Shown here: piece after piece, positions 1-64,000 of the stretch
Position numbering within the stretch: the first letter of the stretch is position 1
Layout: each line of letters begins with the position of its first letter
Assembly: GCA_964492965.1 (NCBI GenBank)
Contig: CAZBME010000001.1
Coordinates: 210,705-274,704, forward strand
DNA from: an uncultured Syntrophaceae bacterium
GTDB lineage: Bacteria > Desulfobacterota > Syntrophia > Syntrophales > UBA8958
DNA: 64,000 nt
Reading direction: 5' to 3'
Made by a program: the position numbers and the translations under genes
The notes under the pieces: generated by a model
What the model was told of the DNA's origin: nothing
The model's database searches: none
Seen by the model: only the letters and a program-made list of their open reading frames with translations

Positions 1-640
1 GTCGCTTGTCCCGGCTTAGAAAGCGCCTGCCCATGATGTCCGAATTCAGATTGACGGCTATTACGATATCCGCCCCCATGTATCGGCATAAAGATACGGG
101 AATCGGGTTGACGAGTCCCCCATCTACCAGCCATTCCGTTCCCCTTTGAAATGGCGTCAGAATCCCCGGCATGGACATGCTCGCCCGGATAGCATCCATC
201 AACGAACCATCCTGCAGCCATACTTCTTTCCCCGAGTTCAGTTCCGTGGCCACAGCAGCAAAGGGTATAGGCAATTCCTCAATCTGTAAGTCCGTCATCC
301 TTTCACGCAAATACCTGGTCAGACGGTCGCCTTCAAAGAGCCCCGCCCGCGGCAGGTTCACATCCATGAAGCTGATGATATCCGGCCAGGTCAGCTTACG
401 GACCCAAGCCTCCAGGGAATCGATAAATCCAGCGGCAAAAGCGCCTGCGACCATGGCCCCCATTGATGTCCCGGATACGATATCGATCTGAATGCCGGCT
501 TCTTTTATAGCCTTGATCACCCCCAGATGTGACCATCCACGGGCAGATCCGCTGCCCAGGGCCAAACCGATTTTTTTTGCCGGAGGCATAACAGATGGCA
601 AATCCTGCTCATTCTTCTTCTGGGCGGCCCCTTTTTTCAA
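1..640 (-). CDS. patatin-like phospholipase (RssA-type); the C-terminal end runs off the window start
   Basis: My minus-strand translation reads MPPAKKIGLALGSGSARGWSHLGVIKAIKEAGIQIDIVSGTSMGAMVAGAFAAG...LVDGGLVNPIPV. It contains the GxGxxG oxyanion loop, the GxSxG nucleophile elbow and the DGG motif. A TTG at 640 is preceded by GGAGAG, and an alternative ATG lies at 589. The track ORF 171..491(+) is antisense to this gene. Confidence 0.85.
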   Translation of the reverse strand, partial: MKKGAAQKKNEQDLPSVMPPAKKIGLALGSGSARGWSHLGVIKAIKEAGIQIDIVSGTSMGAMVAGAFAAGFIDSLEAWVRKLTWPDIISFMDVNLPRAGLFEGDRLTRYLRERMTDLQIEELPIPFAAVATELNSGKEVWLQDGSLMDAIRASMSMPGILTPFQRGTEWLVDGGLVNPIPVSLCRYMGADIVIAVNLNSDIMGRRFLSRDKR

Positions 641-844
641 TTGATTCTCTCCTTGATTGTTACGAATTGTAACATGGCCCATCCGGCAATTAAGGGTTTC
701 TCTGCAAATGACAGACCGAATGTCCGCCGGCACTCATTTATACTAAAATGCCTCTGAAAAGGCCAGTGTTTTATAACGGTTGACAAGGTTCTATGGATTA
801 CGTTATGGATTCCCAGCACAATAACTATTGCGGAGGTCTGTTAC

Positions 845-2278
845 ATGGTTGCCCATTATTCCGGAAGAAAGCTTTTACTAAAGACCGCCATATACATTCT
901 GCTCGGCCTGATTTTCCTTGGCGTATCTCCATATCGCGCAGATGCGGCACCTGCTAAAATGCAGGCGACACTGGCATCATTTGCCGATCTCGTTGAAAAA
1001 TTGAGCCCATCGGTCGTTAATATCAGTACGATCCAAACGGTTAAATCCGGCGGCGGCCCTGCGAATAATGCCCCCTTCGGCTTCTTTGGCAATGATGAGT
1101 TGTTTCAGCGCTTTTTCGGGCAGATGCCGGAGCGTGAACATAAAAAAAATAGCCTTGGATCCGGTTTCATCATTTCCAATGACGGTTATATCTTCACCAA
1201 TCACCACGTTGTAGCCAAGGCCGACAAAATCAAGGTCAAACTCGCAAACGGCAAGGAATATGACGCAGAGATCAAGGGTAGAGACCCCAATACGGATCTG
1301 GCCCTTATCAAGATCAAAACAAACGAGAACCTGCCCGCCATAACCCTGGGTGACTCCGATAAACTCCGTGTCGGTGACTGGGTATTCGCCATCGGCAATC
1401 CCTACGGTCTTGAACATACAGTGACCGCCGGCATTGTCAGTGCCAAAGGCAGGGCTCTGGGCTCCGGCCCTTATGATAACTTCATCCAGACGGATGCCTC
1501 CATCAACCCGGGCAACAGCGGCGGTCCTCTTTTCAACCTTAACGGTGAAGTCGTGGGCATCAATACGGCTATTATCGCCCAGGCTCAGGGAATCGGGTTC
1601 TCCGTCCCCGTTAATATGGCAAAAAGCATCCTCTCCGATTTAAAAACGAAAGGTTCCGTGACCCGCGGCTGGCTGGGTGTCTCCATTCAAAACATAACCC
1701 CGGACATAGCAGAAAACATGAAGCTAGGCGATAAGAAGGGCGCTCTGGTCGGCCAGGTCTTTGAAGGAGATCCTGCCGACAAGGCCGGCATTAAAACAGG
1801 GGACATCATTATTGCCATAGACGGGCGCCCCATCCAGGACACCCAGGAGCTATTGAGAATCGTTGCAGCCCTGCCCGTCGGTAAAACGGTAGCAATAAAG
1901 GTTTTAAGGGAAGGCTCAACGAAATCGCTGTCCCTGGTCATCGCGGAAAGGAAGGAAACAAGAACGATGGCGAAGGCCGGCAACACCAGCGAACAGCTCG
2001 GTATGGCCGTTCAGGAAATCACACCGGAAATGGCCAGGCACTTTGGGCTTTCAGGGAAGGAAGGCGTTATCGTGACTGACGTCAAAAGGGGAAGCCCGGC
2101 CGATGAGGGTGGGCTGAAGCCCCAAGACATTATTCTTCAGATTAACCGGATTAATATAAATACCCTGAAGGATTTCCTGGGGGAAATAACGCGAAGCGGC
2201 AAGAATGAGTCCCTGATGTTTCTTGTCAAAAGAGAAGACAACACCATGTTTCTAACGATCAGGAACATTCAGAAGTAA
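845..2278 (+). CDS. htrA: periplasmic serine endoprotease of the HtrA/DegP/DegQ family (trypsin domain plus two PDZ domains)
   Basis: The protein has a signal-like N-terminus and the catalytic triad context HHVV...D...GNSGGPL. Two PDZ-like C-terminal repeats are present (GALVGQV...GDIIIAIDG and GVIVTDV...QDIILQIN). GGAGG lies 8 nt upstream of the ATG. Confidence 0.93.
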   Translation: MVAHYSGRKLLLKTAIYILLGLIFLGVSPYRADAAPAKMQATLASFADLVEKLSPSVVNISTIQTVKSGGGPANNAPFGFFGNDELFQRFFGQMPEREHKKNSLGSGFIISNDGYIFTNHHVVAKADKIKVKLANGKEYDAEIKGRDPNTDLALIKIKTNENLPAITLGDSDKLRVGDWVFAIGNPYGLEHTVTAGIVSAKGRALGSGPYDNFIQTDASINPGNSGGPLFNLNGEVVGINTAIIAQAQGIGFSVPVNMAKSILSDLKTKGSVTRGWLGVSIQNITPDIAENMKLGDKKGALVGQVFEGDPADKAGIKTGDIIIAIDGRPIQDTQELLRIVAALPVGKTVAIKVLREGSTKSLSLVIAERKETRTMAKAGNTSEQLGMAVQEITPEMARHFGLSGKEGVIVTDVKRGSPADEGGLKPQDIILQINRININTLKDFLGEITRSGKNESLMFLVKREDNTMFLTIRNIQK

Positions 2279-2301
2279 ATATATGACAGGACCCGGTACC
2301 C

Positions 2302-3222
2302 TTGATTAAAATATCGGCCCTTTTCAGCAACCGTAATTTTATATTCCTGCTGGCCATCTTTGCTGGCCTGATTGCCTATCATGGCGCCGACTGGACGGAG
2401 CCCCTTGTTATCCCGGGTCTTGCGATTGTAATGACTATTTCGACCCTGGGCATTCCGAACAGCGTCTTCCGTTCACCCCGCTCTCTCATCATTCCGGCTC
2501 TCAAGGGCATTCTGATGAATTATCTGATCCTTGCCACAGTCATCATTGCCCTCAGCGCCCTGTTGATACGTGATGAAGCTCTCCGGGTGGGATTCATCCT
2601 CGTTGCCGCCGTCCCTCCTGCCGTTGCCGTGATTCCGTTCGCCAATTTACTGGAAGGAGATCAAACGCTGGCCCTTATCGGGACCGTAGGGGCTTATATG
2701 GCTGCGTTAATCGTGATGCCTGCCATCACCCTCAATCTTATCGGCGCATCCTTTATAGAACCCTGGAAACTGGCCACCGTGATGCTGGAGTTGATCGTCC
2801 TGCCCCTTCTTGTATCACGACTGCTCCTCTGGAAAGGCTGGCACAAGCCCCTGGCCCGCCCCAGCGGTGCATTGACCAATTGGAGCTTTTTCATCGTTCT
2901 TTATACAATCATTGGTCTGAATCGCACCGCCCTTGTCAGTCAGCCTCTTGCTATTATGCCCGTCATTCTTATCACTTTTGTCGGGATCTTCCTCATGGGG
3001 TATCTGATTGAGCTCATCGGCCGCTATTATCACATCCCCCAGGAAACCCTCACCAGCCTCAACCTTCTGGGAACGCTCAAGAATTATGGACTCTCCGGCG
3101 GTCTGGCCCTGACTTTTTTCAACCGGGAAGCTTCCCTGCCGTCAGCGGTCGGCACCATATTTCTCATTGTTTATATTGTCTGGCTGGACTTTCGCCGGAA
3201 GAAATATAAGGCAAGGGCTTAA
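2302..3222 (+). CDS. polytopic membrane permease (bile acid:Na+ symporter / AEC-like fold); substrate unknown
   Basis: The 306-aa protein is very hydrophobic with about 9-10 predicted TM segments and uses a TTG start. The family assignment rests on general resemblance only. Confidence 0.6.
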   Translation: MIKISALFSNRNFIFLLAIFAGLIAYHGADWTEPLVIPGLAIVMTISTLGIPNSVFRSPRSLIIPALKGILMNYLILATVIIALSALLIRDEALRVGFILVAAVPPAVAVIPFANLLEGDQTLALIGTVGAYMAALIVMPAITLNLIGASFIEPWKLATVMLELIVLPLLVSRLLLWKGWHKPLARPSGALTNWSFFIVLYTIIGLNRTALVSQPLAIMPVILITFVGIFLMGYLIELIGRYYHIPQETLTSLNLLGTLKNYGLSGGLALTFFNREASLPSAVGTIFLIVYIVWLDFRRKKYKARA

Positions 3223-3288
3223 AAGGACTTGCCAAAACCATTAACGTGTCTTAACTTAGAGAAAATTTAACGACGGAAGGAGAGAACT

Positions 3289-3882
3289 ATGGCTATTTTA
3301 TTACCGGATTTACCTTACGCAAAAGATGCCCTCGCGCCTTATATTACTGCAAACACATTGGATTTCCACCATGGCAAGCACCACAAGGCCTACGTGGATA
3401 ATGCCAATAAACTGGTCGCGGGAACAGAACTGGAATCGCTGTCGCTTGAGGATATCATCCGCAAAACCGCCGGTGATGCAGCCAAAGCCGGCATCTTCAA
3501 CAACACGGCCCAGATCTGGAACCACTCCTTTTACTGGCAATGCCTGAAACCGGCTGGCGGAGGCCTGCCCACGGGTCCCATTGGCGAAAATATCATTGCC
3601 GTGTGGGGCAGTTATGACAAATTTGTCGAAGAGTTGAAAACAGCCGGGACCACGCAATTCGGCAGCGGTTGGGCCTGGTTGGTGCTTGACAATGGCCAGC
3701 TCAAGATTACCAAAACGGCCAATGCCGATACACCCATTGCCCACGGACTGAAACCCCTGTTGACCATTGACGTCTGGGAACATGCCTATTACCTGGACTA
3801 CCAGAACAGGCGTCCCGATTATCTCGCAACCGTCATCGACAAACTGATTAACTGGGATTTCGCAAACGCCAATATGCGTTAA
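3289..3882 (+). CDS. sodB: iron superoxide dismutase
   Basis: Motifs LPDLPYAKDALAPYI, FHHGKHH, the Fe-type signature FNNTAQIWNHSFYW, and DVWEHAYYLDYQNRRPDY are present. GGAGAG SD precedes the start. Confidence 0.95.
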   Translation: MAILLPDLPYAKDALAPYITANTLDFHHGKHHKAYVDNANKLVAGTELESLSLEDIIRKTAGDAAKAGIFNNTAQIWNHSFYWQCLKPAGGGLPTGPIGENIIAVWGSYDKFVEELKTAGTTQFGSGWAWLVLDNGQLKITKTANADTPIAHGLKPLLTIDVWEHAYYLDYQNRRPDYLATVIDKLINWDFANANMR

Positions 3883-3890
3883 CAAACCTC

Positions 3891-3932
3891 GTGCGGATGA
3901 TCATGGATGTAAAGATCATCCGCACTTTTTTT
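3891..3932 (+). terminator. Rho-independent terminator of sodB
   Basis: GTGCGGATGATC-(11 nt loop)-GATCATCCGCAC forms a perfect 12-bp stem and is followed by TTTTTTT. Confidence 0.9.
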
Positions 3933-3994
3933 CACCGGCGATAAGATGAAAAGCATTTAAGTTCAATTAAATTGTTACAGGACTTGAGCAGATA

Positions 3995-4687
3995 TTGAAG
4001 GAAGACATCCCTCATTATAGAGGCCACAGAAGCCGCCTGAAGGAAAAGTTTGTTCATTCCGGCGTTGAGTCCTTTCATGATTATGAAGTCCTCGAACTGC
4101 TGCTTGGCTACGCCATCCCTCAAAAAGACGTCAAGCCCCTGGCAAAAACGCTCTTGAACACCTTCGGCGGCATCAAGGGGGTGTCTGATGCGGATATTGA
4201 AACGCTTTGCACTGTATCAGGAATCAGCAATCACACGGCTATCCTGATTAAATTGATTAAAGAGATCAGTGGTCTGTATCTGAAAGATCATGCCAAGGGA
4301 AAAACTCAGATTTCCTGTACGTCAGAACTCCTCAACTACTGCAAAACGAGGATGGGAGGCCTTAAAGACGAGCAGTTTTGTGTAATCTACCTTGACGCCC
4401 AGAACCAGCTCATCGACATGGAAACCATCCAGGAAGGCATCGTCAACCAGGCCGTCGTGTACCCTCGGCAGGTTCTTGAGAATGCCCTGCGGCAAAAGGC
4501 GTCGGCGATAATTCTTGTTCACAACCACCCATCAGGGCATGTCAGGCCTTCTGATGCTGATATCCGCCTTACCAGAACCATTCAGGAAGCCGCCCGAATG
4601 CTGGAAATCCTCGTTCACGATCATGTGATCATCGGCGAAAACCGATTCTTCAGCTTTCGGGAAGAAGGCATCATGGCATCCAGCTAG
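3995..4687 (+). CDS. radC: RadC-like JAB/MPN domain protein (UPF0758)
   Basis: The C-terminal JAMM-type motif HNHPSGHVRPSDADIRLT is present, with an N-terminal HhH-like region. The start codon is TTG. Confidence 0.88.
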   Translation: MKEDIPHYRGHRSRLKEKFVHSGVESFHDYEVLELLLGYAIPQKDVKPLAKTLLNTFGGIKGVSDADIETLCTVSGISNHTAILIKLIKEISGLYLKDHAKGKTQISCTSELLNYCKTRMGGLKDEQFCVIYLDAQNQLIDMETIQEGIVNQAVVYPRQVLENALRQKASAIILVHNHPSGHVRPSDADIRLTRTIQEAARMLEILVHDHVIIGENRFFSFREEGIMASS

Positions 4688-4809
4688 AATCCTGCCCTCA
4701 TATTAAAGCTTCAGGGAAAATCAATCTTGCCAGCATCGGGAATTTCTGATAGGTCTCGCAACAATCAACAAAAGGCGTTTTTTCTACTGGAAAGAGAAGG
4801 TTACTTGCC

Positions 4810-5799
4810 ATGGCACGGGATACATCACTGAATAAAGCAATAGAGGTCTTGCAGGTCGAAGCGGACAGTATTCTAAAGCTGATCGACAAGCTGGATGATA
4901 ACTTTACCAGGGCCGTGGAAACCATCTACAAATCCAAGGGCCGCGTTATTGTCACAGGCATCGGTAAATCAGGAATCATCGGCAGGAAAATTGCTGCCAC
5001 GCTAACCAGCACAGGAACACCGGCAATATTTCTTCACCCCGTAGAAGGGATGCACGGGGATCTCGGCATCGTCACCAAGGATGACATCATGATCGCCATC
5101 TCCAACAGCGGAGAAACGCAGGAACTAAACATGATCGTCCACAGTGTCCGGCAGATCGGGGGCTCACTGATCGTCTTCACAGGAAATCCCAAATCGACGC
5201 TGGCCCAATGCAGCGATATTGTCGTGGATGTTGGTGTGGAACGCGAGGCCTGCCCCTTCGGGCTGGCCCCGACCTCGAGTTCCACGGCAACCCTGGCCAT
5301 GGGGGATGCCCTGGCGGTGGCCCTGATCGATAAGCACAATTTCAGTGAAAATGATTTCTATAAATTCCACCCGGGCGGAACTCTCGGATTGCGCCTTCTC
5401 GAAAAAGTGCGTGATATTATGATTCGCGGAACGCAGATTCCTAAAGTCCTATCCGGGACACCGGTTGCCCAGGCTATCGAAACGATGGATGAACTCAACA
5501 AAGGTTTTGTTCTGATTACAGACGAAAAGGGAATTCTGATGGGAATCCTCACGGATGGAGACCTTCGGCGCCTTGTGAGGGGTGGGCGGCATCTGAAGGA
5601 TCAGCCTATCGATAACCTTATGACGAAAAACCCCAAGAGCATTGATGAAAACACGTCTCTTGCGGCCACCCTTGAGGCAATGCAGAAGGATGAAATTACT
5701 ACCTTTGTGGTCGTTAACGGCCAGAACAAGCTAAAAGGCTATGTCCATCTCCACGATATCCTCGGCCGGGGAGGAAGCCTGAAGATGTCCATCTTCTAG
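4810..5799 (+). CDS. kdsD: arabinose-5-phosphate isomerase (KpsF/GutQ/KdsD family; SIS domain plus CBS pair)
   Basis: The SIS motif VTGIGKSGIIGRKIAATLTSTGTPA...ISNSGET is followed by two CBS repeats. Confidence 0.9.
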   Translation: MARDTSLNKAIEVLQVEADSILKLIDKLDDNFTRAVETIYKSKGRVIVTGIGKSGIIGRKIAATLTSTGTPAIFLHPVEGMHGDLGIVTKDDIMIAISNSGETQELNMIVHSVRQIGGSLIVFTGNPKSTLAQCSDIVVDVGVEREACPFGLAPTSSSTATLAMGDALAVALIDKHNFSENDFYKFHPGGTLGLRLLEKVRDIMIRGTQIPKVLSGTPVAQAIETMDELNKGFVLITDEKGILMGILTDGDLRRLVRGGRHLKDQPIDNLMTKNPKSIDENTSLAATLEAMQKDEITTFVVVNGQNKLKGYVHLHDILGRGGSLKMSIF

Positions 5800-5804
5800 A
5801 TAAT

Positions 5805-6470
5805 TCAGCGCTTCAGATGGATCTCGTTTTTGTCGTAATCGATGGTCATCTTGAAATCGGAGAAAAAGCTCAATCCCAAAAGGCCGTCGTAATTGGGATG
5901 GTCATACATTTCGTCTATATAACTCGCCTGGACATATCTTTTCACGGCCCCGCCAAGATCAATTTTTTCAATAAATACCTCATGGGCTTCGACAACACCC
6001 GCTGCGGTTACAGCCTTCCCTTTTCTCGGATTGGCGGGTAAATTCTGGTTCAGCTTCTTCAACAGCTTCACATTGATTTTCACCGTCGTCGCCCCTGTAT
6101 CCACAATCATCCTGGCAGGCAGGTGATCATTTATGACCAGATCGACAAGCATGCCGCCATAGGCCCTTTTGAATGGGATAATAAACTCCCGCCCCCGTTC
6201 CTCCCCCGTGATATTTGGCGGTACAGAGGTACCTTCGCGCATCTTTGAAACTTTGACGTCCTTCCCTTTCGAACCGGATGACTGTGGCGGTTGATCTGAA
6301 TAATGGGCAACGCCGTCTTCATCGATCCAGCGATAGAGATCTGCGCCCATCGATAAATTTGGATCAATAAGGGCAGTGCATAGGATTCCTGCTGCAAGTA
6401 TGGTTCGATAAATTCCCGATTTGAAGAGAAGCATCAATTTGGCCTCCTGCCTAATCTTCTCAAGAAACAA
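5805..6470 (-). CDS. secreted retropepsin-like (clan AA) aspartic protease with an N-terminal DUF4124-like segment
   Basis: The protein has a signal/TM N-terminus, LYRWIDEDGVAHYSDQPP (DUF4124-like), and MIVDTGATTV (a D-T/S-G aspartyl protease signature). Confidence 0.75.
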   Translation of the reverse strand: MFLEKIRQEAKLMLLFKSGIYRTILAAGILCTALIDPNLSMGADLYRWIDEDGVAHYSDQPPQSSGSKGKDVKVSKMREGTSVPPNITGEERGREFIIPFKRAYGGMLVDLVINDHLPARMIVDTGATTVKINVKLLKKLNQNLPANPRKGKAVTAAGVVEAHEVFIEKIDLGGAVKRYVQASYIDEMYDHPNYDGLLGLSFFSDFKMTIDYDKNEIHLKR

Positions 6471-6530
6471 ACAACGATAGGGTTCTACAAGAAAGGGGTT
6501 ACGCCATCCAGCATAACCCCTTGATTTCCA

Positions 6531-6605
6531 TGGTAGGCGGTACTGGGATTGAACCAGTGACTTCTACCGTGTGAAGGTAGCACTCTCCCGCTGAGTTAAC
6601 CGCCC
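6531..6605 (-). tRNA. tRNA-Val (anticodon CAC)
   Basis: The reverse complement GGGCGGTTAACTCAGCGGGAGAGTGCTACCTTCACACGGTAGAAGTCACTGGTTCAATCCCAGTACCGCCTACCA folds as a cloverleaf. It has a 7-bp acceptor stem, a CTACC/GGTAG anticodon stem, the loop TTCACAC, a GGTTCAATCC T-loop and an encoded CCA. Confidence 0.93.
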
Positions 6606-6676
6606 GTTGTTTGAGGTCTATAGCCTAAAGAGCCGCTCTTTTCAAGAGAAATAATGCCCCGGCAACCTCAATATTC

Positions 6677-6928
6677 TCAAACAACCTTCAACGCCGGTTC
6701 ATCATGGCAAAGAGAGAGTATCAGCATCAGGAGAAATGCAATGAGCGGCAGGATTTTCTGCAGCCAGAAAGGAAGTTTATCCGTCCCCGTTTTCTGCAAA
6801 TCGTTTCTTCGGGGTTCCTCTTTTTGTGCAGCGTTGGAAGAAGCCGCGATGAACTGCGAGTTGGATCTGGCTTCCAGCTTGAGCATTTCCTTCCTGAATT
6901 CCGCCATGTTCTTTTTCATGCGCCCCAT
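6677..6928 (-). CDS. small hypothetical protein with a C-terminal transmembrane helix
   Basis: I trimmed track ORF 6677..6964 to the ATG at 6928, which follows GGAGGG by 6 nt. The product has a charged N-terminal half and a hydrophobic tail (LPLIAFLLMLILSL). I recognise no family. Confidence 0.4.
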   Translation of the reverse strand: MGRMKKNMAEFRKEMLKLEARSNSQFIAASSNAAQKEEPRRNDLQKTGTDKLPFWLQKILPLIAFLLMLILSLCHDEPALKVV

Positions 6929-7005
6929 GAACCACCCTCCGCCACAGTAAAGACAAGTCTTCATTTAATCGCAAATGCAACAAATATCAAGAAGCATAAT
7001 GTCAC

Positions 7006-7045
7006 ACAAAAAAAGCCCCACTCCAAATGGAGCAGGGCTTTTTTT
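7006..7045 (-). terminator. Rho-independent (bidirectional-looking) terminator after the thiolase gene
   Basis: On the minus strand, AGCCCTGCTCC-ATTT-GGAGTGGGGCT is followed by TTTTTTT. A T-run also follows it on the plus strand. Confidence 0.7.
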
Positions 7046-7063
7046 GTAACGTTGTGTTGGCAA

Positions 7064-8260
7064 CTAAATCATTTCATAGATCCCGGCAGCACCCATACCG
7101 CCACCGATACACATGGAAACGATGCCGCGCTTTCCCTTGCGGCGCTTCAGCTCATGAAGCAACTGGGCCGTCAATTTTGCGCCGGTGCATCCCAGGGGAT
7201 GACCCAGAGCGATGGCCCCGCCGTTCGGATTGATATCCCCCGCCCAGTAACGGTCTTCGATACCGACTTCGCGGCAGGAATAGATGGCCTGGGAAGCGAA
7301 GGCCTCGTTGATTTCATAGACATCGATATCTTTGGTCGTCAATCCCGCCATCTTCAAAACCTTCGGAATGGCGTAGGCCGGACCGACACCCATTTCTTCG
7401 GCCTTGCAGCCGGCAACGGCAAAGTGAGACAGCCGCGCCAAGGGTTTCAGTCCCAGAGCCTTGGCCTTATCCGCCGTCATAATGATACAAAATGCAGCGC
7501 CGTCCGTCATCTGGGAAGCATTACCTGCCGTAACGGAACCTCCCAGCTTGAAGGGCGACTTCAGTTTGCCCAGATCTTCCACGGTGGTCGGCCAGCGGAC
7601 ACCATCATCCATATCGAAAACGAAAGCCTCGCGAACACGCTTTCCGCTTTTGGTGACCTTGTACTTCTGGGCCGTAATGGGGATGATTTCATCCTTGAAT
7701 TTTCCCGCCTGAATGGCTTCATGAGCCCGGCGATTACTCTCCACGCCGAACTTATCCTGGTCTTCACGGGAAACATTGTGGTTTGCCGCCACGTTTTCCG
7801 CCGTGATGCCCATGTTGACATAAACATAGGGCACGCTGCCGTCAAACTTCCAGCCGGGCAGAGGACGCATAGCTGCCCCACCCATGGGGATGTGGGACAT
7901 AGTTTCGCAACCGCCGGCAATGATGACTTCCGACCAGCCTGCCCGTATTTTCGCCGTGGCGTCGGCAATAGCCTGAATACCTGATGAACAAAAACGATTG
8001 ACCACCATGCCGGAACAAGAAATCGGCAAACCCGCTCCCATAGCCAGGATTCTTCCGAGATTCATTCCCGTCTCTGCTTCTGGGAAGGAACAGCCGACAA
8101 TCAGATCATCCACATCCGCCGGATTCAACTGGGGAACCCGGGCCATCAGGCCCTTGATTACCTGAAGACCATACTCTTCCGCACGCGTTGCGGCCAGACC
8201 GCCTCTTTTGTAGCGTCCACCGGGACTTCTTACAGCTTCGACAATAACAGCATCGATCAT
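7064..8260 (-). CDS. fadA: 3-ketoacyl-CoA thiolase (acetyl-CoA C-acyltransferase)
   Basis: Thiolase motifs are present: NRFCSSGIQAIA (nucleophilic Cys), NPNGGAIALGHPLGCTGA, and the C-terminal CIGGGMGAAG. Confidence 0.93.
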   Translation of the reverse strand: MIDAVIVEAVRSPGGRYKRGGLAATRAEEYGLQVIKGLMARVPQLNPADVDDLIVGCSFPEAETGMNLGRILAMGAGLPISCSGMVVNRFCSSGIQAIADATAKIRAGWSEVIIAGGCETMSHIPMGGAAMRPLPGWKFDGSVPYVYVNMGITAENVAANHNVSREDQDKFGVESNRRAHEAIQAGKFKDEIIPITAQKYKVTKSGKRVREAFVFDMDDGVRWPTTVEDLGKLKSPFKLGGSVTAGNASQMTDGAAFCIIMTADKAKALGLKPLARLSHFAVAGCKAEEMGVGPAYAIPKVLKMAGLTTKDIDVYEINEAFASQAIYSCREVGIEDRYWAGDINPNGGAIALGHPLGCTGAKLTAQLLHELKRRKGKRGIVSMCIGGGMGAAGIYEMI

Positions 8261-8342
8261 GATATTCCTCCTTCAATTCTTGAAGGGGCGGCGTCAGGTC
8301 CCTTTCGGCCGATCCTGCCGCCGCTCCCGTTTTAGTTTATTG

Positions 8343-10757
8343 TTAGTTACGCAGGGGCTTGCCCGTATTCAGCATGTGCATGATACGATCCTGCGTCTTC
8401 TTTTCGCCCAGCAGACTCAAGAAGGCTTCCTTCTCCAGATCCAGGAGACTCTGCTCCGTCACGAAGGTACCTTCCGCACAATCACCGCCGGAAAGAATAT
8501 AGGCAACCTTTCGGCTGACATGAACATCATAGTCTGAGACATAATTGCCGTGCCGCATATTGAAGAGCAGAGCATCGACAAAGCCCTGGAAATTCTCTCC
8601 CATGACGGGAATCAGCGCCGGACGGGGCCGCTTGTAGTACATGGCCAGGGCCAGGACGAGATTCTTGGCATCCCAGATCTGCTGTTCCCGGTTCATGCTG
8701 ATATTTTCCGTCTTGCGGACATACCCCAGTTCCATGGCTTCCATGGCACTGGTGGACACCTTGGCGGTGGCAATGTTTTCAAATGCCTTGGCGGCATAAT
8801 ACTGCATATTCAGACCATTCTCTACAACACCGGAGGGAATGCCTTCCGTCAGGCGAAGCAGCAATTCCTTGCAGCCGCCGCCGGCAGGAATGACACCGAC
8901 ACCCACTTCGACGAGGCCCATATAGGACTCACCACAGGGTTGGCATCGGGTACCGTGCATGGCGATCTCGCAACCGCCGCCGAGAGCCATACCGGCAGGG
9001 GCGGTCACGACAGGCTTGGAGAGATATTTCATCCGCATATTGGCATTCTGAAGATTCTCAATCCCCTTTTCAATCACATCCCACTGGGCCATCTGAACAC
9101 CGACGATCACCTTGAAGACATTGGCGCCGACAGAGAAGTTCGCAGCATGATTACCAACAACCATTCCCACAAAATCCTTCTCCACAATGTCACAAGCCTG
9201 GAACATCATGGCAGTCAGATCTTCATCAATGGCATTCATCTTGGAATGGAACTCGAGACAAGCCACACCATCGCCTATGTCGATCAGGCTTGCGCTGCCG
9301 TTGGAGGCAACGACCTTGTTCCGCTCTTTGAGGGGCGGCAGAAGAATCACGCGCGGATTGGCTACCGCCAAGACATAATCCTTCTTCTCGAAGTCATAAT
9401 AATACAGCCCGTCATCCTTCCGGGTGTAGAAGGAGGTAAAGCCTTTTTTAACCATCTCCTCGATCTTCTTGGGAACCTTCAATTTCAGCTTTTTCATGAC
9501 CTCGACGGCCTCTTTGACACCGACGGCGTCCCAGGATTCGAAGGGCCCCAACTGATGGTTATAGCCCCACTTCATGGCGTTGTCGACGGCAACGATGTTG
9601 TCGCAGATCTCTCCCACCCGGTTGGCCGAATAGATGAAGTTCTTGCAGAAATATTCCTGGACATATTCAGAGGCCTTGTCATCGCCGAAGAAAACGGCTT
9701 TCATCTTGGAAACGATATCCTCTTTCTTCCCGGCGGCAGAAATGGAGGCGAATTTGGGCTTCCCTGCCGGGACGTATTCCATCGTATTAATGTCAAGCAT
9801 GAGTTTGGCGTTCTTGCCCTTGGCATCCTTGATCTTCTTGTAGTAACCCTGCTTGGTCTTGTTGCCGAGCCATTTGTTCTCGATCATCTTATCCAAATAA
9901 GGCGCAGACTGGAACATCTCTCTGGATTCATCATCGGGAACGGCATCATAGAGGTTCTTTGCAACATGATATCCCGTGTCAAGGCCGACCAGATCCATGG
10001 TTCCGAAGATGGCCGTGCCGGGACGCCCGATGGCCTTGCTGACGATGGCATCGACTTCGTCAACCTTCATTTCCTTTTCGATCATGAGGCGAACGGCATT
10101 GGACATGTCAAAGCAACCAATCCGGTTACCGACAAAGTTCGGTACGTCCTTGCAAACCACGACGCCCTTCCCCAATTCCTGCTCGCTGAATTTAACCATG
10201 AAATCAACAACGGCCGGATCGGTTTCCTTCCCGGGAATGATTTCCATCAGCTTCATATAGCGTGGGGGGTTAAAAAAGTGGGTTCCCAGAAAATGCTTCT
10301 TCAGGGCCGGACCGAATTTTGTGCTGATATCCACGATGGGAATACCGGAGGTATTGGTGGACACGATACAGGTGGGTTTTACGATCTTTTCCACCTTGGC
10401 AAAAAGTTCCTGTTTGATTTTCAGATTCTCGACGACAACTTCGCAAACCCAGTCAACATCGGCAAGCCAGCCGAGATTGTCTTCAAAATTGCCGATCTTG
10501 ATCATGGATGCATTCTTCTTGGTGAAGAAACTGGCCGGCTTTGATTTTGTCACGCCGGCCAAACCATTGGCCGCAAAACGGTTCCGCCATGCCGGGCTCT
10601 TCTCTGTCAGACCTTTTTTCTTATCAGCCTCCGTCAATTCAAACGGGATGATATCCAAAAGATAGCATTCGATGCCCGCATTGGTCAGATGCGCCGCGAT
10701 GGTCGCTCCCATAACGCCTGCCCCTAAAACGGCAGCCTTCCTGATTTCATAACCCAT
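8343..10757 (-). CDS. fadN: fused 3-hydroxyacyl-CoA dehydrogenase / enoyl-CoA hydratase (FadN-type, about 800 aa)
   Basis: The N-terminal Rossmann motif VLGAGVMGATIAAH is followed by the HADH C-terminal domain. The C-terminal crotonase fold includes GMALGGGCEIAMHG. Confidence 0.9.
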   Translation of the reverse strand: MGYEIRKAAVLGAGVMGATIAAHLTNAGIECYLLDIIPFELTEADKKKGLTEKSPAWRNRFAANGLAGVTKSKPASFFTKKNASMIKIGNFEDNLGWLADVDWVCEVVVENLKIKQELFAKVEKIVKPTCIVSTNTSGIPIVDISTKFGPALKKHFLGTHFFNPPRYMKLMEIIPGKETDPAVVDFMVKFSEQELGKGVVVCKDVPNFVGNRIGCFDMSNAVRLMIEKEMKVDEVDAIVSKAIGRPGTAIFGTMDLVGLDTGYHVAKNLYDAVPDDESREMFQSAPYLDKMIENKWLGNKTKQGYYKKIKDAKGKNAKLMLDINTMEYVPAGKPKFASISAAGKKEDIVSKMKAVFFGDDKASEYVQEYFCKNFIYSANRVGEICDNIVAVDNAMKWGYNHQLGPFESWDAVGVKEAVEVMKKLKLKVPKKIEEMVKKGFTSFYTRKDDGLYYYDFEKKDYVLAVANPRVILLPPLKERNKVVASNGSASLIDIGDGVACLEFHSKMNAIDEDLTAMMFQACDIVEKDFVGMVVGNHAANFSVGANVFKVIVGVQMAQWDVIEKGIENLQNANMRMKYLSKPVVTAPAGMALGGGCEIAMHGTRCQPCGESYMGLVEVGVGVIPAGGGCKELLLRLTEGIPSGVVENGLNMQYYAAKAFENIATAKVSTSAMEAMELGYVRKTENISMNREQQIWDAKNLVLALAMYYKRPRPALIPVMGENFQGFVDALLFNMRHGNYVSDYDVHVSRKVAYILSGGDCAEGTFVTEQSLLDLEKEAFLSLLGEKKTQDRIMHMLNTGKPLRN

Positions 10758-10892
10758 AATCTTCCTCCTTGTGATAGCCTCCAGATGCCGGTTACTTCAT
10801 GTATGCACGATAGGTCGCATGTTTCATCGTCATCCATAAGGGTTTAATGTTTAAATAACGCCGCAAAAAATCCCACGGCATGCTTCTCCGCA

Positions 10893-11570
10893 TTATTCAT
10901 TCGCTTCACAGGATGCTTTTGTTACATCGGCATTCTGATGGGCTGTTTTTAAACCTTTAAGATAGGTTTCCATCCCTTCCTGGATGGTGATGCGAATACG
11001 TGTTTCCCGCCTCGCCTCCGGCCCTGTGAAAAGATGGAGAGAAATGATACCGTTCAACAAACCCCAGACGGCATTCCGATTATGGAGAAGATTCATGGAT
11101 GCTGGAAATTCACCAGCAGCAATACCGTTCTGAAAGGTCTCCATAACAATATCCATGTTTTTGTTGACCGCTTTGACAATCTGCTTGTCCAACTCTTCGG
11201 GTAAATTCATGTGGTCCGTATGCAGCATATAGTTCATAAGGATTCTGAACAATTCTCGATCATTCAAAAAGAAATCCACGTAACTTTGCGCCAAAGCAAG
11301 AAGATCATCAACAGCGCTCTGACTTTTTTTAATCAGACCGGTCATCAGCTTATGGTGTCTCTCGACATCGTTGAGGAGAATCTGAGCATAAATCTCCTCT
11401 TTGCTCTCAAAATGAAGATAAACGGCTCCCTTACTGATATCTGCTTTCTTGGCGATGCTTTCGACCGTGACGTGCTTGAAACCCTTTTCGAAGAAAAGCT
11501 TCCGGGCAGCTTTTAAAATGGCCTGACGCCGGATTTCTCTGACGCGCTTTCGACGGGCTTCAATCCCCAT
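10893..11570 (-). CDS. TetR/AcrR-family transcriptional regulator
   Basis: The N-terminal HTH reads ILKAARKLFFEKGFKHVTVESIAKKADISKGAVYLHF. The gene lies directly upstream of fadN-fadA in the same orientation. Confidence 0.9.
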   Translation of the reverse strand: MGIEARRKRVREIRRQAILKAARKLFFEKGFKHVTVESIAKKADISKGAVYLHFESKEEIYAQILLNDVERHHKLMTGLIKKSQSAVDDLLALAQSYVDFFLNDRELFRILMNYMLHTDHMNLPEELDKQIVKAVNKNMDIVMETFQNGIAAGEFPASMNLLHNRNAVWGLLNGIISLHLFTGPEARRETRIRITIQEGMETYLKGLKTAHQNADVTKASCEANE

Positions 11571-11615
11571 GGGAGATGCTCCTTAGATAGGAATAATGGA
11601 TGCCCCATGGAAAAT

Positions 11616-11636
11616 AAAATGACTGACAGTCATTTT
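11616..11636. promoter_or_regulatory. probable TetR operator: a perfect 10-bp inverted repeat
   Basis: AAAATGACTG-A-CAGTCATTTT lies 46 bp upstream of the TetR start. It sits just downstream of a minus-strand TTGACA-N17-TATCCG promoter-like pair. Confidence 0.6.
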
Positions 11637-11740
11637 TTGACCGATGGTTACCAGACGGATACGAAAATTTTCGCAACCTGTCAAGAAGTTTTTTTATCGC
11701 AAAGGGGCTACTCTTGAAGGATGGGATATACTTGATATTA

Positions 11741-12514
11741 TCATGAGAGAACTGAACGGGTCATGACTCCAGGGGGAAATTGTTCTGATTGCACAAGACG
11801 CATTTTTGCCAGACGATACAGGACGGAAACCGAGAGACACCCTATTCCGTAACGGACACTTCGGGTAAAGTTAATGGAGGAAGCCTCTGCAAAATATTTT
11901 GTCGGGCAGCTGATCTCCGCGATGGTGAAGCCATACCAGAGAATCTGGGCCAGCATCTGGTTGTCAAAAACAAAATCGTCGGAATTTGCTTCAAGAGGCA
12001 AACACTCCAGCAATTCCCGGGAAAAAGCGCGATATCCCGTATGATATTCGGACAATTTTGCTCCCATGACCATGTTCTCAAACAGGGTAATGAAACGATT
12101 GGCCACATACTTCCACAGAGGCATGCCCCCCTTCAGGGCATAACCGCCCAGGATACGGGAACCCAGAACACAGTGATACAAACCGCCTGCGATCATGCTC
12201 GCCATGGCGGGAATCAGCTTTGGCGTATATTGATAGTCAGGATGCACCATAATGATGATATCAGCTCCTTCCTCAAGGGCGACATGGTAGCAGGTCTTCT
12301 GATTAGCACCGTATCCCTCGTTCCGCTCGTGCACCACCACCCTGGTATTCGGAAGCGTTTGCGCAATCGCAACGGTATCATCATGGCTGGCATCATCGAC
12401 GACAAGAACCAGATCGACAATGTTTTGCGCCATGACGTCCTGATAGGTCAGAAGCAAAGTTCTGGCGGCGTTATAAGCCGGCATGACCACTATGATTTTT
12501 TTTCCTTCAAGCAT
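11741..12514 (-). CDS. family-2 glycosyltransferase
   Basis: Motifs IVVMPAYNAARTL...VVDDASHDDT and a DxD-like region fit the GT-A fold. Confidence 0.85.
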   Translation of the reverse strand: MLEGKKIIVVMPAYNAARTLLLTYQDVMAQNIVDLVLVVDDASHDDTVAIAQTLPNTRVVVHERNEGYGANQKTCYHVALEEGADIIIMVHPDYQYTPKLIPAMASMIAGGLYHCVLGSRILGGYALKGGMPLWKYVANRFITLFENMVMGAKLSEYHTGYRAFSRELLECLPLEANSDDFVFDNQMLAQILWYGFTIAEISCPTKYFAEASSINFTRSVRYGIGCLSVSVLYRLAKMRLVQSEQFPPGVMTRSVLS

Positions 12515-12780
12515 AAGTGAAATGAATTATCCTGCTGTAGTATGATTTTTACTCCCACCATTTATCAATATTTTCTCAATAAACCAATCAAAATATATGG
12601 CCCTATTCCCTTCCTCTTGCCCTTCGTCCAATACGGGATATTCCCCCGTATATTACGGAAAGTTTGTTAGTATTGCTATCGGAGGCTCTAACGCTTACAA
12701 TCTCCGGTAAGTCATGGGTGCCTTCTTGCATCAAAGAAGGACCAATCAATTAACCTTTAGAGCAGATGAGGAGGACCATC

Positions 12781-13263
12781 ATGTTTTCAGGCAATCAACT
12801 CAATATGGAACCTTATTCGGAAATGTTTTCAAAATGGTCGAAGGGATACATGGAGATGTTTTCGCAACCATTTAAAATGAATGGGCAAACAACCAGGCCT
12901 GCGGAAACCGTCGACTTCATCAAAAAGTTCATGTCTCAGGGATTCGTGCCCGCAACAAACTTAACCGAATCGGCAGGCGAGGTGTTGAAACTGATTAAGA
13001 GCGAACAGGAGAACGCTGCAAATCTACAGAAATCCCTGTATGAATGCGCACAGGAAATGAGCCGGGCGGCCATGAAAGGCAATACTGAACAGGTATGGGA
13101 AACCTGCCTTGAGAATGCAACGAATATGATTGATCTGATTGAAACAGCTACAAGCGAAAGAACCAAAAACTATTTTCACCTCTGCAAAACGATTATTCCC
13201 TCAAATATCGTAAAGACAACTGAAAAAGCGACGAAGGAGACAGCCAAAAAGGAAAAAGCTTAA
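12781..13263 (+). CDS. hypothetical helical protein (phasin-like composition); function unknown
   Basis: I trimmed the track ORF to the ATG at 12781, which lies 6 nt after GAGGAGG. The product has no TM segment, and is helical and Lys/Glu-rich at the C-terminus. Confidence 0.55.
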   Translation: MFSGNQLNMEPYSEMFSKWSKGYMEMFSQPFKMNGQTTRPAETVDFIKKFMSQGFVPATNLTESAGEVLKLIKSEQENAANLQKSLYECAQEMSRAAMKGNTEQVWETCLENATNMIDLIETATSERTKNYFHLCKTIIPSNIVKTTEKATKETAKKEKA

Positions 13264-13810
13264 ATCGTATAGACGACCCGGAGCATCCCGTCAGGTTTGG
13301 AAAGAATATGGAAGTGAAAACAGCTTTCATACTTCCCATGGGCGGTTATTTGCTCTAACTCCGTCCCGCTTGATCTCTTGGACGAAGAAACCTCCATTAA
13401 GGGGATGATAGATTATCTTGAGCAAGCATCCTGGGTCGCAGGTGCAAAGTCCGGATAATTAAAGATCACAAGACGTCGCCGGCCCCAGGGGCGGTTGCAT
13501 CACAATGCCCTTGCGAGAAATGAACCCCGATGTTTTGTCCCGGAGAGATTTCTCAATTGAGCAGAGATAATCGATATGAACGAGCCCCCCGGAAACCATC
13601 TGCTCCAATGTCTCCTTTCATGAACGATACGATAAGACACAATCAAATGTGACCTTCCCCGTTAAATATCTTCACATTAAAACATTCACTTGAAATATTC
13701 CGCAAATCATTTATATTGATGGGCAGTTCAGCCGGCCATGAAGGCTGGCCTCATTATCTTTTTGATTTTTCATATTAATTCATATTCTATTCTATCGCCG
13801 CTGGAGTCCT

Positions 13811-14977
13811 ATGCAAGAATTATCGTCAGGAAGTGAAGAATTCAGAGATGTGATCGGGAGTCATGAAATTCAATCGTTAATGGATTACTTTTACTCTCTT
13901 ACCCGAATAGGCATCGCCATTCTGGATCTTAAAGGAGAAATTCTGGTGCATACGGGGTGGCAGGATGTATGTGTCAAATTTCACAGGATGCATCCCACAA
14001 CGCAAAACAACTGCATCGAGAGTGACACCTATCTGTCGCAAAATGTTCGCCCCGGAGAATATCTGGTTTACAAGTGCAAAAACAACATGTGGGATATGGT
14101 AACCCCCATTTACGTCGGAGACAGGCATTTGGGAAATCTGTTTCTTGGCCAGTTTTTCTTCGAAGATGAAGTCGCCGATTACGATGTTTTCATCAAGCAG
14201 GCCGAAACCTATGGCTTTGATAAAGATGATTATCTTGATGCCCTCGAACGGGTGCCGAGATGGAGCCGATCAAAAGTAGAAGCCATCATGAATTTTTATA
14301 CGGGATTTGCATCCCTGATCTCACGACTCAGCTACAGTAACCTGGAACTGGCAAGATCTCTGAAAGACCTCAATCGTGCCGATGCTGCCCTGAGAGAGGC
14401 GCAAAATCATCTGGAGAAGCTTGTTGAGATCAGGACGGTAGAGCTGTTGCGGGAACAGGAACAACTGAAGGCCGAAATCGAAACGCATAAGAAGACCCAG
14501 AAGGCGCTAAACAGCCAGAAGCAGAAGCTGTCCAGCGAGCAAAAACACCTGCAAGAGGCCAATACGGCGCTGAAGGTCCTTTTGAAGCACAGGGAAGAGG
14601 ATCGCAAGGAAATCGAGAAAAAGGTGTTGTCCAACATCAGCAAGCTGGTCCTGCCGTATGTGGATAAGTTGCAGAACTCCGGACTGAAGGCCGGGCAGTC
14701 GGGCTACCTCGATGTCATGCGGGCTAACCTCAATGACATCATTTCCCCCCTCCTGCAAAGCCTGTCGGCTCAATATATGAATTTCACGCCCCGGGAGATT
14801 GAAATAGCCAATCTCGTCCATGGTGGGCGAACAGCCAAGGATATTGCCGGAATCCTTAATATTTCCGCCCGATCCGTTGAATTTCACAAAGACAACATCC
14901 GCAAGAAATTGGGATTAACCAACAAGCGCGTCAATCTCCATTCCCATCTGATGTCATTGACGCGATTCTCGGAATAA
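13811..14977 (+). CDS. transcriptional regulator: PocR-type sensory domain, long coiled coil and LuxR/GerE HTH
   Basis: The N-terminus (SLMDYFYSLTRIGIAILDLKGEILVHTGWQDVCVKFHRMHPTTQNNCIESD) resembles the PocR ligand-binding domain. The middle is a heptad-rich Q/K/E segment. The C-terminus FTPREIEIANLVHGGRTAKDIAGILNISARSVEFHKDNIRKKLGL is a LuxR-type HTH. Confidence 0.8.
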   Translation: MQELSSGSEEFRDVIGSHEIQSLMDYFYSLTRIGIAILDLKGEILVHTGWQDVCVKFHRMHPTTQNNCIESDTYLSQNVRPGEYLVYKCKNNMWDMVTPIYVGDRHLGNLFLGQFFFEDEVADYDVFIKQAETYGFDKDDYLDALERVPRWSRSKVEAIMNFYTGFASLISRLSYSNLELARSLKDLNRADAALREAQNHLEKLVEIRTVELLREQEQLKAEIETHKKTQKALNSQKQKLSSEQKHLQEANTALKVLLKHREEDRKEIEKKVLSNISKLVLPYVDKLQNSGLKAGQSGYLDVMRANLNDIISPLLQSLSAQYMNFTPREIEIANLVHGGRTAKDIAGILNISARSVEFHKDNIRKKLGLTNKRVNLHSHLMSLTRFSE

Positions 14978-14982
14978 ATGAC

Positions 14983-15032
14983 AAAGGCCCTGTAGCTGTC
15001 AATCAATTGACAGATCAGGGCCTTTGCTTTTT
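14983..15032 (+). terminator. terminator hairpin between convergent genes
   Basis: AAAGGCCCTG...(inner CTGTCAAT/ATTGACAG stem)...CAGGGCCTTT is followed by GCTTTTT. Confidence 0.75.
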
Positions 15033-15067
15033 CAGCGTGGCGGTTACGCGTTTACGATACCGACAGC

Positions 15068-15562
15068 CTAAAATTTTCCATCATAGGTGACAGACACGCT
15101 AACCATGCCGCGGCTACCGCCACAGTTGTAGGCTTCACCAATCTGGGTTCGTGTTTCAATCTTGTTTGTTTTTGAGTCCTTCCATCGGTATTCCGACGGG
15201 CTGTTATCACCTTTTTTTCGCTTTTCCATGGCCAGCTTGATAAACGGTTTGCCGTCGACATCTTTCAAGTCCATGTGGTTCTGGCCGACAAGAAACGGAT
15301 ATTTGCTATTGGCCAGGGTAATGCCGTTCCAATCGCCGATCGCGGGATAGGCATTCGCATATATTTTGAACTGCCCCTTGGGGTTGTTGATTTCTGCGAT
15401 GGCTTTGTCACACCCGACGTCCTTTGTGTAGGCAACAACCTTTTTCAGCAATTCCTTGGCCTGGGCAGGCGTGGCCATTTTATCCTGGGCTTGAACAAAC
15501 CCGGGAATCATTAACAAGGCGATTAAAGCAATGGCAACACAGCTTGATTTCGTTTTCATCAT
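15068..15562 (-). CDS. secreted stand-alone single-Cache (sCache_2-like) domain protein, paralog 2
   Basis: A signal peptide ends in VQAQD. The pattern AKELLKKVVAYTKDVGCDKAIAEINNPKGQFKI...YPFLVGQNHMDLKDVDGKPFI...EYRWKD...KIETRTQIGE is typical of Cache_2 sensor domains. No TM or output domain is present. Confidence 0.75.
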   Translation of the reverse strand: MMKTKSSCVAIALIALLMIPGFVQAQDKMATPAQAKELLKKVVAYTKDVGCDKAIAEINNPKGQFKIYANAYPAIGDWNGITLANSKYPFLVGQNHMDLKDVDGKPFIKLAMEKRKKGDNSPSEYRWKDSKTNKIETRTQIGEAYNCGGSRGMVSVSVTYDGKF

Positions 15563-15583
15563 CTGTACCTCCTGATCCGAGGT

Positions 15584-16072
15584 TTATAATTTTCCTTCAT
15601 AGGTAATCGTAAAATTGACCTTGCCCTTGGGACCGCAATCCGTGGACTCGCCGATCAGCGTCCTGGTTTCAATCTTTTTCGTAACATTATCCAGCCATCT
15701 ATATTCCATCGGCGCACAGCCTGTTTTGCATTTTTCAACGGCGTTTTTGATGAAGGGTTTGCCATCTGCATCCTTCAAATCAATATGATTCTGACCGACC
15801 AGGAAAGGATATTTGGCATTGGCCAGCGTGATACCGCTCGACTCACCGGCTGTCGGATAGGCATTCTTGTAAATTTTGAACATGGTCCCTTTGTTTATTT
15901 CCGCAAACGCCTTGTCGCAGCCCGCTTCCTTTGCATAGGCCACTACTTTCTTCAATAATTCCTTCGCCTGGGCCGGCGTGGCCATTTTATCCTGGGCACA
16001 GGCTACGCCTGCCAGAAACATCACGGTCATTGCTACGGCTATACTCAACACAAACCAACTCTTTCCTTTCAT
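15584..16072 (-). CDS. secreted stand-alone single-Cache (sCache_2-like) domain protein, paralog 1
   Basis: By eye it is about two-thirds identical to the downstream paralog. It has a signal peptide ending ACAQD and the same Cache_2 pattern. Confidence 0.75.
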   Translation of the reverse strand: MKGKSWFVLSIAVAMTVMFLAGVACAQDKMATPAQAKELLKKVVAYAKEAGCDKAFAEINKGTMFKIYKNAYPTAGESSGITLANAKYPFLVGQNHIDLKDADGKPFIKNAVEKCKTGCAPMEYRWLDNVTKKIETRTLIGESTDCGPKGKVNFTITYEGKL

Positions 16073-16102
16073 TTTGAACCTCCCTATATATTATTATGGA
16101 TT

Positions 16103-17695
16103 TCACTCTTCTTCAAAGGGAATTAAAGCCGCCGGCTTTTTCCCTTGAGATTTCTTTCCTGCAAACCGGGATGCGCGGGCGCTTCCAGTGAATCTTTCGC
16201 GCCCCTCCCCTTCCCCTCTGCTTTCCGTCTTGAAGATGGACATGACATTCGATAAATTTTCGGCATTGCCCGCTGTCTGCTGGGTGGTATTGCTCATCTC
16301 GGCGATGGCGCTGTTCACCTGGTCAATCCCCTGAGCTTGCTCCTCTGATGCCGCGGCGATCTCGCTCATGAGTTCGACGACCTTGCCCGAACTGGCCGTC
16401 ACCTGCGAAAAGGCCGTGCTTGTGTTATTGACCAGGCTTTCACCATTGCGCACCTTCGTGACAATGTCGCCAATGAGATTAGACGAGCCCCTTGCCGATT
16501 CCGTGGCCCGCATGGCCAGATTCCGAACCTCATCGGCGACAACAGCAAACCCGGCGCCGGCTTCCCCAGCCCGGGCGGCCTCCACCGAGGCATTCAGGGC
16601 CAGCAGATTCGTCTGAAAGGCTATCTCATCAATGCTCTTGACAATCTTCTGGGTCTGTTCACTGGCCTGGGTAATTTCCTTCATCGACGACATCAAACCG
16701 GCCATAGATTCGTTGGCCTTTTGGATGGCATTCTGCGCCGATATCATCAGTTGATTAGCTTCTTGCGTGCTGGATGCATTCTGGCGGGTCATGGATGCAA
16801 TTTCGTCCAGAGAGGCCGATGTTTCCTCGATAGCAGCCGCCTCCTGGGTGGCCGAGTCGGATAGTATTTCCGATATGGCAAGGGCCTGGCCGACAGCGTC
16901 ATTCATCTTTCCCCGCATGGTGTTGACGGATTGGGCAAGCATACCGATTTCATCATTTTGCTCAATGTCAATACTGCGGGTAAGATCTCCTTCCGCCAGA
17001 TGACTCAGAATTGCCGTTGTCTCATGGACGGGCTTCAAAACCATTCGCGTCACGAGGATGCTGACCACAAAAGAAAGAAGAACGGCAATGACGACAACCG
17101 CCAAAAAGACCATGACGGTATAGTTGAAGGTCGCAACCGCCGTTTCATATTTTTCCTTGCTAAGCTTGTCTTCGAAGGCCAGCAGGCTCGACAGGAACTG
17201 GTTTAAGGCCTGATATTTATCATCCGTCATGGACATGAGCTGAATAGCCATGTCCGGATTCATGGCGGCGGCATCGAAAACGCCCAGGACGCCTTTCTGA
17301 TATTCGACCATATTATCAAGGGCCGACTGGAAGTTTTTTTTCTCTTCCGAGGTCAGCAGACCTGAGGCCAAAAGCTTTTTGATCATTTCGACATCGGCAT
17401 TCAATATATCCTTCAGCTGCTGAGAGGCATCGGCAATTTTCTTGGCATCCAGGTTTAATTTCATCCAGTTAAGAATTCGGGAAAGATTCCCATGAACGGT
17501 GGACATGTCGTTAAGGATCTTGGCGCTGTTCTGGTACTGTTTAAACCGATTGTTATAGATGTCGTCGATGGCATCCTTCTGAAGGGAAAGGCTGAAGTAC
17601 GTTCCGCATGCCAGGAGAATAAGGAAGATGAGGACAACAATGGGTGCCAGGAGCATCTTCTTGGCCAATTTCAAATTATTAAAGAAATCTCTCAT
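16103..17695 (-). CDS. methyl-accepting chemotaxis protein (two TM segments, helical periplasmic domain, HAMP, MA domain)
   Basis: TM1 is followed by an approximately 170-aa periplasmic region, TM2 and HAMP ([26 protein letters not shown]). The conserved signalling hairpin reads [38 protein letters not shown]. Confidence 0.93.
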
Positions 17696-17830
17696 ATTTA
17701 TGTCCTCTTCAATAAAAAATGTTGAGATTGTTTAAGACACCTTTAAACGTAAATAAATCTTGGATCCAGACAGGCGATCCAAAATCGACATAGCTGACGC
17801 GATAACAAGCCATCGATTTGTACTCTAACA

Positions 17831-17846
17831 GCAAAGACGGTGCCAG
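17831..17846 (-). promoter_or_regulatory. sigma-54 (-24/-12) promoter of the MCP/Cache operon
   Basis: The minus strand reads CTGGCAC-CGTCT-TTGCT, an exact TGGCAC-N5-TTGC with canonical GG-to-GC spacing. It lies about 135 nt upstream of the MCP start. Confidence 0.8.
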
Positions 17847-18166
17847 CTATGGAAAGCATCTGTCAGTAAAAGGCCTTTTCAGGGCACGGTCGGGGGATTT
17901 TACGCCATGATTTTGACAGGATGGCATTGGTTCCCCTTTATGGCATTATTCTGGTTGAATGCGTTAGACCCAAAGAGAAAGGCACCGATTTAACAGATAG
18001 GCCTGACTTGCATGGTAAATTATTTGACATGAGAGGCGGGGCTATCGTCAATTACTTGACATCGCCTTTACAGTTTCAACGAAAAGGGTCTTCAACGGGC
18101 GTAGCCCAGCCCTCCTGAACGGGTTGAGTGAAAGGTAGGATCAGCCATGGGAAAGCATGGGGAAAG

Positions 18167-18209
18167 CCGTCCTACCTCCCTGCTCAGGACGGGCAGGGAG
18201 GTAGGACGG
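18167..18209 (-). terminator. strong GC-rich hairpin immediately after the carboxylesterase gene (terminator-like, weak U-tract)
   Basis: CCGTCCTACCTCCCTGC-(9 nt)-GCAGGGAGGTAGGACGG forms a perfect 17-bp stem starting 15 nt past the stop codon. Confidence 0.6.
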
Positions 18210-18223
18210 TAAAAGGAAAATTG

Positions 18224-20011
18224 TTACCGAACAGACGGCCGATAACGGGAATTATCCCAAAAGGGCTGGATTTCCTTCACCCGGGGCTCCGCCTGCAAGG
18301 CTTTAAGAATATGGTCTTCCGTCAATTCTTTCCTGGAAATCTCGATTTTGAGGGTATTGGAATCTGCGTCGAGGAGAATGGTTTTCGGATATCCTTCGAT
18401 ATTGGACCAGGGTTTCCAGCCGGGCAATCCGGAACCCTCCCGGTTGGGACTGCCTGAACGGGCAAATTGAGCCCAATAGTCCATCATCGCATTCGACAGG
18501 GCAACCCGGCCGGGGCTGTTCTTGTCGTTGAAGACCAGCCCTCCGAGAGAAGCTTTTCCCGTTCCGAAGACAAAATCGATTTCCATGGCATGACAGGCGC
18601 CCAACAGGACATTAAAAGGAGGGGCAAGGACGCTCTTTTTCGCGCTGCCTGCCCCCCACAGGAACTGATAGGCATAAATCATAGGTTGATCGGCATTGGA
18701 TCTCAAGATTCCTGCCAACTGGTCGACACCCATGACCTTCCACCCATCGCTTTGATACTGGGCGGCAAGATCGTATAACTCTGCTTTGGCTGGATCTTTG
18801 AAAAGCGATCCGTCGGTTCTCCAGGATGCGAAGAGAGGGTCGTTACGCAGGAAAAGCTTTGCCTCTTCCTTGTTCGTTCCCAGAATGACAGGAACCCTAT
18901 TATACGCCCCCGCTTTCATGGCTTCGTAAAAATCAACAGGCAGAACCTTGCCATCGCTGAAGCTGTTCGGAAACCTGAACATCCCGATCACCGGTCCCTC
19001 GGCATAGAGGGCCAGCAATTCCCGGGCGTGCTTCGCTCTCAGATAATCAGCAACATCTTTACCTGACATTTTCTTCAGTTTGGCCTCAGCCGACTTTTCA
19101 TCGGATGCCATCCCGTCTTTCACGAAAAGTTTCAAAATTAAGCCATTCGCGTGTTGCGCCCCCTGATGAGGCGTCGACATTCGGATAACTCCGCTCTGGG
19201 AAATAGCCTTATGGAAGAGATTCCGGGAGAGAGGCGAGGCCATGAGAGAAATGACATTCTGCGCTCCGGCCGATTCCCCGACGATGGTTACATTTGCAGG
19301 ATCGCCGCCGAAGTTCTTGATGTTGGCCTTCACCCAGGACAAAGCCTGAATCAGATCCAAAAGGGCAAAATTACCTGAATCGCCGTTCTCATCTCCCTTC
19401 ATGCCATTGCGGAGGGAGGGATGACTGAGAAACCCCAATGGTCCCAGACGATAATTGACCGTCACCACAATCATGTTTTGCTTCCCCGCCAGGATGGCGC
19501 CATCCGTGTTGGAAAGCAGGGGCCATTGAATACTGTTTCCGCCACCGTGAATCCAGAAGAAGACGGGCAAATCCACGGCATCCGTTTTAGGACGCCAAAT
19601 ATTCAAATAAAGGCAGTCTTCATTGCCCTGAATCACCTGAGGCGTTGCGGGATTTCGGTCATGATCAATATACTGGGGGCATATCTCGCAAAAACCGGCC
19701 GCTTTAAAAGGAGCAGACCGTTTGTCGGGCGGCTGGGGGGCTCTCCAGCGCAGGTCGCCGACAGGCGCCTTGGCAAAGGGAATCCCTTTCCAGGAAAGGG
19801 TATGGGTTGCACTTTGCTCCTCACCTACAACATCGCCTTCCGTGGTCTGACGCACCGCAAGCAGTGACTCGGCGGCTTTTGTCTTTTCCTGGGCCCAAAC
19901 ATCCGTACCGTGAAAAGCTGCGATGTTGGGCAAAAGCACAAGCACAACCAAAACCAACCATAGAATCTTTTTCACCTGACGCATCTCATTGTATTTCTCT
20001 TTTTTCCTCAT
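18224..20011 (-). CDS. secreted type-B carboxylesterase/lipase (cholinesterase-like alpha/beta hydrolase)
   Basis: An N-terminal signal/TM segment is followed by the oxyanion region FWIHGGGNSIQ, the nucleophile elbow GESAGA, and a family-typical N-terminus (WKGIPFAKAPVGDLRW). Confidence 0.88.
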   Translation of the reverse strand: MRKKEKYNEMRQVKKILWLVLVVLVLLPNIAAFHGTDVWAQEKTKAAESLLAVRQTTEGDVVGEEQSATHTLSWKGIPFAKAPVGDLRWRAPQPPDKRSAPFKAAGFCEICPQYIDHDRNPATPQVIQGNEDCLYLNIWRPKTDAVDLPVFFWIHGGGNSIQWPLLSNTDGAILAGKQNMIVVTVNYRLGPLGFLSHPSLRNGMKGDENGDSGNFALLDLIQALSWVKANIKNFGGDPANVTIVGESAGAQNVISLMASPLSRNLFHKAISQSGVIRMSTPHQGAQHANGLILKLFVKDGMASDEKSAEAKLKKMSGKDVADYLRAKHARELLALYAEGPVIGMFRFPNSFSDGKVLPVDFYEAMKAGAYNRVPVILGTNKEEAKLFLRNDPLFASWRTDGSLFKDPAKAELYDLAAQYQSDGWKVMGVDQLAGILRSNADQPMIYAYQFLWGAGSAKKSVLAPPFNVLLGACHAMEIDFVFGTGKASLGGLVFNDKNSPGRVALSNAMMDYWAQFARSGSPNREGSGLPGWKPWSNIEGYPKTILLDADSNTLKIEISRKELTEDHILKALQAEPRVKEIQPFWDNSRYRPSVR

Positions 20012-20140
20012 CGGCTGCCAGTCTCCTTTATAAGTTTCACCATTAATGATATCGTATGATTAGAAACGTCAATAACAAAATATACACGTAAAATACAGGA
20101 TTATTCATCCATGGTTGAAAGCGGCGGGATGAGAACAAGA

Positions 20141-21052
20141 TTAATGGCCGACAACTGCGTTTACCCCCAGACCTTCAACAATGCCTTTTAATAACTGCAA
20201 TCGATCATCATCAGGCGCCTTGGCATCGGGCAGAAGATCGGGCCGTCCCAATTGTTTGTTTTTTGATCTTCCTCCTTCGTGATAGGGAAGGAAGGAAATC
20301 CTTTGTACTCCCAGATCCTTCCCGAAAAAGGCAATTTTCTTGATATGATCTTCAGAATCATTGAGCCCGGCAATAAGGGGAATACGAAGCCAAACGGGGG
20401 TTTTTTGCGCGGCCCTTTTCAGGTTACTCAAAATGACATCATGCCTCACGCCGGTGGTTCTTTCATGTTCGCCTGCATCAAGGTGCTTCAGATCGAAAAG
20501 GAGCAGATCAACCCAGGGCAGGAGGGCCTCCAGCGCCTTCCAAGAACCGTAACCGGATGTATCGAGAGCCGTGTACAATCCCTCATTTTTGCACTGCACC
20601 AACAGGTTACGGACAAACCGGCCCTGAGACAATGCCTCCCCTCCGGATATCGTCACACCGCCACCGGAGTTTTTATAAAAGATCCGGTCCTTAAGAACCT
20701 CCTCCAAAACCTCGGCAAGTGTCATCCCCTTCCCGCAGACGATCAGCGAACCATAGAGACAGGCGGGAACGCAGAGCATACAAAGATTGCATCGGCTGCG
20801 ATCGATGATTCGCCCTTTATCTCTTGAGAGGGTAATGGCCTTGTTGAGACAAGCGGCGACACAGGCACCGCAACCACTGCATAGGACATCCCTTGCCAAC
20901 AGGTCCGGGGAAAACCCCTGCGATTCGGGATTGGAACACCACAAACAACGCAGAGGACAACCTTTCATAAACACGGTGGTCCGAATCCCCGGCCCGTCGT
21001 GGACGCTGAAACGCTGAATATTGAAGATGAGGCCTGAGGCTTCGTCGTTCAT
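20141..21052 (-). CDS. glycyl-radical enzyme activating enzyme (radical SAM with a ferredoxin-like insert)
   Basis: The radical-SAM cluster motif is FSVHDGPGIRTTVFMKGCPLRCLWCSNPE (CX3CX2C). Two extra Cys clusters (CSGCGACVAAC and CNLCMLCVPAC) are typical of PFL2-class activases. Its start lies 4 nt from the GRE stop. Confidence 0.93.
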   Translation of the reverse strand: MNDEASGLIFNIQRFSVHDGPGIRTTVFMKGCPLRCLWCSNPESQGFSPDLLARDVLCSGCGACVAACLNKAITLSRDKGRIIDRSRCNLCMLCVPACLYGSLIVCGKGMTLAEVLEEVLKDRIFYKNSGGGVTISGGEALSQGRFVRNLLVQCKNEGLYTALDTSGYGSWKALEALLPWVDLLLFDLKHLDAGEHERTTGVRHDVILSNLKRAAQKTPVWLRIPLIAGLNDSEDHIKKIAFFGKDLGVQRISFLPYHEGGRSKNKQLGRPDLLPDAKAPDDDRLQLLKGIVEGLGVNAVVGH

Positions 21053-21055
21053 AGA

Positions 21056-23455
21056 TTATGTAAGGCTCTGCTCCGTTCTGGCGATAATATGGTCCTGGAG
21101 GCCCCGGGATAGATCGACGAAATAGGCGCTGAACCCGGCAACACGAACGATCATCTCGGCATACTTCTCTGGGTAGGTCTGGGCGGCGACCAAGGCCTTT
21201 TTATCGACAACATTGAACTGGATGTGGGGAACATTCAATTCCTTCCAGGATTTGAGGTAACCGATAAACGCCGGCCGAAAATCCGGTTCCAGGAACTTGG
21301 GAAGAAACTTCTGGTTCAGGAGGTGGTTATAAGTCTCCAGAGCCGTGATCTTAGCGCAGGATTTGAGGACTGCCGTGGGCCCTTTTTTATCCATCCCCGG
21401 TGAGGGCGCCAGGGTCGAGTCGGCAAAGGGCTCTCCATCCATACGGCCGTCCGGCGTGGCCGGGGTGTCGATGGCCAGTCCGTAAGTGGCGGAAACGGCG
21501 CTCCCGTCGCCCCGATTGGAAAAGCCATAGCGGTCTTTCACCGTTTCCATGACCGCCTCGCCCAAACGGTGGACTTCCTTGGCGACAAGATCGGCATAAT
21601 CGTCGTCGTTACCGAATTTTGGGGCGTTCAGACAGGCCCGGCGGATATCCTCCCGGCCTTCCCAGTTATTATCCATGATCCGGATCAATTCGGGAAGGGT
21701 AACCAGACCATCGTCGAAGACAACCTTCCGGAGCGCCGTTATGGCGTCGGCCACATTGGTCCCGCCGATGACCTGGGCAAAATGATGGATCATGGAGGGA
21801 TAGACCCACTTTCGGGCCTCTTGCCCCTTTTCGATACAACCTTCGACGACGGCGGAGTAAAAAGGCCGTGGGCAGTACTTGGCATACAACTCCAGGTTGA
21901 TCCTCTCCAATTGTTCAATCTTGTTTGTGAAGAATTGAACCTGCTCCAGATAGGACTGAAGGACATCCTCCCATGATTTGAATGTCGCCGGATCGGGTGT
22001 TCTGGCCCCCCGCTGTTCTCCCGTCTTGGGATTGACACCCTGATGGAGAGCCCACCAGAGGCATTTCGGGAGGACAAAATAACCTACGGAACGACGCATC
22101 ATATTTTTCCCGGGGATTTCGATATAGACACAGCCTGTGACGGCATAATCTTTCGCATCTTCCGGTGGCACCCCCCAACGATCCAGAAGGGGAAGGAGGG
22201 CTTCATCATTGAAGAGGGAGGGATAGCCCACGCCGGTTTTGATGACATCGGCAGCCTTCTCATAGACGCCCTCAGGCGTTCCCTCATGGATTCGCAAGCA
22301 GATGCTGGGTTCAATGAGCTGCAACTGTTTGGCTGCCTCCAGGGCGAGGTAGGTGAGATCGTTCGTCACGTCCCGACCATCTTTGTCAGTACCCCCGATG
22401 GTGACCGCCTGCAGGGAAGCCACACCGCCATAGACGGAACTCACCGTCGGCGAATAGACCAGCCCGAGTTCGTTGAGCTTGATCCAGAGGAGTTGGAGGA
22501 TGTCCAGGGCTTCTTCTTTTGTGATCCGCCCTTCTGCCAGATCCTTTTCATAATAGGGTCCGAAGATATGGTCGATACGGATGCCGACGCCTAATGTCGA
22601 GTATTCGAGATAGCGAATCAAGTGTATGAAAAAGAAAAACTGCACCGCTTCGGCGAAAGTCCTTGGCGGATTTTCGGGAACCCAGGCGCAGATACGGGCA
22701 ATCTCTTCCAATTCCGCGATTCTCGCCGGACGGGTTTCTTGTTTGGCTAGATTTCGGGCCAGTTCGGCGTAACGCCCGGCAAAACGGATGACTGCCTCCA
22801 GGGCGATGATCATGGCGTCGTAAAATTCCCGCTGTTCCACATAGTCGATGGGGATGGTCCCGTCGATCTCCTGAAGCCTCGCACGGACGGACTGAATCCG
22901 GCCCTTTAAACCTGTTTGAAAGAGGGTCTCGTAATCGGGGATGCCCAGTTCGGAGAGTTGGCTCCACAGATAGGTGCCTTCATAGGTCCAATAGGGCGAG
23001 AGGTCTTGCGGGAGGATCTCCTGGTGACGGTCGCTCATGGACTTCCCCTTCCAGTAGGCACAAAGTTCATCCAGTTCTCTGCGGCCGTCCTCATCCAGAA
23101 GCGTCTTCCCCGCCTCGCTGTTCACCAGCCTCAAAACCGATTTCCAGTTTTGATCAATGGGATGATAAATGCCGTTGGGATCAGATGTTTGATACCCCAC
23201 AATCCGCTCATGATCCCGGATAAAAATATCCATCTTATCCAAGAGATTGGCCAGGGCCTTGGCCCTGCGGACGACCATGGACTGTCCGTCCGTTTCCTTG
23301 AACGATTCCGTCATCAACCGGGACCGCTGCAAATCCAGCCTGATTTCCGACCGGTACATTCCCCGTTTCGACTCATCATCGGCGTAGCCCCGCTTGATAT
23401 TGCGAACAGCCTTGCTGATGACCTTTTTTCTTAGCCCTTCGGCTTTTGCTGTCAT
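21056..23455 (-). CDS. glycyl radical enzyme (PFL2 / dehydratase-like class by length and C-terminus); substrate unknown
   Basis: The 799-aa protein has the C-terminal glycyl-radical fingerprint MIVRVAGFSAYFVDL (Gly774 codon at 21134-21136). The Cys loop AVTGCVYIEIPG has its Cys442 codon at 22130-22132. No small-subunit genes are adjacent. Confidence 0.92.
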   Translation of the reverse strand: MTAKAEGLRKKVISKAVRNIKRGYADDESKRGMYRSEIRLDLQRSRLMTESFKETDGQSMVVRRAKALANLLDKMDIFIRDHERIVGYQTSDPNGIYHPIDQNWKSVLRLVNSEAGKTLLDEDGRRELDELCAYWKGKSMSDRHQEILPQDLSPYWTYEGTYLWSQLSELGIPDYETLFQTGLKGRIQSVRARLQEIDGTIPIDYVEQREFYDAMIIALEAVIRFAGRYAELARNLAKQETRPARIAELEEIARICAWVPENPPRTFAEAVQFFFFIHLIRYLEYSTLGVGIRIDHIFGPYYEKDLAEGRITKEEALDILQLLWIKLNELGLVYSPTVSSVYGGVASLQAVTIGGTDKDGRDVTNDLTYLALEAAKQLQLIEPSICLRIHEGTPEGVYEKAADVIKTGVGYPSLFNDEALLPLLDRWGVPPEDAKDYAVTGCVYIEIPGKNMMRRSVGYFVLPKCLWWALHQGVNPKTGEQRGARTPDPATFKSWEDVLQSYLEQVQFFTNKIEQLERINLELYAKYCPRPFYSAVVEGCIEKGQEARKWVYPSMIHHFAQVIGGTNVADAITALRKVVFDDGLVTLPELIRIMDNNWEGREDIRRACLNAPKFGNDDDYADLVAKEVHRLGEAVMETVKDRYGFSNRGDGSAVSATYGLAIDTPATPDGRMDGEPFADSTLAPSPGMDKKGPTAVLKSCAKITALETYNHLLNQKFLPKFLEPDFRPAFIGYLKSWKELNVPHIQFNVVDKKALVAAQTYPEKYAEMIVRVAGFSAYFVDLSRGLQDHIIARTEQSLT

Positions 23456-23491
23456 ATCATCCCCTTTTTTCTATCGTTGAGTGAAGATTCG

Positions 23492-24259
23492 TCAGAAACG
23501 GATCCCCTGACCGCCTCCGATAACCATCTCCTTGCCCGTCATGAATGATGCCGCATCCGAGCAGAGCCACAAAACGGCCCCGGCAATCTCTTCGGGCTTG
23601 CCGAAACGTCTCAAGGGCACTGTGGCGATAATCGCATCTTTCATTTGAGGGCTCTCCGTACATAACGCCTCCACCATAGGCGTCTGTACAAACCCCGGAC
23701 AGACGGCGTTGACACGAATGTTCCGATGGGCGGTCTCGAGGGCGGCCGCCTTCGTGAGGCCCAAAACGGCATGCTTGCTGGCGGCGTAGAGGCTCATTCC
23801 TTCTTCGCTGCGGATGCCGGCCATCGACGAGCAGTTGACGACAGCCCCGCCGCCCTGCTTCACCATCATGGGGATTTCATACTTCAGGCAGAGCCAGACG
23901 CTTCTGAGGTTGGTGTCCATGATCGTGTTCCATTCGTCCATGGTCGTATTGGCAAGCCGTCGGACGGAAGCCCCGACGCCGGCATTGTTGAAGGCGCAGT
24001 CCAACCTGCCGTATCGTTCGGCAATCGCTTTGAAAAGGTTTTCAATATCGCCGGGCAGTGCAACATCGGTTTTGATGAAAATCGCCTCTCCCCCATTATC
24101 TTCTATTTCTTTCACGACTTCAACACCAAGTTTCTCCCGGCGAGCCGCAATGACGACCTTCGCGCCTTCCCGGGCAAAAGCCAGAGCGGCCGCACGGCCT
24201 ATCCCGGAATTCCCTCCAGTCACCAGTGCAACCATGTCCTGAAATCTTTTTGTGTTCAA
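23492..24259 (-). CDS. classical short-chain dehydrogenase/reductase, paralog B
   Basis: VTGGNSGIGRA, NNAG and S...YAASK are present. I place the start at the TTG at 24259, 6 nt after AAAGGAGG. The track start at 24280 lies inside or upstream of that SD. Confidence 0.88.
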   Translation of the reverse strand: MNTKRFQDMVALVTGGNSGIGRAAALAFAREGAKVVIAARREKLGVEVVKEIEDNGGEAIFIKTDVALPGDIENLFKAIAERYGRLDCAFNNAGVGASVRRLANTTMDEWNTIMDTNLRSVWLCLKYEIPMMVKQGGGAVVNCSSMAGIRSEEGMSLYAASKHAVLGLTKAAALETAHRNIRVNAVCPGFVQTPMVEALCTESPQMKDAIIATVPLRRFGKPEEIAGAVLWLCSDAASFMTGKEMVIGGGQGIRF

Positions 24260-24282
24260 TTTGCGCCTCCTTTGTTCCAATA

Positions 24283-25047
24283 TTAAATCGTGTAGCCCCC
24301 GTCTATGGCAATCTCCTTGCCGATCATAAAGGCGGCCTCATCCGAGCAGAGCCAGAGCACCGCACCGGCAATCTCGTCCGGAGAGCCGATCCGCTTCATG
24401 GCCGTACCGTTTTTCAGCATGCCCAGCATGGTGGGCACGAACGGCACCGCGCTTTCGATCATTTCCGTCATGATCGGACCGGGACAAACGGCATTGATCC
24501 GGATATTTTTCCGGGCGTACTCGAGGGCCGCCGTTTTTGTCAGACCCAGGATGCCATGCTTGCTGGCACAATAATGGGTAAGACCGTATTCGCCCGAAAA
24601 ACCGAGGATAGAGGCCGTGTTCACGATGATCCCTCCCCCCTGCTTCAGCATCTGCGCGATTTCCTGTTTCATGCACAGCCAGATGCCACGCATATTGGTC
24701 TCCATGACCAGGTTCCATTCGTCCAATGTGGTCTTGGCGGCGGTGGGAATATGGGGCAGAGATGCGCCGGCATTGTTGAAAGCGATGTCCAAACGTCCAT
24801 ACATTTCAAGGATTGTTTTAAAGAGATGATCGATTTCTTCGGGTTTGCGGACGTCCGTCCTGACAAAGGCCGCTTCACCCCCACTATTTCTAATTTCTTC
24901 GACAACCTCGTTTCCAAGGTTTTCCCGGCGTCCCGCAATGACGACCTTCGCCCCTTCCCGCCCGAAGGCTAAAGCCGCGGCTCGCCCGATTCCCGAAGTG
25001 CCACCCGTGACCAGAGCCACTTTGGCTAAAAACATTTTAATGTCCAA
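24283..25047 (-). CDS. classical short-chain dehydrogenase/reductase, paralog A
   Basis: VTGGTSGIGRA, NNAG and S...YCASK are present. The track ORF runs to 25182 but crosses an intergenic repeat. A plausible start is the TTG at 25047 after AAGGAGAAG, or the ATG at 25035. Confidence 0.85.
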   Translation of the reverse strand: MDIKMFLAKVALVTGGTSGIGRAAALAFGREGAKVVIAGRRENLGNEVVEEIRNSGGEAAFVRTDVRKPEEIDHLFKTILEMYGRLDIAFNNAGASLPHIPTAAKTTLDEWNLVMETNMRGIWLCMKQEIAQMLKQGGGIIVNTASILGFSGEYGLTHYCASKHGILGLTKTAALEYARKNIRINAVCPGPIMTEMIESAVPFVPTMLGMLKNGTAMKRIGSPDEIAGAVLWLCSDEAAFMIGKEIAIDGGYTI

Positions 25048-25087
25048 TATCCATCTTCTCCTTTCTTCAAATACTGCAAAAGCCCTC

Positions 25088-25140
25088 GTTCCCCTCCCCC
25101 CTAAAAAGAGGAGTTCAAAATAGAGGTTTGGGAAACAAAG
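25088..25140. repeat. intergenic repeat, copy A (polypyrimidine/polypurine element)
   Basis: The plus strand reads GTTCCCCTCCCCCCTAAAAAGAGGAGTTCAAAATAGAGGTTTGGGAAACAAAG. It aligns by eye with copy B at 26979-27035. Confidence 0.55.
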
Positions 25141-25199
25141 GGCATTTTCCTCGCAGACCGCAGAAGAGAACGTCTTCCTCAAGCCATAAAGTCAACTTC

Positions 25200-25577
25200 C
25201 TATTTTATCTTTTTACCTTCCCAGGTACCTTTTGCCTTGCCCGCAAAATCAACGGTGCCGGACATTTTCTTGGGGTCAATCACTTTACCCGTGTATATAG
25301 CCGGTCCTGCTTTGGGATCCGTCGTAAACTGGAAGGTAATATCGTTGCCCTTAAGAGTCCCTGTTAAGGGCGCTTCCCCGATAGAACCGGCATATTGTCC
25401 CGTCAATTTTTCTCCTTCCTGCTTGAATGTCACGACAGGATTGCCGCTGCCTTTGGGGGTAACAACGGTGAAAAACCACTTACCGGTAATATTCGGGCCC
25501 TGTGCCTGAACCAATGTTGCTGATGCTGCCAAACCCATAACGACCAAACACACAACGACCACACTAAATCTTTTCAT
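25200..25577 (-). CDS. small secreted beta-rich protein; function unknown
   Basis: The signal peptide is MKRFSVVVVCLVVMGLAASATLVQAQG. Repeated G-K-W/LTG-x-F beta-strand-like motifs follow. I moved the start to the ATG at 25577, 6 nt after AAGGAG. Confidence 0.7.
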   Translation of the reverse strand: MKRFSVVVVCLVVMGLAASATLVQAQGPNITGKWFFTVVTPKGSGNPVVTFKQEGEKLTGQYAGSIGEAPLTGTLKGNDITFQFTTDPKAGPAIYTGKVIDPKKMSGTVDFAGKAKGTWEGKKIK

Positions 25578-25590
25578 AAGCATCTCCTTC

Positions 25591-25630
25591 ATATTTTATT
25601 GTCTGATTTTATTGTCTTGATTTTATCTTA
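25591..25630. repeat. three imperfect tandem copies of ATTTTATTGTCTG in a 35-nt intercistronic gap
   Basis: The sequence ATATTTTATTGTCTG ATTTTATTGTCTTG ATTTTATCTTA lies between the MFS stop and the start of the small secreted protein. Confidence 0.5.
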
Positions 25631-26893
25631 TATATGGCCCTTTGATTCCTTCAGCATGAGGATGGCAATCATCGCAATGAGATAGAATACCGAGATAGCT
25701 GTCATAACCGTCGTCAACCCCAGTTGCGAAGCCGCTGCGCCCATGGCGAGCGGGACGATTGTAGAGATCAGACGTCCTGTCGAGAATCCGGCAGCAACAC
25801 CCACCGCACGGATATGGGTGGGAAATTGTTCAACCAGATAAGCGGCCAGAATAGCCCAGATGGCCGACGCGACAAACCAGTTTGCACCTCCGCATAAGAA
25901 GAATATTCTGTCGTCTTCCCACTCAAATCCAAGCCACACATAAAACGTGACTGCCGAAAGAAACGCAAAGGCGGCCATTGAAACGCGCTTGCCGAATTTA
26001 TGGGCGCAAATGCCGCCCATCAGATAAGCGGCAGCGGCGGCAAACTGCAAAACCATCAGGAACGTGGAATATACTTTCGGGCTCAGGCCTCTTTCCCTGG
26101 CCAGAACCGTGGGAAGGAACGTGTTAACTGACCAGTAAGTGATCATCATCGACGTGCATAGAACAACAACCCACAAAAACGATCGAATGTTATCGCTTTT
26201 AAAAAGATCACCCATGCCAACCTCAGCCACAGGAACGCCGGCAGCGATGCCCTTTTTCTTGTCCGCCTGAAGTTGCATCCACATGGGCGATTCCGGAATG
26301 GCAACCTGGATGTAAATGGCAAGAAAAACAGCCGTTGCGCCGGCAAAATAAAGAATCGGCCAGCCAAAATAGGGGGTAAGAAAATAAGAGATTAAAATAG
26401 TGAGACCGTAACCGATCGGCCAACCAAACATCATGTAGGAGCTTATTTTAGCCCGCCTTGCAGGCTCCGTGAATTCCTGTAAAAGCGTGCCGGCCAGGGC
26501 CCATTCCGCGCCAAGCCCCAAACCCGCAAGGAATCGCAGAATTGACAGCTGGATGTAGTCTTGACAAAAACCGGCAAGACCTGTGGTAATGCCAAAGAAG
26601 GCAATACACCAGACCAACGCCGTTTTCCGGCCGAACTTGTCGGCGATGGGGCCAAAGATATAGCCGCCGAAACTCATGCCCAGCAGCATGCATGTGCCGA
26701 TAACACCAAGTTGCAGAATCGTGAGTGTCGGCCACGCATTTAATAACAAAGGCGCCGCAAGTGCAAAAACCATAATATCCATGCCGTCAAAGGCGTAACC
26801 GGCGATTGAAATCGCCAACACCTTCCCCCTGTACTTGGCGGCATCAACAATCCCACCTCCCACAGTTCCATTTCCCGCTACTGCAACTGACAT
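25628..26893 (-). CDS. MFS transporter
   Basis: The 421-aa protein has about 12 TM segments and the MFS loop motif GPIADKFGRKTAL. GAAGGAGG SD precedes the start. Confidence 0.88.
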   Translation of the reverse strand: MSVAVAGNGTVGGGIVDAAKYRGKVLAISIAGYAFDGMDIMVFALAAPLLLNAWPTLTILQLGVIGTCMLLGMSFGGYIFGPIADKFGRKTALVWCIAFFGITTGLAGFCQDYIQLSILRFLAGLGLGAEWALAGTLLQEFTEPARRAKISSYMMFGWPIGYGLTILISYFLTPYFGWPILYFAGATAVFLAIYIQVAIPESPMWMQLQADKKKGIAAGVPVAEVGMGDLFKSDNIRSFLWVVVLCTSMMITYWSVNTFLPTVLARERGLSPKVYSTFLMVLQFAAAAAYLMGGICAHKFGKRVSMAAFAFLSAVTFYVWLGFEWEDDRIFFLCGGANWFVASAIWAILAAYLVEQFPTHIRAVGVAAGFSTGRLISTIVPLAMGAAASQLGLTTVMTAISVFYLIAMIAILMLKESKGHI

Positions 26894-26978
26894 CTACTTT
26901 CCTCCTTCAATGAATTTATTACTACCATTATGACGCATACCGCTCTCGCAGCATTATAAGTGCTCAAAGCTTGAGTGG

Positions 26979-27035
26979 AATTCCCCACCCTCCAAAAAGA
27001 GGGGGTAAAACAGAGGGTGAGGAACCCAGACAAAA
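26979..27035. repeat. intergenic repeat, copy B
   Basis: The plus strand reads AATTCCCCACCCTCCAAAAAGAGGGGGTAAAACAGAGGGTGAGGAACCCAGACAAAAG. It shares the core with copy A: CCCC..CC.AAAAAGAGG.G.T.AAAA.AGAGG.T..GG.AA.C. Confidence 0.55.
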
Positions 27036-27053
27036 GCGCTTGATTGCGTTTCC

Positions 27054-28715
27054 TTATTTTCTGGCCATTTCTTCTTCCCGCAGGATCTTGCGGAGAATCT
27101 TGCCGACCGCTGACTTCGGAATGCCATCGCGAAATTCCACCAATTTCGGAACCTTGTACGGCGCCAGCTTTTCCTTGCAGAATTTAATGATCTCGGCCTC
27201 CGTGGCCGTTTGACCTGCTTTCAAAACAACGAAGACCTTGATGGTTTCTCCCCGATACGGATCGGGAACACCCACCGTAACCGCCTCCGCCACCTTGGGA
27301 TGCCGGTAGAGGACCTCATCCACTTCCCGTGGATAGATATTGAAGCCACCGGCAATGATCATGTCCTTCTTCCTGTCCACGATGGTGATATATCCATCCC
27401 CGTCCATCTGTCCGACATCCCCCGTACGGAGCCAACCGTCCCGCAACTGGAGATTGGTCTCCTCCGGATTGTTCCAGTAACCCAGCATCACGGTAGGCCC
27501 CTTGATGATGATCTCTCCCGGTTCGCCCTGCGGCACATCCTCCGTGCCGTTTTCGAGATCGACAAGGCGGACTTCGTTATCAATGGAAGGTACGCCGATG
27601 GAACCCGTCTTGTGGGCCAGGGCGGGGTTGCTGACCCCCATGGATGTCGTTTCACTCATTCCCCAACCTTCGCTGAAGAAAATCCCCATATCCTTAACCT
27701 TATGAATAAGTTCGACGGGCATGGGGGCTCCCCCGGAATTAAAGTAACGGATCTTTTCCGGAAGTTTCATCTCATCGGCCTTGGGGTGATTGATAATAGC
27801 CGTGATCATGGTCGGCACCGTCGGAAAGAAGGTGATTTGCTCAAAACGGGCAAAAGTGCCGAGCAATTCATCCATGTCGAAGCGGGGCAGCTGAATCTGG
27901 GTCGCCATGCTCAAAAACGCCCAGTTCATGCAGCAGAGATTGCCGTAAATATGGAAATAGGGGATGATGCCCAGAACCGTTCGCTTCTCATGAGGGGTAT
28001 AGGGAATGGTCGAGTTCCCCCACTGGACGCACTGGAAGGTCGCTGCAACGACGTTGCCATGTGACAGGAGAGCGCCTTTGGGCAATCCCGTCGTCCCACC
28101 CGTAAACTGGATCAGGGCCGGATCATCAGGGCTGAAGGCCGTCCGGGGGATTCTTGTATCCATTGAACCGGCCAGGAGTTCCGAGAAGTGGTGCCACCCT
28201 TCTTCCAGTTCCAGATCCTTGGCCGTGCTCACATCAAACGCCTTGATATAGTCCGTCAGTCTTGTCACGATCATCTGCTTGAGCCCCAGTTCAATGGCCA
28301 GGGGCCGCATGGTAGGAAGGGCGCCGTCGAAGGTGATCAATGTTTCCAAATGAGTGTTTTCCATCATGAACTTAAGTTCGTCATGGGTGTATAAAGGGTT
28401 CATATTCACCACAATGGCCCCGGCAGACAGAGCAGCATAGTAGGCGATGATATACTGGGGACAGTTCGGCAGGGCGATGCCGATACGGTCGCCTTTCTTC
28501 ACGCCGAAGCGAATGAAGGCATTGGCCAGACGCAGGACCTGATCGCGCACCTGCCGGAAGGTCAGCTCCGTTCCATAGAAATCGACGGCTGCCTTGTGAG
28601 GAAACTGAGCCGCCGCCAGGTGGACCAGGTTCTGGATGGGGAATTTCGGGTAACGGATGGTGGTGGGAACATTATAATCGTAATTTCTTTGCCAAAAACG
28701 TGTTTCCAACAACAA
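27054..28715 (-). CDS. AMP-forming acyl-CoA ligase (FadD-like)
   Basis: Motifs FTGGTTGLPKGALLSH, GWGMSE, WLRTGDVG and PKSAVGKILRK are present. Three consecutive TTG codons (28715, 28712, 28709) after GGAGG make the start ambiguous by up to 6 nt. Confidence 0.92.
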   Translation of the reverse strand: MLLETRFWQRNYDYNVPTTIRYPKFPIQNLVHLAAAQFPHKAAVDFYGTELTFRQVRDQVLRLANAFIRFGVKKGDRIGIALPNCPQYIIAYYAALSAGAIVVNMNPLYTHDELKFMMENTHLETLITFDGALPTMRPLAIELGLKQMIVTRLTDYIKAFDVSTAKDLELEEGWHHFSELLAGSMDTRIPRTAFSPDDPALIQFTGGTTGLPKGALLSHGNVVAATFQCVQWGNSTIPYTPHEKRTVLGIIPYFHIYGNLCCMNWAFLSMATQIQLPRFDMDELLGTFARFEQITFFPTVPTMITAIINHPKADEMKLPEKIRYFNSGGAPMPVELIHKVKDMGIFFSEGWGMSETTSMGVSNPALAHKTGSIGVPSIDNEVRLVDLENGTEDVPQGEPGEIIIKGPTVMLGYWNNPEETNLQLRDGWLRTGDVGQMDGDGYITIVDRKKDMIIAGGFNIYPREVDEVLYRHPKVAEAVTVGVPDPYRGETIKVFVVLKAGQTATEAEIIKFCKEKLAPYKVPKLVEFRDGIPKSAVGKILRKILREEEMARK

Positions 28716-28739
28716 CTACCTCCTGAATCAATCAATCTT

Positions 28740-28756
28740 TGCATGGTGGCATCCAT
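28740..28756 (-). promoter_or_regulatory. candidate sigma-54 promoter of the ligase-to-GRE operon
   Basis: The minus strand reads ATGGATG-CCACC-ATGCA, with GG and GC at the canonical 12-nt register. The -24 half is weaker (TGGATG) and the leader would be very short. Confidence 0.4.
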
Positions 28757-29283
28757 TCTGAAAAAGGTCACACAAACCGGGAATTCCACCATCGGGGCCA
28801 TCTACCGGGAGAACAATAATTCATGCCGCCCTGATGCAAGCTTCTGTAAAATTGGGGAAGCCATTGCATTGTGCGTACCAGAACGGCAGAATCTTTCTAA
28901 CATGCTTATTTAACTTATTTATTTAATTAGGCGAAAGGCGACGATCTCATGATTAGCGATATTGATGTTTCAGTATCGTTGCAAACATCATCGCCATTGT
29001 AACTGATATGTAACGTTTATGAAACATTCACACCTCCGCAACCGCGGCGAATGCATCAGATTTGCTGGTTATTAAAAGCTCCTTGGGGCCGCTTACGCAT
29101 GCCTATGTGCTTTAGACTATATTGAGTGATTAATTGATATTTGTGTAAGGTATTTTTGCTTAGGGGTAAAAGTTACTATTTCGCAGAGAACCATTTAACA
29201 TTTTAGATCTTCGGTACGAGTCGGGATTGCACCTTTCAGCCATACTTTTCTTCATTCATAGAGCTTATACGAAATTTCTTCCG

Positions 29284-30519
29284 TCAGAAAGCTTTCGAGG
29301 TCCTGTGTTTCCAGGGCTCCGGCACCCAGAGATGGACAATCGCCAATGCAATGGCTGCGCCTGCGGCTGCCGTCAGGAAGACCCCGTTGAATCCATAGAT
29401 ATCAGTGATGACGCCTCCAAAGATGGCGCCGATGGTACTGCTCTCCTGGCTGAGACTGCTGGCCAGCCCCTGGCCGAAGCCGCGCAATTCGGGCTTGACG
29501 AGATCGGCAATCATGGTGCGGATGACCGTGAGGAGGACAACGATGCTGATGCTGTCTATAATGCGCACCATCATAACATGCTCATAGGAGGTGACGAACG
29601 TGTAGGCAAGCATGGTAACACCGCTAAGAAACATGCCGACCAGGAAAGTGGGTTTCCGCCCCACTTTGTCGGCACAGTATCCGCAAACGGGGGCAAAGAT
29701 GATGGTGCACAGGGCGCGAACGGCAAACAGATAGCTCATGCTGCTCATGTTCAGATGAAGGTTGTTTTTCAGAAAGAGGCTGAAGAGAGGGTCCACCATG
29801 GTATAGCCGACACGGTAGATGACAACGGCCGCAAGGAAGATCAGGTAGATTCGCCCAAGACTCTTTGTCTGCAGGAGGAATGTCCGGATACATTCCGGCA
29901 TGCCTTTTCCCCCGGCTGCCTTGACGTACGGCACCGTGCTTTTATCCAGGGTTTCCTTGACGAAGAAGAAAACAAACAGGCTGATAAGGCTGAATATCCC
30001 GCAGAAGATGAAGTAGGTGATAAAGTCGGACGCCTCGACAAAATATCCGGCAAAGATGGGGCCGATGAGCTGGCCGATGCCGCTGCTCACGCTGAAGAGA
30101 GCCACCGCACGTCCCAGTTGCATGGGCGGGAATGTGTCCGCGGCCATGGAGATGACGATCACGGGAATCATGAAAAAGGCAAAGCCTTCGATGAATCGCA
30201 GGACAAAGAAGGTAAGGAAGCTCTTGCCGAGAAAGGCGAAAAGAAAAAATACGATGCCGTAGAGGAATGCCCCAAGGATCAGGAACGGTTTGCGGCCATA
30301 CTTGTCACTCAGTTTACCGGCAAAGATACCGCTCGCAACCCCCCCAAAGGTGCCGATACTTATGAGAACACCGACCCCGGCGTTGGATATCCCGTAATCC
30401 TGGAAAAAAATGGGGAGTACCATGTAAATTGTAGAGGAGGTTATTTGAAGACCGACACAACTCAGAATCAAAATCCAGTAGTTGCGTTTCTGGTCTTTCG
30501 TGGGGCTAAGCGCGATCAT
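29284..30519 (-). CDS. MFS transporter (second one in the locus)
   Basis: The 411-aa protein has 12 TM segments and the MFS loop motifs GKLSDKYGRKPF and ADKVGRKPTF. The 445-aa plus-strand track ORF over it is antisense noise. Confidence 0.88.
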   Translation of the reverse strand: MIALSPTKDQKRNYWILILSCVGLQITSSTIYMVLPIFFQDYGISNAGVGVLISIGTFGGVASGIFAGKLSDKYGRKPFLILGAFLYGIVFFLFAFLGKSFLTFFVLRFIEGFAFFMIPVIVISMAADTFPPMQLGRAVALFSVSSGIGQLIGPIFAGYFVEASDFITYFIFCGIFSLISLFVFFFVKETLDKSTVPYVKAAGGKGMPECIRTFLLQTKSLGRIYLIFLAAVVIYRVGYTMVDPLFSLFLKNNLHLNMSSMSYLFAVRALCTIIFAPVCGYCADKVGRKPTFLVGMFLSGVTMLAYTFVTSYEHVMMVRIIDSISIVVLLTVIRTMIADLVKPELRGFGQGLASSLSQESSTIGAIFGGVITDIYGFNGVFLTAAAGAAIALAIVHLWVPEPWKHRTSKAF

Positions 30520-30693
30520 GAAGGGGCATATACTATGGATAGACGGGGATGTCGATGTAAATGAGCAATAACAGATAAAGCTATCAAAAGCGTATTCAGC
30601 CGTCTCCTCCCAATATTTATTAAATGAAAACTGATGGGAGAAGATTTAAGCCCCCGCTGTGACAGTTGTGCATCCCGGAGCAAGCTAATGCAT

Positions 30694-30722
30694 TTGTGTC
30701 TGGTTTTGGGGGCTGGTATAAT
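30694..30722 (+). promoter_or_regulatory. possible sigma-70 extended -10 promoter for the AcoR-type activator gene
   Basis: TTGTGT-N17-TATAAT, with TGG immediately upstream of the -10 hexamer, lies about 175 nt upstream of the ATG at 30896. Confidence 0.3.
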
Positions 30723-30895
30723 GGACACTGGCAGATCCGCCATCTCATGCTGAAGAACTTTTTCACTTGCTTTATCACATATTTTATGTTCCAGAGGCGT
30801 TCCACGATACATTCCATTGTGGAACATAATAGAAACTATTTTGAAACACTATGCTTATGTATAGCACCGAGAATAGATGGAAAGGAGAAAGCGGG

Positions 30896-32941
30896 ATGGC
30901 CGTTCAAAAACCCGGGACCAAGCATCCGTCACCGAATGAGCCGATCAAATTGGATGCAGTCTATGAGGATCGTTATAAGAGAACCTATCTGGAATGGAAA
31001 AAATATATCAAAGGGGCCGATCATGTCGATCCCGCTATCGTCCCCGAAGAGGTTCTGGAATCCTGGCATCGTTGCCGCCTGCTGAACGTCGATCCCCTGG
31101 GCAAACCAAACCATAAAATACTGACCGGAAATAACCTTCAGAAATTACTGTCAGACAACAAAGAATTTATCTCCATCAGCAATCCTTTCCTGGTCAATCT
31201 TTATCGATTCGTGAAAGGGTCCCGATTTGTCGTCGGCCTTTTCGATCGTGAGGGATACGTGCTTGATATCATGCAGGACAATGATGAGGCGATAGAGGAA
31301 AACCTCAACATGCAATGGCTACCGGGCGTTCGTTGGGATGAGAAATGCGCCGGAAACAACGCCGCCGGAACGGTCCTCGCATCAAAAAAGCCTATCCGGA
31401 TCTTCGGGACCCAGCACTACAACAAGACCTTCCACAAATTGACGGTTTCCAGCGCCCCCATTTTCAATCCCGAAGGCGAACTGATAGGCGGCATTACCCT
31501 GTCAGCCTTTTATTACGGCACAAACCCCCATACCCTGGGCATGGCCGTTGCCGCGGCTCAAGCCATTGAAAACGAGCTTCGGGCACAGAAAGCCCTGACT
31601 GAATGCAAAGCCGCCTTTGCAGAAACTGAAATAGCCTACAGTTTGCAGAAAACCGTCATTGAGTCCATCCCGGAGGCGCTGGTTGCCATAAACGGCAAGG
31701 GATATATCTCTATTATTAACGACAAGGCCCGGGACAAGTTTTACCTCAAGGACCGGAACATCGAGGGGAAGCATATACGAAACATCAGCGGAGAGATCAA
31801 TCACCGGTTCCTCAGTATGATCGAAACGGATGAACCCTTCACGGATGCCGAGGTCAGAATCTTTCATAAAAATGGCTACAACGATTACACACTCACCTGC
31901 AATCCCATACGAACGCCCACGGGAAAGATCATGGGCAAAATTCTAATCTTCTCCGAAATCAAACGGATCAAAACCCTGGTCACCAGAATGATCGGCGCCA
32001 AGGCAAACATACGCTTCGAGGATATCTGCGGCCGTAACCCCCGGTTCCAGATGACCCTGGAACAGGCGCGCCTGATCTCTCAAAGCAGCTCCAATGCCCT
32101 TCTTTTGGGTGAAAGCGGCACGGGAAAAGACATCTTTGCCCAGGCCATTCATAACGCCAGCCAACGCAAAGACGGTCCTTACGTGGCCATCAATTGTGCG
32201 GCAATTCCGCGGGATCTCATTACCAGCGAACTTTTTGGGTATTCCGAGGGGGCCTTCACAGGATCACGGCGCGGCGGCAATCAGGGCAAATTCGAGCTGG
32301 CCGACGGCGGCACTATCTTTCTCGATGAAATCGCCGAGACGCCTCTTGAATTGCAGGCAGTCCTCCTTCGCGTCATAGAGGATAAATCCATCATCCGCAT
32401 CGGAGGAAGCAGGGTCCGGCCGGTAGATACAAGGATCATCGCCGCAACGAACAAAGACCTTCTCGAAGAGGTCCGCAAAGGCAACTTCAGGAAAGATCTA
32501 TACTACCGCCTGAATGTTTTCACGATCCATATGCTGCCCCTGACGGAGAGGCTTGACGATATTCCCCTTCTGGTGGATGTTTTTATGAAGAAATACGGCA
32601 AAACCTTAGGAAAGAATATTAGCCCCCTTGATGAAAAGATCATGGAGGCTTTCATGCGATATTCATGGCCCGGCAATGTCCGGGAGCTGCAAAATGTGAT
32701 TGAAAGAATGATGAATTATGCCCGCTCAGATGAGTTGACCACCGATCTCATCCCGTCGGAAATCCTCAATACCCGTCATGCCACCGGTTCGGACATGGAG
32801 ATGGAGTCGCCCGGGGATACGGAACGAAAGTTAATCAGTCGCATGCTGAGCCTGAAGTTCCGTAAAAAACAGATCGCCGAGCGAATGAATATTTCCCGTA
32901 CAACACTTTTCCGCAAGATGAAGGAATATAGGCTGTCGTGA
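30896..32941 (+). CDS. sigma-54-dependent transcriptional activator, AcoR-like (N-terminal GAF-like sensor, PAS, AAA+, Fis HTH)
   Basis: The AcoR-type N-terminus contains VLESWHRCRLLNVDP. AAA+ motifs are GESGTGKD, ELFGYSEGAFTGS and RVIEDKSIIRIGG. The C-terminal HTH reads IAERMNISRTTLFRKMKEY. I place the start at the ATG at 30896, 8 nt after AAAGGAG. Confidence 0.9.
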   Translation: MAVQKPGTKHPSPNEPIKLDAVYEDRYKRTYLEWKKYIKGADHVDPAIVPEEVLESWHRCRLLNVDPLGKPNHKILTGNNLQKLLSDNKEFISISNPFLVNLYRFVKGSRFVVGLFDREGYVLDIMQDNDEAIEENLNMQWLPGVRWDEKCAGNNAAGTVLASKKPIRIFGTQHYNKTFHKLTVSSAPIFNPEGELIGGITLSAFYYGTNPHTLGMAVAAAQAIENELRAQKALTECKAAFAETEIAYSLQKTVIESIPEALVAINGKGYISIINDKARDKFYLKDRNIEGKHIRNISGEINHRFLSMIETDEPFTDAEVRIFHKNGYNDYTLTCNPIRTPTGKIMGKILIFSEIKRIKTLVTRMIGAKANIRFEDICGRNPRFQMTLEQARLISQSSSNALLLGESGTGKDIFAQAIHNASQRKDGPYVAINCAAIPRDLITSELFGYSEGAFTGSRRGGNQGKFELADGGTIFLDEIAETPLELQAVLLRVIEDKSIIRIGGSRVRPVDTRIIAATNKDLLEEVRKGNFRKDLYYRLNVFTIHMLPLTERLDDIPLLVDVFMKKYGKTLGKNISPLDEKIMEAFMRYSWPGNVRELQNVIERMMNYARSDELTTDLIPSEILNTRHATGSDMEMESPGDTERKLISRMLSLKFRKKQIAERMNISRTTLFRKMKEYRLS

Positions 32942-33039
32942 TGATGAGATGTGCAGAGGGGTTTCCGGGGGAGAGCCTGTTAGGCGGCGTTCCATTCGCT
33001 ATCGCAACATTGAGCAAACCTGAGGCACATGAACAGTAT

Positions 33040-33076
33040 GCGGAGAGGCGAAGGGAGGAGTAGCAATCCTCTCCGC
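33040..33076. terminator. hairpin between convergent genes (possible terminator)
   Basis: GCGGAGAGG-(19 nt)-CCTCTCCGC forms a 9-bp stem. No clear U-tract follows it. Confidence 0.4.
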
Positions 33077-33135
33077 ACGCCGTCATGGCATCAACATTAA
33101 TCTGTGAAGCTTTCTTTGAGAACCATTTTTAAATA

Positions 33136-34293
33136 TCAAGCCCTGTTTTGAGCAAAACCCATGGTCGCGTTGGCTACGATCATGGTGTGCATGTTGGATG
33201 TTCCCTCAAGGGTTTCGAATTGTTTCGAATCACGGAGATAACGTCCACAGGGGTACTCATCGGAATAGCCATACGAGCCATGCAGTTTCATACATTCATT
33301 GGCATCGTGAACGACAATCTTCGCCCCATAAAGCTTGGACATGGAGGTCTCCATGACGTTGGGCAGCCCTTTATCTTTTAGCCAGCCCGCCTTGTACACC
33401 AAGGCCGCCAATGTTTCGTGTCCAACCTTCATTTCTGCAATCTGCTGCTGAATCAGTTGGTATTTGCCGATCACCTGGCCAAACTGCGATCTTTCTGTGG
33501 CGTATTTGACGGCGGCATCCAGAATAGCGCCGGAAAGCCCCAATGAGCCGGCAGAACAGCCAAGACGGGTGGAATTGAGTTGAGCCATACAAATCTGGAA
33601 CCCTCTGTTGACCTTACCCAGGACAAGGCTCTTCGGGACCTTCACATCCTCAAAAGCGATTTCGGCTGTGTCGGAAGCCCACAAACCCACCTTATCATGA
33701 AGCTTACGCCGCGTGATACCGGGAAGGCTGTAATCCATAAGGAAACAGGTTACGCCATTGGCGCCGGCATCCTTATCCGTTTTGACGTACAGAAGGCCGT
33801 GATTGCAGATCGTGCCGTTGGTGATGAACATCTTGTTGCCGTTGATCAGGTAGTAATCGCCTTTATCCTCGGCGCGGCATTGCATGCCGGCAACATCAGA
33901 GCCGATATTGGGTTCCGTCATGGCGAAACTGCCGATATATTCGCCGCTGACAAATTTGGGAATGTAATGCTGCTTCTGCTCTTCCGTTCCAAACTTCTGG
34001 ATTGTCAGCGACGGTCCCCAGCATTGCATATTAAAGGCCATCCGCCAGGATGTATGGACTTTGGCAACCTGCTCGATAACCAGGGCGCCTTCCAGGAAGC
34101 CCATGCCGTTTCCGCCGTACTTCTCATCAATTGAAAATCCAAAGAATCCAAGCTCCGCCATCTTGTCGAAGATCTCTTTACGCCAGTGCTGGTTCTTCTC
34201 GTCTTCCTCTACATGGGGACCGATTTCATTTTCGGCAAAATTCTTTGCCATATCCTGTATCATTACTTGTTCTTCCGTTAATGCAAAATTCAT
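33136..34293 (-). CDS. acyl-CoA dehydrogenase
   Basis: ACAD N-terminal, middle and C-terminal domain pattern is present: MTEPNIGSDV, FITNG, and the C-terminal LEGTSNMHTMIVA. Confidence 0.9.
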   Translation of the reverse strand: MNFALTEEQVMIQDMAKNFAENEIGPHVEEDEKNQHWRKEIFDKMAELGFFGFSIDEKYGGNGMGFLEGALVIEQVAKVHTSWRMAFNMQCWGPSLTIQKFGTEEQKQHYIPKFVSGEYIGSFAMTEPNIGSDVAGMQCRAEDKGDYYLINGNKMFITNGTICNHGLLYVKTDKDAGANGVTCFLMDYSLPGITRRKLHDKVGLWASDTAEIAFEDVKVPKSLVLGKVNRGFQICMAQLNSTRLGCSAGSLGLSGAILDAAVKYATERSQFGQVIGKYQLIQQQIAEMKVGHETLAALVYKAGWLKDKGLPNVMETSMSKLYGAKIVVHDANECMKLHGSYGYSDEYPCGRYLRDSKQFETLEGTSNMHTMIVANATMGFAQNRA

Positions 34294-34322
34294 ATTAGGT
34301 CTCCTTTTTTAAATTCGTGTGC

Positions 34323-35588
34323 TCACTTTTTTTCCACAACCAGGCAGATGCCCTGCCCACCGCCGCCGCAGATCGTTTCCAGGCCGAAACGGGCCTCACT
34401 ACGCTGCATCTCGTACAGCAAAGTGGTCAGACGCATGGTCCCCGTAGCTCCAATGGGATGCCCCAGGGAGATGCCCGAACCATTGATATTGACCCTGGCA
34501 TCCATCTGTTCATCACTGAGGCCTGTCAGACGTGCATCGGCAATGCACTGGACGGCAAAGGCTTCCTGGACTTCGATCAGATCAATCTGATCGATCGTCA
34601 TGCCGATTTTATGGAGGGCCTTGTTGACTGCAGCCGGTACTGCCGGATAGGTTACCGTGGGATCTGTCGCTGCCACGGCACAGGAGCGGAAATAAGCCAG
34701 AGGTTTTGCCCCCAGCTCCCTGGCCTTTTTTTCCGAAGCCAACACAAGCACGGCCGCCCCGTCATTTTCCGAAGATGAATTCCCGGCGGTGCAGACGCCA
34801 TCGGCATAGACGGGTTTCAATTTGGCCAGCTTTTCCAGCGTTGTTTCCCGCCGGGGACCCTCATCCGTATCAAAATAGATCGTTTCGCCCGTTTTCCCTT
34901 TGCCGACGGGAACAGCAACAATCTCATCCTTGAACTTTCCCGCATCCTGAGCGGCAATCGCGCGCTGGTGGCTGCGATAGGCCCATCGATCGGCTTCTTC
35001 CCTGGTCACCTTTTCCAGTTTCGCCGCCGCTTCCGCCCAGGCCATCATTGAACTCAACTCACCGTAGCGATCAACCGGTTGTGACATAACACGGGCGCGT
35101 TGAATGCGGTCATATAAAGGGATGCCCCACATGGCCAGGGCTCCATGCCCTTTAGGCATAAAACCATATTTTTCATGATTCTTGCCGCCGAGGCCCCACT
35201 TGATATCGCCGGGGATGTAAAGTTCTCCCTGGCTCATGCTGTCCATGCCGCCTGCAATGACGATATCGGCATTACCCGTCTGTATCTTCATGACACCCCA
35301 GAAAACGGATTCCAGGCCGGAACAGCAGCGGCGATCCAGGACGACACCCGGAACCGTATCGGGCCAACCGGCCTCCAATACAGCCATACGGGCGCCGTTG
35401 GCGCACTCGCCGTTCTGATAGGCACTGCCCATGATGACATCTTCTACTGTGGACGGATCGATCCCTGCCTTGCGAACCGCCTCCTGAAGGACCAGACTGC
35501 CAAGTTGATACACAGGAACATTCTTGAGAGCTCCGCCGTAACCGCCAATAGGCGTTCTAGCGCAGCTGAGGATCACTACATTTTCCAT
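34323..35588 (-). CDS. thiolase-family acetyl-CoA acyltransferase (longer than typical, with an internal insertion)
   Basis: Motifs RRCCSGLES (nucleophilic Cys), NGSGISLGHPIGATG and ICGGGGQG are present. I place the start at the ATG at 35588 after AAAGGTGAG. Confidence 0.88.
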   Translation of the reverse strand: MENVVILSCARTPIGGYGGALKNVPVYQLGSLVLQEAVRKAGIDPSTVEDVIMGSAYQNGECANGARMAVLEAGWPDTVPGVVLDRRCCSGLESVFWGVMKIQTGNADIVIAGGMDSMSQGELYIPGDIKWGLGGKNHEKYGFMPKGHGALAMWGIPLYDRIQRARVMSQPVDRYGELSSMMAWAEAAAKLEKVTREEADRWAYRSHQRAIAAQDAGKFKDEIVAVPVGKGKTGETIYFDTDEGPRRETTLEKLAKLKPVYADGVCTAGNSSSENDGAAVLVLASEKKARELGAKPLAYFRSCAVAATDPTVTYPAVPAAVNKALHKIGMTIDQIDLIEVQEAFAVQCIADARLTGLSDEQMDARVNINGSGISLGHPIGATGTMRLTTLLYEMQRSEARFGLETICGGGGQGICLVVEKK

Positions 35589-35662
35589 ATTTCTCTCACC
35601 TTTCATTTGATTGATCATTGTTTATTATTCTATACCGTAATCAACGCTTCCCCCTGGACTGA

Positions 35663-36550
35663 TCAAATATTCAGATCCGTGCGTGGTTGCTTTTCACCCG
35701 AGGAATAGTCATACCATCCTTTCCCGGTCTTTCGGCCAAGGTCGCCCGATGCAACCATTTTCTTCAGAATCAGGGAAGGCGCAAATTTGGGATCTTTATA
35801 GCTGTCCCACATCGTTTCCAGCACTGCGAGGCCGATTTCAAGACCGACAAAATCGTTGAGTTCGAAGGGGCCCATGGGATGATTCAGACCGAACTTCATG
35901 GCCGTATCGATATCTTCAATCGATGCCACACCTTCAGCCAGGCATTTATATACCTCGCAGCGTAGAGCCGCATTGACCCGATTGACCAGGAAACCCGGGC
36001 CATCCTTCACATACACAGGCTTTTTCCCGAGCTTCTCCGCAAGATCTCTGATGATCTGGGCCGTTTCCGGGGAAGTCTTTAATCCTCTGATGACCTCGAC
36101 CAGTTTCATTACTGGAACGGGGCTGAAGAAGTGCATGCCGGCGAACTTCTCGGGACGCTTTGTGGCGGCCGCCAGATCGGTAATAGGAATCGATGACGTG
36201 TTGCTGGCAAAGATAACGTGAGGAGGACATATCTCATCCAGCTTCTTGAACAGTTCCACTTTGGCCTGTTTGTTTTCGAAGATGACTTCAATGACCAGAT
36301 CGCAATCCTTGGCCGGCGTCAATGCTGTCGTTGTCGTAATTCTACCCAGAATGGCCGCTTTATCATCCTCGGTCAATTTCCCTTTAGTCACATTGCCCGT
36401 CAGATTCTTTTGAATGATATTGACGCCCTTCTGCAGGAATTCCTCATTGATATCCTGCATCACTACCCCATAGCCGGCGGCGGCGGAAACCTGCGCGATC
36501 CCCGATCCCATGAAACCCGCGCCAATAACCATAATATTCCTTATTTCCAT
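35663..36550 (-). CDS. hbd: 3-hydroxybutyryl-CoA dehydrogenase
   Basis: MEIRNIMVIGAGFMGSGIAQV (Rossmann) and the HADH signature region are present. The start at 36550 follows GGAGGAAG. The track ORF extension to 36709 is non-coding leader. Confidence 0.9.
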   Translation of the reverse strand: MEIRNIMVIGAGFMGSGIAQVSAAAGYGVVMQDINEEFLQKGVNIIQKNLTGNVTKGKLTEDDKAAILGRITTTTALTPAKDCDLVIEVIFENKQAKVELFKKLDEICPPHVIFASNTSSIPITDLAAATKRPEKFAGMHFFSPVPVMKLVEVIRGLKTSPETAQIIRDLAEKLGKKPVYVKDGPGFLVNRVNAALRCEVYKCLAEGVASIEDIDTAMKFGLNHPMGPFELNDFVGLEIGLAVLETMWDSYKDPKFAPSLILKKMVASGDLGRKTGKGWYDYSSGEKQPRTDLNI

Positions 36551-36644
36551 TATCTTCCTCCATTCCCTTGATTGGTTCAATTTCCCAAGCACAACCCGCT
36601 TCCATGTTATTTGGCATACAAACATCTTGCTTGCGAAGCTAAGA

Positions 36645-36660
36645 GCAAAGACCATACCAG
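36645..36660 (-). promoter_or_regulatory. sigma-54 promoter of the hbd-thiolase-ACAD operon
   Basis: The minus strand reads CTGGTAT-GGTCT-TTGCT (nifH-like TGGTAT-N5-TTGC) in the canonical register, about 95 nt upstream of hbd. Confidence 0.7.
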
Positions 36661-36856
36661 GCGGCTGCTTGCATGAATCTTGATAATCGCAACACGGAAA
36701 ATTAATCATATATTTAAAGGCTATACATCCGGAAGGCAGATATTTTTCATTTTCCGATGACGAGTATAATATTCAATCATGAACCTTTTTTATAATCTAA
36801 CTTGACTTTGAATCCGTATTATTGTATCCTTTAGATACATAGGAGATTGTGGAAGT

Positions 36857-38260
36857 ATGCTTCAGATACAAGATGGCCTGATATCAATTTTGCAAGAGAT
36901 TTCGGATGCGGTAGCCATCGTGAATCAGGACTATCTCGTTATTTATTCGAACGAACCCTTCAATCATCTCTTCAATTTTTACCCCGGCCCACATGGCAAA
37001 GAAGAATGCAGCGCCTTGCGACAGTTGAAACTACATGCCTGGGACAGTGAACTTTTATCGACCATGCAGAAAAGAACATATCCCGGCAGCTATAAGGGCG
37101 CTGACATCCTTGTGTATTATGTTCACAAAGTGAAAAAAGAAAAATTCTTTCTGGTTCTGATTAAGCACAGCAGCGCCAAGGGAGAAAAATTTTCTTCCTA
37201 TAACCACCCGATCAATCCTTATCTTGATGAGACGGAAATACAGGCGGAGAAGCTTTCCCCGGACTTTAAAAAACTTATCGGCGAAGATATCCGATTCAAA
37301 AGAGCACTCCTGCTTGCCCAACGGGCGGCTCGCGCCGATCAGCCCGTGCTGATTCTGGGGGAAAGCGGTACGGGAAAAGAGATTCTCGCACGGGCTATTC
37401 ACAGCAACAGCCGGCGTAGCAAGAAACCCCTCGTAGATGTGAATTGCGCAGCCATTCCGGACACGCTCATTGAAAGCGAACTTTTTGGTTATGAGCGGGG
37501 CGCCTTCACCGGCGCCAGGAAGGAAGGCCGCACAGGATACTTCGATGAAGCCCATGAAGGGACCATCTTGATGGATGAAATCGGGGACGCCTCTTTGCAA
37601 ACGCAATCCAAGCTGTTGCGGGTCCTCGAAGACGGAAGCTTCAAGCGTGTCGGCGGAAATCGTAATGTTAAGGTGGACGTGCGTATCATCTCTTCGACAA
37701 ACCGCGATCTGGCCAAACATGTGGATGAAGAAAAATTCCGGGAAGACCTGTTTTACCGCCTGAATACATTTACGATACAGCTGCTTCCTTTGCGGGAACG
37801 GGTGAATGATATCCCCCTGCTCGTAGACCACTTTCTGGCCTTGAACAGCGAACGTGAGAAAAAGAACTTTACCATTCTGCCGTCTGCTATGGAAATCATC
37901 CAGGCCTATCATTGGCCCGGAAACGTCCGTGAGCTGAAAAGCGTCGTATACTATGCCGTTAACCTCGCCTCCGGGTATATTATTACACCGAGCGCGCTCC
38001 CGAATTTTCTCTTTTCCACAAACGATTCAAAAAGCAAGAGAGTCAAATCAACACAGAATTCTTCGGCCCTGCCGCAAACACAAAACATCCCCATGGTTGT
38101 CCAGAACATAGAAAAAGATATGATCCGTGAAGCGCTAGGAAACTCAGCCACGAAGACCGAGGCCATCAAAAAGCTGGGGATCAGCCGGAAGACCTTCTAT
38201 ATCAAGATCAAGCAGTATGGCCTTGAACAATTCCTCGATAAATCTTATCATTCGAGATAA
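36857..38260 (+). CDS. sigma-54-dependent transcriptional activator (PAS-like sensor, AAA+, Fis HTH)
   Basis: Motifs GESGTGKE, ESELFGYERGAFTGA and RVLEDGSFKRVGG are present. The C-terminal HTH reads TKTEAIKKLGISRKTFYIKIKQYGL. Confidence 0.92.
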   Translation: MLQIQDGLISILQEISDAVAIVNQDYLVIYSNEPFNHLFNFYPGPHGKEECSALRQLKLHAWDSELLSTMQKRTYPGSYKGADILVYYVHKVKKEKFFLVLIKHSSAKGEKFSSYNHPINPYLDETEIQAEKLSPDFKKLIGEDIRFKRALLLAQRAARADQPVLILGESGTGKEILARAIHSNSRRSKKPLVDVNCAAIPDTLIESELFGYERGAFTGARKEGRTGYFDEAHEGTILMDEIGDASLQTQSKLLRVLEDGSFKRVGGNRNVKVDVRIISSTNRDLAKHVDEEKFREDLFYRLNTFTIQLLPLRERVNDIPLLVDHFLALNSEREKKNFTILPSAMEIIQAYHWPGNVRELKSVVYYAVNLASGYIITPSALPNFLFSTNDSKSKRVKSTQNSSALPQTQNIPMVVQNIEKDMIREALGNSATKTEAIKKLGISRKTFYIKIKQYGLEQFLDKSYHSR

Positions 38261-38299
38261 TCCTCGCGACATGAGACCTTCTTCAACGAACAGCCGAAA

Positions 38300-38315
38300 T
38301 GGTTTATAATCTGCA
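38300..38315 (+). promoter_or_regulatory. weak candidate sigma-54 promoter upstream of HMGL-like lyase 1
   Basis: TGGTTT-ATAAT-CTGCA has GG and GC at the canonical register, but the -24 half is poor. Confidence 0.3.
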
Positions 38316-38474
38316 GAGAAAAGAGGAAAGTAATTCAGCAATAGACCTATGATTTGGTAAGTATTTTATGGTAATCATAAATGCCTTTTGTAGAAGCAGT
38401 TTGTTTTTTGCGATGAATATGAATACGAACGACCAATATCTAACGAGCGCCATCAACATTTAGGGACATATGCC

Positions 38475-39440
38475 ATGAAAGATCAGATAACCATCGTCGA
38501 AGTATCCCCTCGGGACGGCCTCCCTGAATTATTCGATCGTGCAGCCAGTGCAGACAAAATCTCTTATATAGAGGGATTAGTTAAAGCAGGCCTGAAAAAA
38601 ATCGAATGCGTTGCGTTTACGCATCCTCGTCACATTCCGGAACATGCCGATGCGGAGATCGTGATGGCAGGCCTGAAAAAGAAATCCGACGTGACCTACA
38701 TCGGTCTTGTCCCTAATGAAATCGGTTGCCGTCGAGCCCTGATTGCAGGTGTTGATGAAATTGTAACCCTTGTGGCGGCAAGCGATACCTTTACGAGGGT
38801 GAATGCCGGAAAAAGCTTGAAAGAGCACATGTATAAAACATTGCCTGCCGTATTCGATGTGGCAAAAAAGAGTGCTATCAGCGTGCGAAGCTATATTCTT
38901 ACGGCATTCGGATGCCCGTATACCGGTAAAGTCCCCTTCGATGAAGTCATGCAGTTGGCGCTGAAACTAAACTACATGGGTGCAAAAGAAATTGTCCTCG
39001 CCGATACAACGGGAATGGCCAACCCGGTTCAGGTGAAAAAACTCATCGAGCTGATCCTCGCATTGAAGCTTGATAACAAGCTGGCGGTCCATTTCCACAA
39101 TACACGGGGAACGGCATTGCTCAATTGCTATGCCGCTTTTGAAGCAGGCGTGCGAATTTTTGATACATCCCTGGGCGGTATGAGCGGAACGCCCTATGGA
39201 GCGATGAAGCATGCCTTCGGCTACTGGAATGTTGCAACAGAGGACCTCGTTCATCTGGCCGAGGATATGGGCGTTGAGACAGGCATTGATCTGGATCGAC
39301 TTCTTGACTGTGTCAGTGTCGGGGAACGGCTGGCGAAAACCGCACTGCCAGGTCATATCCTGAGGGCAAGGGCCAGTTCAAGACTGGCCAAAGTACCTGC
39401 TCGTCCCGCAAGAATTTCAGAAATGACATCCGGGGATTAA
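38475..39440 (+). CDS. HMG-CoA-lyase-like DRE-TIM metallolyase, divergent paralog 1
   Basis: IVEVSPRDGLPE, AVHFHNTRGTAL and SLGGMSGTPYG align with the canonical EVGPRDGLQN, HxHDTxG and GLGGCPYA regions. Substitutions occur at conserved positions. Confidence 0.85.
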   Translation: MKDQITIVEVSPRDGLPELFDRAASADKISYIEGLVKAGLKKIECVAFTHPRHIPEHADAEIVMAGLKKKSDVTYIGLVPNEIGCRRALIAGVDEIVTLVAASDTFTRVNAGKSLKEHMYKTLPAVFDVAKKSAISVRSYILTAFGCPYTGKVPFDEVMQLALKLNYMGAKEIVLADTTGMANPVQVKKLIELILALKLDNKLAVHFHNTRGTALLNCYAAFEAGVRIFDTSLGGMSGTPYGAMKHAFGYWNVATEDLVHLAEDMGVETGIDLDRLLDCVSVGERLAKTALPGHILRARASSRLAKVPARPARISEMTSGD

Positions 39441-40043
39441 TATCGACCGACCCTTTGCGGCCATTTCTGACCATGATTTGTTTTGGGGGCTTTATTCGGT
39501 TCAGCCCCGGGAAGAAACGATGGCATCAAGGCCGCAAAAAATATTGTCCCGATCTGACATTGAACCACAGACACCACAGTTGTGTAGTAACGATACAATC
39601 TTATCTCAGGATGCCTGTCTCGCCCTTAACCTCACCACACCTGGATTAAATGCATGAAATAGTATTCGATGCAATCGGCTATACGAAGCATGAGACAAAA
39701 ACGCCTTCGATTCAGATACCATTTGTTACTTAAAGATACATTTCAGATCGCATCGAGCCTTGCATTTTAATTTGACACATCTCCCGGTACTTGTACGTCT
39801 TCATAAATAATATCTTAAATCATTAGCTTAGGACATGCTAACGGGCAATGCGGCAGGCACCGGGATTGCCTGGCATGCTTTGTGTAATCTCCCCTCATAT
39901 TCTAGAAATTCCCCAGGGAAGCTTGCGTCATTCCCTGTTTTAAAGGTTTTAGAGTGATCAGCCTTAAATCCGCATGGGAGAGCAGGCATAAAGGGTTGAA
40001 CCTGTAGTGGTGCATAATCCCCTTGATCCGGGAGACCGGTTTT

Positions 40044-40140
40044 CATCTTGAAAGGTAAGCGTCTGTCAGCCACCTGTTCGGAAGCGTTGCTTTCGGCTAC
40101 CCCCTCCCCCGACGCTGCCAGACGCTCACCTTTCAAGATG
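40044..40140. repeat. long inverted repeat (22-bp arms, 1 mismatch, 53-nt loop) in the 840-bp non-coding spacer
   Basis: The left arm CATCTTGAAAGGTAAGCGTCTG (40044-40065) pairs with the right arm CAGACGCTCACCTTTCAAGATG (40119-40140). Confidence 0.8.
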
Positions 40141-40280
40141 ACGCCGCATCAGAGAAGGGAAGGCAAGGGCGAAATGGAGATAGATCCCGCCGCCTATTGC
40201 CTGCCGAGAAACCGTGGCCCCATAATAAAGTGCAGGAACAGCGATTATTTAAAATTTTTGATAACCGAAGGAGGGTTGGT

Positions 40281-41672
40281 ATGAAGAAAAAGATCGGATT
40301 TGTTTTAGGTATTGTTATCGGAATCGCCGTGGCCTATATGTCGCCGCCCCAAGGACTGACCATTAAAGCCATGTGGGCGCTGGGAATATTTACAGGAGGC
40401 ATTATTTATCTGGTCTTCGATGTGTTCCCGGATTACATTGTCACTCTCGCGATGTGCAGCCTGTGGGTCCTTTTTGATACCGTGCCTTTCAACAAGGCAT
40501 TTTCATTCTTTTCCAACGCGAACTGGTGGGTTCTGGTCGGCGCTTTCGGCATCGGCTTGGCGGCATCAAAGAGCGGCCTGCTACGGCGGATTTCTCTCCT
40601 CATCATGAGAATTTTTCCTTCCACCTTTACCGGTCAGGTTTTAGCCATGCTGGGAGCGGGTACCATCATCGCGCCGCTGATCCCGTCTTTTACCGCCAAG
40701 GCCGCCATCTGCTCGCCCCTTAGCGCCGGCATCAGCGACGCCATGGGATACGAGCGGAAATCAAGAGGCGCGGCAGGCCTGTTCGGCGCAAATGTCCTCG
40801 GCTTTATCGCCACAGCCCCGGGTTTTCTAAGTGCATCTTACCTGGGATTCATGCTGGTATCTCTGTTACCCAAAGAGGTTCAACCCCAATTCGACTGGAT
40901 GGGGTGGTTTACAATGTTTCTCCCCTGGACCATAATTTTACTTGTTCTGGGTTTTTTTGCCATTATGGTTCTATACAAACCCAAAGAGAAGGACTCCCTG
41001 CCGGCGGGCTATGCCGCCGATCAGCTGAAAAATATGGGCTCCATGAGCCGAATTGAAAAAATAACCGCCTTGGTCATCGCGGTCACTCTTCTTCTTTGGA
41101 TGACTGAAAAAATGCATGGTGTTTCTGCGGCTGTTTCTGCCATCCTGGCCGTTGTTGTTCTTATTGCGGCAAAGGTTTATGACCGGGCTGACTTCCGATC
41201 CGGCATTGCCTGGGATGCGGCACTCTTCGTCGGTACCATTGTCGGCATCGCTTCAGTATTTCCGGCTCTGGGAATCGACAAGTGGCTGGGGACCGTCCTG
41301 AAACCATATGTTGCCCCCTTGGCCGGGAATCCATATCTGTTTGTCGCCGGATTCTCCATCATCATTTATCTCATCAGATTCGTATTAATCTCTCAGACGG
41401 CGGCAATTGCCATTTTTGTGGTTATGCTGGCACCGCTGGCCGCCCAGACCGGTATCAATCCCTGGATCGTCGGCATTGTCGTCTATGCGGCGGGCAACAC
41501 CTGGACGGTATTTTACCAGAATGCCCCGTACATTGCCGCCTTTTACGCCACGGGCGGAGATCTGGTTGACCACAGCCAGATGGTAAAGCTTTCCGTTGCC
41601 TACATGATCATCTCCCTAATCGGCTTTATGGCCTGCATTCCGTTCTGGCAGGTGATGGGGCTGGTGAAATAA
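40281..41672 (+). CDS. anion permease of the SLC13/DASS - ArsB/NhaD superfamily (di/tricarboxylate-type transporter), copy 1
   Basis: The 463-aa product is polytopic and DASS-like in its N-terminal organisation. The start at ATG 40281 lies 7 nt after GGAGGG. The upstream extension in the track ORF is spacer. Confidence 0.7.
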   Translation: MKKKIGFVLGIVIGIAVAYMSPPQGLTIKAMWALGIFTGGIIYLVFDVFPDYIVTLAMCSLWVLFDTVPFNKAFSFFSNANWWVLVGAFGIGLAASKSGLLRRISLLIMRIFPSTFTGQVLAMLGAGTIIAPLIPSFTAKAAICSPLSAGISDAMGYERKSRGAAGLFGANVLGFIATAPGFLSASYLGFMLVSLLPKEVQPQFDWMGWFTMFLPWTIILLVLGFFAIMVLYKPKEKDSLPAGYAADQLKNMGSMSRIEKITALVIAVTLLLWMTEKMHGVSAAVSAILAVVVLIAAKVYDRADFRSGIAWDAALFVGTIVGIASVFPALGIDKWLGTVLKPYVAPLAGNPYLFVAGFSIIIYLIRFVLISQTAAIAIFVVMLAPLAAQTGINPWIVGIVVYAAGNTWTVFYQNAPYIAAFYATGGDLVDHSQMVKLSVAYMIISLIGFMACIPFWQVMGLVK

Positions 41673-41715
41673 TAAATCTACATGATCATTGCTATACTTT
41701 AAGGAGGAAAAAAGG

Positions 41716-43059
41716 ATGCGAAAGACCATTTGGGAAGAATACAGAAACAAAACAGCCACCGCCGAGGAAGCGGTCAAGGCCGTAAAAACGGGGGATTGGG
41801 TATACTACAGCCACTTTATCATGACCCCTGTCACCCTGGACCGTGCCCTGGCGAAAAGGATTGGTGAAATCACCGATGTCAAAACCAGCATGTCAAGCGG
41901 CATGCATCAGGTTCAGGTGGCCGCCTGCGATCCGGAGGGACAATCCTTTACCCACAACAGCACATTCTACAGCAAAAACGATCGGGCTCTGGCCAAGCAG
42001 GGATCGACTTTCTTCATCCCGGCAAACTATCATGAGCAGCCTTGGCGACTTCGCAACGGATTTTCCCCCAAGCCTAATGTCGCCTTTATCAAGACAACGC
42101 CCATGGACAACAACGGCCTGTTTAACTTCGGCACATCGAACTCCTATACCAAGGCGGTGACGGAAATGGCCGACATTGTTATTGTGGAGACCAATGAAGG
42201 GGTTCCCAAGTGCCTGGGCGGGCACAGTGAAAATATCCACATTGCCGATGTCGATTATGTCGTGGAGGCTGAAAAAACACCCATGATGCCCATACCAAGG
42301 CCCGTTGCTTCACCGGAAGAAGTTAAAATGGCCGAGTTGATCATTCAGGAGATTCATGACGGCGCCTGCCTGCAACTGGGTATCGGGGGCATTCCCAACA
42401 TGGTTGGAAGCCTGATCGCCGAATCGGACCTCAAGGATCTGGGCATGCACAGCGAGATGATGTGCGATGCCTTCATGGATCTCTACGACAAAGGAAAAAT
42501 CACCGGACGTCATAAACATACGGATCGTAACAAGATGATCTATACCTTTGCCATGGGCAGCCCCGACCTATATGAATTCCTTGATGACAATCCCGTCTGC
42601 GCGAGTTATCCCGTGGATTATACGAATACGGCGGAACATATCTCACGGAACGACAACATGATCAGCATCAACAATGCCCTCCAGGTGGACCTCTTCGGTC
42701 AGACCGCCTCCGAATCCATGGGTAAAAAACACATCTCCGGTTCGGGCGGCCAAGGTGATTTCGTCGTTGGCGCGGCCAAGTCGAAAGGCGGCAAAGCCTT
42801 CATCTGTCTTCGGTCCACCCGTATGATCGGGGACAAATTGGTATCCAGGATCGTTCCCGACATTCAGGGCATCGTTTCCGTACCAAGGGCGTGGGTATTT
42901 TATGTCGTCACGGAATTCGGCAAGGTCTGCCTGAAAGGAAAATCAACGTGGGCGATTGCCGAAGATATCATCTCCATTGCTCATCCTGATTTCCGTGAAG
43001 ACCTAATCAAGGCGGCCCAAGAGAGAGGCCTGTGGCGAAGGAGCAATAAGATCGTTTAA
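41716..43059 (+). CDS. family-I CoA-transferase of the acetyl-CoA hydrolase/transferase family (butyryl-CoA:acetate / 4-hydroxybutyrate CoA-transferase-like)
   Basis: The N-terminus is TAEEAVKAVKTGDWVY. LQLGIGGIPN and the catalytic-Glu region QTASESMG...GSGGQGDF are present. The start at ATG 41716 follows AAGGAGG. Confidence 0.85.
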   Translation: MRKTIWEEYRNKTATAEEAVKAVKTGDWVYYSHFIMTPVTLDRALAKRIGEITDVKTSMSSGMHQVQVAACDPEGQSFTHNSTFYSKNDRALAKQGSTFFIPANYHEQPWRLRNGFSPKPNVAFIKTTPMDNNGLFNFGTSNSYTKAVTEMADIVIVETNEGVPKCLGGHSENIHIADVDYVVEAEKTPMMPIPRPVASPEEVKMAELIIQEIHDGACLQLGIGGIPNMVGSLIAESDLKDLGMHSEMMCDAFMDLYDKGKITGRHKHTDRNKMIYTFAMGSPDLYEFLDDNPVCASYPVDYTNTAEHISRNDNMISINNALQVDLFGQTASESMGKKHISGSGGQGDFVVGAAKSKGGKAFICLRSTRMIGDKLVSRIVPDIQGIVSVPRAWVFYVVTEFGKVCLKGKSTWAIAEDIISIAHPDFREDLIKAAQERGLWRRSNKIV

Positions 43060-43133
43060 TGCCTGTCAAGCCTGAGTATTCGACAATTAACTGCGATGTT
43101 CTGCAAATTTCTACATAGGGAGGGGTTTTATTT

Positions 43134-44651
43134 ATGTCTAGTGATGTTGGTGGCGTTGAGTCCGGGTGGACGCTGGGCACAGATCAGTGGATCGGGCTCA
43201 TGGCCGGGATTGTCTTGTTTGCTTTGTTTATGGTGCTGCCCCCCATTGCACCGATTACCCCTCTGGGGATGAAGGGGGCGGGCCTGTTTCTTTTGTTTGC
43301 CTGCTGGCTATTTACGACACCGCTGCCGCTATATGCCATTTGTTTTTTTGTCATGGGACTGGCGCCGATTTTGGGCCTCCTGGACTCGGACAAGACGATG
43401 GCCTATTTGGGAAGTTGGATCAACCTGTTTCTAGTAGGCGCCTTCGCCCTGGGCCGCAATCTGGACCGGACACAGGCTGCCCGACGCATTGCCTTGTGGG
43501 TATGCGGTTTGCCGATCATGAAGCACCGCCCATGGACGTTCTTTACCATCTTTACCCTTGTAACGGCTATCTCCCCCATTCTTTTGTGCTCGTCGGTCGT
43601 GGCCACCGTTGTTTTCACGACGATTCTCATTAGTTTTTTCAGCGCCATCGGCATTAAGAAGGGTGACCGGTTCGGGAGCATTATGGTTCTTGCCGTCACG
43701 TGGTCGGCCGTTGCCGGTTCGATGATCTTCGCCTGGGGAACCGTCATCAACCTGTTTTCCATCGGTGTGGTAAAAAAACAGACCGGTTACCAACTCGGTC
43801 TCATGGAATGGATGATCTACGGCTTGGTCGTAGCCGGCGTCACCTATGCCATTTACTGGCTCGTCATCCGCTTCGTCACCCGAATCGATGTGAGCCGCAT
43901 GAAGGATCTGCTGGAACCGGGCTTCATCCAGGAGGAGCGAAAGACGCTGGGGCCCATGAGTTCGGGTGAAAAAGCGTCTATCATCGTCATGTGCGTGGCC
44001 ATAGCCTGCTGGTTTTTACCGGAAATCATCAGCTTGACCGCCCCCGGTCCGCTGGCGAAATGGATGAAGAGCCACCTGACGTGGCCGGCGACGGCCCTGG
44101 TGCTCGCAGCGGCTTGCACGATTATCCCCGTGAAGATCAACGGAGAAAAACGTATGCTTCTTAACTGGGGAGAATGGACAAGCTCAGTCGAATGGGGCAT
44201 CCTGTCCATCATTGCCACGGGCCTCGTCCTGGGCGATATTCTTTCCAATCAGGCAACGGGAATCCCTACTTTCTTCATGGCCACAATCGGCGATCTGGTC
44301 AAGGGCGGCGGGGGTGAGTACCTGCTGGTCTTTCTCGTGGCGGGAATCGGATGCCTCCTGACAGAGGGGTTGTCGAACTTCGGGCTGATCGCCGTGTTTA
44401 TTCCCCTGGCCATGTCCATTTCGATGTCCACAGGCGTCGGCAATCCCATTGCCATGGCGATTGTGGCGACAGGGGCCTACAACCAGAGTTTCGCTTTGCC
44501 TCTCTCGCCGGTTCTAGCCATCGCCTACGGCACGGGATGGGTTAACCCCAAGGATGCCGTCAAGTATGGGTTTATTTTGGATGTTCTGGTCGGGCTGGGG
44601 TTAACTTTCATCGCCTACCCCATCCTCAAGATGATTGTCCCCATGCCTTGA
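43134..44651 (+). CDS. anion permease of the SLC13/DASS - ArsB/NhaD superfamily, copy 2
   Basis: The 505-aa polytopic protein has the same overall layout as copy 1 but is strongly diverged. GGGAGGGG SD precedes the start. Confidence 0.7.
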   Translation: MSSDVGGVESGWTLGTDQWIGLMAGIVLFALFMVLPPIAPITPLGMKGAGLFLLFACWLFTTPLPLYAICFFVMGLAPILGLLDSDKTMAYLGSWINLFLVGAFALGRNLDRTQAARRIALWVCGLPIMKHRPWTFFTIFTLVTAISPILLCSSVVATVVFTTILISFFSAIGIKKGDRFGSIMVLAVTWSAVAGSMIFAWGTVINLFSIGVVKKQTGYQLGLMEWMIYGLVVAGVTYAIYWLVIRFVTRIDVSRMKDLLEPGFIQEERKTLGPMSSGEKASIIVMCVAIACWFLPEIISLTAPGPLAKWMKSHLTWPATALVLAAACTIIPVKINGEKRMLLNWGEWTSSVEWGILSIIATGLVLGDILSNQATGIPTFFMATIGDLVKGGGGEYLLVFLVAGIGCLLTEGLSNFGLIAVFIPLAMSISMSTGVGNPIAMAIVATGAYNQSFALPLSPVLAIAYGTGWVNPKDAVKYGFILDVLVGLGLTFIAYPILKMIVPMP

Positions 44652-44671
44652 TAAGAGGAAAGAGACGAGCA

Positions 44672-46150
44672 ATGATTATGAAAACCCCGGCCGCAATCAT
44701 CTCCTGTAAACATGACGAACTCATGAACGCCGCAGTATGGCGCATGGGTTCGTCATGGCCTTTACGCGAGGTACCTTTGAATATGAATATGGAAAAGGAC
44801 ATCGACAAGATGCTCTTGAGACCCGTATCCACGCTGGAATACAATGCCCGTAAATTCGGTATTGTGGTCTCTCGCAACAGAATAAAGGGGGAAATATCTT
44901 TAGCCCATTTCCGCCAAGCCCTTCAGATTATCACCCAGCGACACCCGTTCCTGGGTGCTGCCTTTTATGAGCACGAAAGCCGTATCCATTTCAAAATAAT
45001 CGAAGGTTTCAGCCCACCCTTAACCATCAAGGAAAACATCACCACGCCCGAGCAACGGGAGGCATTATATGAAGAGGAACTGAATTCGCCCATTGATCCC
45101 TATGACAATCTATGGCGCGTTCTGTTGATACTTGACGGCAGCAAGAATGAAATCGATGAAAACAGTCATATCGATGTGATCCTATCCCTCCAGCATGCCA
45201 TCTGTGACGGTCTTTCTATCCTGAATCTGGCCAAAGAGATTCTGGAACAAGTCCGGGCTCTGGATGAGAGCTCACTTCTTTATGAGAATCAAAAATTGTC
45301 GGCCGCGCCGCCCTTCGACGATTTTCTGCCCGCCATCCTGGATAATGACATTGACCGGTCATGCCCGGAACCGTCTGTCGATTATGAGACCGTTGACACA
45401 CTGGGCCGCCATCTTTCCGTCCCGAAGAGTCAGTGCCGGATTCATTGCATCACAGGAAGTTTTACCGAAGGGGATATGCGAGGCCTCTGCCGCATCAGCA
45501 AAAGAGTCCATGTGTCCATCCATGGCCTCATGGCGGCCTGCATCATGAAAGCCATCAGCGATTGCATCGACAACCCTGCGGATAAGGAACTCCGTCTTTT
45601 ATTGAGGAATCCCGTCAACAGGCGGAAGCAGGTTTCGCCTCCCCTTGGCAACCAGGCGCTGTTGTGCTTTGTCGCCTCGGAGTTGATCCTTTGCACTATC
45701 CGCAAAACGACGTCCATCGCGGAGATCGGCCGGCATATCATGCATCAGCTCGACCAGGATATCCAAAATAACAAAGCATTGAAGCGATACCGGACCGTCG
45801 TCGAATCCGCCGACCGAGACCAGATGGACAAGGAAAAATATGTCCAGGCGTTGACCTTATCTAATGTCGGGCTTATCGATACACCCGCCGATTACGGCAA
45901 GTTCGAATTATTGGATACCAATTTTATCTCAAGCAATAAACATCACGCGATCCAGCTTTCCTTTACGACATTTTTAAATCGACTACATTATGTCATGCTG
46001 TATACCTCTCCCTGGTATGAAATGGAGTTGATCAAAACGATAAACGATCGATTCAGAAATCATTTGTCCAATTTTCTATACTCAGAGACTCAGATATTCA
46101 ATATCATTGACAATACGATCATGACAAGTGTCCATGGTCAGCAAACCTAA
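44672..46150 (+). CDS. stand-alone condensation / WS-DGAT / PapA5-like acyltransferase (HxxxDG motif)
   Basis: The motif SLQHAICDGLS has His-Asp-Gly codons at 45194-45211. The size is about 450-490 aa. A C-terminal LSNVG segment recalls the SNVPGP region of WS/DGAT enzymes. The start is uncertain: ATG 44672 after GAGGAAAG, with later Met codons possible. Confidence 0.65.
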   Translation: MIMKTPAAIISCKHDELMNAAVWRMGSSWPLREVPLNMNMEKDIDKMLLRPVSTLEYNARKFGIVVSRNRIKGEISLAHFRQALQIITQRHPFLGAAFYEHESRIHFKIIEGFSPPLTIKENITTPEQREALYEEELNSPIDPYDNLWRVLLILDGSKNEIDENSHIDVILSLQHAICDGLSILNLAKEILEQVRALDESSLLYENQKLSAAPPFDDFLPAILDNDIDRSCPEPSVDYETVDTLGRHLSVPKSQCRIHCITGSFTEGDMRGLCRISKRVHVSIHGLMAACIMKAISDCIDNPADKELRLLLRNPVNRRKQVSPPLGNQALLCFVASELILCTIRKTTSIAEIGRHIMHQLDQDIQNNKALKRYRTVVESADRDQMDKEKYVQALTLSNVGLIDTPADYGKFELLDTNFISSNKHHAIQLSFTTFLNRLHYVMLYTSPWYEMELIKTINDRFRNHLSNFLYSETQIFNIIDNTIMTSVHGQQT

Positions 46151-46160
46151 AAGGAGATTT

Positions 46161-46949
46161 ATGATGCATTACACCACCATTCTGGTTGAAAAAAAATCCG
46201 ATCTGAAGATTGCCGTTATTACCCTGAACCGCCCGGATGTCCGAAATGCCATCAACGGCGCCATGCGGGATGATCTGTATCGGGCCATTGCGGAACTTGA
46301 GGCTGACGAAGATGTCCGGGCCGTCATCCTGACTGGCGGACCGAAGGTTTTTGCCGCCGGAGCCGATATCGCAGCCATGGTGAATAACACGGCCATGGAT
46401 ATGTTCGGCGGCGGCGCCGCCCTGTGGGACATTACCTTTAAAATGGAGGAGTCAAAGAAACCATTTATTGCTGCTATTTCCGGATTCTGCCTTGGCGGCG
46501 GCTGCGAACTGGCCATGGGCTGCGATATCCGGATCGCCTCGGAAAACGCACAGTTTGGCCAGCCGGAAATCAATATCGGGATTATGCCGGGAGCCGGCGG
46601 CACGGTGCGCCTGACACGGTTGGTCGGCATCGGAAAGGCAAAGGAGCTTTGTCTCACGGGAAGAATTGTCCCGGCATCGGAGGCCCTGTCGATAGGCCTG
46701 ATAAACAAGGTGGTCATGGAAGACACCCTGATGGAAGAAGCTGTTGCCATGGCGAAGATGATCACCCGGCACAGCCCTGTGGCGGTCAGTCTGACCAAGT
46801 ATTCCGTGCAGAATGCGGCAGAGACGGACCTTCATACCGGTAAATCCATCGAGCGTTCCTGTTTCTCCCTGGCCTTTGCCAGCGAAGACCAGACGGAAGG
46901 CATGAAGGCGTTTTTGGAAAAGAGAAAACCCAATTACCAGGGCAAGTAG
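46161..46949 (+). CDS. enoyl-CoA hydratase/isomerase (crotonase family)
   Basis: Motifs ITLNRPDVRNA, LTGGPKVFAAGADI and GFCLGGGCELAMGCDIRIA are present. The ATG at 46161 follows AAGGAG. Confidence 0.92.
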   Translation: MMHYTTILVEKKSDLKIAVITLNRPDVRNAINGAMRDDLYRAIAELEADEDVRAVILTGGPKVFAAGADIAAMVNNTAMDMFGGGAALWDITFKMEESKKPFIAAISGFCLGGGCELAMGCDIRIASENAQFGQPEINIGIMPGAGGTVRLTRLVGIGKAKELCLTGRIVPASEALSIGLINKVVMEDTLMEEAVAMAKMITRHSPVAVSLTKYSVQNAAETDLHTGKSIERSCFSLAFASEDQTEGMKAFLEKRKPNYQGK

Positions 46950-47024
46950 GAAACATCCCGGCAGAAGCATCCTGTTATTTTAGCGGCTACTATAAGTGAA
47001 GGGCAGACGTTTGGTATTACTTTG

Positions 47025-47993
47025 ATGAAAGCTGAAGAGCATATCACGATTGTCGAGGTATCACCCCGCGACGGGCTTCCGGCCGTATGCGCAGGAGTAT
47101 CAACAGCCGACAAGATCATGTATATAGACGCTCTTATCAATGCCGGACTAACACAAATCGAGGTTGCGGCCTTCACACACCCTCGGCTTATCCCGGAAAA
47201 TGCCGATGCCGAAAAAGTCGTTTCCGGTATTAGGAAAAAAGCGGGTGTCACGACCATCGGATTGGTTCCCAATGAAATCGGTTGCCGCAGGGCTTTAGTG
47301 ACAGAGATTGATGAAATATTAACGATCATCGCAACAACTGATATTTTCAACCAATTCAATACTGGGAAAACAAGAAGGCAATCCCTTTACAAAGTGATTC
47401 CCTCGATTTTCGAAGCGGCGGCAGCGGAGGGGAAAAAGTCGAGAACCTATCTCATGACCGCATTCGGATGCCCTTATACAGGGAAAATCCCTTGCGAGGA
47501 GATCATACAACTTTTCTTAAGATTATCTTGTATGGGTGCTAAAGAGGTTACTCTGCTTGATTCAACGGGAATGGCCAATCCAAGGCAGGTGAAGGAACTC
47601 GTAAGGCAAGTCATGGATTTGAAGACAGGAACCAGCCTGGCCGTTCATTTCCACAACACGAAAGGCACGGCTTTGACAAACTGTGTAGCTGCCTATGAGG
47701 CCGGTGCCCGGACTTTTTATTCTTCGGTCGGCGGTTTGAGCGGTACACCATCCGGAGCCATGGAATTGGTATTCGGATACTGGAACGTCCCGACGGAAGA
47801 TATTGTTCATCTCTTCGAAGAGATGGGAATCCATACAGGGATAAATATCGAACATCTGCTCGAATGCGTCAAGATGGCGGAATCGCTTGCAGGCAAAACC
47901 TTGCCGGGCCATCTCCTGAGGGCAGGACCCAATTCTCGGCTGCTCAAACCTCCCGATCCCACTACACTCATAAAAGACCGTATACTTCAGTAG
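47025..47993 (+). CDS. HMG-CoA-lyase-like DRE-TIM metallolyase, divergent paralog 2
   Basis: IVEVSPRDGLPA, AVHFHNTKGTAL and SVGGLSGTPSG are present. By eye it is roughly 55-60% identical to paralog 1. Confidence 0.85.
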   Translation: MKAEEHITIVEVSPRDGLPAVCAGVSTADKIMYIDALINAGLTQIEVAAFTHPRLIPENADAEKVVSGIRKKAGVTTIGLVPNEIGCRRALVTEIDEILTIIATTDIFNQFNTGKTRRQSLYKVIPSIFEAAAAEGKKSRTYLMTAFGCPYTGKIPCEEIIQLFLRLSCMGAKEVTLLDSTGMANPRQVKELVRQVMDLKTGTSLAVHFHNTKGTALTNCVAAYEAGARTFYSSVGGLSGTPSGAMELVFGYWNVPTEDIVHLFEEMGIHTGINIEHLLECVKMAESLAGKTLPGHLLRAGPNSRLLKPPDPTTLIKDRILQ

Positions 47994-48033
47994 GAAGGCG
48001 AATCGGCAACATCAGCCGTGTTGAATATAAAAA

Positions 48034-48066
48034 ACGGGGGGGATGCCATACCGTTCACCCCCCCGT
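48034..48066. terminator. bidirectional terminator hairpin between convergent operons
   Basis: ACGGGGGGG-(15 nt)-CCCCCCCGT forms a 9-bp G/C stem, flanked by an A-run upstream and TCTCAATT downstream. Confidence 0.65.
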
Positions 48067-48084
48067 CTCAATTAGATATGGTTA

Positions 48085-49542
48085 TTATTCTTTTATCCCG
48101 GCAATCTTCTTGGCGATCTTTTTCTTGTGCTCCAGGTTCCCCTGGCGGGCGATCATGATTCGCTGGGCCTGGGGCGATCCGGCGCCGTGCATGGATTCGG
48201 TCCGGTAGCCGACAGCCGCCGTTCCCAGGGTCAGGTTCTCCACGAGCCTTAAAATACGGCATCTTTCTTCCGGCGTCACATCGGCGGCACCCTTCAAATA
48301 TTTCTCGAGGACTTTGCCGATTTCCGGATGGCGGAAATCCTTTTCCGAGGCCATAGTCACCATGAGGCCACCGGCAATGTCTTCGGCTAAACGGCAGATC
48401 TCGTAAGGGAATCGGGTCACATTCTGTTTGCAGACGTTGGCCAGCAGCAGGTCGATCAGGTACGTACCCGAAGCCGTTTTGTGACCTTCCGCCGAACAGG
48501 CGATGCCGCAGGAATAAAGGGTCTCATTCAGGTGGGTCATTTCGATGAGTTTGTCCTTGACGTGAGAGGCCTTGGCTGCGCCGTTGTAGTCGGCCGCCAA
48601 AGCCGCCGCGCCGATCAATACGTCGCCCACACCGGCCTTGCATCCTCCGTAGCTCTGGCGATGATATCCGGCAAACCGCTCCACCAAAAGACCGCTGAAC
48701 TCGTATTCCCCGCACATAAGGACATTCTCCCAGGGGATGAAAAGATTATCGAACACCATGAGGGCTTCATGACCGCCGAACTGGGCGTTTCCCACATCGA
48801 TGTCGCTTCCTTCCAGCTTCCGTGTGTCGCAGGACTGGCGTCCATAGATGTAGAAGATCCCTTCGGCATCCGCCGGCGCCACGAAAGAAACGGCATAGTC
48901 GGCATCATCCTTTCCCATGGCAATGGTCGGCATTGCGAGAATCCAATGGGAATTGACCGCTCCCGTCTGGTGGGCCTTTGCGCCGCGAACTACGATACCC
49001 TTATCGTTTTTCTCCACGACATGGACAAACATATCAGGATCCGCCTGCTTGCTGGGGGCCAGGTTACGGTCCCCTTTCGTGTCCGTCATGGCACCATCCA
49101 CGGTGAGATCCTCTTCCTGGATCATGAGCAAAAACTTTTTAAAGCGCTCATGATAGGTCGTGCCGAGTTTCTGGTCCATTTCGAAGGTGACGCTGTCCAC
49201 GGCATTGATGGCGTCCATCCCGACGCACCGCTGAAAGCAGGATCCTGTCTTTTGCCCCAGAAGCCGCTGCATCTTGACCTTTCTGACCAAGTCTTCCGTG
49301 CTCTGATGGAGATGACAGAACCGGTTGATCTTCTTGCCCGACAAATGGGAGGTAGCCGTCATCAGGTCCTCATGCTGGGGATCCTGGGCCGAGGCGTAGG
49401 TCATTTTTACGGAATTCATCGATGGCCTGATGATGGGATGGTCCACGGGATTCTTGACCAGTTCTCCCATCATGTAAATCTTGAAATTCATCTTGCGCAA
49501 ACTCTCTTCATACTGCTCAGGCGTCTTCAGTGCCATATCCAT
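48085..49542 (-). CDS. abfD: 4-hydroxybutyryl-CoA dehydratase / vinylacetyl-CoA delta-isomerase family protein
   Basis: Length and N-terminus fit AbfD/HpaB-fold proteins. GSCFQRCVGMD carries the CxxxC pair used for the [4Fe-4S] cluster in AbfD. Confidence 0.85.
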   Translation of the reverse strand: MDMALKTPEQYEESLRKMNFKIYMMGELVKNPVDHPIIRPSMNSVKMTYASAQDPQHEDLMTATSHLSGKKINRFCHLHQSTEDLVRKVKMQRLLGQKTGSCFQRCVGMDAINAVDSVTFEMDQKLGTTYHERFKKFLLMIQEEDLTVDGAMTDTKGDRNLAPSKQADPDMFVHVVEKNDKGIVVRGAKAHQTGAVNSHWILAMPTIAMGKDDADYAVSFVAPADAEGIFYIYGRQSCDTRKLEGSDIDVGNAQFGGHEALMVFDNLFIPWENVLMCGEYEFSGLLVERFAGYHRQSYGGCKAGVGDVLIGAAALAADYNGAAKASHVKDKLIEMTHLNETLYSCGIACSAEGHKTASGTYLIDLLLANVCKQNVTRFPYEICRLAEDIAGGLMVTMASEKDFRHPEIGKVLEKYLKGAADVTPEERCRILRLVENLTLGTAAVGYRTESMHGAGSPQAQRIMIARQGNLEHKKKIAKKIAGIKE

Positions 49543-49662
49543 TTCCTCCTTGAAGCGCGGCTTTTTTGTTGGATCATTCCTTAATATGATCAGATTCCGA
49601 TAAATGTCAACTGCTGCAAATGTTATAAATGATCTTTATATTAAATCCCGAGTCGCAACCTG

Positions 49663-50799
49663 TCAGCTCAGGATATGATTGGAAATCACCACCCGCTGGA
49701 TCTGATTGGTGCCCTCATAGATCTGCATGACCTTGGCATCGCGCATGCACATTTCCACGCCGTATTCCCTGAGGTACCCGTAACCCCCGAGGATCTGCAC
49801 AGCGTTGTTCGTCACCCGCATGGCCATATCCGCGGCAAAGCATTTGGCATAAGAGGCCATATAGTTGAAGGGCATATTGTTCATGGCAAGCCAGCAGGCC
49901 TTGTAGGTTAAGAGTCTTGCGGCCTCGATCTCCATGGCCATATCGGCCATCATGAACCGCAGGGCCTGGAGATTGGAAATCGGATGCCCGAAGGCCGTCC
50001 TTTCTTTTGAGTACTTGACGGCCAGTTCAAAGGCCCGAACGGCAATGCCGATGGCCTCCGCAGCCACGGAAGGCCTGGAAAGATCGAGGGCCTTCATGCA
50101 GATGCCAAAGCCCTGCCCTTCCTCGCCCAGACGATTCTCCACGGGGACACGCACATCCTCAAAGTTCACCTGCCGTGTATCCGAGGTCCGAATCCCCATC
50201 TTTTTCTCCTCCGGACCGACGGAAATGCCCGGGGTGTCCCGATCCACAATGAATCCCACAATACCCTTGTAGCGCAGTTTCTTGTCTGTGGTGGCAAATA
50301 CCGTATAGATATCGGCCACACCGCCATTCGTGATGAACTGCTTGCTGCCGTTGAGAATATAAGAGTCGCCATCGCGGCGGGCCGTCATGGCCAGTCCCGC
50401 CACATCGGAGCCTGCTCCCGGCTCGGTCAGGCAAAACGCCCCCAGTTTTCCTTCGTTGAGGACATCAAAATAGTGTTTTTTCTGGGCCTCATTCCCACCG
50501 ACCACGACCGGCTCAGGGGAAAGGAGTGTGCTCGCCGCCATCGTGGCGCCCACGCCGGCGCCGCCGTAGCAAAGCTCTTCCGTCACGATGATCTGGCCCA
50601 GCATATCAATACCGGGACCGCCGAACTCCTCCGGCACACCAGCCGTCAGGAGTCCTACTTCGTGCATTTTTTTGATAACCGGCCAGGGAAATTCTTCCTT
50701 GTCGTCATACTCGAGGATCACAGGAATAATCTCCTGTTCCGCAAATTTGCGGGCCATTTTTCTTAACGCTTCATGTTCTTCTGTTAATTGAAAGTCCAT
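49663..50799 (-). CDS. acyl-CoA dehydrogenase (butyryl-CoA dehydrogenase-like)
   Basis: Motifs LTEPGAGSDV, FITNGG and the C-terminal IYEGTNQIQRVVISNHIL are present. Confidence 0.92.
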   Translation of the reverse strand: MDFQLTEEHEALRKMARKFAEQEIIPVILEYDDKEEFPWPVIKKMHEVGLLTAGVPEEFGGPGIDMLGQIIVTEELCYGGAGVGATMAASTLLSPEPVVVGGNEAQKKHYFDVLNEGKLGAFCLTEPGAGSDVAGLAMTARRDGDSYILNGSKQFITNGGVADIYTVFATTDKKLRYKGIVGFIVDRDTPGISVGPEEKKMGIRTSDTRQVNFEDVRVPVENRLGEEGQGFGICMKALDLSRPSVAAEAIGIAVRAFELAVKYSKERTAFGHPISNLQALRFMMADMAMEIEAARLLTYKACWLAMNNMPFNYMASYAKCFAADMAMRVTNNAVQILGGYGYLREYGVEMCMRDAKVMQIYEGTNQIQRVVISNHILS

Positions 50800-50827
50800 A
50801 TATTCTTCACGCTCCAGTCATTGCTAT

Positions 50828-52009
50828 TTAAATGGATTCCACAATAAATGCATGCGCCGGGCCGCCGCTGGCGCACAGGGAGGCGCAGCCGTATTTCACG
50901 CCTCGGCGCTTCATCTCGTTGATCATCGTGATGATGAGCCGGGCGCCCGTGGCCCCGACGGGATGCCCCAGGCCGATTCCCGACCCGACGGCATTCAGGC
51001 GGTCCAGGCTGATCTTCAATTCGCGGTTGACACCCAGAACCTGCGCCGCAAAAGCCTCATTGAATTCCCAGTAATCAACCTGATCCTGCTTCAGACCGGC
51101 AAATTTCAAGGCGTTGCGGACGGCGGGCACGACGCCCATGCCCATGATCCGGGGTTCCACAGAACCGGGAGCCGAGGCAACCACCCTGGCGATAGGTTTG
51201 ATACCCATTTTCCGGGCCGTCTCCGCAGCCATCATAATCATTGCCGAACCTGCATCGTTTAATCCGGAGGCATTCCCCGCCGTGACAGTGCCGTCTTTCT
51301 TGAATGCCGGTTTCAGCTTTGCCAGACCCTCCATCGTCGTCGCGGCAACCGGGTGCTCATCCGTATCAAAAACTGCCGGGCCTTTCTTCGTCTTGATCTC
51401 AACCGGGACAATTTCATCCTTGAACAAGCCTGCCTTGATGGCTTCGCAGGCCCGTAAATTGCTCATCATGGCAAATTCGTCCTGCTCCTCCCTGGTAATG
51501 CCATACTGTTCCGCTATATTGTCGGCCGTGATGCCCATGTGATAACCCAGCAGGTCATCAACCAACCCCCCGATCATGAGGCTGTCCTGAACCTGCTCGG
51601 CATTGCCCAGACGATAACCCTTGCGGGCGCCCATCAATAAATAGGGTGCGTTGCTCATACTCTCAACCCCGACCACGGCGCCGACATCAATCTTGCCCAG
51701 CATGATCTCCTGGGACAAAAGTTCCGAGGCGCGCATGGAAGAGGCGCACTGCTGATGAACCGTAAAGGCGAAGGACTCGATGGGCAATTCCGCCCGCATG
51801 GCGATGTGTCTGGCCGTGTTTCCCGGGGCACCCGCCTGGTTGCACTGTCCGGCGACAACCTCCTTGATCACGCTCTTATCGACACCCGCCTTCTCGATGG
51901 CCCCGTTTAACGCAAAAACGCCCAACTGGACAGGGCTGAAACCTGAAAGCGACCCCATATAGTTGCCAATCGCTGTTCTCGCTCCGCTGATAATAACGAC
52001 TTCTCTCAT
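50828..52009 (-). CDS. acetyl-CoA acetyltransferase (thiolase II-like)
   Basis: Motifs VHQQCASSMRA (nucleophilic Cys), NAVGSGIGLGHPVGATGAR and LCASGGPAHA are present. Confidence 0.92.
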   Translation of the reverse strand: MREVVIISGARTAIGNYMGSLSGFSPVQLGVFALNGAIEKAGVDKSVIKEVVAGQCNQAGAPGNTARHIAMRAELPIESFAFTVHQQCASSMRASELLSQEIMLGKIDVGAVVGVESMSNAPYLLMGARKGYRLGNAEQVQDSLMIGGLVDDLLGYHMGITADNIAEQYGITREEQDEFAMMSNLRACEAIKAGLFKDEIVPVEIKTKKGPAVFDTDEHPVAATTMEGLAKLKPAFKKDGTVTAGNASGLNDAGSAMIMMAAETARKMGIKPIARVVASAPGSVEPRIMGMGVVPAVRNALKFAGLKQDQVDYWEFNEAFAAQVLGVNRELKISLDRLNAVGSGIGLGHPVGATGARLIITMINEMKRRGVKYGCASLCASGGPAHAFIVESI

Positions 52010-52131
52010 AATGCTTCCTTTCTATTCGGTCATTTCTTTAAAATGGATTTTTTCCAGGCAAAGAATCACTCATTAATCTCCGCACAAAGGACAAACACCC
52101 CCATTAGGCACAATGTCCCCCGAATATGAAT

Positions 52132-52147
52132 TACAATTGTTGTGCCA
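52132..52147 (-). promoter_or_regulatory. sigma-54-type promoter with a non-canonical -12 (thiolase-ACAD-abfD operon)
   Basis: The minus strand reads TTGGCAC-AACAA-TTGTA. The -24 is perfect and the register correct, but the -12 is TTGT rather than TTGC. It lies about 125 nt upstream of the thiolase start and shares its form with the site at 55470-55483. Confidence 0.55.
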
Positions 52148-52241
52148 ATGACGAAACGTTACGTTCTTTTGGATTAAACTACCACATATCAAAGGGATGC
52201 GTTATTCAAGAATGTTGGTGAACAAGGTAAACTGAAATATT

Positions 52242-52290
52242 TGATTCAGCAATGGATCAGTTATCATAGGAATGATCCATTGTTGAATCA
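52242..52290. promoter_or_regulatory. tandem 18-bp palindromes (putative enhancer/UAS for the CBS-PAS EBP), sites A and B
   Basis: Site A is TGATTCAGCAATGGATCA (52242-52259) and site B is TGATCCATTGTTGAATCA (52273-52290). Their centres are 31 bp apart, about 95-145 bp upstream of the promoter at 52132-52147. Confidence 0.65.
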
Positions 52291-52321
52291 GTGATCTCCG
52301 GCGGTGTAAAAACCGAATGGG

Positions 52322-53965
52322 CTATTTATAAATCTTTCGCAACTCAATCTTGTTGATTTTACCGACGCTGGTTTTGGGCAAGGCAGCGGCAATCTCTACC
52401 CGGTCAGGAACGCCATACTTGGGAATTTTGCCGCCCTCAGCCTGTTTGAGAAGAAACTGCCGAAGTTCCTCCCCTGTGGTTTTATCCTTGAATTCAGGTT
52501 TCAGTACGGCAATCATGAAGGGCCGCTCGCCCCATTTGGCATCGGAGATGCCGATGGCAGCCGCCTCAAGGATGGCCTCGTGCTGGCTGAGCAGGTTTTC
52601 CAGATCCAGCGAAGAAATCCATTCGCCGCCCGTTTTGATGACATCCTTGATCCGGTCCGTAACCTGAAGATAACCCTCACGATCAATATAGCCGATATCT
52701 CCCGTGTGGAGCCAACCGTCCACCCAAAGCTCCCTCGCCCGTTCCTCATCGTGATGGTAACCCGCGGTCAGCCAGGGCGCACGGACACAGACCTCCCCGG
52801 TGGCAACGCCATCATGGGGAACCTCGTTGCCGGCGGGATCAAACAGGCGCATATAGACAAGAGGAGCCGGGAGGCCCGTCTTGATCAAGGTATCGATCTG
52901 CTTCTCCTTCGGCTCCCCCAGCATCGAGGGCTTCAGATTGGATACCGTCAGAAGGGGGCAGGTTTCAGACATGCCGTAACCGGCGAAAATATTGATCCCC
53001 AGTTCCATGGCCGCCAGGGCCAGTCCCTTTGTAAGGCGGGCCCCGCCAATGACGACTTTCCAGAAGGAGAGGTCCAGCCCCTTGGGGGCGGCACTGATGA
53101 CCATCTGTACAATAGTTGGGACGCAATGGGAGTAAGTAACCCGCTCTTTCAAAATCAGTTTCAGGAGCAGTTCCGGTTCATAACGTCCGGGATAGACCTG
53201 CTTCATCCCGAGCAGGGTCGCGGCGTAGGGATAACCCCAGGCATGAACGTGAAACATGGGTGTCAGAGGCATATAGACGTCCGTTGACCGGAAGCGGCCT
53301 ACAGATTCGTAAGCACCTGTTGCGGTATGCTGAACAAGGCATTGCAGGACCAGTTGCCGATGGGAAAAATAGACGCCCTTGGGCAGGCCCGTGGTTCCCG
53401 TCGTATAGAAGGTTGTGGCCCGGGTGTTTTCATCAAAATCGGGAAAGTCGTAGGAGGACGACGCTCCGGCCAGCATGGCCTCGTATTCCCCGTCCAAAGG
53501 TATCTTCGATGCGGGCGGCAAGTCGTCATCCGTAATGAGAATCACCTTCCCGACCGTCGTGAGTTTATCCCAGACAGCCTCCAGCAGAGGCAGGAAGTCG
53601 ACATGAATCAAAACGACCTTGTCTTCGGCGTGATTCATCGTATAGAGGATCTGCTCCGGAGAAAGCCGCCAGTTTTGCGTATGGAGAACCGCCCCCATCA
53701 TGGGAATGGCAAAAAAGCACTCCAGATAACGGTGGCTGTCATAGTCAAAGACGCAGATCGTATCGCCCCTGCGGACCCCCAGCTTTTCGAGGCCGGCGGC
53801 CAGCCTGTTGATCCGCTCAAAAAGGGTGATGTATGAATACCGGAGCTTGTCCCGGTAGATGATCTCCTGATTGGGCGCCAGAAAGCGGGGCGTTTCGAGG
53901 ATGTGTTTGATCAGTAATTGATAGTTATAGCTTTCTCCCGGTTCATATACCTTTTCGTCTTTCAT
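52322..53965 (-). CDS. AMP-forming acyl-CoA synthetase
   Basis: Motifs YTTGTTGLPKGVYFSH, GYGMSE, WLHTGDIG and PKTSVGKINK are present. Confidence 0.92.
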   Translation of the reverse strand: MKDEKVYEPGESYNYQLLIKHILETPRFLAPNQEIIYRDKLRYSYITLFERINRLAAGLEKLGVRRGDTICVFDYDSHRYLECFFAIPMMGAVLHTQNWRLSPEQILYTMNHAEDKVVLIHVDFLPLLEAVWDKLTTVGKVILITDDDLPPASKIPLDGEYEAMLAGASSSYDFPDFDENTRATTFYTTGTTGLPKGVYFSHRQLVLQCLVQHTATGAYESVGRFRSTDVYMPLTPMFHVHAWGYPYAATLLGMKQVYPGRYEPELLLKLILKERVTYSHCVPTIVQMVISAAPKGLDLSFWKVVIGGARLTKGLALAAMELGINIFAGYGMSETCPLLTVSNLKPSMLGEPKEKQIDTLIKTGLPAPLVYMRLFDPAGNEVPHDGVATGEVCVRAPWLTAGYHHDEERARELWVDGWLHTGDIGYIDREGYLQVTDRIKDVIKTGGEWISSLDLENLLSQHEAILEAAAIGISDAKWGERPFMIAVLKPEFKDKTTGEELRQFLLKQAEGGKIPKYGVPDRVEIAAALPKTSVGKINKIELRKIYK

Positions 53966-53986
53966 CTCCCCCCCATTTTATATAAG

Positions 53987-54015
53987 GCAGGGGCAGGTTT
54001 CAATCCTGCCCCTGC
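53987..54015 (-). other. perfect 11-bp intercistronic hairpin between the SBP and acyl-CoA synthetase genes
   Basis: GCAGGGGCAGG-(7 nt)-CCTGCCCCTGC has no U-tract. It may act as a partial terminator or mRNA stabiliser. Confidence 0.5.
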
Positions 54016-54044
54016 AAATATCTGTTTACCCGTATGCCTCGCCC

Positions 54045-55280
54045 TTACTCCGCTTTCTTCCAAGTCAGCGGACTTGTCGATTTCGTGATTTTTTTCACTT
54101 GGTTGAATTCCTGCTGTGTTTTGGGCCACCAGGCATAGACAGCCGCCGGCGTCGGTTGCCCGCCCTTCACCATCTGGGCATAGGGGAATATTTCCATCCG
54201 ACCGTCGCTCGTTATCCCATGCGCTTCCGTCGGGAATCGATCACCGAGCATCGGGAAGGCCTTGGAAAAAGACGCCCGGATCGCCGCTATATTATTGACG
54301 GCGCCTGAAGCGGCTATAGCCCTTGCCAGAGCCTGCATCCCCATATAATTCTGTATCGCCTCCATGTTACAGATTCGTTTGTAGGTCGTTGTATATCTCT
54401 TGTTGAAGGCGGCATTGGCAGCAAAAGGAATGGAATCCACCGCGGCCACGCTGATCGTATTTTCCAGGAGTTTCTTATCTTTGAGGATACTGGCAACATA
54501 ATCAGCCCGTGCCTGATCGATGAAGATAAAACCGCCCTTAAAGCCCATGGAGCGGGCCTGCTCAACGACAAGGGCCGTCGTGGCCGACGGGCCTCCGATA
54601 AACATGACATCGGGTTTTGTTGCCAGAGCGGCTGTTAGCTGGCTGGAAAAATCGGTTTCCGTATAGTAATTGGCAGGCTTGTCAATGGTAATCGTGCCGC
54701 CAAGTTTTTCCCAGTAAGTTTTGAAGTAGGCGCGATTTTCATCGCCATAGGCGCCGAGGGTGACAAGCATGGCGGCTTTGCGCCAGCCCTGCTGCCATGC
54801 CATGTCGGCGAAAGAGCTATTGTAAACAGTAAAGGGCGGGGGTATCAAAACGGCCAGTTTGTTTCCCAACTGTGTGGCCTTGGGTGTGCTGGTATAGCCC
54901 ATCAGCAGGAACTCATTCCCCTTTTCTTCATTGATCTTCATGAGCGGCGCAATGCAATTGAAGACAGGACTGAAGACCGCCACGGCCCCATTGGAACGAA
55001 AGCGCCTGGCGTTATTGATCGCCTGGGTCGGATCAACCCGGTCATCCAGTTTTTCCAGCTTGAAAAGATAACTCTTCCCCTTGACCTTGATGCCACCGGC
55101 GGCATTCATGTCTTTGACCGCCATTTCAATACCGTTGAGACAATCCTGACCATACTCTGCCGCCGGTCCACTCAAGGGCCCCGTGTATCCGATCAGAATT
55201 TCTTCAGCGCCACCAACCGCTGCCCAGGCAAACACCACACCGACGATTATTAAACAGATAAAACTTTTCAAACCCTTCAT
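54045..55280 (-). CDS. periplasmic substrate-binding protein, type-I PBP (LivJ/K-like, Peripla_BP_6); no cognate ABC permease or ATPase genes nearby
   Basis: A signal peptide is followed by the family-typical N-terminus ILIGYTGPLSGPAAEYGQDCLNGIEMAVKDMNAAGGI. Confidence 0.88.
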   Translation of the reverse strand: MKGLKSFICLIIVGVVFAWAAVGGAEEILIGYTGPLSGPAAEYGQDCLNGIEMAVKDMNAAGGIKVKGKSYLFKLEKLDDRVDPTQAINNARRFRSNGAVAVFSPVFNCIAPLMKINEEKGNEFLLMGYTSTPKATQLGNKLAVLIPPPFTVYNSSFADMAWQQGWRKAAMLVTLGAYGDENRAYFKTYWEKLGGTITIDKPANYYTETDFSSQLTAALATKPDVMFIGGPSATTALVVEQARSMGFKGGFIFIDQARADYVASILKDKKLLENTISVAAVDSIPFAANAAFNKRYTTTYKRICNMEAIQNYMGMQALARAIAASGAVNNIAAIRASFSKAFPMLGDRFPTEAHGITSDGRMEIFPYAQMVKGGQPTPAAVYAWWPKTQQEFNQVKKITKSTSPLTWKKAE

Positions 55281-55469
55281 CTCTTTACTTCCTCCTCTCT
55301 CAGTCTGCTTTTTGAGCTTTCCCCCCTCTTTTGCTGAAGGAAAGGATGAAACTAAACCAGATACGTTAATGTTTTATGCCGGCAACTTGAACTGATACCT
55401 GCTCGATCACCTCCCTCTCATGATTTTGATATAAATCTAACGATCCCCGCTTATATGTTTATTTTCGTT

Positions 55470-55483
55470 CAATTGTCGTGCCA
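55470..55483 (-). promoter_or_regulatory. sigma-54-type promoter with a non-canonical -12 (SBP / acyl-CoA synthetase operon)
   Basis: The minus strand reads GTGGCAC-GACAA-TTGAA. It has the same TGGCAC-RACAA-TTGW form and register as 52132-52147, and lies about 190 nt upstream of the SBP start. Confidence 0.5.
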
Positions 55484-55589
55484 CGAAAAGACAACATATT
55501 ATGTAATAATTATTGCCAAATGTTATCAATATCATTGACGTCAATTTATTTTTCCCAAAACAAGAATAGGGCCGGGGGAATGGCTTTTT

Positions 55590-55638
55590 TGATTCATATA
55601 TGAATCAAAACCAACATTAGTGATCCATATTAGAATCA
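55590..55638. promoter_or_regulatory. tandem 18-bp palindromes (putative enhancer/UAS), sites C and D
   Basis: Site C is TGATTCATATATGAATCA (55590-55607, a perfect palindrome) and site D is TGATCCATATTAGAATCA (55621-55638). Their centres are 31 bp apart, about 105-155 bp upstream of the promoter at 55470-55483. Confidence 0.65.
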
Positions 55639-55688
55639 ATGTTGTTTTATGAGCCTATCCGGTGGGAATCCCCTTGATCAGAATCGTT

Positions 55689-57884
55689 TCAAACAACATC
55701 AGCCTTGATTTTGTGCTTCGAGGCTTTCCGAATGAAGGTCGGTTGGCTGATGCCGATTGCGGCGGCGGCTTTTCTCGTTGTGCCGAAGCGGATCAGGGCA
55801 TTGCGGATCATCTCTTTTTCGAGTTCCGCCACAGCCGCTCCCAATTTAAATCCGGACAACGCTTTCACCCCTTCATCGGGCTTCCTGGCATCTTCCGATT
55901 GATGGCCCGGCAAATCGATATTGCTGATGATATCCTCGGGACAGGTGATCATGTTTCTTTCAATCACATTCTGTAATTCCCGGACGTTACCGGGCCAATC
56001 GTAAGACATGAGCAGGTTGATGGCCCTCTCGTCAAAGCGTTTGTTGATCTTATATTTTTTATTGTACAATGTTGTAAAATGGGTGACAAAATTGGGGACT
56101 TCCTCTCTGCGGTCCCGCAAGGGAGGAATATTGACCGGCACGACATTCAGCCTGTAAAAAAGGTCCTGCCTGAATTCATTTTTGGCCGCCATGTCTGCCA
56201 GATTCTTGTTTGAAGCGGCAATGATGCGGACATCGACCTTGAGCGGCTTGTTCCCGCCCAACCGGGTGATCACTTTCTGCTGAATGGTCCGCAATAGTTT
56301 CGATTGCAGATGGAGGGGCATTTCACCGATTTCATCGAGGAAGATCGTCCCGCCGTTGGCCAGCTCAAAAATGCCGGCCCTCCCTTTTTTATGGGCTCCC
56401 GTAAAGGCCCCCGCTTCGTACCCGAACAACTCCGATTCCAGTAAATTATCGGGGATGGCGGCGCAATTGATGGGGATCATGGGTTTATCACGTCTCAGGC
56501 TGTTTTCGTGGAGCATTTCCGCCACAATTTCCTTGCCGACTCCCGATTCACCGAGAATGAGAATCGTCGTATCCACTTTGCTAAGACGCATGACCAATTC
56601 GACGAGCTCTTTGGATTTCTTTGATTTAGCAATATATTTGCCGGATATCTTAATCCTGTTGAGTTGCTCCTTGTAATGATCGCTCAGGCTCTCCGCCTTC
56701 TCCAGTTGATTCTTCAACTCATTGAGTTCCGTAATATCCCTGGCGTTATGAACGACGCGGAAAACATTGCCGCTGCCGTCCATAATGGGATTGCTGGTCA
56801 CGAGGATTGTTTTCCCCGATCGAACTTCCTGGGCAATGGTGACGGGCTTCCCCTCCAGCATCGCCTGGAGGGGGATGCTCTGCTTAAATATCCCTCGGAC
56901 CACTAGGTCTTCCATTTTATAGCCCAGAAGCTCATTCTTCTGAATTCCCGTGATGCGGGTGAAGGCGTCATTGACACGCAGAACCCGACCCTGATTGTCA
57001 GTCAGATAGATGCCGTCAAACGACGATTCGATGATTGTGACCAGTTCTTCTTTCAATTCTTTGGTGGTGGTCAATTCCTCCGAGATGTGCTCAAGGTCGG
57101 AGATATCCTGAAAAACAGCCACGGCGCCGATGATTTTATCCTTATGCCTCAGGGGACTTTTATTGGTGACGAGAATTTTATCCTTAAAAATCAATTTCTG
57201 GCCGAAATCGGATCTGCCCGTATGGACGATATCATCCAGCTTGGCATCGGGCAGAATATCAGACAGCAATCGATTGAGGGCCGCTTTGCGTGCAATGGAT
57301 AATATCTTTTCCGCCGCATCATTCATGAGCTTGATGTGACCATTTAAATCTATGGTGATAATGCCGTTATAGGCGGAATTGATAACGGTGTGCAGTTCTT
57401 CCTCAAAGTTCAGGATGGAGCTGAAGTACGCCCGGATCGTATCCGAAAGGGTAACAATGCCCACGACACGACCGTCTTCGACGACAGGCAGGCTCCCGAC
57501 ATTGATGGTTATCAGCTTCGAGATATCTTCGTTAGGCTTCGTCACCAGGGGATCCGTCTTCATGATATCCCCGATATTCTTCTCGATATCCCCGCTATGA
57601 TTGATTTCCCGCAAGGCCATGGTTTTGGTGATCAGACCGACGATTTTCCCCTCGTCGCTTACAATCGGGACACCGTCAATCTTATTCTCAATGATAATCC
57701 TGATGGCGTCTTTTAATGTCGCGTCGCTCTTCAGGACCAGGGGATGCGGACGCATGAAATCACTGACCTTGGCGTTCATATTCAGGCCATCCGTTTCCCT
57801 CAACAATTGCTGTACTTCGTTGAGCAACGGATCCTCATCCGGATAATTCGTCACAACGGCACCTCCCGTACGATGATGCTTCAC
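55689..57884 (-). CDS. sigma-54-dependent transcriptional activator with a CBS pair, two PAS domains, AAA+ and Fis HTH
   Basis: The N-terminal CBS repeats read VSDFMRPHPLVLKSDATLKDAIRIIIENKIDGVPIV... and IGDIMKTDPLV...LPVVEDGRVVGIVT. AAA+ motifs are GESGVGKE and ESELFGYEAGAFTGA. The HTH reads RKAAAAIGISQPTFIRKASKH. The true start may be an internal Met, for example near 57779. Confidence 0.9.
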   Translation of the reverse strand: MKHHRTGGAVVTNYPDEDPLLNEVQQLLRETDGLNMNAKVSDFMRPHPLVLKSDATLKDAIRIIIENKIDGVPIVSDEGKIVGLITKTMALREINHSGDIEKNIGDIMKTDPLVTKPNEDISKLITINVGSLPVVEDGRVVGIVTLSDTIRAYFSSILNFEEELHTVINSAYNGIITIDLNGHIKLMNDAAEKILSIARKAALNRLLSDILPDAKLDDIVHTGRSDFGQKLIFKDKILVTNKSPLRHKDKIIGAVAVFQDISDLEHISEELTTTKELKEELVTIIESSFDGIYLTDNQGRVLRVNDAFTRITGIQKNELLGYKMEDLVVRGIFKQSIPLQAMLEGKPVTIAQEVRSGKTILVTSNPIMDGSGNVFRVVHNARDITELNELKNQLEKAESLSDHYKEQLNRIKISGKYIAKSKKSKELVELVMRLSKVDTTILILGESGVGKEIVAEMLHENSLRRDKPMIPINCAAIPDNLLESELFGYEAGAFTGAHKKGRAGIFELANGGTIFLDEIGEMPLHLQSKLLRTIQQKVITRLGGNKPLKVDVRIIAASNKNLADMAAKNEFRQDLFYRLNVVPVNIPPLRDRREEVPNFVTHFTTLYNKKYKINKRFDERAINLLMSYDWPGNVRELQNVIERNMITCPEDIISNIDLPGHQSEDARKPDEGVKALSGFKLGAAVAELEKEMIRNALIRFGTTRKAAAAIGISQPTFIRKASKHKIKADVV

Positions 57885-58045
57885 GATTTCGATTGATTTT
57901 ATTTGTATATTATCTTAAATTTAGATTCAGTAACAGCATGGTTTATAGATCATGCCATATACCTGACCTTTACAACCTGCCTGCTCCAGATGCAACCAGT
58001 CTTTTAACGCATGATTTGATGGACCCGCTTGGGGGGATATGAGTC

Positions 58046-60061
58046 ATGAATCAGTCTGAAATGGCCAAAGATGATTTGGCATCGGCAAATGAAATCCTAT
58101 GCCTGCGTGTTTCAGAACTGGAGAAGAGCCTTGCCGAAAAGCAACAAACAACAGAAGAGCTCAAAGCCCGGATTAAAACGATGGCCGCTGCTTCCCGTGC
58201 GGCCGACCTCGCCCTGTGGGAATGGGATATCGGTTCAGACAGATTGACATGGACGGATAATGTAGATGCATTGATCGGCTATGAGAGAGGCCACATCGAA
58301 CATACCATCCAGGCCTGGAACGAACTGATTCACGCCGACGACCGTGCCATGGTCTGGGAACATCTGGAAAAGCACCTCAACGAGGGTTCACCCTACGATG
58401 TACACTACCGCATAAAAAGAAAAGACGGCCGCTATCATTGGTGGCGTGATACAGGCCAATGCCTGAGGGACAAAAGCGGCAAGGCATACCTCATGTCAGG
58501 GGCCTGCATGGATATTTCAAAACAAAAACACGCCGAAGATGATCTCAGAGAGCAGATCCGGTTTCTCCAGGTGCTCATCGATTCCATCCCGGCGCCTGTT
58601 TTCTTCAAGGATACGGAAGGCCGCTATCTCGGTTGCAACAAAGCATTGGAAGATATGCTCGGCGTACCGAGGGACCGTATCCTTGGAAAAACCATGTACG
58701 ATTTCGCGCCGAAATTTCTTGCCGACCTGCATCTGCGCTCAGACCTGGATCTGTTCAGCCAAGGGGGGTTTCAGGCCTATGAGAGTATTGCGTTCAACGA
58801 GAAGGGAGAAAAACGACAGATAGTCGTGACGAAGGCCACGTTCGACGACCGGCATGGCAAACTCGCGGGATTGATCGGAACCATCTTTGATATGACGGAC
58901 ACGAAGCGATTGGAAGCCAGGGTCCGTCAAACCCAGAAGTTAGAAGCCATCGGCACGCTCGCCGGAGGAATTGCGCACGATTTCAATAATATGCTGGGAG
59001 CCATTTCGGGCTATACAGAGCTGTCTCTTGAGCAAGTGCCTGCCGACAGCAAGGTGAAGGGCTATCTCATGCAAATTTTCAAGGCCACACGCCGGGCCGT
59101 CGATCTTGTATCTCAAATCCTTGACTTCAGCCGTCAGAAGGAACAGGAGCGCCGTCCCCTGAGGGTCGGGCCCCTGGTTAAAGAGGCCACGAAACTTCTC
59201 CGGGCAACGATTCCTAAAACCATTGATATCCGGACAAATATCACAACCGAGGTGGACACGGTTCTGGCAGATCCTTCTCAGATTCACCAGCTCCTGACGA
59301 ATCTCTGCACAAACGCTTATCAGGCCATGAAAAGCGATACGGGTCTCCTGGACATAACGTTGTCCAATGTGTCCATCAACACCGACGCCAAGGCTCCTTC
59401 ATCCCTCTGGAAGCCCGGTCCTTATCTCAAACTGTCTGTCCGCGACACAGGACAAGGTATTGAGCCGGACCATATCGAGCGGATATTTGATCCATTTTTC
59501 ACGACCCAAGGCCTTGGTGAAGCACCAGGCCTTGGCCTGTCCGTGGTCCACGGGATTGTTAAAAATCACGGCGGCGAGATAACCGTAGAAAGTCAAACCG
59601 GCAAGGGAACGGAAATAAGCGTTTATCTGCCTCTTGTCGAAGATCAGCAGGACAGGAAGACACCCTCGTCGGATAGCCTTATCATTGGAGGCTCGGAACA
59701 CATCCTTGTGGTCGATGATGAGGAAATGCTTGCGAAGATGACCAAGGCCCTGCTGGAAGGCCTGGGGTACAAGGTGACGGCAAAAACGGACAGCATTGAG
59801 GCGCTTGAGTCATTCCAGAGCAATCCGCAAGGTTACGATCTGGTCATTACCGATCATGCCATGCCCATCATGACGGGTCTGTCGCTGGCCGCTGCAATCA
59901 TGAACATCAGGCCGGAAATCCCGGTTTTTCTCTGCACGGGGTTCAGCAGCGCCGTCGATCCTGAAATAGCCCAAAAGGCAGGCATCCGTGAGTTCGTTAT
60001 GAAACCTGTCACAAGGCGACACATCGCAGAACTGATCCGGAAGGCCCTGGGAAATGGGTAA
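58046..60061 (+). CDS. hybrid sensor histidine kinase (coiled coil, two PAS, HisKA, HATPase, receiver)
   Basis: The H-box is GGIAHDFNNMLGAISGYTEL. ATPase boxes are DTGQGIEPDHIERIFDPFFTT and GLGLSVVHGIVKNHGG. The C-terminal receiver reads ILVVDDEE...DLVITDHAMP. Confidence 0.93.
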   Translation: MNQSEMAKDDLASANEILCLRVSELEKSLAEKQQTTEELKARIKTMAAASRAADLALWEWDIGSDRLTWTDNVDALIGYERGHIEHTIQAWNELIHADDRAMVWEHLEKHLNEGSPYDVHYRIKRKDGRYHWWRDTGQCLRDKSGKAYLMSGACMDISKQKHAEDDLREQIRFLQVLIDSIPAPVFFKDTEGRYLGCNKALEDMLGVPRDRILGKTMYDFAPKFLADLHLRSDLDLFSQGGFQAYESIAFNEKGEKRQIVVTKATFDDRHGKLAGLIGTIFDMTDTKRLEARVRQTQKLEAIGTLAGGIAHDFNNMLGAISGYTELSLEQVPADSKVKGYLMQIFKATRRAVDLVSQILDFSRQKEQERRPLRVGPLVKEATKLLRATIPKTIDIRTNITTEVDTVLADPSQIHQLLTNLCTNAYQAMKSDTGLLDITLSNVSINTDAKAPSSLWKPGPYLKLSVRDTGQGIEPDHIERIFDPFFTTQGLGEAPGLGLSVVHGIVKNHGGEITVESQTGKGTEISVYLPLVEDQQDRKTPSSDSLIIGGSEHILVVDDEEMLAKMTKALLEGLGYKVTAKTDSIEALESFQSNPQGYDLVITDHAMPIMTGLSLAAAIMNIRPEIPVFLCTGFSSAVDPEIAQKAGIREFVMKPVTRRHIAELIRKALGNG

Positions 60062-60079
60062 CGATTGGGTGTAAAACAT

Positions 60080-61471
60080 ATGGCAGACATACTGATTATT
60101 GACGACGACAAGATCATGTCCGATATGCTCGTGGATATCGTAAACGGCATGGGACACACAGCCCATACGGCATTCACCCTTGACGACGCTGCCAAAACAG
60201 CCTCCAGGACGCCTTTCAGCGTGATCCTCCTCGATGTGAATCTCCCGGACGGCAACGGTCTGGAGAAGCTTCAGACGTTCCGTGAACTTCCCGACGCTCC
60301 GGAGGTCATTATCATCACGGCTTACGGGGACCGTAGCGGAGCGGAGGTCGCCTTGAACAGCGGCGCCTGGGACTACATTTACAAAACCGCCTCCATCGCC
60401 AAGATCAGGCTTTCCCTGCTTCGGGCCATCCAATACGCCGAAACCAGAAAAGAAAGAGTATCCGTGCTGCCTGAGCCGGACCTGGAGGGCATCATCGGCC
60501 ACCATGACTACCTGTCTGCCTGCATCAGCCGCCTGACACAGGCGGCTCAGAGCGACGGGAATATCTTGATCAGCGGAGAAACGGGCACGGGAAAAGAACT
60601 CTTCGCCCAGGCCATACACAGGAACAGCCGTCGCGCAGGCCGGAGCTTCGTCACCGTTGACTGTGCCGCCCTTCCCCCGACACTTGCGGAAAGCCTGTTG
60701 TTCGGACATGAAAAAGGCGCCTTCACCGGTGCCGACAAACCCATGGACGGAATGATTATGCAGGCGGATGGGGGAACCCTTTTCCTTGACGAGATTGGCG
60801 ACCTGAATGCATCTATTCAGAAGACCTTCCTGCGTGTCCTCCAGGAACACCGTTTCCGGCCTCTCGGAGCCAAACAGGAAATCAAGAGCGATTTCCGGGT
60901 CGTCGCCGCGACCAACAGAAACCTTGAAGAAATGGCCCGTAAGGGAGATTTCAGACTGGACCTGCTGCACCGCATCCGCGCCTTGGTCATTGAACTGCCG
61001 CCGCTACGAAAACATCCGTCAGCGATTACGGAGCTTGTCCTTTATTACATGACGAAACTTTGCAGGCGTTACGGCATATCGCATAAAAATGCCTCTCCCG
61101 AATTTCTGGAAGCCCTCGTCGGCTACGGTTGGCCAGGTAATGTCCGCGAACTCATCAATGCGATGGAATGGGCCATTGCGGCAGCGCTCCAGGAACAAAC
61201 CCTTTATCCCAAACACCTTCCTACGCAAATCAGACTTTATACGGCCGATGACGAAAACAAACAGGCAAGCCAGGTGAAAGCCCGGGATACTATGTCAACA
61301 TTAAAATTTGTCAGGGAATCGGCCGTTGCGGCCGCAGAATCTTCCTATCTCAAGGATTTGATTCACATGACGAAAGGGAGCATCTCCGAAGCTTGCAGGA
61401 TCTCCGGCTTATCGCGCCCGCAACTTTACGCTCAACTGAGAAAGCACCATCTCACGAGATCGAGCTTCTGA
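60080..61471 (+). CDS. NtrC-family sigma-54-dependent response regulator (receiver, AAA+, HTH)
   Basis: The receiver reads MADILIIDDD...VILLDVNLPDGNG. AAA+ motifs are GETGTGKE and LLFGHEKGAFTGA. A C-terminal HTH is present. The 386-aa minus-strand track ORF over it is antisense noise. Confidence 0.92.
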   Translation: MADILIIDDDKIMSDMLVDIVNGMGHTAHTAFTLDDAAKTASRTPFSVILLDVNLPDGNGLEKLQTFRELPDAPEVIIITAYGDRSGAEVALNSGAWDYIYKTASIAKIRLSLLRAIQYAETRKERVSVLPEPDLEGIIGHHDYLSACISRLTQAAQSDGNILISGETGTGKELFAQAIHRNSRRAGRSFVTVDCAALPPTLAESLLFGHEKGAFTGADKPMDGMIMQADGGTLFLDEIGDLNASIQKTFLRVLQEHRFRPLGAKQEIKSDFRVVAATNRNLEEMARKGDFRLDLLHRIRALVIELPPLRKHPSAITELVLYYMTKLCRRYGISHKNASPEFLEALVGYGWPGNVRELINAMEWAIAAALQEQTLYPKHLPTQIRLYTADDENKQASQVKARDTMSTLKFVRESAVAAAESSYLKDLIHMTKGSISEACRISGLSRPQLYAQLRKHHLTRSSF

Positions 61472-61772
61472 ACATCTAACCATCAGTATTGTCCAGCCAT
61501 AACTGTATTGCAAAACCATACAGCACCTAAGACAATGTAATTATTCCGTTGCATTCATAATTATCCTGTTCGGTGTCTGGCAAAACCATACGAAATCCCG
61601 CATTCGCCCCCTCCCCTTCATAGTCAGCATTATTATAATGCATTGAATTAATTGGCATTATATATTTAGGCACTTTTTGGCATGAGACGTGGATACATAA
61701 TCAAAAAACACAAAAAGCGCATCCCGGACATTAAAACATCCAGATGAAACGGCGAAAGGAGGTAAATACAAT

Positions 61773-63320
61773 ATGAATCAGGATCATGGCGCTTCTGATA
61801 AAATCATATCATTATTTGTAGGAACCATACGAAGAAAGTTCATCTCTATTGTAGGCATGGCCTTGTTATTTATGACTATTTTCACACTCATCGGCCAATA
61901 TATCGCCCACGTGGAGAATCTGGTCGTCGTATTGGCCCGCAGTGAAAGGGAATGGCTGGACGCCCACCAGGGAGGGTTCGCTTATCTGAACCAGTACATG
62001 ACCACACAGGACAAGAAATACCTCGATCTGGCCCTGGCAAAACTGGAACACGGCTACAGGATCGATAAAATCGGGCCGCTGATGCTTGCCGTCTCACAAG
62101 GCAAGAAAGTCGATGAGGAGGCCGTGGCGAAGGAACTTCATGCGTCTACGGCTGCCATTGCCATTGAAGACGGCAACGGGAAAGGCCTTGTCAATCTCAT
62201 CAAATTGATGGGTTTCCACGAATATGTGCAGACCCTGATGCAGGATTGGGACGGCGCCTATCAGGACAGCGAGAAATACAAACCATTCATTCAAAAGTAT
62301 ATCGAAACAAAAGATAACGCCAGCCTGGAGAAGATCTTCGAGTATCAAGCGGTTTTCAAAAAACGGGGGGATTCTTTTTCCGAGACAACGGGAAAACTCT
62401 CGATATTTGTGGATACGGTCGTCGGAATAGCCTTGTGGGCTCTTCTGGTCTTTAGTGGCGCCGCTGCCCTGTTTCTCGGATATCTTGTTTCAAAATCCAT
62501 CGTAAATCCCCTAACCGAGGCAACATCTGTGGTAAGCCAAATGGCGGACGGCGATTTAAGAAGCCGGATAAATCTGACGCAACGGGACGAGATCGGCTAT
62601 ATGGTTCAGGCGATGAACAGCTTATGCGAAAACATGGGCAACAGCATCAGAGAAGTCGTCGCCGCATCGGGCCAGCTGGCGGAATCTTCATCCGTTGAGG
62701 CGGCATCTATTGAAGAAACATCGGCAACCCTTGAAGAGATGTCCTCCATGACCAAGCAGAGCGCCGAACACGCCGGCGAGGCCAAGAATCTCATGTCGGA
62801 GGCCCGACAGATCATCGGCAAGGTGAATGAACACGTCAGCCATACGACGGCTGCCGTTGAAGAGGCCATGCGTACGAGTGAGCAAACAGGAAAAATCATT
62901 AAGACCATCGACGAAATCGCATTCCAGACAAACCTTCTGGCCCTTAATGCCGCCGTAGAGGCCGCCAGGGCCGGTGAAGCGGGAGCAGGATTTGCCGTCG
63001 TGGCCGGCGAGGTGCGGAATCTGGCCATGAGGGCGGCGGAAGCGGCCAAAAACACCTCCACCCTGATTGAAAATACGATCAGTGCCGTCAGGAAGAGCAG
63101 CGTTCTGACAAATCTCACACAGGAAGCCTTCAAGGAGAATGTGGAAATCTCCAACAAGGTTGAAAATCTCGTCAACGAAATTGCCGCGGCTTCCCAAGAA
63201 CAGGCAAACGGCATCGGCCAGGCAAGCAAGGCCGTCGCTGAAATTGAAAAAGTCGTTCAACAGAACGCCTCCATGGCCGAAGAGCTTGCTGCCAGCGTCT
63301 CCATGTTCAAGACGAATTAG
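61773..63320 (+). CDS. methyl-accepting chemotaxis protein (helical periplasmic domain, HAMP, MA domain)
   Basis: Two TM segments are followed by HAMP ([26 protein letters not shown]) and the signalling hairpin [48 protein letters not shown] precedes the start. Confidence 0.93.
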
Positions 63321-63393
63321 AAGACTGCGAATAAGGATTTCAGAGCATGAAATTCATCAACAAGATTTTTTATGAAGAAAAGCAGGTTTATTC

Positions 63394-63798
63394 ATGAACA
63401 TCATTTTCTACGCACCTGTTATGGACCCGGATGCCTGCCAGACCTGGACGCTGCTTGAAAACCTAGATACGGAATTCGGCGTGGAGCTGCATAAATCCAC
63501 AAAGAGCCTCGACCAGCGCCTAAGGCAGCCCCTGCAGGGCATTGCAGCGATATTGCTCTATGTTGATGACGGAAATCATCTCGCAGAGCTTCTGCCTCTG
63601 AAAGAACTCCTGAATGACCTCCCGCTCATTATCATCCTGAAAGAAGCGGACAGTGAAATCATGAAAAAGGTTCATACCCTGAGACCCAGGGTTGTTTTAG
63701 GATCGCGTTTTCATTTCCATGAGATCGTTCATGTGATCGAGAATATGGTCAGGCGACAAAAGAGCCTGGAGTATGAAGGTTGCGGATTATCGCCTTGA
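63394..63798 (+). CDS. hypothetical protein with receiver-like (pseudo-receiver) alternation of beta/alpha segments
   Basis: The 134-aa product shows a beta1-like MNIIFYA, a beta3-like AAILLYVDDG and a beta4-like PLIIILKE pattern. It lacks the N-terminal acidic pair of true receivers. The assignment is tentative. Confidence 0.4.
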   Translation: MNIIFYAPVMDPDACQTWTLLENLDTEFGVELHKSTKSLDQRLRQPLQGIAAILLYVDDGNHLAELLPLKELLNDLPLIIILKEADSEIMKKVHTLRPRVVLGSRFHFHEIVHVIENMVRRQKSLEYEGCGLSP

Positions 63799-63943
63799 TA
63801 CACTGTTCAATGGTAAAGAAATATGATTTCAGCCGAGTACAGCATTCCGGCGGTTCCGGCAGGGAGGTTTCCCCCCTCCTTTTCCTCTCTGCCGACCGCC
63901 TTTCGTTTCTGCGTCAACATTAAGCCTGTGAAAGGATCTTTTT

Positions 63944-64000
63944 ATGAAAAAGATGGCACTGGATCTGAAATTAACGACAGGGGGCATCATTATTGTCCTC
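63944..64000 (+). CDS. 5' end of an ORF running off the window (MKKMALDLKLTTGGIIIVL...), probably a membrane or chemoreceptor-type protein
   Basis: The ATG lies 6-7 nt after AAAGGA, and a hydrophobic segment begins at the window edge. The visible portion is too short to classify. Confidence 0.35.
   Translation, partial: MKKMALDLKLTTGGIIIVL

Follow-up and report, generated by a model that had tools for sequence, protein, structure and literature searches.

The window, the whole 64 kb stretch of DNA that was analysed, carries on its minus strand a compact unit of three genes, one for a chemoreceptor (MCP) and two for secreted proteins made of a single Cache domain, bounded on both sides by hairpins:

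17695 to 16103, minus strand: MCP gene, 530 residues, with TM1, a periplasmic four-helix bundle, TM2, HAMP and the MCP signalling domain (open reading frame and Pfam)
16072 to 15584, minus strand: CacheA, a secreted stand-alone sCache_2 protein of 162 residues, with a signal peptide and one Cache fold (Pfam, 32.7 bits)
15562 to 15068, minus strand: CacheB, a secreted stand-alone sCache_2 protein of 164 residues (Pfam, 37.8 bits; AF2 model; Foldseek)
14981 to 15027: strong hairpin terminator between CacheB and a convergent PocR-LuxR regulator gene (RNA folding)
18167 to 18209, minus strand: perfect 17-nt inverted repeat, a likely terminator, just past the upstream carboxylesterase gene (repeat search)

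The genes follow one another in the order MCP, CacheA, CacheB, with 30 nt separating the first two and 21 nt the last two. A GGAGG-type ribosome-binding site precedes each of them, and the MCP and CacheA coding sequences are in frame with each other. The first-pass annotation had described two tandem paralogues of about 160 residues behind the MCP, and the two reading frames are indeed 64% identical. Downstream, the region 14975-15070 folds with a dG of -41.1 kcal/mol (z = -5.4; none of 200 shuffles folds as well), and the inner stem of the terminator at 14997-15012 is a perfect palindrome, TGTCAATCAATTGACA. Upstream, a further terminator-like site lies at 18246-18223, and the inverted repeat, as a likely terminator, would set the MCP operon apart as a separate transcription unit. 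The short gaps and the hairpins at both ends support co-transcription of the three genes.

Pfam identifies three domains in the MCP in the expected order, 4HB_MCP_1 (residues 7-189, 38.5 bits against a cutoff of 27, 1.2e-9), HAMP (214-264, 1.1e-11) and MCPsignal (319-470, 3.7e-41), which bears out the helical, 4HB-like periplasmic domain proposed earlier. Two TM segments can be read from the sequence, and the periplasmic bundle spans approximately residues 37-190. The locus is not a split pseudogene of an ordinary Cache-MCP: the MCP has a complete TM1-4HB-TM2 arrangement, and every Cache gene has its own signal peptide and ribosome-binding site.

CacheA and CacheB both match sCache_2 (PF17200) above the gathering cutoff of 25 bits. 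Their other Pfam matches are weaker ones to Cache families, with a sub-threshold PepSY_2 match for CacheA, and no SBP-family match was found in either protein. Both begin with typical Sec signal peptides (...VACA|QDK and ...VQA|QDK, read from sequence), and contain no TM helix or output domain. The AF2 model of CacheB is disordered over residues 1-25, confident over the remainder (mean pLDDT 86.7) and ends in a beta-strand. The top 11 Foldseek matches in the PDB, with E values from 1e-7 to 3e-5, are without exception sCache_2 ligand-binding domains, the best being 4exo/2qhk, TlpB (3ub6-9), PscD (5g4y) and Adeh_3718 (4k08). Model and structural matches fit a single PAS-like alpha/beta Cache fold with a long N-terminal helix. 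Both domain assignments of the first-pass annotation, sCache_2 and 4HB_MCP, are correct by Pfam, and its description of the small proteins as a signal peptide plus a single Cache_2-like fold agrees with Pfam, AF2 and Foldseek alike.

More than 90% of Cache domains are fused to outputs (PMC12889525). A canonical extracytoplasmic Cache domain is flanked by TM helices and fused to an MCP, HK or GGDEF output, and neither window protein has this form. The window proteins share Pfam family and fold with the sCache_2 sensors PscD, McpP, Adeh_3718, V. parahaemolyticus 4EXO and TlpB. However, PscD-type domains lie between the two TM helices of a receptor and signal through their C-terminal helix, whereas CacheA and CacheB lack both TM helices and outputs. 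The sCache_heme proteins (DUF3365, Tll0287) are likewise secreted, single-domain and output-less, but carry a CXXCH haem c motif and are assigned redox roles (PMC12889525); that motif sits in a helical insertion. No CXXCH occurs in the window Cache proteins or in about 100 small relatives, so a haem Cache identity was dropped, and neither window protein matches Pfam DUF3365. A lipoprotein identity was also dropped, as the family shows no conserved lipobox, its consensus being AQA|Q.

The sCache_2 domains that bind C2/C3 carboxylates use a hydrogen-bonding triad of Tyr90, His103 and Lys156 together with Tyr143, Trp92 and Trp145 (PMC5062169). Mapped through the HMM alignment, the window proteins retain Y72, Y125 and W127, the equivalents of PscD Tyr90, Tyr143 and Trp145, which are invariant across the alignment of the close Cache family. 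In contrast to PscD, His103 is replaced by Asn85, Trp92 by Ala74 and Lys156 by Arg138, the last extrapolated past the aligned stretch. The full residue set of the PscD/McpP/Adeh_3718 type of carboxylate binder is therefore incomplete, and the His to Asn and Lys to Arg changes leave the ligand class uncertain. In the distant P0023 subfamily, the equivalents of the Tyr, His and Tyr143 are retained, Trp145 is replaced by Phe, and the Lys is kept by extrapolation. CacheA and CacheB are sisters in the NJ tree, in which the tandem duplication is lineage-specific. The earlier suggestion that this duplication broadens or tunes specificity finds no support, since the mapped pocket residues are identical in the two copies.

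The association of the two gene types extends beyond the window. In all eight Syntrophales/Smithella loci that have upstream DNA, an orthologous MCP (47-73% identity to the window MCP) lies directly before the Cache gene; a close homologue, P0007, has no adjacent receptor. Distant free-Cache proteins (38-42% identity) also adjoin 4HB-HAMP-MCP genes, and do so in both gene orders: Cache then MCP in P0023 and P0019, MCP then Cache in P0026. Conserved synteny, which the first-pass annotation had named beforehand as a refuting test, is thus found in Syntrophales and recurs in distant subfamilies.

The P0023 subfamily was surveyed in 80 metagenomic loci, the best matches to one subfamily and not phylogenetically independent, using a 12-sequence subfamily alignment (A3); a broader alignment (A2), built from 73 small Cache sequences, proved too diverse for this survey. 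An MCP gene is immediately adjacent in 58 of the 75 decidable loci, or about 62 after inspection, which added L029, L066, L053 and L058. It lies downstream on the same strand in 55/80 loci and directly upstream in three, and the downstream MCP starts within about 240 nt of the Cache gene except in L088 (about 600 nt). The MCP is the sole recurrent neighbour of these Cache genes. Among 10 partner MCPs scanned, the sensor is 4HB_MCP_1 in eight and HBM in one, and none has a Cache domain of its own. One 4HB subtype, with a conserved DI[FY]NNRF..YQ.SA helix-1 motif, accompanies free Cache despite clearly different lengths of the cytoplasmic signalling domain, which shows that sensor bundle and Cache are co-inherited. 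About 10-15% of decidable distant-subfamily loci have no adjacent receptor; with these and P0007, the family has MCP-independent roles as well. Read from gene order, genetic coupling of MCP and Cache is strong, and the adjacency of the two genes shows a functional link and says nothing of docking.

Stand-alone sCache_2 proteins are not rare, forming a large, mostly output-less clade of 2425 representative clusters. Almost all of the best 150 profile relatives are output-less, with single or tandem Cache domains: 80 are single-domain proteins of about 150 residues, most with a signal peptide, and 64 have a tandem or multidomain architecture. Poly-Cache proteins of 2-13 repeats are numerous among the relatives, and fusions include 2xCache-lactate permease, SBP_bac_3-Cache and one MCP with a C-terminal Cache. 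These fusions point to a binding-protein role. No description of an MCP/free-Cache pairing was found in the literature.

The control of the window operon was considered from the following elements:

17845 to 17831, minus strand: sigma-54 type -24/-12 motif TGGCAC-N5-TTGC, TGGCACCGTCTTTGC, an exact match 150-136 nt before the MCP ATG
18012 to 18030 and 18044 to 18062: two 19-nt direct repeats, 32 nt apart, a candidate activator-binding site (repeat search)
30851 to 32941, plus strand: sigma-54 EBP of 696 residues with PAS, Sigma54_activat and HTH_8 domains (Pfam)

The motif TGGCACCGTCTTTGC is the sole exact TGGCAC-N5-TTGC in the window and lies in the correct orientation inside a 528-nt intergenic region; the first-pass annotation had placed it at 17831-17846, and the match is exact, but its end coordinate is 17845, one base less. 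It could be a chance match, the operon being read from an unrecognised sigma-70 or other promoter, a reading that concerns the promoter only and that we consider somewhat unlikely. With ten fixed bases, about 0.12 exact matches are estimated by chance over both strands of the window, and one-mismatch matches are not enriched there, both of which leave room for coincidence; yet an exact match in the right intergenic region and orientation is estimated at only about 0.01 by chance per window. Comparison with orthologous MCP genes cuts both ways: none has an exact sigma-54 motif upstream, and four of five (L003, L004, L006 and L008) carry sigma-28 (FliA)-like promoters at -143 to -164, but the window motif lies as far from the ATG as these sigma-28 elements do, which looks like a lineage-specific promoter swap. 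Coincidence is also harder to reconcile with the lack of a sigma-70-like site in a simple scan of the minus strand in 14900-18300, intergenic region included, and with a best sigma-28-like match for this operon that has 5 mismatches. The motif is kept in four contigs that represent this organism in other samples. The sigma-54 control proposed earlier is plausible for the window operon, where the motif is exact, as a lineage-specific feature; it is not module-wide, as the orthologues carry sigma-28-like promoters.

Each of the two direct repeats holds a TGTCAA-N4-TTGACA-like palindrome (TGT-N10-ACA type), and their position about 170-215 nt upstream of the sigma-54 motif likewise argues against coincidence. 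A scan allowing up to 2 mismatches gave 8 matches against 2.3 expected, a number reached in none of 100 shuffles; the motif is absent from the orthologous loci. The repeats at 18012..18062 are put forward as a candidate activator site, with a function predicted from sequence. As noted in the first-pass annotation, no EBP gene adjoins the operon, which favours a chance motif, but four EBP genes lie elsewhere within the same 64 kb, which does not. The EBP listed above is 51.5% identical over 664 residues to the EBP directly upstream of the MCP-Cache unit of L010, and L006 has an EBP of the same architecture at the corresponding place. The window EBP at 30851-32941 is a weak candidate for the activator of the MCP operon promoter. 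The intergenic region of L010 contains no GG-N10-GC.

The MCP and the two Cache proteins may together constitute a two-part, binding-protein-dependent chemoreceptor, a reading to which we give a little better than an even chance. The operon would yield a membrane MCP with a periplasmic four-helix bundle and two soluble periplasmic sCache_2 proteins. The free Cache proteins would bind a small metabolite in their PAS-like pocket, and the liganded protein would dock on the 4HB domain of the co-encoded MCP, which would pass the signal through HAMP to CheA, in parallel to maltose-binding protein acting on Tar. Because the sCache_2 carboxylate motif is partly retained, the ligand would most plausibly be a small carboxylate or a related polar compound. 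Alternatively, the 4HB domain could bind the ligand itself. The operon is probably driven by the sigma-54 promoter with its upstream repeated palindromes and, as its own transcription unit, would produce receptor and co-receptors only upon an activator signal.

Several known systems resemble parts of this arrangement. In Campylobacter energy taxis, the PAS-only protein CetB and a separate MCP lacking that sensor, CetA, are co-encoded and form one receptor. CetB is a redox sensor found in the cytoplasm or associated with the membrane, whereas the window sensor proteins are secreted and the window MCP has its own periplasmic bundle. The quorum-sensing receptor LuxP-LuxQ is similar in that a co-encoded periplasmic binding protein acts on the periplasmic domain of a membrane receptor, as proposed here, but the folds have swapped roles: LuxPQ has an SBP as its free protein and a Cache-like domain in the receptor. 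SBP-dependent chemoreceptors, in which a soluble periplasmic binding protein presents the signal to the periplasmic domain of the MCP, include E. coli Tar-MBP, Trg-RbsB/MglB and Tap-DppA, P. aeruginosa CtpL-PstS and H. pylori TlpB-AibA/AibB (PMC8050422). The classical receivers also have 4HB or helical bimodular domains. Unlike the two-lobed SBPs, which are encoded with an ABC transporter, the window proteins have a Cache (PAS-like) fold of about 135 residues and are encoded with the receptor and no linked transporter, and their docking is only proposed.

Two other explanations of the pairing were weighed against a two-part chemoreceptor. The proteins could be co-regulated and physically independent, the MCP sensing directly through its 4HB domain while Cache performs another periplasmic job on the same substrate, such as uptake capture, buffering or scavenging, with the genes linked through one physiological response. 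Relatives fused to a lactate permease and to an SBP domain suggest transport-side binding of this kind, some family members have no receptor neighbour, and the many poly-Cache relatives are unlikely MCP co-receptors. Nevertheless, we regard this explanation as quite unlikely: it is the MCP, and no transporter gene, that recurs beside Cache, the pairing holds in both gene orders and across MCP signalling-domain lengths, and the partner receptors consistently lack a Cache domain themselves.

Less likely again, Cache could be a ligand-independent accessory or modulatory subunit of the MCP and not its primary ligand receptor, for example a stabiliser, a conditionally released inhibitor or a competitor that tunes sensitivity. 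The same conserved adjacency speaks for it, the window proteins lack a complete carboxylate triad, and a pair of diverged copies could serve to set a modulator's dose. Against this, the Tyr, Tyr and Trp that line the pocket do not vary within the close family, and the distant subfamily keeps the Tyr/His/Tyr/Lys carboxylate set (Lys by extrapolation), which is the pattern expected of a ligand-binding protein.

The recurrence of the MCP/free-Cache pairing in dozens of unrelated environmental bacteria suggests a novel signal-input route to chemoreceptors. The broader proposal, that secreted single-domain sCache_2 proteins are a widespread and so far undescribed class of periplasmic co-receptors delivering ligands to 4HB/HBM chemoreceptors, is more tentative, and we place it just short of even. 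For most bacterial chemoreceptors no ligand is known, and finding one for a 4HB receptor is particularly difficult. Should free Cache proteins be the ligand subunits of many 4HB/HBM receptors, screening just the receptor domain for ligands would fail in these cases, and the Cache proteins, being small and soluble, would lend themselves readily to thermal-shift screens. Such a system could explain 4HB receptors without an identifiable direct ligand and would add a third chemoreceptor input route to direct binding and SBP-mediated sensing. It would also be an exception to the view that extracellular Cache signals only through its own C-terminal transmembrane helix, and would widen the Cache superfamily beyond built-in modules to take in diffusible binding proteins, poly-Cache and transporter-fused forms among them, with a free Cache gene beside a helical-bundle receptor as the genomic rule for finding such systems. 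For Smithella-like syntrophs, it would mean a regulated taxis response that may link to the neighbouring esterase or glycyl-radical-enzyme metabolism.

The locus comprises an MCP gene followed, on the same strand, by two genes for small secreted Cache proteins, CacheA and CacheB:

17695-16103, minus strand: MCP gene, 530 aa, with Pfam 4HB_MCP_1 (residues 7-189), HAMP and MCPsignal domains
16072-15584, minus strand: CacheA gene, 162 aa, Pfam sCache_2 above the curated cutoff
15562-15068, minus strand: CacheB gene, 164 aa, Pfam sCache_2 above the curated cutoff
18167-18209: perfect 17-nt inverted repeat 3' of the upstream carboxylesterase gene, a hairpin border of the unit

The intergenic gaps are 30 nt (MCP/CacheA) and 21 nt (CacheA/CacheB), and a strong ribosome-binding site precedes each of the three genes. 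CacheA and CacheB are 64% identical, start with typical cleavable Sec signal peptides (...ACA/QDK and ...VQA/QDK), have a beta-strand at the C-terminus and lack a TM helix. Structurally, the AF2 model of CacheB (mean pLDDT 86.7, disorder confined to residues 1-25) finds its top PDB matches among chemoreceptor sCache_2 sensor domains (4EXO/2QHK, TlpB, PscD and Adeh_3718). A hairpin 3' of CacheB (folded stretch dG -41 kcal/mol, z -5.4) closes the unit, and a convergent PocR-LuxR regulator gene lies beyond it. The first-pass annotation's description of an MCP gene with two free-Cache genes is correct, because ORF layout, gaps, Pfam domains, secretion signals, fold matches and bordering hairpins all bear it out.

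Genomic neighborhood analysis strongly supports the association of the two components. Close CacheB homologues are few, all of ∼162-168 aa, and those in genomes are confined to Smithella/Syntrophales MAGs. An orthologous MCP (47-73% identity) ends just 5' of the Cache gene in 8/8 of these loci with upstream DNA; most Syntrophales loci have one Cache copy, and contig L010 has a second, divergent copy. No MCP gene adjoins the Cache gene of one close homologue (P0007). Among distant homologues, the order is Cache then 4HB-MCP (P0019), 4HB-MCP then Cache (P0026), or Cache, 4HB-MCP and, further downstream, CheY/CheA genes (P0023). The P0023 subfamily was surveyed through the best 80 of its 530 metagenomic relatives, neighboring ORFs being scored with an HMM of the partner MCPs. 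A same-strand MCP lies downstream in 55 of the 80 loci, starting ≤∼240 nt away except in L088 (∼600 nt); it lies directly upstream in three, while five loci were undecidable and 17 score-negative. Four loci were counted as paired on inspection: L029, whose negative score is a start-codon artefact, L066 (CheA, Cache, Cache, MCP; 4001-6789), and L053 and L058, where the ORF downstream of Cache has a 4HB sensor. An MCP thus stands beside the free Cache in 58-62 of the 75 decidable loci among these best 80 relatives. MCP genes make up ∼1% or less of the genes in a typical genome, so this adjacency is hugely above expectation, and the MCP is the sole recurrent neighbor of the free Cache in the surveyed loci. 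The proposed conservation of gene order therefore holds both in Syntrophales and in the distant subfamily, and the genetic coupling of free Cache and MCP is strong and general. The tandem free-Cache pair of L066 places this arrangement beside an MCP in an unrelated metagenomic lineage as well.

Of ten partner MCPs scanned, eight contain 4HB_MCP_1, one HBM, and none a Cache domain of its own. Their alignment conserves one 4HB subtype, with the helix-1 motif DI[FY]NNRF..YQ.SA...VH.N, which the window MCP shares with its orthologues in Syntrophales and with many of the distant partners. The subtype persists even where the cytoplasmic domain differs in length, so periplasmic bundle and free Cache behave as a module that is inherited together.

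Searched with a profile, 1.84 billion representatives yielded 2425 matches, 822 with E < 1e-10. The best 150 of these 2425 include 80 proteins of ∼150 aa, nearly all with a signal peptide and none with a CXXCH motif, and 64 larger proteins, mostly with 2 to 13 tandem Cache repeats and no output domain. Some members are fusions, namely two N-terminal Cache domains with an L-lactate permease, SBP_bac_3 with Cache, and Cache with a PLD-like domain (P0046, P0055, P0082, P0077), a hint that some of the subfamily bind monocarboxylates and feed transporters. Single or tandem Cache domains without output, together with these fusions, mark this clade as a binding-protein-like, output-less sCache_2 branch distinct from receptor-embedded domains. 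The secreted poly-Cache proteins P0037, P0043, P0045, P0059 and P0183 carry 3 to 13 tandem sCache_2 repeats and reach 2099 aa; a Pfam scan of the last four recognized no output domain in them. Only one of the best 150 matches, P0098, has an MCP signature. It has two TM helices, almost no periplasmic loop and an sCache_2 domain C-terminal to the signalling domain; the protein joins the MCP and Cache partners in a Rosetta-stone-like fusion, in which the Cache domain would be cytoplasmic. Several haem-less Cache proteins (P0003, P0011, P0019, P0020 and others) bear the JGI name 'cytochrome c'; as they lack CXXCH, the label was probably transferred from the haem-binding Cache/DUF3365 family.

The regulation of the unit is less general. 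The motif TGGCACCGTCTTTGC (17845-17831, minus strand), 150 nt 5' of the MCP ATG, is the sole exact TGGCAC-N5-TTGC in the window. A simple promoter scan found no sigma-70-like site on the minus strand of 14900-18300, and the closest match to a sigma-28-like element in the intergenic region still has 5 mismatches. Two 19-nt direct repeats, 32 nt apart, lie ∼170-215 nt 5' of the sigma-54 motif, and each contains a palindrome that is enriched in the window:

18014-18029 and 18046-18061: imperfect copies of the TGTCAA-N4-TTGACA-like palindrome, one in each 19-nt repeat
14997-15012: sole perfect copy, in the inner terminator stem 3' of CacheB, 20 nt past the stop codon of the convergent PocR-LuxR gene

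The window encodes four sigma-54 activators (EBPs). Given the exact motif, the lack of a sigma-70 or sigma-28 match, the upstream palindromes and these activators, the sigma-54 promoter is therefore likely to be real. The palindrome, whose copies bracket the operon on both sides, matches the TGT-N10-ACA class that certain enhancer-binding proteins use, and could be a binding site for the PocR-LuxR regulator or an EBP. Two one-mismatch sigma-54-like motifs (52133-52147 and 55469-55483, minus strand) also precede minus-strand genes, one beside an EBP gene (55689-57884, minus strand).

At orthologous MCP genes, no TGGCAC-N5-TTGC motif was found; those of the Syntrophales contigs L003, L004, L006 and L008 have a FliA/sigma-28-type element (TAAAGTTw-N11/12-GyCGAtAt, 1-4 mismatches, -143 to -164), at the same distance from the ATG as the window's sigma-54 motif. 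The latter looks like a lineage-specific promoter replacement, a swap of promoter class within one gene family. Thus, while sigma-54 drive of the operon, as first annotated, remains likely in the window, it is a local peculiarity and no trait of the MCP-Cache family. Two Smithella/Syntrophaceae relatives, L010 and L006, encode a PAS-sigma54-HTH activator directly 5' of the MCP-Cache unit, with PETase-like hydrolase genes bearing sigma-54-like motifs beside it (L010 153-5289, L006 1921-5868). The window's homologue of the L010 activator (30851-32941, 51.5% identity) is a candidate activator of the MCP operon promoter; the TGTCAA-N4-TTGACA palindrome is absent from the orthologous loci, and the palindrome search there yielded nothing tying this activator to the promoter. 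In L010, the intergenic region that separates the MCP gene from the divergent Cache gene (5925-6342) contains two copies of another palindrome, GCAGCTTGCTGC, a candidate operator.

The ligand pocket was mapped by HMM alignment to PscD, with reference to its published structure (PMC5062169). Residues Y72, Y125 and W127, which correspond to PscD Tyr90, Tyr143 and Trp145, are invariant in the close family, where His103 is replaced by Asn or Gln, Trp92 by a small residue and, by extrapolation past the aligned stretch, Lys156 by Arg. In the distant P0023 subfamily, the counterparts of Tyr, His and Tyr143 are all retained, as is that of Lys if the alignment is extrapolated in this way. Our best guess at the ligand, and only a guess, is a small carboxylate or a related polar metabolite. 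CacheA and CacheB are identical at the mapped polar positions, so the idea that duplication broadened specificity finds no support; the two are sisters in the tree, and the duplication is therefore a local, lineage-level peculiarity. Hydrolase and metabolic genes lie nearby:

18224-20011: secreted carboxylesterase gene, preceding the MCP-Cache unit
20141-23455, minus strand: PFL-like glycyl-radical enzyme (799 aa) and radical-SAM activase, just upstream of the esterase gene

A short-chain dehydrogenase gene lies beyond the latter (by homology with contig L016), and L010 and L006 encode PETase-like hydrolases; a link between the sensed ligand and ester hydrolysis products is possible.

In the founding Cache analysis, an extracellular Cache domain signals solely through its own C-terminal TM helix (PMC4822843), and a 2026 preprint finds >90% of Cache domains fused to outputs, its stand-alone Cache proteins belonging only to a haem-binding subfamily (PMC12889525), unlike those of the window. 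A full-text literature search found no description of free Cache paired with a helical-bundle MCP, although absence there is not proof of novelty. The split-receptor interpretation of the first-pass annotation gains from a coupling that is strong and general, whereas the sigma-54 control and the duplication it included are only local. The logic resembles SBP-dependent chemoreception, e.g. Tar-MBP (PMC8050422), except that here the gene for the binding protein, which adopts a Cache fold, accompanies that of the receptor. The sequence comparisons thus lend partial support to the view that the MCP-free Cache unit may be a form of binding-protein-mediated chemoreception.

Follow-up and report, generated by a model that had tools for sequence, protein, structure and literature searches.

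A glycyl radical enzyme matching no characterised homologue, and its activase, in a probable mosaic gene cluster of an uncultured Syntrophaceae bacterium

The window, the 64,000-nucleotide stretch of DNA from an uncultured Syntrophaceae bacterium analysed here, contains a cluster whose ten open reading frames (ORFs) had been described in an initial annotation; their coordinates, strands and domains were all recovered from the ORF list and from Pfam and NCBIfam profiles. A co-directional run on the (-) strand opens with an acyl-CoA ligase of the AMP-binding family (Pfam; 27054-28715, 553 aa), which matches generic fatty-acid-CoA ligase models in NCBIfam, every score being below cut-off, and has feruloyl-CoA synthetase and 4-coumarate-CoA ligase as its best PDB matches. 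The transporter MFS1 (25628-26893, (-); Pfam MFS_1) follows, with the aromatic acid/H+ symporters as its top family (TIGR00895, 221 bits, below the cut-off of 418) and further NCBIfam matches to the MhpT and PcaK models. The next gene (25200-25592, (-)) encodes a 130-aa protein with a signal peptide, removal of which leaves about 100 aa, and without a match in Pfam or NCBIfam. Its AF2 model (mean pLDDT 86, 92-98 in the barrel region) predicts a nine-stranded beta-barrel, as expected for the small secreted beta-rich protein first proposed at this position; Foldseek relates it to avidin-like, FABP-like and designed barrels (TM 0.4-0.58), suggesting a barrel like those of small-molecule binders. 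Homologues of this protein number 96.

Two paralogous short-chain dehydrogenases (SDRs; 58% identity) come next on the (-) strand. The SDR1 ORF extends to 25182 (Pfam, NCBIfam), and its start is probably Met50, at about 25035 (24283-25035), so that about 165 nt separate it from the 130-aa gene. SDR2 (23492-24280; Pfam) is a classical SDR with TGxxxGxG and YxxxK motifs, scores 340 bits against PRK06172 (cut-off 336), and matches generic secondary-alcohol dehydrogenases in the PDB, cyclohexanol dehydrogenase among them. The glycyl radical enzyme (GRE; 21056-23455, (-), 799 aa; Pfam PFL-like 541 bits and Gly_radical 78 bits) is followed by a 303-aa radical-SAM activase (20141-21052, (-); TIGR02494, 331 bits, cut-off 174). 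The latter carries CX3CX2C at residue 32 and ferredoxin motifs (CX2CX2CX3C) at residues 58 and 88, which make up a two-cluster ferredoxin insert. The run ends with an exported type-B carboxylesterase (18224-20011, (-), 595 aa; COesterase, 313 bits, Pfam) that has a signal-like N-terminal segment, GESAG at residue 245, and p-nitrobenzyl esterase among its best PDB matches. Upstream of the run, and divergent to each other, lie a second transporter, MFS2 (29284-30519, (-), 411 aa; Pfam MFS_1, 217 bits), and a sigma-54 activator (30851-32941, (+), 696 aa; Pfam) built of an N-terminal sensor region, PAS, AAA+ (Walker A, GAFTGS) and a Fis-type HTH, for which the NCBIfam DhaR (390 bits) and PrdR (384 bits) models both remain below cut-off. 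Genes of the BMC, small-subunit, sulfonate and proline types are absent, in agreement with the initial annotation, and the intergenic gaps of the cluster leave no room for genes the size of small subunits or BMC shell proteins.

Spacing within the run is also as first described: SDR1 and SDR2 overlap by 4 nt, 36 nt separate SDR2 from the GRE and 3 nt the GRE from its activase, and the esterase follows an AT-rich gap of 129 nt. A sigma-54 promoter had been placed at 28740-28756; a candidate promoter upstream of the ligase was indeed found, but that site agrees at only 7/11 consensus positions, and a better one (TGGTAC-N5-ATGCA, 9/11) lies at 28865-28880 on the (-) strand, 150 nt ahead of the ligase start. 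Among all intergenic gaps of the cluster, no second site of this kind has the correct orientation. Matches to the consensus in the whole window are at chance level (32 observed, 31.8 expected), so the argument for sigma-54 rests on position and orientation and not on the match itself. Just 3′ of the esterase stop, a perfect 17-bp inverted repeat (18167-18209, (-)) is probably the terminator of the unit. Co-transcription of the cluster in this lineage is plausible on these features, with the neighbouring activator probably controlling the sigma-54 promoter and the post-esterase hairpin probably ending the unit. The 129-nt gap contains promoter-like hexamers and may hold a promoter of the esterase's own, and a 160-nt gap with a hairpin lies downstream of the ligase; the run may therefore comprise two or three transcription units.

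The GRE carries its glycyl radical site, Gly774, in RVAGF and its catalytic Cys442 in G-C-V-Y-I-E-I-P-G-K-N, and with its activase forms a genuine, intact pair of radical enzyme and activator. None of the NCBIfam equivalog cut-offs was reached (best HpsG, 551 bits against 1000), and all PDB matches are known enzymes at 465 bits or less, the best being IseG (465 bits, about 36% identity). Residues that define the known GRE subfamilies were not found in the alignment. Eliminases (IseG, glycerol dehydratase (GD), CutC) score 439-465 bits, X-succinate synthases (XSS) 350-371 bits and decarboxylases 220-332 bits; by raw similarity the GRE is closer to eliminases than to either of the other groups. 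The earlier proposal that this is an orphan GRE is thus supported at the level of sequence, and no high-identity match to a GRE of known function was obtained. The most conspicuous difference lies in the Cys loop, where GCTE of IseG and GCVE of GD align to GCVY, so that Tyr444 takes the place of the Cys-loop Glu; HPAD and IAD use Glu505 and Glu502, respectively. The AF2 model of the GRE has a mean pLDDT of 66, with active-site segments below 50, values too low for the model to be of use.

More than 900 proteins (56-100% identity), here named the CVY clade, share these predicted active-site residues. They stem mostly from Desulfobacterota MAGs and from a few MAGs labelled as Asgard (Promethearchaeota and Hodarchaeota, 56-76% identity); the best-matching representative of the 50%-identity clusters is 57% identical to the GRE, and the next clades, nearly all of which lack CXE, are 38-45% identical. 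C442, Y444, E169, L288, G289, R454, R455, D650 and G774 are invariant in 134/134 members, and Glu446 (Cys+4) nearly so. Judged from its alignments, the CVY clade is a widespread, tightly conserved and uncharacterised group with an unusual active site, and one that merits further study.

Conservation of the neighbourhood across genomes, proposed as a check in the initial annotation, extends only to the activase. Since CVY loci were located by exact peptide matches and many lie on short contigs, the sample of contexts is limited. The activase adjoins the GRE in 40/48 loci, every other family being found in at most 8, and is the sole conserved GRE partner among 39 distinct contexts; 149 immediate neighbours show no dominant Pfam family. 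Within these contexts ACAD was counted in 7, EBP in 7, ligase in 6 and SDR in 5, and MFS solely in the window. The neighbours of the two closest GRE homologues (86-87% identity) are unrelated to those in the window, and Smithellaceae loci have housekeeping neighbours. Both the tandem SDR pair (L081, L082) and the pair of MFS and small beta-barrel protein (L080) occur elsewhere without a GRE, and the genome with the 87% GRE homologue has a 69% SDR homologue outside the 10 kb around that GRE. Only one other assembly, near-identical and therefore probably from the same population, shows the complete arrangement. At least one acyl-CoA gene is present in about 45% of the 39 contexts, and such genes make up about 15 of about 52 genes of the window; this could reflect a real link to CoA-dependent catabolism, but the genomes are generally rich in such genes.

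These observations are best explained, we think with somewhat better than even probability, by a CVY GRE-activase module within a lineage-specific mosaic cluster. Here, the activase, with one SAM cluster and two ferredoxin-type clusters, would install a radical on Gly774 that is relayed to Cys442, and the pair behaves as an autonomous two-gene module that lands in unrelated contexts, housekeeping ones among them. In this lineage the pair sits immediately behind another autonomous module, that of the tandem SDRs, with the MFS and beta-barrel module, the acyl-CoA ligase and the exported esterase completing a lineage-specific, co-directional cluster. The mosaic reading follows from the lack of conserved partners and from the occurrence of the SDR and MFS/barrel pairs without a GRE. 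Recent assembly of a catabolic operon may account for the cluster, but the genes in it do not allow a conserved pathway of the CVY enzyme to be read off. The tight spacing of SDR2, GRE and activase nevertheless argues for functional coupling here, and what lies next to the GRE may thus still hold clues.

The initial annotation had instead read the locus as one catabolic pathway, in which an ester is hydrolysed outside the cell, its product imported by the MFS transporter, acted on by the GRE, oxidised by the SDRs and activated by the ligase for beta-oxidation. Such integration, which we regard as unlikely, is suggested by the co-directional and partly tightly spaced genes, by the single sigma-54 promoter candidate and single strong terminator that cover the run, by the adjoining activator gene and by the resemblance of the ligase and MFS1 to feruloyl-/coumaroyl-CoA ligases and aromatic-acid symporters. 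Genes for ACAD, thiolase and 3HCDH are located 10 kb away, and esterase- or hydrolase-type genes are found near the GRE in four other contexts (abhydrolase in L003, L009 and L011, tannase in L027). However, the other cluster genes are not regular partners of the GRE, so that an ester-degrading pathway is unsupported: all of them are absent beside its closest homologues, the SDR and MFS/barrel pairs behave as independent modules, the 69% SDR homologue lies outside the 10 kb around the 87% GRE homologue, and the esterase and ligase gaps perhaps divide the run. The recurrence in an independent assembly, which would favour a pathway, is weakened by the near-identity of that assembly. The initial interpretation is thus partly supported: it holds for the orphan status of the enzyme and lacks support for the integrated pathway that the neighbouring genes were taken to reveal.

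Two further readings concern the chemistry of the GRE itself. That it is a 1,2-eliminase or isomerase of a hydroxylated substrate (diol, amino-alcohol or aryl ether), with Tyr444, Glu446, Glu169 or Asp650 replacing Glu and the SDR pair handling the carbonyl product or supplying the alcohol, is distinctly improbable. Its closest characterised relatives are all eliminases, two SDRs that are catalytically competent as predicted from their motifs lie directly upstream, SDRs are also found 3′ of the activase in Smithellaceae and near the GRE in L048, and AFOR aldehyde oxidoreductase genes are near the GRE in three contexts. Yet CXE is kept by all characterised eliminases and isomerases (2026 review), the Glu being catalytically essential where tested (literature), whereas its replacement by Tyr is invariant across the clade; H164, H281, S282, Y339, D447 and Y640 of GD are all changed, and SDRs near other CVY members share only about 35% identity with those of the window and are non-orthologous. 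An XSS-like hydroalkylase, with fumarate as acceptor of a hydrocarbon or an alkyl group, would suit the missing Cys-loop Glu (TutD has C-M-S-P), the invariant Arg454/455 pair, located 1-2 residues from the column that holds Arg508, which binds fumarate, in benzylsuccinate synthase (BSS), the hydrophobic toluene-wall positions (V341, Y342, L348, V654, A656), and contexts with a CoA ligase, acyl-CoA mutase and MeaB (L051, L052), a carboxyltransferase (L026) or thiolase and DUF35; there is also precedent for such an annotation at 29-33% identity (PMC8163825), and comparable single-Cys "PflD-like" GREs of Asgard MAGs and Archaeoglobus have been read in this way. Small subunits are present in all characterised XSS enzymes (PMC13450708), but this cluster has no beta/gamma subunits, and other CVY loci show no conserved small ORFs. 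BSS and MasD score below the eliminases, the activase reaches 236 bits of the 496 required by the BssD model, TutD E189, S199, W613, N615 and Q707 are not conserved, and the Smithellaceae housekeeping contexts are ill-suited to a hydrocarbon pathway, all of which makes this reading very improbable.

Besides the Cys loop, the invariant Glu169, Leu288-Gly289, Leu348, Arg454-Arg455 and Asp650 of the CVY enzymes map onto known active-site positions. We infer that the reaction is not a Glu-assisted 1,2-elimination, and chemistry without a Cys-loop base, such as decarboxylation or another C-C bond reaction, appears likely. Glu446, Glu169 or Asp650 could serve as an alternative base, in which case an elimination could still take place. 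With low confidence, we would guess at a reaction that does without the Cys-loop Glu, on a substrate that is largely hydrophobic and carries a carboxylate; this guess comes from the mapping of the sequence onto other structures, in which the Arg454/455 pair falls close to the Arg508 column of BSS.

Among known systems, IseG/IslA (PDB 5YMR, 7KQ3) and B12-independent GD (1R8W) are the top-scoring solved relatives (465 and 442 bits) and share the PFL-like and Gly_radical architecture, similar length, a single catalytic Cys, the RVAG motif and an adjacent ferredoxin-insert activase. The GRE differs from them by its identity of about 36%, by the exchange of the CXE Glu for Tyr and by equivalog cut-offs missed by about half. 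IseG binds the sulfonate through an Arg and a Gln that align to a 5-residue segment missing from the GRE, the third anchor of IslA, Arg678, aligns with Asp650, and in GD His164 and Tyr640 correspond to Glu169 and Asp650, with His281, Ser282, Tyr339 and Asp447 also replaced. With the alpha subunits of BSS and (1-methylalkyl)succinate synthase (4PKC, 9O8U) the GRE has in common the missing Cys-loop Glu, a basic residue past the Cys loop and several hydrophobic pocket positions; unlike them, it lacks beta, gamma and delta subunits, has C-V-Y-I rather than C-M-S-P in the Cys loop, scores 350-371 bits, mostly does not conserve the residues contacting fumarate and toluene, and has an activase that is not of the BssD type. 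The "PflD-like" GREs of Asgard MAGs and of Archaeoglobus (PflD, 2F3O; 389 bits only) resemble the CVY enzyme in length (about 800 aa), in their single Cys, in their origin from sediment anaerobes and in having no assigned function; the putative Ass/Bss label published for such proteins rests on 29-33% identity (PMC8163825). The phenylacetate decarboxylase PhdB/PAD is likewise a stand-alone GRE-activase pair without Cys-loop Glu (C-x-Q in PhdB) or small subunits. Counted in residues from Cys and Gly, its His327, Gln484, Trp495 and Tyr691 would correspond to Leu288, Tyr444, Arg455 and Asp650, a correspondence which implies that no PhdB residue tested by mutagenesis is conserved in the GRE. A Tyr of PhdB has been suggested to protonate the Cys thiolate (PMC7079210), and Tyr444 could conceivably, by analogy, play this role in the CVY enzyme.

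The glycyl radical enzyme (GRE) of 799 aa encoded at 21056-23455(-) and its activase are probably best described as an intact pair that forms an autonomous two-gene module and comes from a clade that is conserved but uncharacterised and whose Cys loop is non-canonical. The GRE consists of a PFL-like barrel (PF02901, 541 bits) and a C-terminal glycyl-radical domain (PF01228, 78.5 bits), and is thereby placed within the superfamily. Its glycyl motif, R771-V-A-G774-F, is invariant among 134 homologues, and the likewise invariant catalytic Cys442 aligns with Cys466 of IseG, Cys433 of glycerol dehydratase (GD) and Cys493 of TutD, the BSS alpha subunit. The activase (20141-21052(-)) has a ferredoxin insert and two CX2CX2CX3C motifs; a score of 331 bits against TIGR02494 (cut-off 174) and the CX3CX2C motif identify it as a cognate radical-SAM activase.

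The initial annotation had called this GRE an orphan, and comparison with profiles of characterised GREs agrees, as the protein falls under every curated NCBIfam equivalog cut-off. Scores and cut-offs are 551 and 1000 bits for HpsG, 466 and 1100 for HypD, 437 and 1050 for CutC, 436 and 1000 for HpfG, 409 and 1109 for PRK09983, 377 and 1100 for IAD, and 298 and 1150 for HPAD. The best matches in the PDB are IseG (465 bits), GD (442), CutC (439) and propanediol dehydratase (PD; 426), with lower scores for MasD (371), BSS (350), AAD (332) and HPAD (220); the otherwise unnamed match 9RCO is also a PD. In the representative search, scores of about 465 bits go with 36-37% identity to the GRE. The automatic label 'formate C-acetyltransferase' can be excluded, since a true PFL has a Cys-Cys pair where this protein has G-C, and the PFL scores are 84 bits against a cut-off of 994 (TIGR01255) and 81 bits in the PDB. 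That a GRE should be an orphan is unsurprising in itself, because the superfamily and its logic are known while whole clades are still unassigned, a point stressed by a 2026 review (PMC13450708).

The ORFs, strands and spacings of the surrounding run are all as first annotated, and Pfam and NCBIfam confirm the gene content. On the minus strand, an AMP-binding acyl-CoA ligase (27054-28715) is followed by an MFS transporter, MFS1 (25628-26893), whose best family is that of the aromatic-acid/H+ symporters, by a 130-aa protein (25200-25592) and by two classical short-chain dehydrogenases, SDR1 (ORF 24283-25182) and SDR2 (23492-24280), both with TGxxxGxG and YxxxK motifs; SDR1 most likely starts at Met50 rather than at the ORF start. 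Beyond the GRE and its activase lies a type-B carboxylesterase (18224-20011) with a GESAG motif and a signal-like N-terminus. Upstream of the ligase are a second transporter, MFS2 (29284-30519(-)), and a sigma-54 enhancer-binding protein (30851-32941(+); PF00158, 221 bits), in which the AAA+ sigma-54 interaction domain carries a GAFTGA-type loop, GAFTGS at residue 467, as expected of the regulator of a sigma-54-dependent operon. The 130-aa protein, initially described as small, secreted and beta-rich, has a signal peptide and a beta fold but matches no Pfam or NCBIfam family; a confident structural model depicts it as a small barrel of about nine strands that weakly resembles avidin-like, FABP-like and designed ligand-binding barrels. 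Small-subunit or BMC-shell ORFs were sought in the intergenic gaps and none fitted, the only ORF there being one of 103 aa (30516-30827) of low complexity and without protein-like features.

Sigma-54 promoters consist of a -24/-12 element, GG-N10-GC. The promoter first suggested at 28740-28756 is a weak site (7 of 11 consensus positions), and a better candidate, TGGTAC-N5-ATGCA with 9 of 11 positions, lies at 28865-28880(-); it is the sole such site in the intergenic gaps of the cluster, although consensus matches across the window occur at the chance rate. A shared operator was sought by comparing the palindrome between activator and MFS2 (30784-30829) with the region upstream of the ligase, and none was found, matches occurring at chance rate. 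At the other end, a perfect 17-bp inverted repeat (18167-18209) 3′ of the esterase stop likely marks the end of the transcription unit. Internal starts or stops are possible in two gaps, one of 160 nt between ligase and MFS1, which contains a hairpin, and one of 129 nt between activase and esterase, which is AT-rich and has promoter-like hexamers. The hairpin in the former is GC-rich (26985-27030(-), CCTCACCCTC...GAGGGTGGGG) and might act as an internal attenuator or as a terminator, or else be a repeat element. The GRE-activase pair sits 36 nt behind the SDR pair, itself a second autonomous module, in a co-directional run between a sigma-54-type site and a strong hairpin and with an activator adjoining, an arrangement in which the whole run, or at least SDR1-SDR2-GRE-activase, would be co-transcribed.

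A sigma-54 unit of its own lies immediately past the probable esterase terminator; in it a perfect consensus, TGGCAC-N5-TTGCT at 17830-17845(-), stands 135 nt upstream of a methyl-accepting chemotaxis protein gene (16103-17695) that is followed by two small single-Cache-domain proteins (15584-16072 and 15068-15562); the same three genes are likewise found 3′ of the esterase in an independent contig (L078). A further site, TGGTAT-N5-TTGCT at 36644-36659(-), falls inside the 5′ end of an over-long 3-hydroxyacyl-CoA dehydrogenase (3HCDH) ORF (33136-36709(-)), whose Pfam domain begins at residue 59; this site probably serves as sigma-54 promoter for an operon of 3HCDH, thiolase and ACAD genes under a divergent second activator (36857-38260(+), GAFTGA). 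In a regulator encoded at 13811-14977(+) a PocR sensory domain is fused to a LuxR-type HTH; PocR domains are linked with sensing of propanediol-like small molecules. Genes for acyl-CoA metabolism and sigma-54 control are unusually concentrated in the window (for example 7064-10757, 33136-36709 and 41689-53965), with four thiolases, two ACADs, a FadB-type fusion, an ECH, two HMG-CoA-lyase-like genes, a CoA-transferase, an HpaB/4-hydroxybutyryl-CoA-dehydratase-like gene, a second AMP-ligase with a Liv-type binding protein, and four enhancer-binding proteins. An 804-aa ORF at 8343-10757, considered as a second GRE, was rejected, as it is the FadB-type 3HCDH/ECH fusion.

The family to which the GRE belongs is here called the CVY clade, after its Cys loop G-C442-V-Y444. 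Over 900 proteins are matched at E <1e-50, of which the top 120 share 75-100% identity with the GRE. They derive from metagenome-assembled genomes (MAGs) labelled Deltaproteobacteria/Thermodesulfobacteriota, Smithellaceae, Syntrophaceae, Desulfobacterales, Desulfatitalea and Desulfomonilaceae, with a few from MAGs labelled Promethearchaeota or Hodarchaeota. Asgard-labelled members show 56% (L014, Hodarchaeota) or 76% (P0061, P0062 and P0102, Promethearchaeota) identity; such values equal those seen between bacterial orders and point to recent horizontal transfer or binning contamination. Among 134 full-length members (56-100% identity) Cys442, Tyr444, Glu169, Leu288, Gly289, Arg454, Arg455, Asp650 and Gly774 are invariant. 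A search of the literature found neither a characterised member of the clade nor expression data. In databases its members are named 'pyruvate formate lyase family', 'formate C-acetyltransferase' or 'choline trimethylamine-lyase', and Smithella genome papers use the second of these labels for such genes.

Among the representatives of a library clustered at 50% identity, the top one is 57% identical to the GRE; it is followed by clades at 38-45% identity (500-714 bits), which are nearer than any characterised enzyme. Almost all of these clades lack the C-x-E Cys loop (CXE), many have x-P-G-K-N after the Cys, and CXE clades are first encountered under about 500 bits. The residues at Cys+2/+3 in the nearest clades (P0137-P0155) are very diverse (SW, GW, TW, QP, RW, SM, WP and IP), nearly all without a catalytic Glu, and by their sequences these clades form a sizeable uncharacterised non-CXE radiation among PFL2-like GREs. 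One such relative, P0156, is itself nearest to BSS and MasD.

GREs catalyse some of the hardest anaerobic reactions, and to our knowledge every newly assigned GRE clade has so far led to new chemistry or to a new carbon- or sulfur-cycling route. Three points are worth keeping. The CVY clade, abundant among Desulfobacterota of syntrophic and sulfate-reducing habit in sediments, peat, groundwater and digesters, is unusually well conserved and has a catalytic Cys loop unlike that of any characterised class; it lies within a larger non-CXE radiation; and it is widely mis-annotated, routinely as pyruvate formate-lyase or choline TMA-lyase and, in related PflD-like cases, as alkylsuccinate synthase. 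Assignment of its reaction would mend many metabolic reconstructions and could give the superfamily another reaction type.

Gene context was compared across 20 genome loci, 49 metagenome loci and targeted look-ups, with loci found through exact peptide patterns (many on short contigs) and ORFs taken as simple longest-ORF calls and then clustered. The activase is the sole conserved partner, adjoining the GRE in 40 of 48 GRE-bearing loci; every other protein cluster occurs in at most eight. No Pfam family dominates the 149 immediate neighbours from 43 loci (ABC ATPase 10, PrmA-like methyltransferase 4, GNAT 4, PdxA 3, AFOR 3, 3HCDH 3, SDR 2). A panel search of 39 distinct contexts recovered ACAD and sigma-54 activator genes in seven each, AMP-ligase in six, SDR and hydrolase/esterase in five each and OYE-type reductase in four; an MFS gene occurs in the window only, and 17 contexts hold no panel family. 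Some acyl-CoA gene is present in about 45% of contexts, yet such genes are down-weighted as a pathway signal because their background rate is high, the window alone having about 15 among about 52 genes, along with four sigma-54 activators. In the most populous lineage, Smithellaceae, the pair lies in housekeeping surroundings, flanked by a threonine-dehydratase-like gene, an SDR and GlnRS. The closest two homologues (87% and 86% identical) have unrelated flanks, one with IlvD, an outer-membrane protein and a carboxyltransferase, the other with IS elements and tannase genes. SDRs near other clade members are only about 35% identical to those of the window. The tandem SDR pair recurs elsewhere at 75-80% identity with GRE, ligase, MFS and esterase all absent nearby, the MFS and small-barrel pair also occurs without a GRE, and the full arrangement is otherwise found only in one near-identical Logan contig. 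Unannotated proteins of about 320-350 aa beside the GRE in different loci were considered as a hidden partner family and rejected, being mutually unrelated.

In L026, a contig of 4.77 Mb, a second, different GRE (841 aa) and its own activase together occupy 18027-21562, 6.6 kb downstream of the 87% homologue, with an acetate kinase gene between. In L051 and L052 (about 4600-7800), genes for an acyl-CoA mutase large subunit, a B12-binding subunit and a MeaB-like GTPase are directly upstream of the CVY GRE, and a hydratase, an ACAD and ligases follow, the context most reminiscent of alkylsuccinate processing. The tandem SDRs (58% identical to each other) are found at 23492-25035 in the window, 5546-7089 in L081 and 8214-9768 in L082, and are themselves a conserved two-gene module, with unrelated neighbours in other Desulfobacterota contigs. 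The barrel family comprises 96 homologues with no Pfam match; it is paired with MFS in the window (25200-26893) and in L080 (8651-10384), and is duplicated in L079 (9139-10384). This small exported barrel may bind ligands in the periplasm as a partner of MFS transporters.

The initial annotation expected the neighbours to betray the substrate, and proposed an integrated pathway in which an ester is hydrolysed and imported, one moiety undergoes the radical step, and the product is oxidised and CoA-activated. Local gene spacing favours such a pathway but all comparative evidence is contrary, and we regard it as improbable. Equally improbable is a broader proposal, by which the CVY clade and its nearest relatives are a new functional GRE class with an undescribed reaction type, here recruited to a sigma-54 operon for the anaerobic degradation of an aromatic or alicyclic acid of plant or pollutant origin, in esterified form; under this proposal a single substrate would be served by the SDR pair, transporter, periplasmic barrel, ligase and esterase alike. 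As the substrate is not readable from the neighbours of the CVY clade, biochemical screening, not context, must lead.

An AlphaFold2 model of the GRE built from 45 family sequences has a mean pLDDT of 66, and values under 50 in the Cys loop, the Gly loop and the barrel strands, because the alignment is too shallow (every sequence at least 75% identical); it was too poor for fold search or pocket analysis, and residues were compared by alignment. The eliminase/isomerase class, which we take to comprise GD, PD, CutC, HypD, IslA/IseG, HpsG/HpfG, HplG and YbiW/PflD, includes the nearest characterised relatives, and SDR and AFOR genes occur nearby, so that a non-canonical eliminase might be considered. 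However, every defining residue is changed, and this reading is less probable still than the ester pathway. CXE is kept by all 1,2-eliminases and isomerases in a June 2026 review listing every characterised GRE (PMC13450708), whereas its Glu (GCTE in IseG, GCVE in GD) is replaced in the GRE by Tyr444. None of the substrate anchors of the nearest eliminases (IslA Arg189/Gln193/Arg678; GD His164/Ser282/Asp447) is kept. The sulfonate-binding Arg and Gln of IseG fall in a five-residue segment absent from the GRE, IslA Arg678 and GD Tyr640 both align with Asp650, and GD His164, His281/Ser282, Tyr339 and Asp447 correspond to Glu169, Leu288/Gly289, Leu348 and Ser456. Least probable is a hydroalkylase resembling the X-succinate synthases (XSS), with which the GRE has in common the absent Cys-loop Glu and possibly a nearby Arg. 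In a bridged alignment with TutD, Arg454/455 appear to lie one to two columns off the fumarate-binding Arg508 on a loop four residues shorter, and the hydrophobic-wall positions correspond to V341, Y342, L348, V654 and A656. Yet most contact residues are missing (TutD E189, S199, W613, N615 and Q707 have no conserved counterpart), the Cys loop is C-V-Y-I rather than C-M-S-P, the activase scores 236 bits for the BssD type (TIGR04003, cut-off 496), and for the small beta/gamma (delta) subunits there is neither an ORF nor room in the window, nor a conserved small ORF at related loci.

For the stand-alone GRE-activase pair, a chemistry can be suggested only tentatively. The enzyme would perform no Glu-assisted elimination; its substrate may bear a carboxylate, possibly anchored by the Arg454/455 pair, and be largely hydrophobic; and it might undergo decarboxylation or a different C-C reaction. 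Decarboxylase activity in a stand-alone enzyme would also account for the lack of conserved partner enzymes. Among characterised GREs, only PFL (CC), XSS (C-M-S-P) and phenylacetate decarboxylase (PhdB/PAD; C-x-Q) are without the Cys-loop Glu, and a C-x-Y loop occurs in none of the classes compared. The decarboxylases HPAD and IAD have this Glu (Glu505 and Glu502, respectively), unlike the GRE, which has none at Cys+2 and is not similar to either at equivalog level. By residue spacing alone, PAD His327, Gln484, Trp495 and Tyr691 correspond to Leu288, Tyr444, Arg455 and Asp650 of the GRE, and Tyr444 might conceivably serve as a proton relay by analogy with PhdB, in which a Tyr has been proposed as the proton donor (PMC7079210).

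Follow-up and report, generated by a model that had tools for sequence, protein, structure and literature searches.

The window analysed here, a 64,000-nucleotide stretch of DNA from an uncultured Syntrophaceae bacterium, encodes on its minus strand an oxygen-sensitive glycyl radical enzyme (GRE) of 799 aa (21056..23455), delimited as an open reading frame and assigned PFL-like and Gly_radical domains (PF02901 and PF01228) from the 100% identical database protein P0001. Translation and alignments place its Cys loop, A438-VTG-C442-V-Y444-I-E446-IPG449, at 22109..22144 on the minus strand, where the reverse complement reads GCC GTC ACA GGC TGT GTC TAT ATC GAA ATC CCC GGG. This translation bears out the loop sequence reported in an initial annotation of this DNA, with Cys442 at 22130-22132 and a Tyr two residues later (Tyr444, 22124-22126); Glu446 follows at 22118-22120. 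The thiyl-radical Cys column is Cys in all 150 GRE representatives that we surveyed, and the enzyme has a single Cys at this site (G441-C442) rather than the two adjacent catalytic cysteines of the formate lyases PFL and TdcE. The glycine loop that serves as the radical storage site spans residues 771-782 (R771 to L782, RVAGFSAYFVDL; 21110..21145, minus strand, from translation), with G774 at 21134-21136. R771-V-A-G774 is invariant across the family, in line with the intact glycyl-radical motif noted initially, and the radical-bearing Gly774 is kept, with no Ala, Ser or Thr replacement as in aminoacyl radical enzymes (AAREs).

Starting 3 bp past the GRE stop, a gene for a radical-SAM GRE-activating enzyme of 303 aa (20141..21052, minus strand) matches TIGR02494 with 330.6 bits against a cut-off of 174, and its product carries a CxxxCxxC motif and two ferredoxin-like Cys clusters. 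The radical machinery is complete, comprising the Gly774 loop, the Cys442 loop and the radical-SAM activase, and the locus is predicted to code for a functional stand-alone GRE with its activase. Directly upstream of the GRE gene lie two tandem SDR oxidoreductase paralogs that are 58% identical to each other (23492..25182, minus strand), followed, in the same direction, by genes for a small secreted protein (25200-25592), an MFS organic-acid transporter (25628-26893) and an acyl-CoA ligase (27054-28715); in this genome only, the genes at 25200..28715 may share an operon. Downstream of the activase, a further local neighbour on the minus strand (18224..20011) encodes a secreted type-B carboxylesterase (Pfam COesterase, E = 7e-93) with an N-terminal signal-like segment.

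Across homologous loci, only the activase recurs as a partner. It adjoins the GRE in 81 of 107 loci, and besides it no neighbour exceeds 13: acyl-CoA dehydrogenase was found at 13 loci, CoA ligase at 9 and SDR at 9, the Smithella SDR being 35% identical. The last three were too rare and too divergent to count as partners, and a search for any other conserved pathway partner by neighbour clustering, over 27 and then 111 loci, returned the activase alone. A co-directional gene is absent upstream in 35 of 78 loci and downstream in 31 of 56. The GRE and its activase are a stand-alone two-gene module, an arrangement that suits an enzyme catalysing one step on its own. Genes for organic-acid transporters, CoA ligases and TetR or sigma-54 regulators turn up here and there among the loci, in keeping with an acid substrate. 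Neighbours otherwise vary by lineage (fatty-acid/CoA genes, sugar-acid-type dehydrogenases and dehydratases, threonine dehydratase, esterases), so that no coherent substrate emerges from context. A scan for sigma-54 promoters gave 32 matches where 31.8 were expected by chance.

We compared the enzyme with curated GRE profiles and solved structures. Its best NCBIfam matches all fell below the cut-off (HpsG, 551 bits against 1000; TIGR01774, 548 against 678). The eliminase equivalogs HpsG, HpfG, HypD, CutC and PflD/YbiW-type scored 409-551 bits against cut-offs of 1000-1109, the decarboxylase profiles IAD and HPAD 377 against 1100 and 298 against 1150, and the PFL profile 84 against 994; the ten nearest 50%-identity cluster representatives likewise lie under every NCBIfam equivalog cut-off. 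All PDB matches with E <=1e-60 are GREs, the best being IseG (5ymr, 465 bits), with glycerol dehydratase (GDH) at 442, 2f3o at 389, MASS at 371, BSS at 350, AAD (7e7l) at 332 and HPAD (2y8n) at 220 bits. By sequence, we place the enzyme in the PFL-like division of the GRE superfamily, in a distinct and as yet uncharacterised clade within the PFL2/glycerol-dehydratase-like branch. A literature search for a characterised GRE with a GCVY-type loop found none, and with scores below every NCBIfam cut-off the protein belongs to no characterised family. Its own family runs to hundreds of sequences, recovered from digester, sediment and groundwater samples and belonging to Desulfobacterota or carried on genuine Asgard contigs; it is widespread, highly conserved and unstudied, in sediment bacteria and Asgard archaea alike.

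Across Desulfobacterota and Asgard archaea, some 220 homologs, at 56-100% identity, all carry Tyr444. The pattern GCVY[ILV][ED][IV]PGK occurs in 120/120 database homologs of at least 75% identity, and the Tyr is present at each of 97 independently fetched genomic and metagenomic loci whose products are 56-87% identical to the query. A Tyr at Cys+2 is, on this conservation, neither a chance nor a strain-level substitution. The second loop residue singled out for a conservation check, the Glu at Cys+4, did not hold up in the same way: whereas Tyr is kept in 97/97, the Cys+4 residue across the 97 family members plus the query is Glu in 88, Asp in 3 and Cys in 7, the Cys marking one subclade. With Cys in 7/97 members, Glu446 is dispensable, and its candidacy as a relocated base was ruled out on that column.

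To relate the loop to known active sites, we used HMMER alignments to solved glycerol dehydratase, propanediol dehydratase, HypD, CutC and 9rco, in all of which the Cys loop is gap-free; for the solved enzymes, residues come from papers and numbering, the PDB alignments giving the match line only. In this frame query C442 falls on GDH residue 433 (Cys433, an identity column) and Y444 on GDH residue 435, the CXE Glu (GDH residue roles from PMC13450708). The second site of interest is the dipeptide Glu169-Leu170 on strand beta1 (22946..22951, minus strand), both residues being invariant in the family. A 151-sequence L-INS-i alignment anchored on IP[DN]Y sets Leu170 at the eliminase beta1 'common site', which is His, Asp or Gln in eliminases (His164 in GDH, His160 in HypD, Asp216 in CutC, Gln193 in IslA), and Glu169 in place of the usually conserved preceding Gly. 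In the pairwise HMMER alignment it is Glu169 that falls on GDH His164, leaving the beta1 register ambiguous by one residue; we regard the pairwise placement as less likely, and Glu169 was dropped as the His164 counterpart once the anchored alignment gave Leu170.

Further invariant residues cluster at equivalent positions. Arg454-Arg455 (22091..22096, minus strand), on strand beta6 at Cys+12/Cys+13, is predicted to lie beside Tyr444 and to bind an anion. Arg455 aligns gap-free with Thr502 at the Cys+13 position of CutC, where Thr502 (Cys+13) and Tyr506 (Cys+17) are active-site residues (PMC8473560). X-succinate synthases carry a carboxylate-binding Arg on the same strand, beta6 (BSS Arg508, MASS Arg492; PMC12358834), and Arg454/Arg455 lie 1-2 alignment positions from this fumarate-binding Arg, a one-residue hairpin indel blocking an exact match. 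Y444, L170, R454 and D650 are kept in 97/97 of the independent loci, whose identity reaches as low as 56%, and E169 and R455 in 96-97/97; Tyr459, Asp650, Ser652 and Ser655 are further invariant polar residues of the predicted pocket. Arg454/Arg455, Tyr459, Glu169 and Asp650 are at, or flank, active-site positions of solved relatives. Proximity of the Tyr444, Arg455 and Glu169 side chains is predicted from homology and hairpin geometry; an AlphaFold2 model built from 38 aligned family members, none less than 75% identical, reached a mean pLDDT of 53.6 and stayed below 50 throughout the active-site region.

Every characterised GRE 1,2-eliminase and isomerase keeps the CXE Glu (review PMC13450708), as the initial annotation had said of eliminases and dehydratases. 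Tyr444 occupies that column here in ungapped alignments, and the beta1 'common site', polar in those enzymes, holds Leu170 in the multiple alignment (Glu169 in the pairwise alignment to GDH). The canonical eliminase acid/base pair, a Cys+2 Glu and a beta1 His, Asp or Gln, thus appears to be replaced by invariant Tyr444 and Leu170, and its absence supports the view that this is not a standard eliminase. The original proposal of a non-standard mechanism is strengthened to that extent, by the exchange of the CXE Glu for an invariant Tyr and of its beta1 partner for Leu170 and by the lack of a matching characterised family, but it overstated how exceptional CXE loss is: Glu at Cys+2 is absent from 79 of 150 GRE cluster representatives (53%), including nearly all of the closest clusters, so such loss is not rare. 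Among the 71 representatives with that Glu, 51 also have the beta1 His, and the query has neither; an acidic residue at the Glu169 column occurs in seven representatives, all without Glu at Cys+2. Two assignments within the survey were rejected: P0127, with a C-x-Q loop, as a phenylacetate decarboxylase, on numbering and an ill-fitting Cys+13 residue, and the other two C-x-Y clusters, P0160 and P0183, as the characterised arylacetate decarboxylase, their best PDB match being GDH and not 7e7l.

Taken as a whole, the explanation towards which we lean, with modest confidence, is that the enzyme acts on an anion in a pocket formed by Tyr444 and Arg455 and completes the reaction by a non-classical step. 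Its substrate would be a small anion, a carboxylate being the likeliest, that Arg455/Arg454 bind next to the Cys loop, although these Arg residues could equally bind sulfonate or phosphate, or be structural. Tyr444 would serve as hydrogen-bond and proton partner in place of the Glu, tuned by Arg455 and possibly by Glu169. Because Tyr444 stands in for the usual Glu, the follow-up step would be other than classical Glu-assisted ketyl elimination. As to what that step is, one tentative candidate is cleavage of a C-C bond in a carboxylic acid, as in decarboxylases. Just as tentatively, the family may form a further GRE class in which Tyr-Arg, perhaps with a beta1 Glu, replaces the Glu/His pair on a small carboxylate or other anion, performing none of the formate-lyase, decarboxylase, eliminase, isomerase or fumarate-addition reactions, with horizontal transfer having carried the module between Desulfobacterota and Asgard archaea.

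Somewhat less probable, and on balance unlikely, is that the enzyme is still a 1,2-eliminase or isomerase whose base has moved to Glu169 on beta1, or in which an Arg455-activated Tyr444 tyrosinate deprotonates a substrate hydroxyl, with the carbonyl product passing to neighbouring dehydrogenases. The highest similarities are indeed to C-S and C-O eliminases (IseG, GDH and the HpsG model), invariant Glu169 adjoins the beta1 catalytic site, which in HypD lies 2.5 Å from the CXE Glu (PMC7077986), and the seven of seven acidic representatives that lack a Cys+2 Glu would suit a relocated base; yet the characterised eliminases and isomerases all keep CXE, and in the better-supported alignment the beta1 site itself is Leu170. 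An SDR, a Zn-ADH or a 3-hydroxyacyl-CoA dehydrogenase beside the pair in several lineages fits a carbonyl-forming reaction, but no dehydrogenase is family-wide (the SDRs, at 9/107 loci, share only 35% identity from one lineage to another), and genes for microcompartments or aldehyde dehydrogenases were not encountered.

Addition of a hydrocarbon or other C-H substrate to fumarate or an alkene, as by an X-succinate-synthase-like hydroalkylase, we consider improbable. It would account for the lack of Glu at Cys+2, shared with BSS-like sequences (CMS), and for Arg454/Arg455 lying so near the fumarate-binding Arg of BSS and MASS, and it suits hosts from Desulfobacterota and Syntrophales lineages known for hydrocarbon degradation as well as the CoA ligase, acyl-CoA dehydrogenase and carboxyl-transferase genes in some neighbourhoods. 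Similar single-Cys PFL-like genes of Asgard archaea have also been annotated in this way, the Hermodarchaeota GREs, with about 30% identity to AssA/BssA, having been proposed as Ass/Bss (PMC8163825). Against it, BSS and MASS score below the eliminases, the beta1 site that binds fumarate in X-succinate synthases (Ser/Tyr) is Leu here, and the pocket has many invariant polar residues (Glu169, Tyr444, Asp650, Ser652, Ser655). Nor do small Fe-S subunit genes accompany the GRE: no free-standing ORF reaches 35 aa in the intergenic spaces of 19900-25700, and the 130-aa neighbour in the window is a secreted protein without Cys clusters; at other loci, neighbour ORFs were taken from 90-100 aa upwards, a length too great for such subunits.

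A decaying paralog or pseudo-enzyme, for which the missing canonical Glu is the sole support, is effectively refuted by conservation, given Gly and Cys loops, Tyr444, Arg454/455 and dozens more positions invariant at 56-100% identity across bacteria and archaea, an activase kept in 81/107 loci and an intact reading frame.

GRE function is usually predicted from the Cys-loop motif. The clade signature found here (E169-L170, C442-V-Y444, R454-R455, Y459, D650) fits no characterised class, so the chemistry is probably unlike that of known GREs. Current database labels for these genes are formate acetyltransferase, choline TMA-lyase and 'hypothetical'. Separately, environmental studies have read similar genes as alkyl- or benzylsuccinate synthases (PMC8163825). 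The formate acetyltransferase, choline TMA-lyase and alkyl-/benzylsuccinate synthase labels are unsupported. The reaction, once known, would establish either new GRE chemistry or a mechanistic variant with Tyr for the 'essential' Glu, and would fill a gap named by a 2026 review by revealing what the first archaeal PFL-like GREs do. Should the family indeed form a further GRE class, its two-gene module might channel a metabolite common in anaerobic sediments into central metabolism.

Among known systems, the C-S and C-O eliminases IseG/IslA, HpsG and GDH give the best scores and share with the query their length, the ten-stranded barrel family, a single Gly-preceded Cys, an equal-length Cys-loop hairpin with PGK, the RVxG loop and the activase type. 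They differ in that identity is only ~35-37%, scores are half the curated cut-offs, and the query has Tyr444 for the CXE Glu and Leu170 for the beta1 His/Gln. IslA binds sulfonate through an Arg/Gln/Arg triad, whose beta1 Arg/Gln sit in a segment that the query lacks (in one alignment, with IseG); the query has Arg at Cys+12/+13 instead. BSS and MASS resemble it in their single Cys without a Cys+2 Glu, in a beta6 carboxylate-binding Arg near Arg454/455 and in overlapping host lineages, but similarity is lower (350-371 bits), the window lacks beta, gamma and delta accessory subunit genes, their pocket is hydrophobic where that of the query is polar, the loop reads CMS rather than CVY, and the query hairpin is shorter. 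In the phenylacetate decarboxylase PAD/PhdB, Gln484 stands at Cys+2, and the essential residues are those at Cys+2, at Cys+13 (Trp495) and on strand beta8 (Tyr691) (review). Matched by residue offset alone, these positions correspond roughly to query Tyr444, Arg455 and Asp650; the residues differ, and both enzymes share the stand-alone organisation of GRE and activase. HPAD and IAD keep CXE, which the query does not, and the family comparison gave no indication of an arylacetate substrate. Archaeal PFL-like GREs, of debated or unknown function, were acquired from bacteria (PMC8163825; 2026 review). Archaeoglobus fulgidus PflD (2f3o) and the Asgard 'Ass/Bss-like' GREs are such archaeal single-Cys PFL-like enzymes; at 389 bits 2f3o is not of the same family as the query, whose own family is likewise present in archaea, on genuine Asgard contigs.

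The window encodes an intact glycyl radical enzyme (GRE) with its own activase, under strong purifying selection. The 799-residue minus-strand ORF (21056-23455) carries the Cys loop A438-V-T-G-C442-V-Y444-I-E446-I-P-G449 (22109-22144, minus strand; Cys442 codon at 22130-22132) and the C-terminal motif R771-VAG774FSAYFVDL; ORF and reverse-complement translation agree with the coordinates and loop reading of the initial annotation. The 303-residue radical-SAM activase (20141-21052, minus strand) begins 3 bases downstream and scores above the curated TIGR02494 cut-off (330.6 versus 174 bits).

A homolog search among 5.8 billion proteins returned 956 matches at E ≤ 1e-50. The best 120 of these 956, which are 75-100% identical to the query and come from Desulfobacterales, Smithellaceae, Syntrophaceae, unclassified Deltaproteobacteria and 'Promethearchaeota' MAGs, carry GCVY[ILV][ED][IV]PGK in 120/120 cases. 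A second sample of 97 more full-length members from GTDB genomes and JGI/ENA metagenomes (56-87% identity) showed no variation at G774 or C442, kept Y444, L170, R454 and D650 in 97/97 and E169 and R455 in 96-97/97. Because it is kept in 120/120 and 97/97 homologs, Tyr444 (Cys+2) is a defining character of this family, which we call CVY-type. The same homologs did not uphold the Glu at Cys+4 that the initial annotation had stressed: residue 446 is E in 88, D in 3 and C in 7 sequences (97 fetched members plus the query), and Glu446 is dispensable. The cysteine variant, with loop GCVYMC, occurs in a Desulfomonilaceae-type subclade of ~68% identity (loci L025, 9863-14823, and L100); in L025, two additional ORFs, of 148 residues and of 298 residues with a ferredoxin-like Cys motif, separate GRE from activase. 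Altogether 52 polar or aromatic positions are invariant within the family and rare elsewhere, including E169, Y285-S286-T287, S347, Y444, R455, W467-W468, H557-H558, T657 and D663.

The absence of a Cys-x-Glu motif (CXE), also claimed initially, was borne out by phmmer alignments in which the Cys loop is gap-free against five solved GREs: 1r8w (glycerol dehydratase, GDH), 5i2a (propanediol dehydratase, PD), 6vxc (HypD), 5fav (CutC) and 9rco. The full-length alignment pairs C442 with GDH residue 433 and Y444 with residue 435; Cys433 and Glu435 are catalytic in GDH, and CXE is kept by all six C-O eliminases, CutC, three C-S lyases and three isomerases, whereas PFL and TdcE carry Cys-Cys, and Cys+2 is Glu in the decarboxylases HPAD and IAD and Gln in PAD (PMC13450708). 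The proposed acid of GDH is His164 (PMC13450708), whose beta1 equivalent in HypD sits 2.5 Å from the CXE Glu (PMC7077986). Glu169 matched His164 when the query and GDH were aligned pairwise with HMMER, whereas a multiple alignment anchored on IP[DN]Y (SELGIPDY versus, for example, IGHFIPDY) paired the His with Leu170 and the preceding Gly with Glu169, a placement that we consider the better one. By the Tyr444 and Leu170 alignments, therefore, the acid/base pair of eliminases is replaced at both positions, and neither catalytic residue of the eliminase and isomerase mechanism is present in the window GRE.

When 150 GRE cluster representatives were aligned with L-INS-i, Cys+2 was Glu in 71 and another residue in 79; loss of this Glu is thus common among unstudied GREs and, taken alone, not extraordinary. 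The beta1 column was His, after a conserved Gly, in 51 of the 71 CXE sequences. The family's invariant carboxylate, Glu169, lies one residue from that column, and all of the representatives that are acidic at the Glu169 column (7/150) lack Glu at Cys+2, a weak hint that an acidic beta1 residue might compensate for the lost Glu. There may be a larger superclade that pairs an acidic beta1 residue with a non-Glu Cys loop. In the sister clusters P0123, P0131 and P0163 (~33-45% identity), Cys+2 is Trp or Gln (NCMWP, HCMQP) and the beta1 Glu is shared (WEM/WEA...PNY), in a region missing from the N-truncated P0131. Tyr at Cys+2 occurred in three clusters, the other two being uncharacterised P0160 (GCVYSS) and P0183 (GCIYPT), which are 35-38% identical to the query, match GDH best in the PDB (~500 bits) and lack Glu169 and Arg455; C-x-Y thus arose more than once.

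As far as our tools can see, the window GRE lies outside every characterised family. It reached no NCBIfam equivalog cut-off (score/cut-off: HpsG 551/1000, HypD 466/1100, CutC 437/1050, PflD-type 409/1109, IAD 377/1100, HPAD 298/1150, PFL 84/994), nor the TIGR01774 subfamily cut-off (548/678). Its top solved relatives were IseG (465 bits), GDH (442), CutC (439), PD (426) and IslA (417), with the X-succinate synthases MASS (371) and BSS (350) and the decarboxylases AAD (332) and HPAD (220) more remote. Scanned exhaustively with HMMER, 1.84 billion 50%-identity cluster representatives yielded one with an identical-type loop (GCVYLE, 57% identity); the next best, at 42-45%, carry AVI, MWP, VSW, VGW, VTW, LQP and VRW loops, GCVE-type clusters first appear at ~37%, and the ten nearest all fall below every curated NCBIfam cut-off. 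Literature searches found no enzyme with a CVY-type loop, and function is lacking for whole GRE clades and all archaeal PFL-like GREs (PMC13450708). Near-identical homologs are annotated inconsistently as 'formate C-acetyltransferase', 'choline trimethylamine-lyase', 'pyruvate formate lyase family protein' or 'hypothetical', none of which the catalytic residues support.

Together the GRE and activase form a self-contained unit of two genes that is horizontally mobile. Read along the minus strand, the window has acyl-CoA ligase, MFS transporter, small secreted protein, two SDRs, GRE, activase and secreted carboxylesterase, then chemoreceptor and two Cache proteins, with beta-oxidation operons and several sigma-54 activators on both sides. 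The tandem SDR paralogs (23492-24280 and 24283-25182, minus strand) are 58% identical; the upstream ORF probably starts near M49 (MFLAK...), because SDR profile matches (start residue 49-53) leave a ~48-residue N-terminal extension uncovered. Across 107 loci the activase was present in 81, followed by acyl-CoA dehydrogenase (13), CoA ligase (9) and SDR (9) neighbours, and the substrate was not identifiable from neighbouring genes; a co-directional gene was absent within 300 bp upstream in 35/78 loci and downstream in 31/56. Desulfatitalea has a CoA ligase, Liv-type ABC transporter, the pair and a Zn-ADH; Smithellaceae have a threonine-dehydratase-like PLP enzyme, the pair and a gluconate-5-dehydrogenase-type SDR amid housekeeping genes; two MAGs have neighbouring 3-hydroxybutyryl-CoA dehydrogenase and BaiCD/OYE-type reductase; other loci have TetR regulators, or tannases and IS elements. 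The closest genomic relative (L003, 87% identity, 4.8-Mb ENA contig) encodes at 18027-21562, 6 kb downstream of its CVY-type pair, a second, unrelated GRE (841 residues, 30% identity, Glu at Cys+2), accompanied by an activase of its own and an acetate kinase. The family also occurs on a Promethearchaeota contig (L027, 8001-10409, JBHLNQ010000022.1), beside clearly archaeal eIF2-gamma, TFIIS/RPB9 zinc ribbon, form III RuBisCO and IF-2B genes, and in a Hodarchaeota MAG (L020, 9980-12394), at 76% and 56% identity, respectively, which implies that the pair was transferred recently across domains, between Desulfobacterota and Asgard archaea.

As a whole, the window forms an organic-acid/CoA catabolic island. 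Two tandem secreted single-Cache (sCache_2) proteins of ~163 residues (15068-15562 and 15584-16072, minus strand) adjoin a methyl-accepting chemotaxis protein (16103-17695), with which they may make up a sensing module for small ligands, downstream of the GRE string. A perfect sigma-54 -24/-12 consensus, TGGCACCGTCTTTGCT (17830-17845, minus strand), precedes the chemoreceptor gene by ~135 bp, and a two-mismatch motif (28865-28880, minus strand) precedes the acyl-CoA ligase heading the GRE string by ~150 bp; total motif matches equal the chance number, and the window encodes at least five sigma-54 activators. An HpaB-family protein (48085-49542, minus strand) belongs to an operon-like string that also encodes acyl-CoA dehydrogenase, thiolase, acyl-CoA ligase and a Liv-type binding protein; the HpaB-family Pfam also includes 4-hydroxybutyryl-CoA dehydratase.

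AlphaFold2 from the shallow family alignment gave an unusable model (pLDDT 53.6), and all side-chain proximities are homology-based. Substrate-facing beta6 residues include CutC Thr502 (Cys+13) and Tyr506 (Cys+17) and HypD Tyr450 (Cys+16) (PMC8473560); because 155 query residues align to CutC gap-free, Arg455 and Tyr459, both invariant in the family, occupy the Thr502 and Tyr506 positions. A small substrate bound by Arg455/Arg454 would lose a hydrogen atom to Cys442, with Tyr444, beside Arg455 and possibly Glu169, as proton or hydrogen-bond partner, and the next step would be unlike Glu-assisted ketyl elimination.

Our split among reaction classes is rough. Decarboxylase-like C-C cleavage is a tentative candidate that fits the stand-alone organisation of GRE and activase and has a precedent in PAD, whose three essential residues, Gln484 (Cys+2), Trp495 (Cys+13) and Tyr691 on beta8 (PMC13450708), lie approximately, matched by offset only, at the distinctive Tyr444, Arg455 and Asp650; a new reaction class is possible with equally tentative standing. 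Elimination or isomerisation with a relocated base is only slightly less probable than these two, and is favoured by the enzyme's top sequence similarity, the adjacent Glu169 and dehydrogenase neighbours in some loci. Fumarate addition is improbable: it would suit the host lineages and the Arg position, since a beta6 Arg holds one fumarate carboxylate in X-succinate synthases (BSS Cys493/Arg508, MASS Cys477/Arg492; PMC12358834) and, mapped through the BSS-like stand-in P0190 (755 bits to TutD), falls 1-2 residues from Arg454/Arg455, a one-residue indel barring exact assignment, but the window has no small accessory-subunit ORFs, the pocket is predicted to be polar and sequence similarity is lower.

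The CVY-type family has a clearly defined residue signature and is a GRE clade whose active site is non-canonical; of the initial interpretation, the missing Cys-x-Glu base and the probable departure from the standard eliminase mechanism stand, and the importance of Glu at Cys+4 does not. Compared with the eliminases, the loop has equal length, and their Glu is Tyr in the window GRE.
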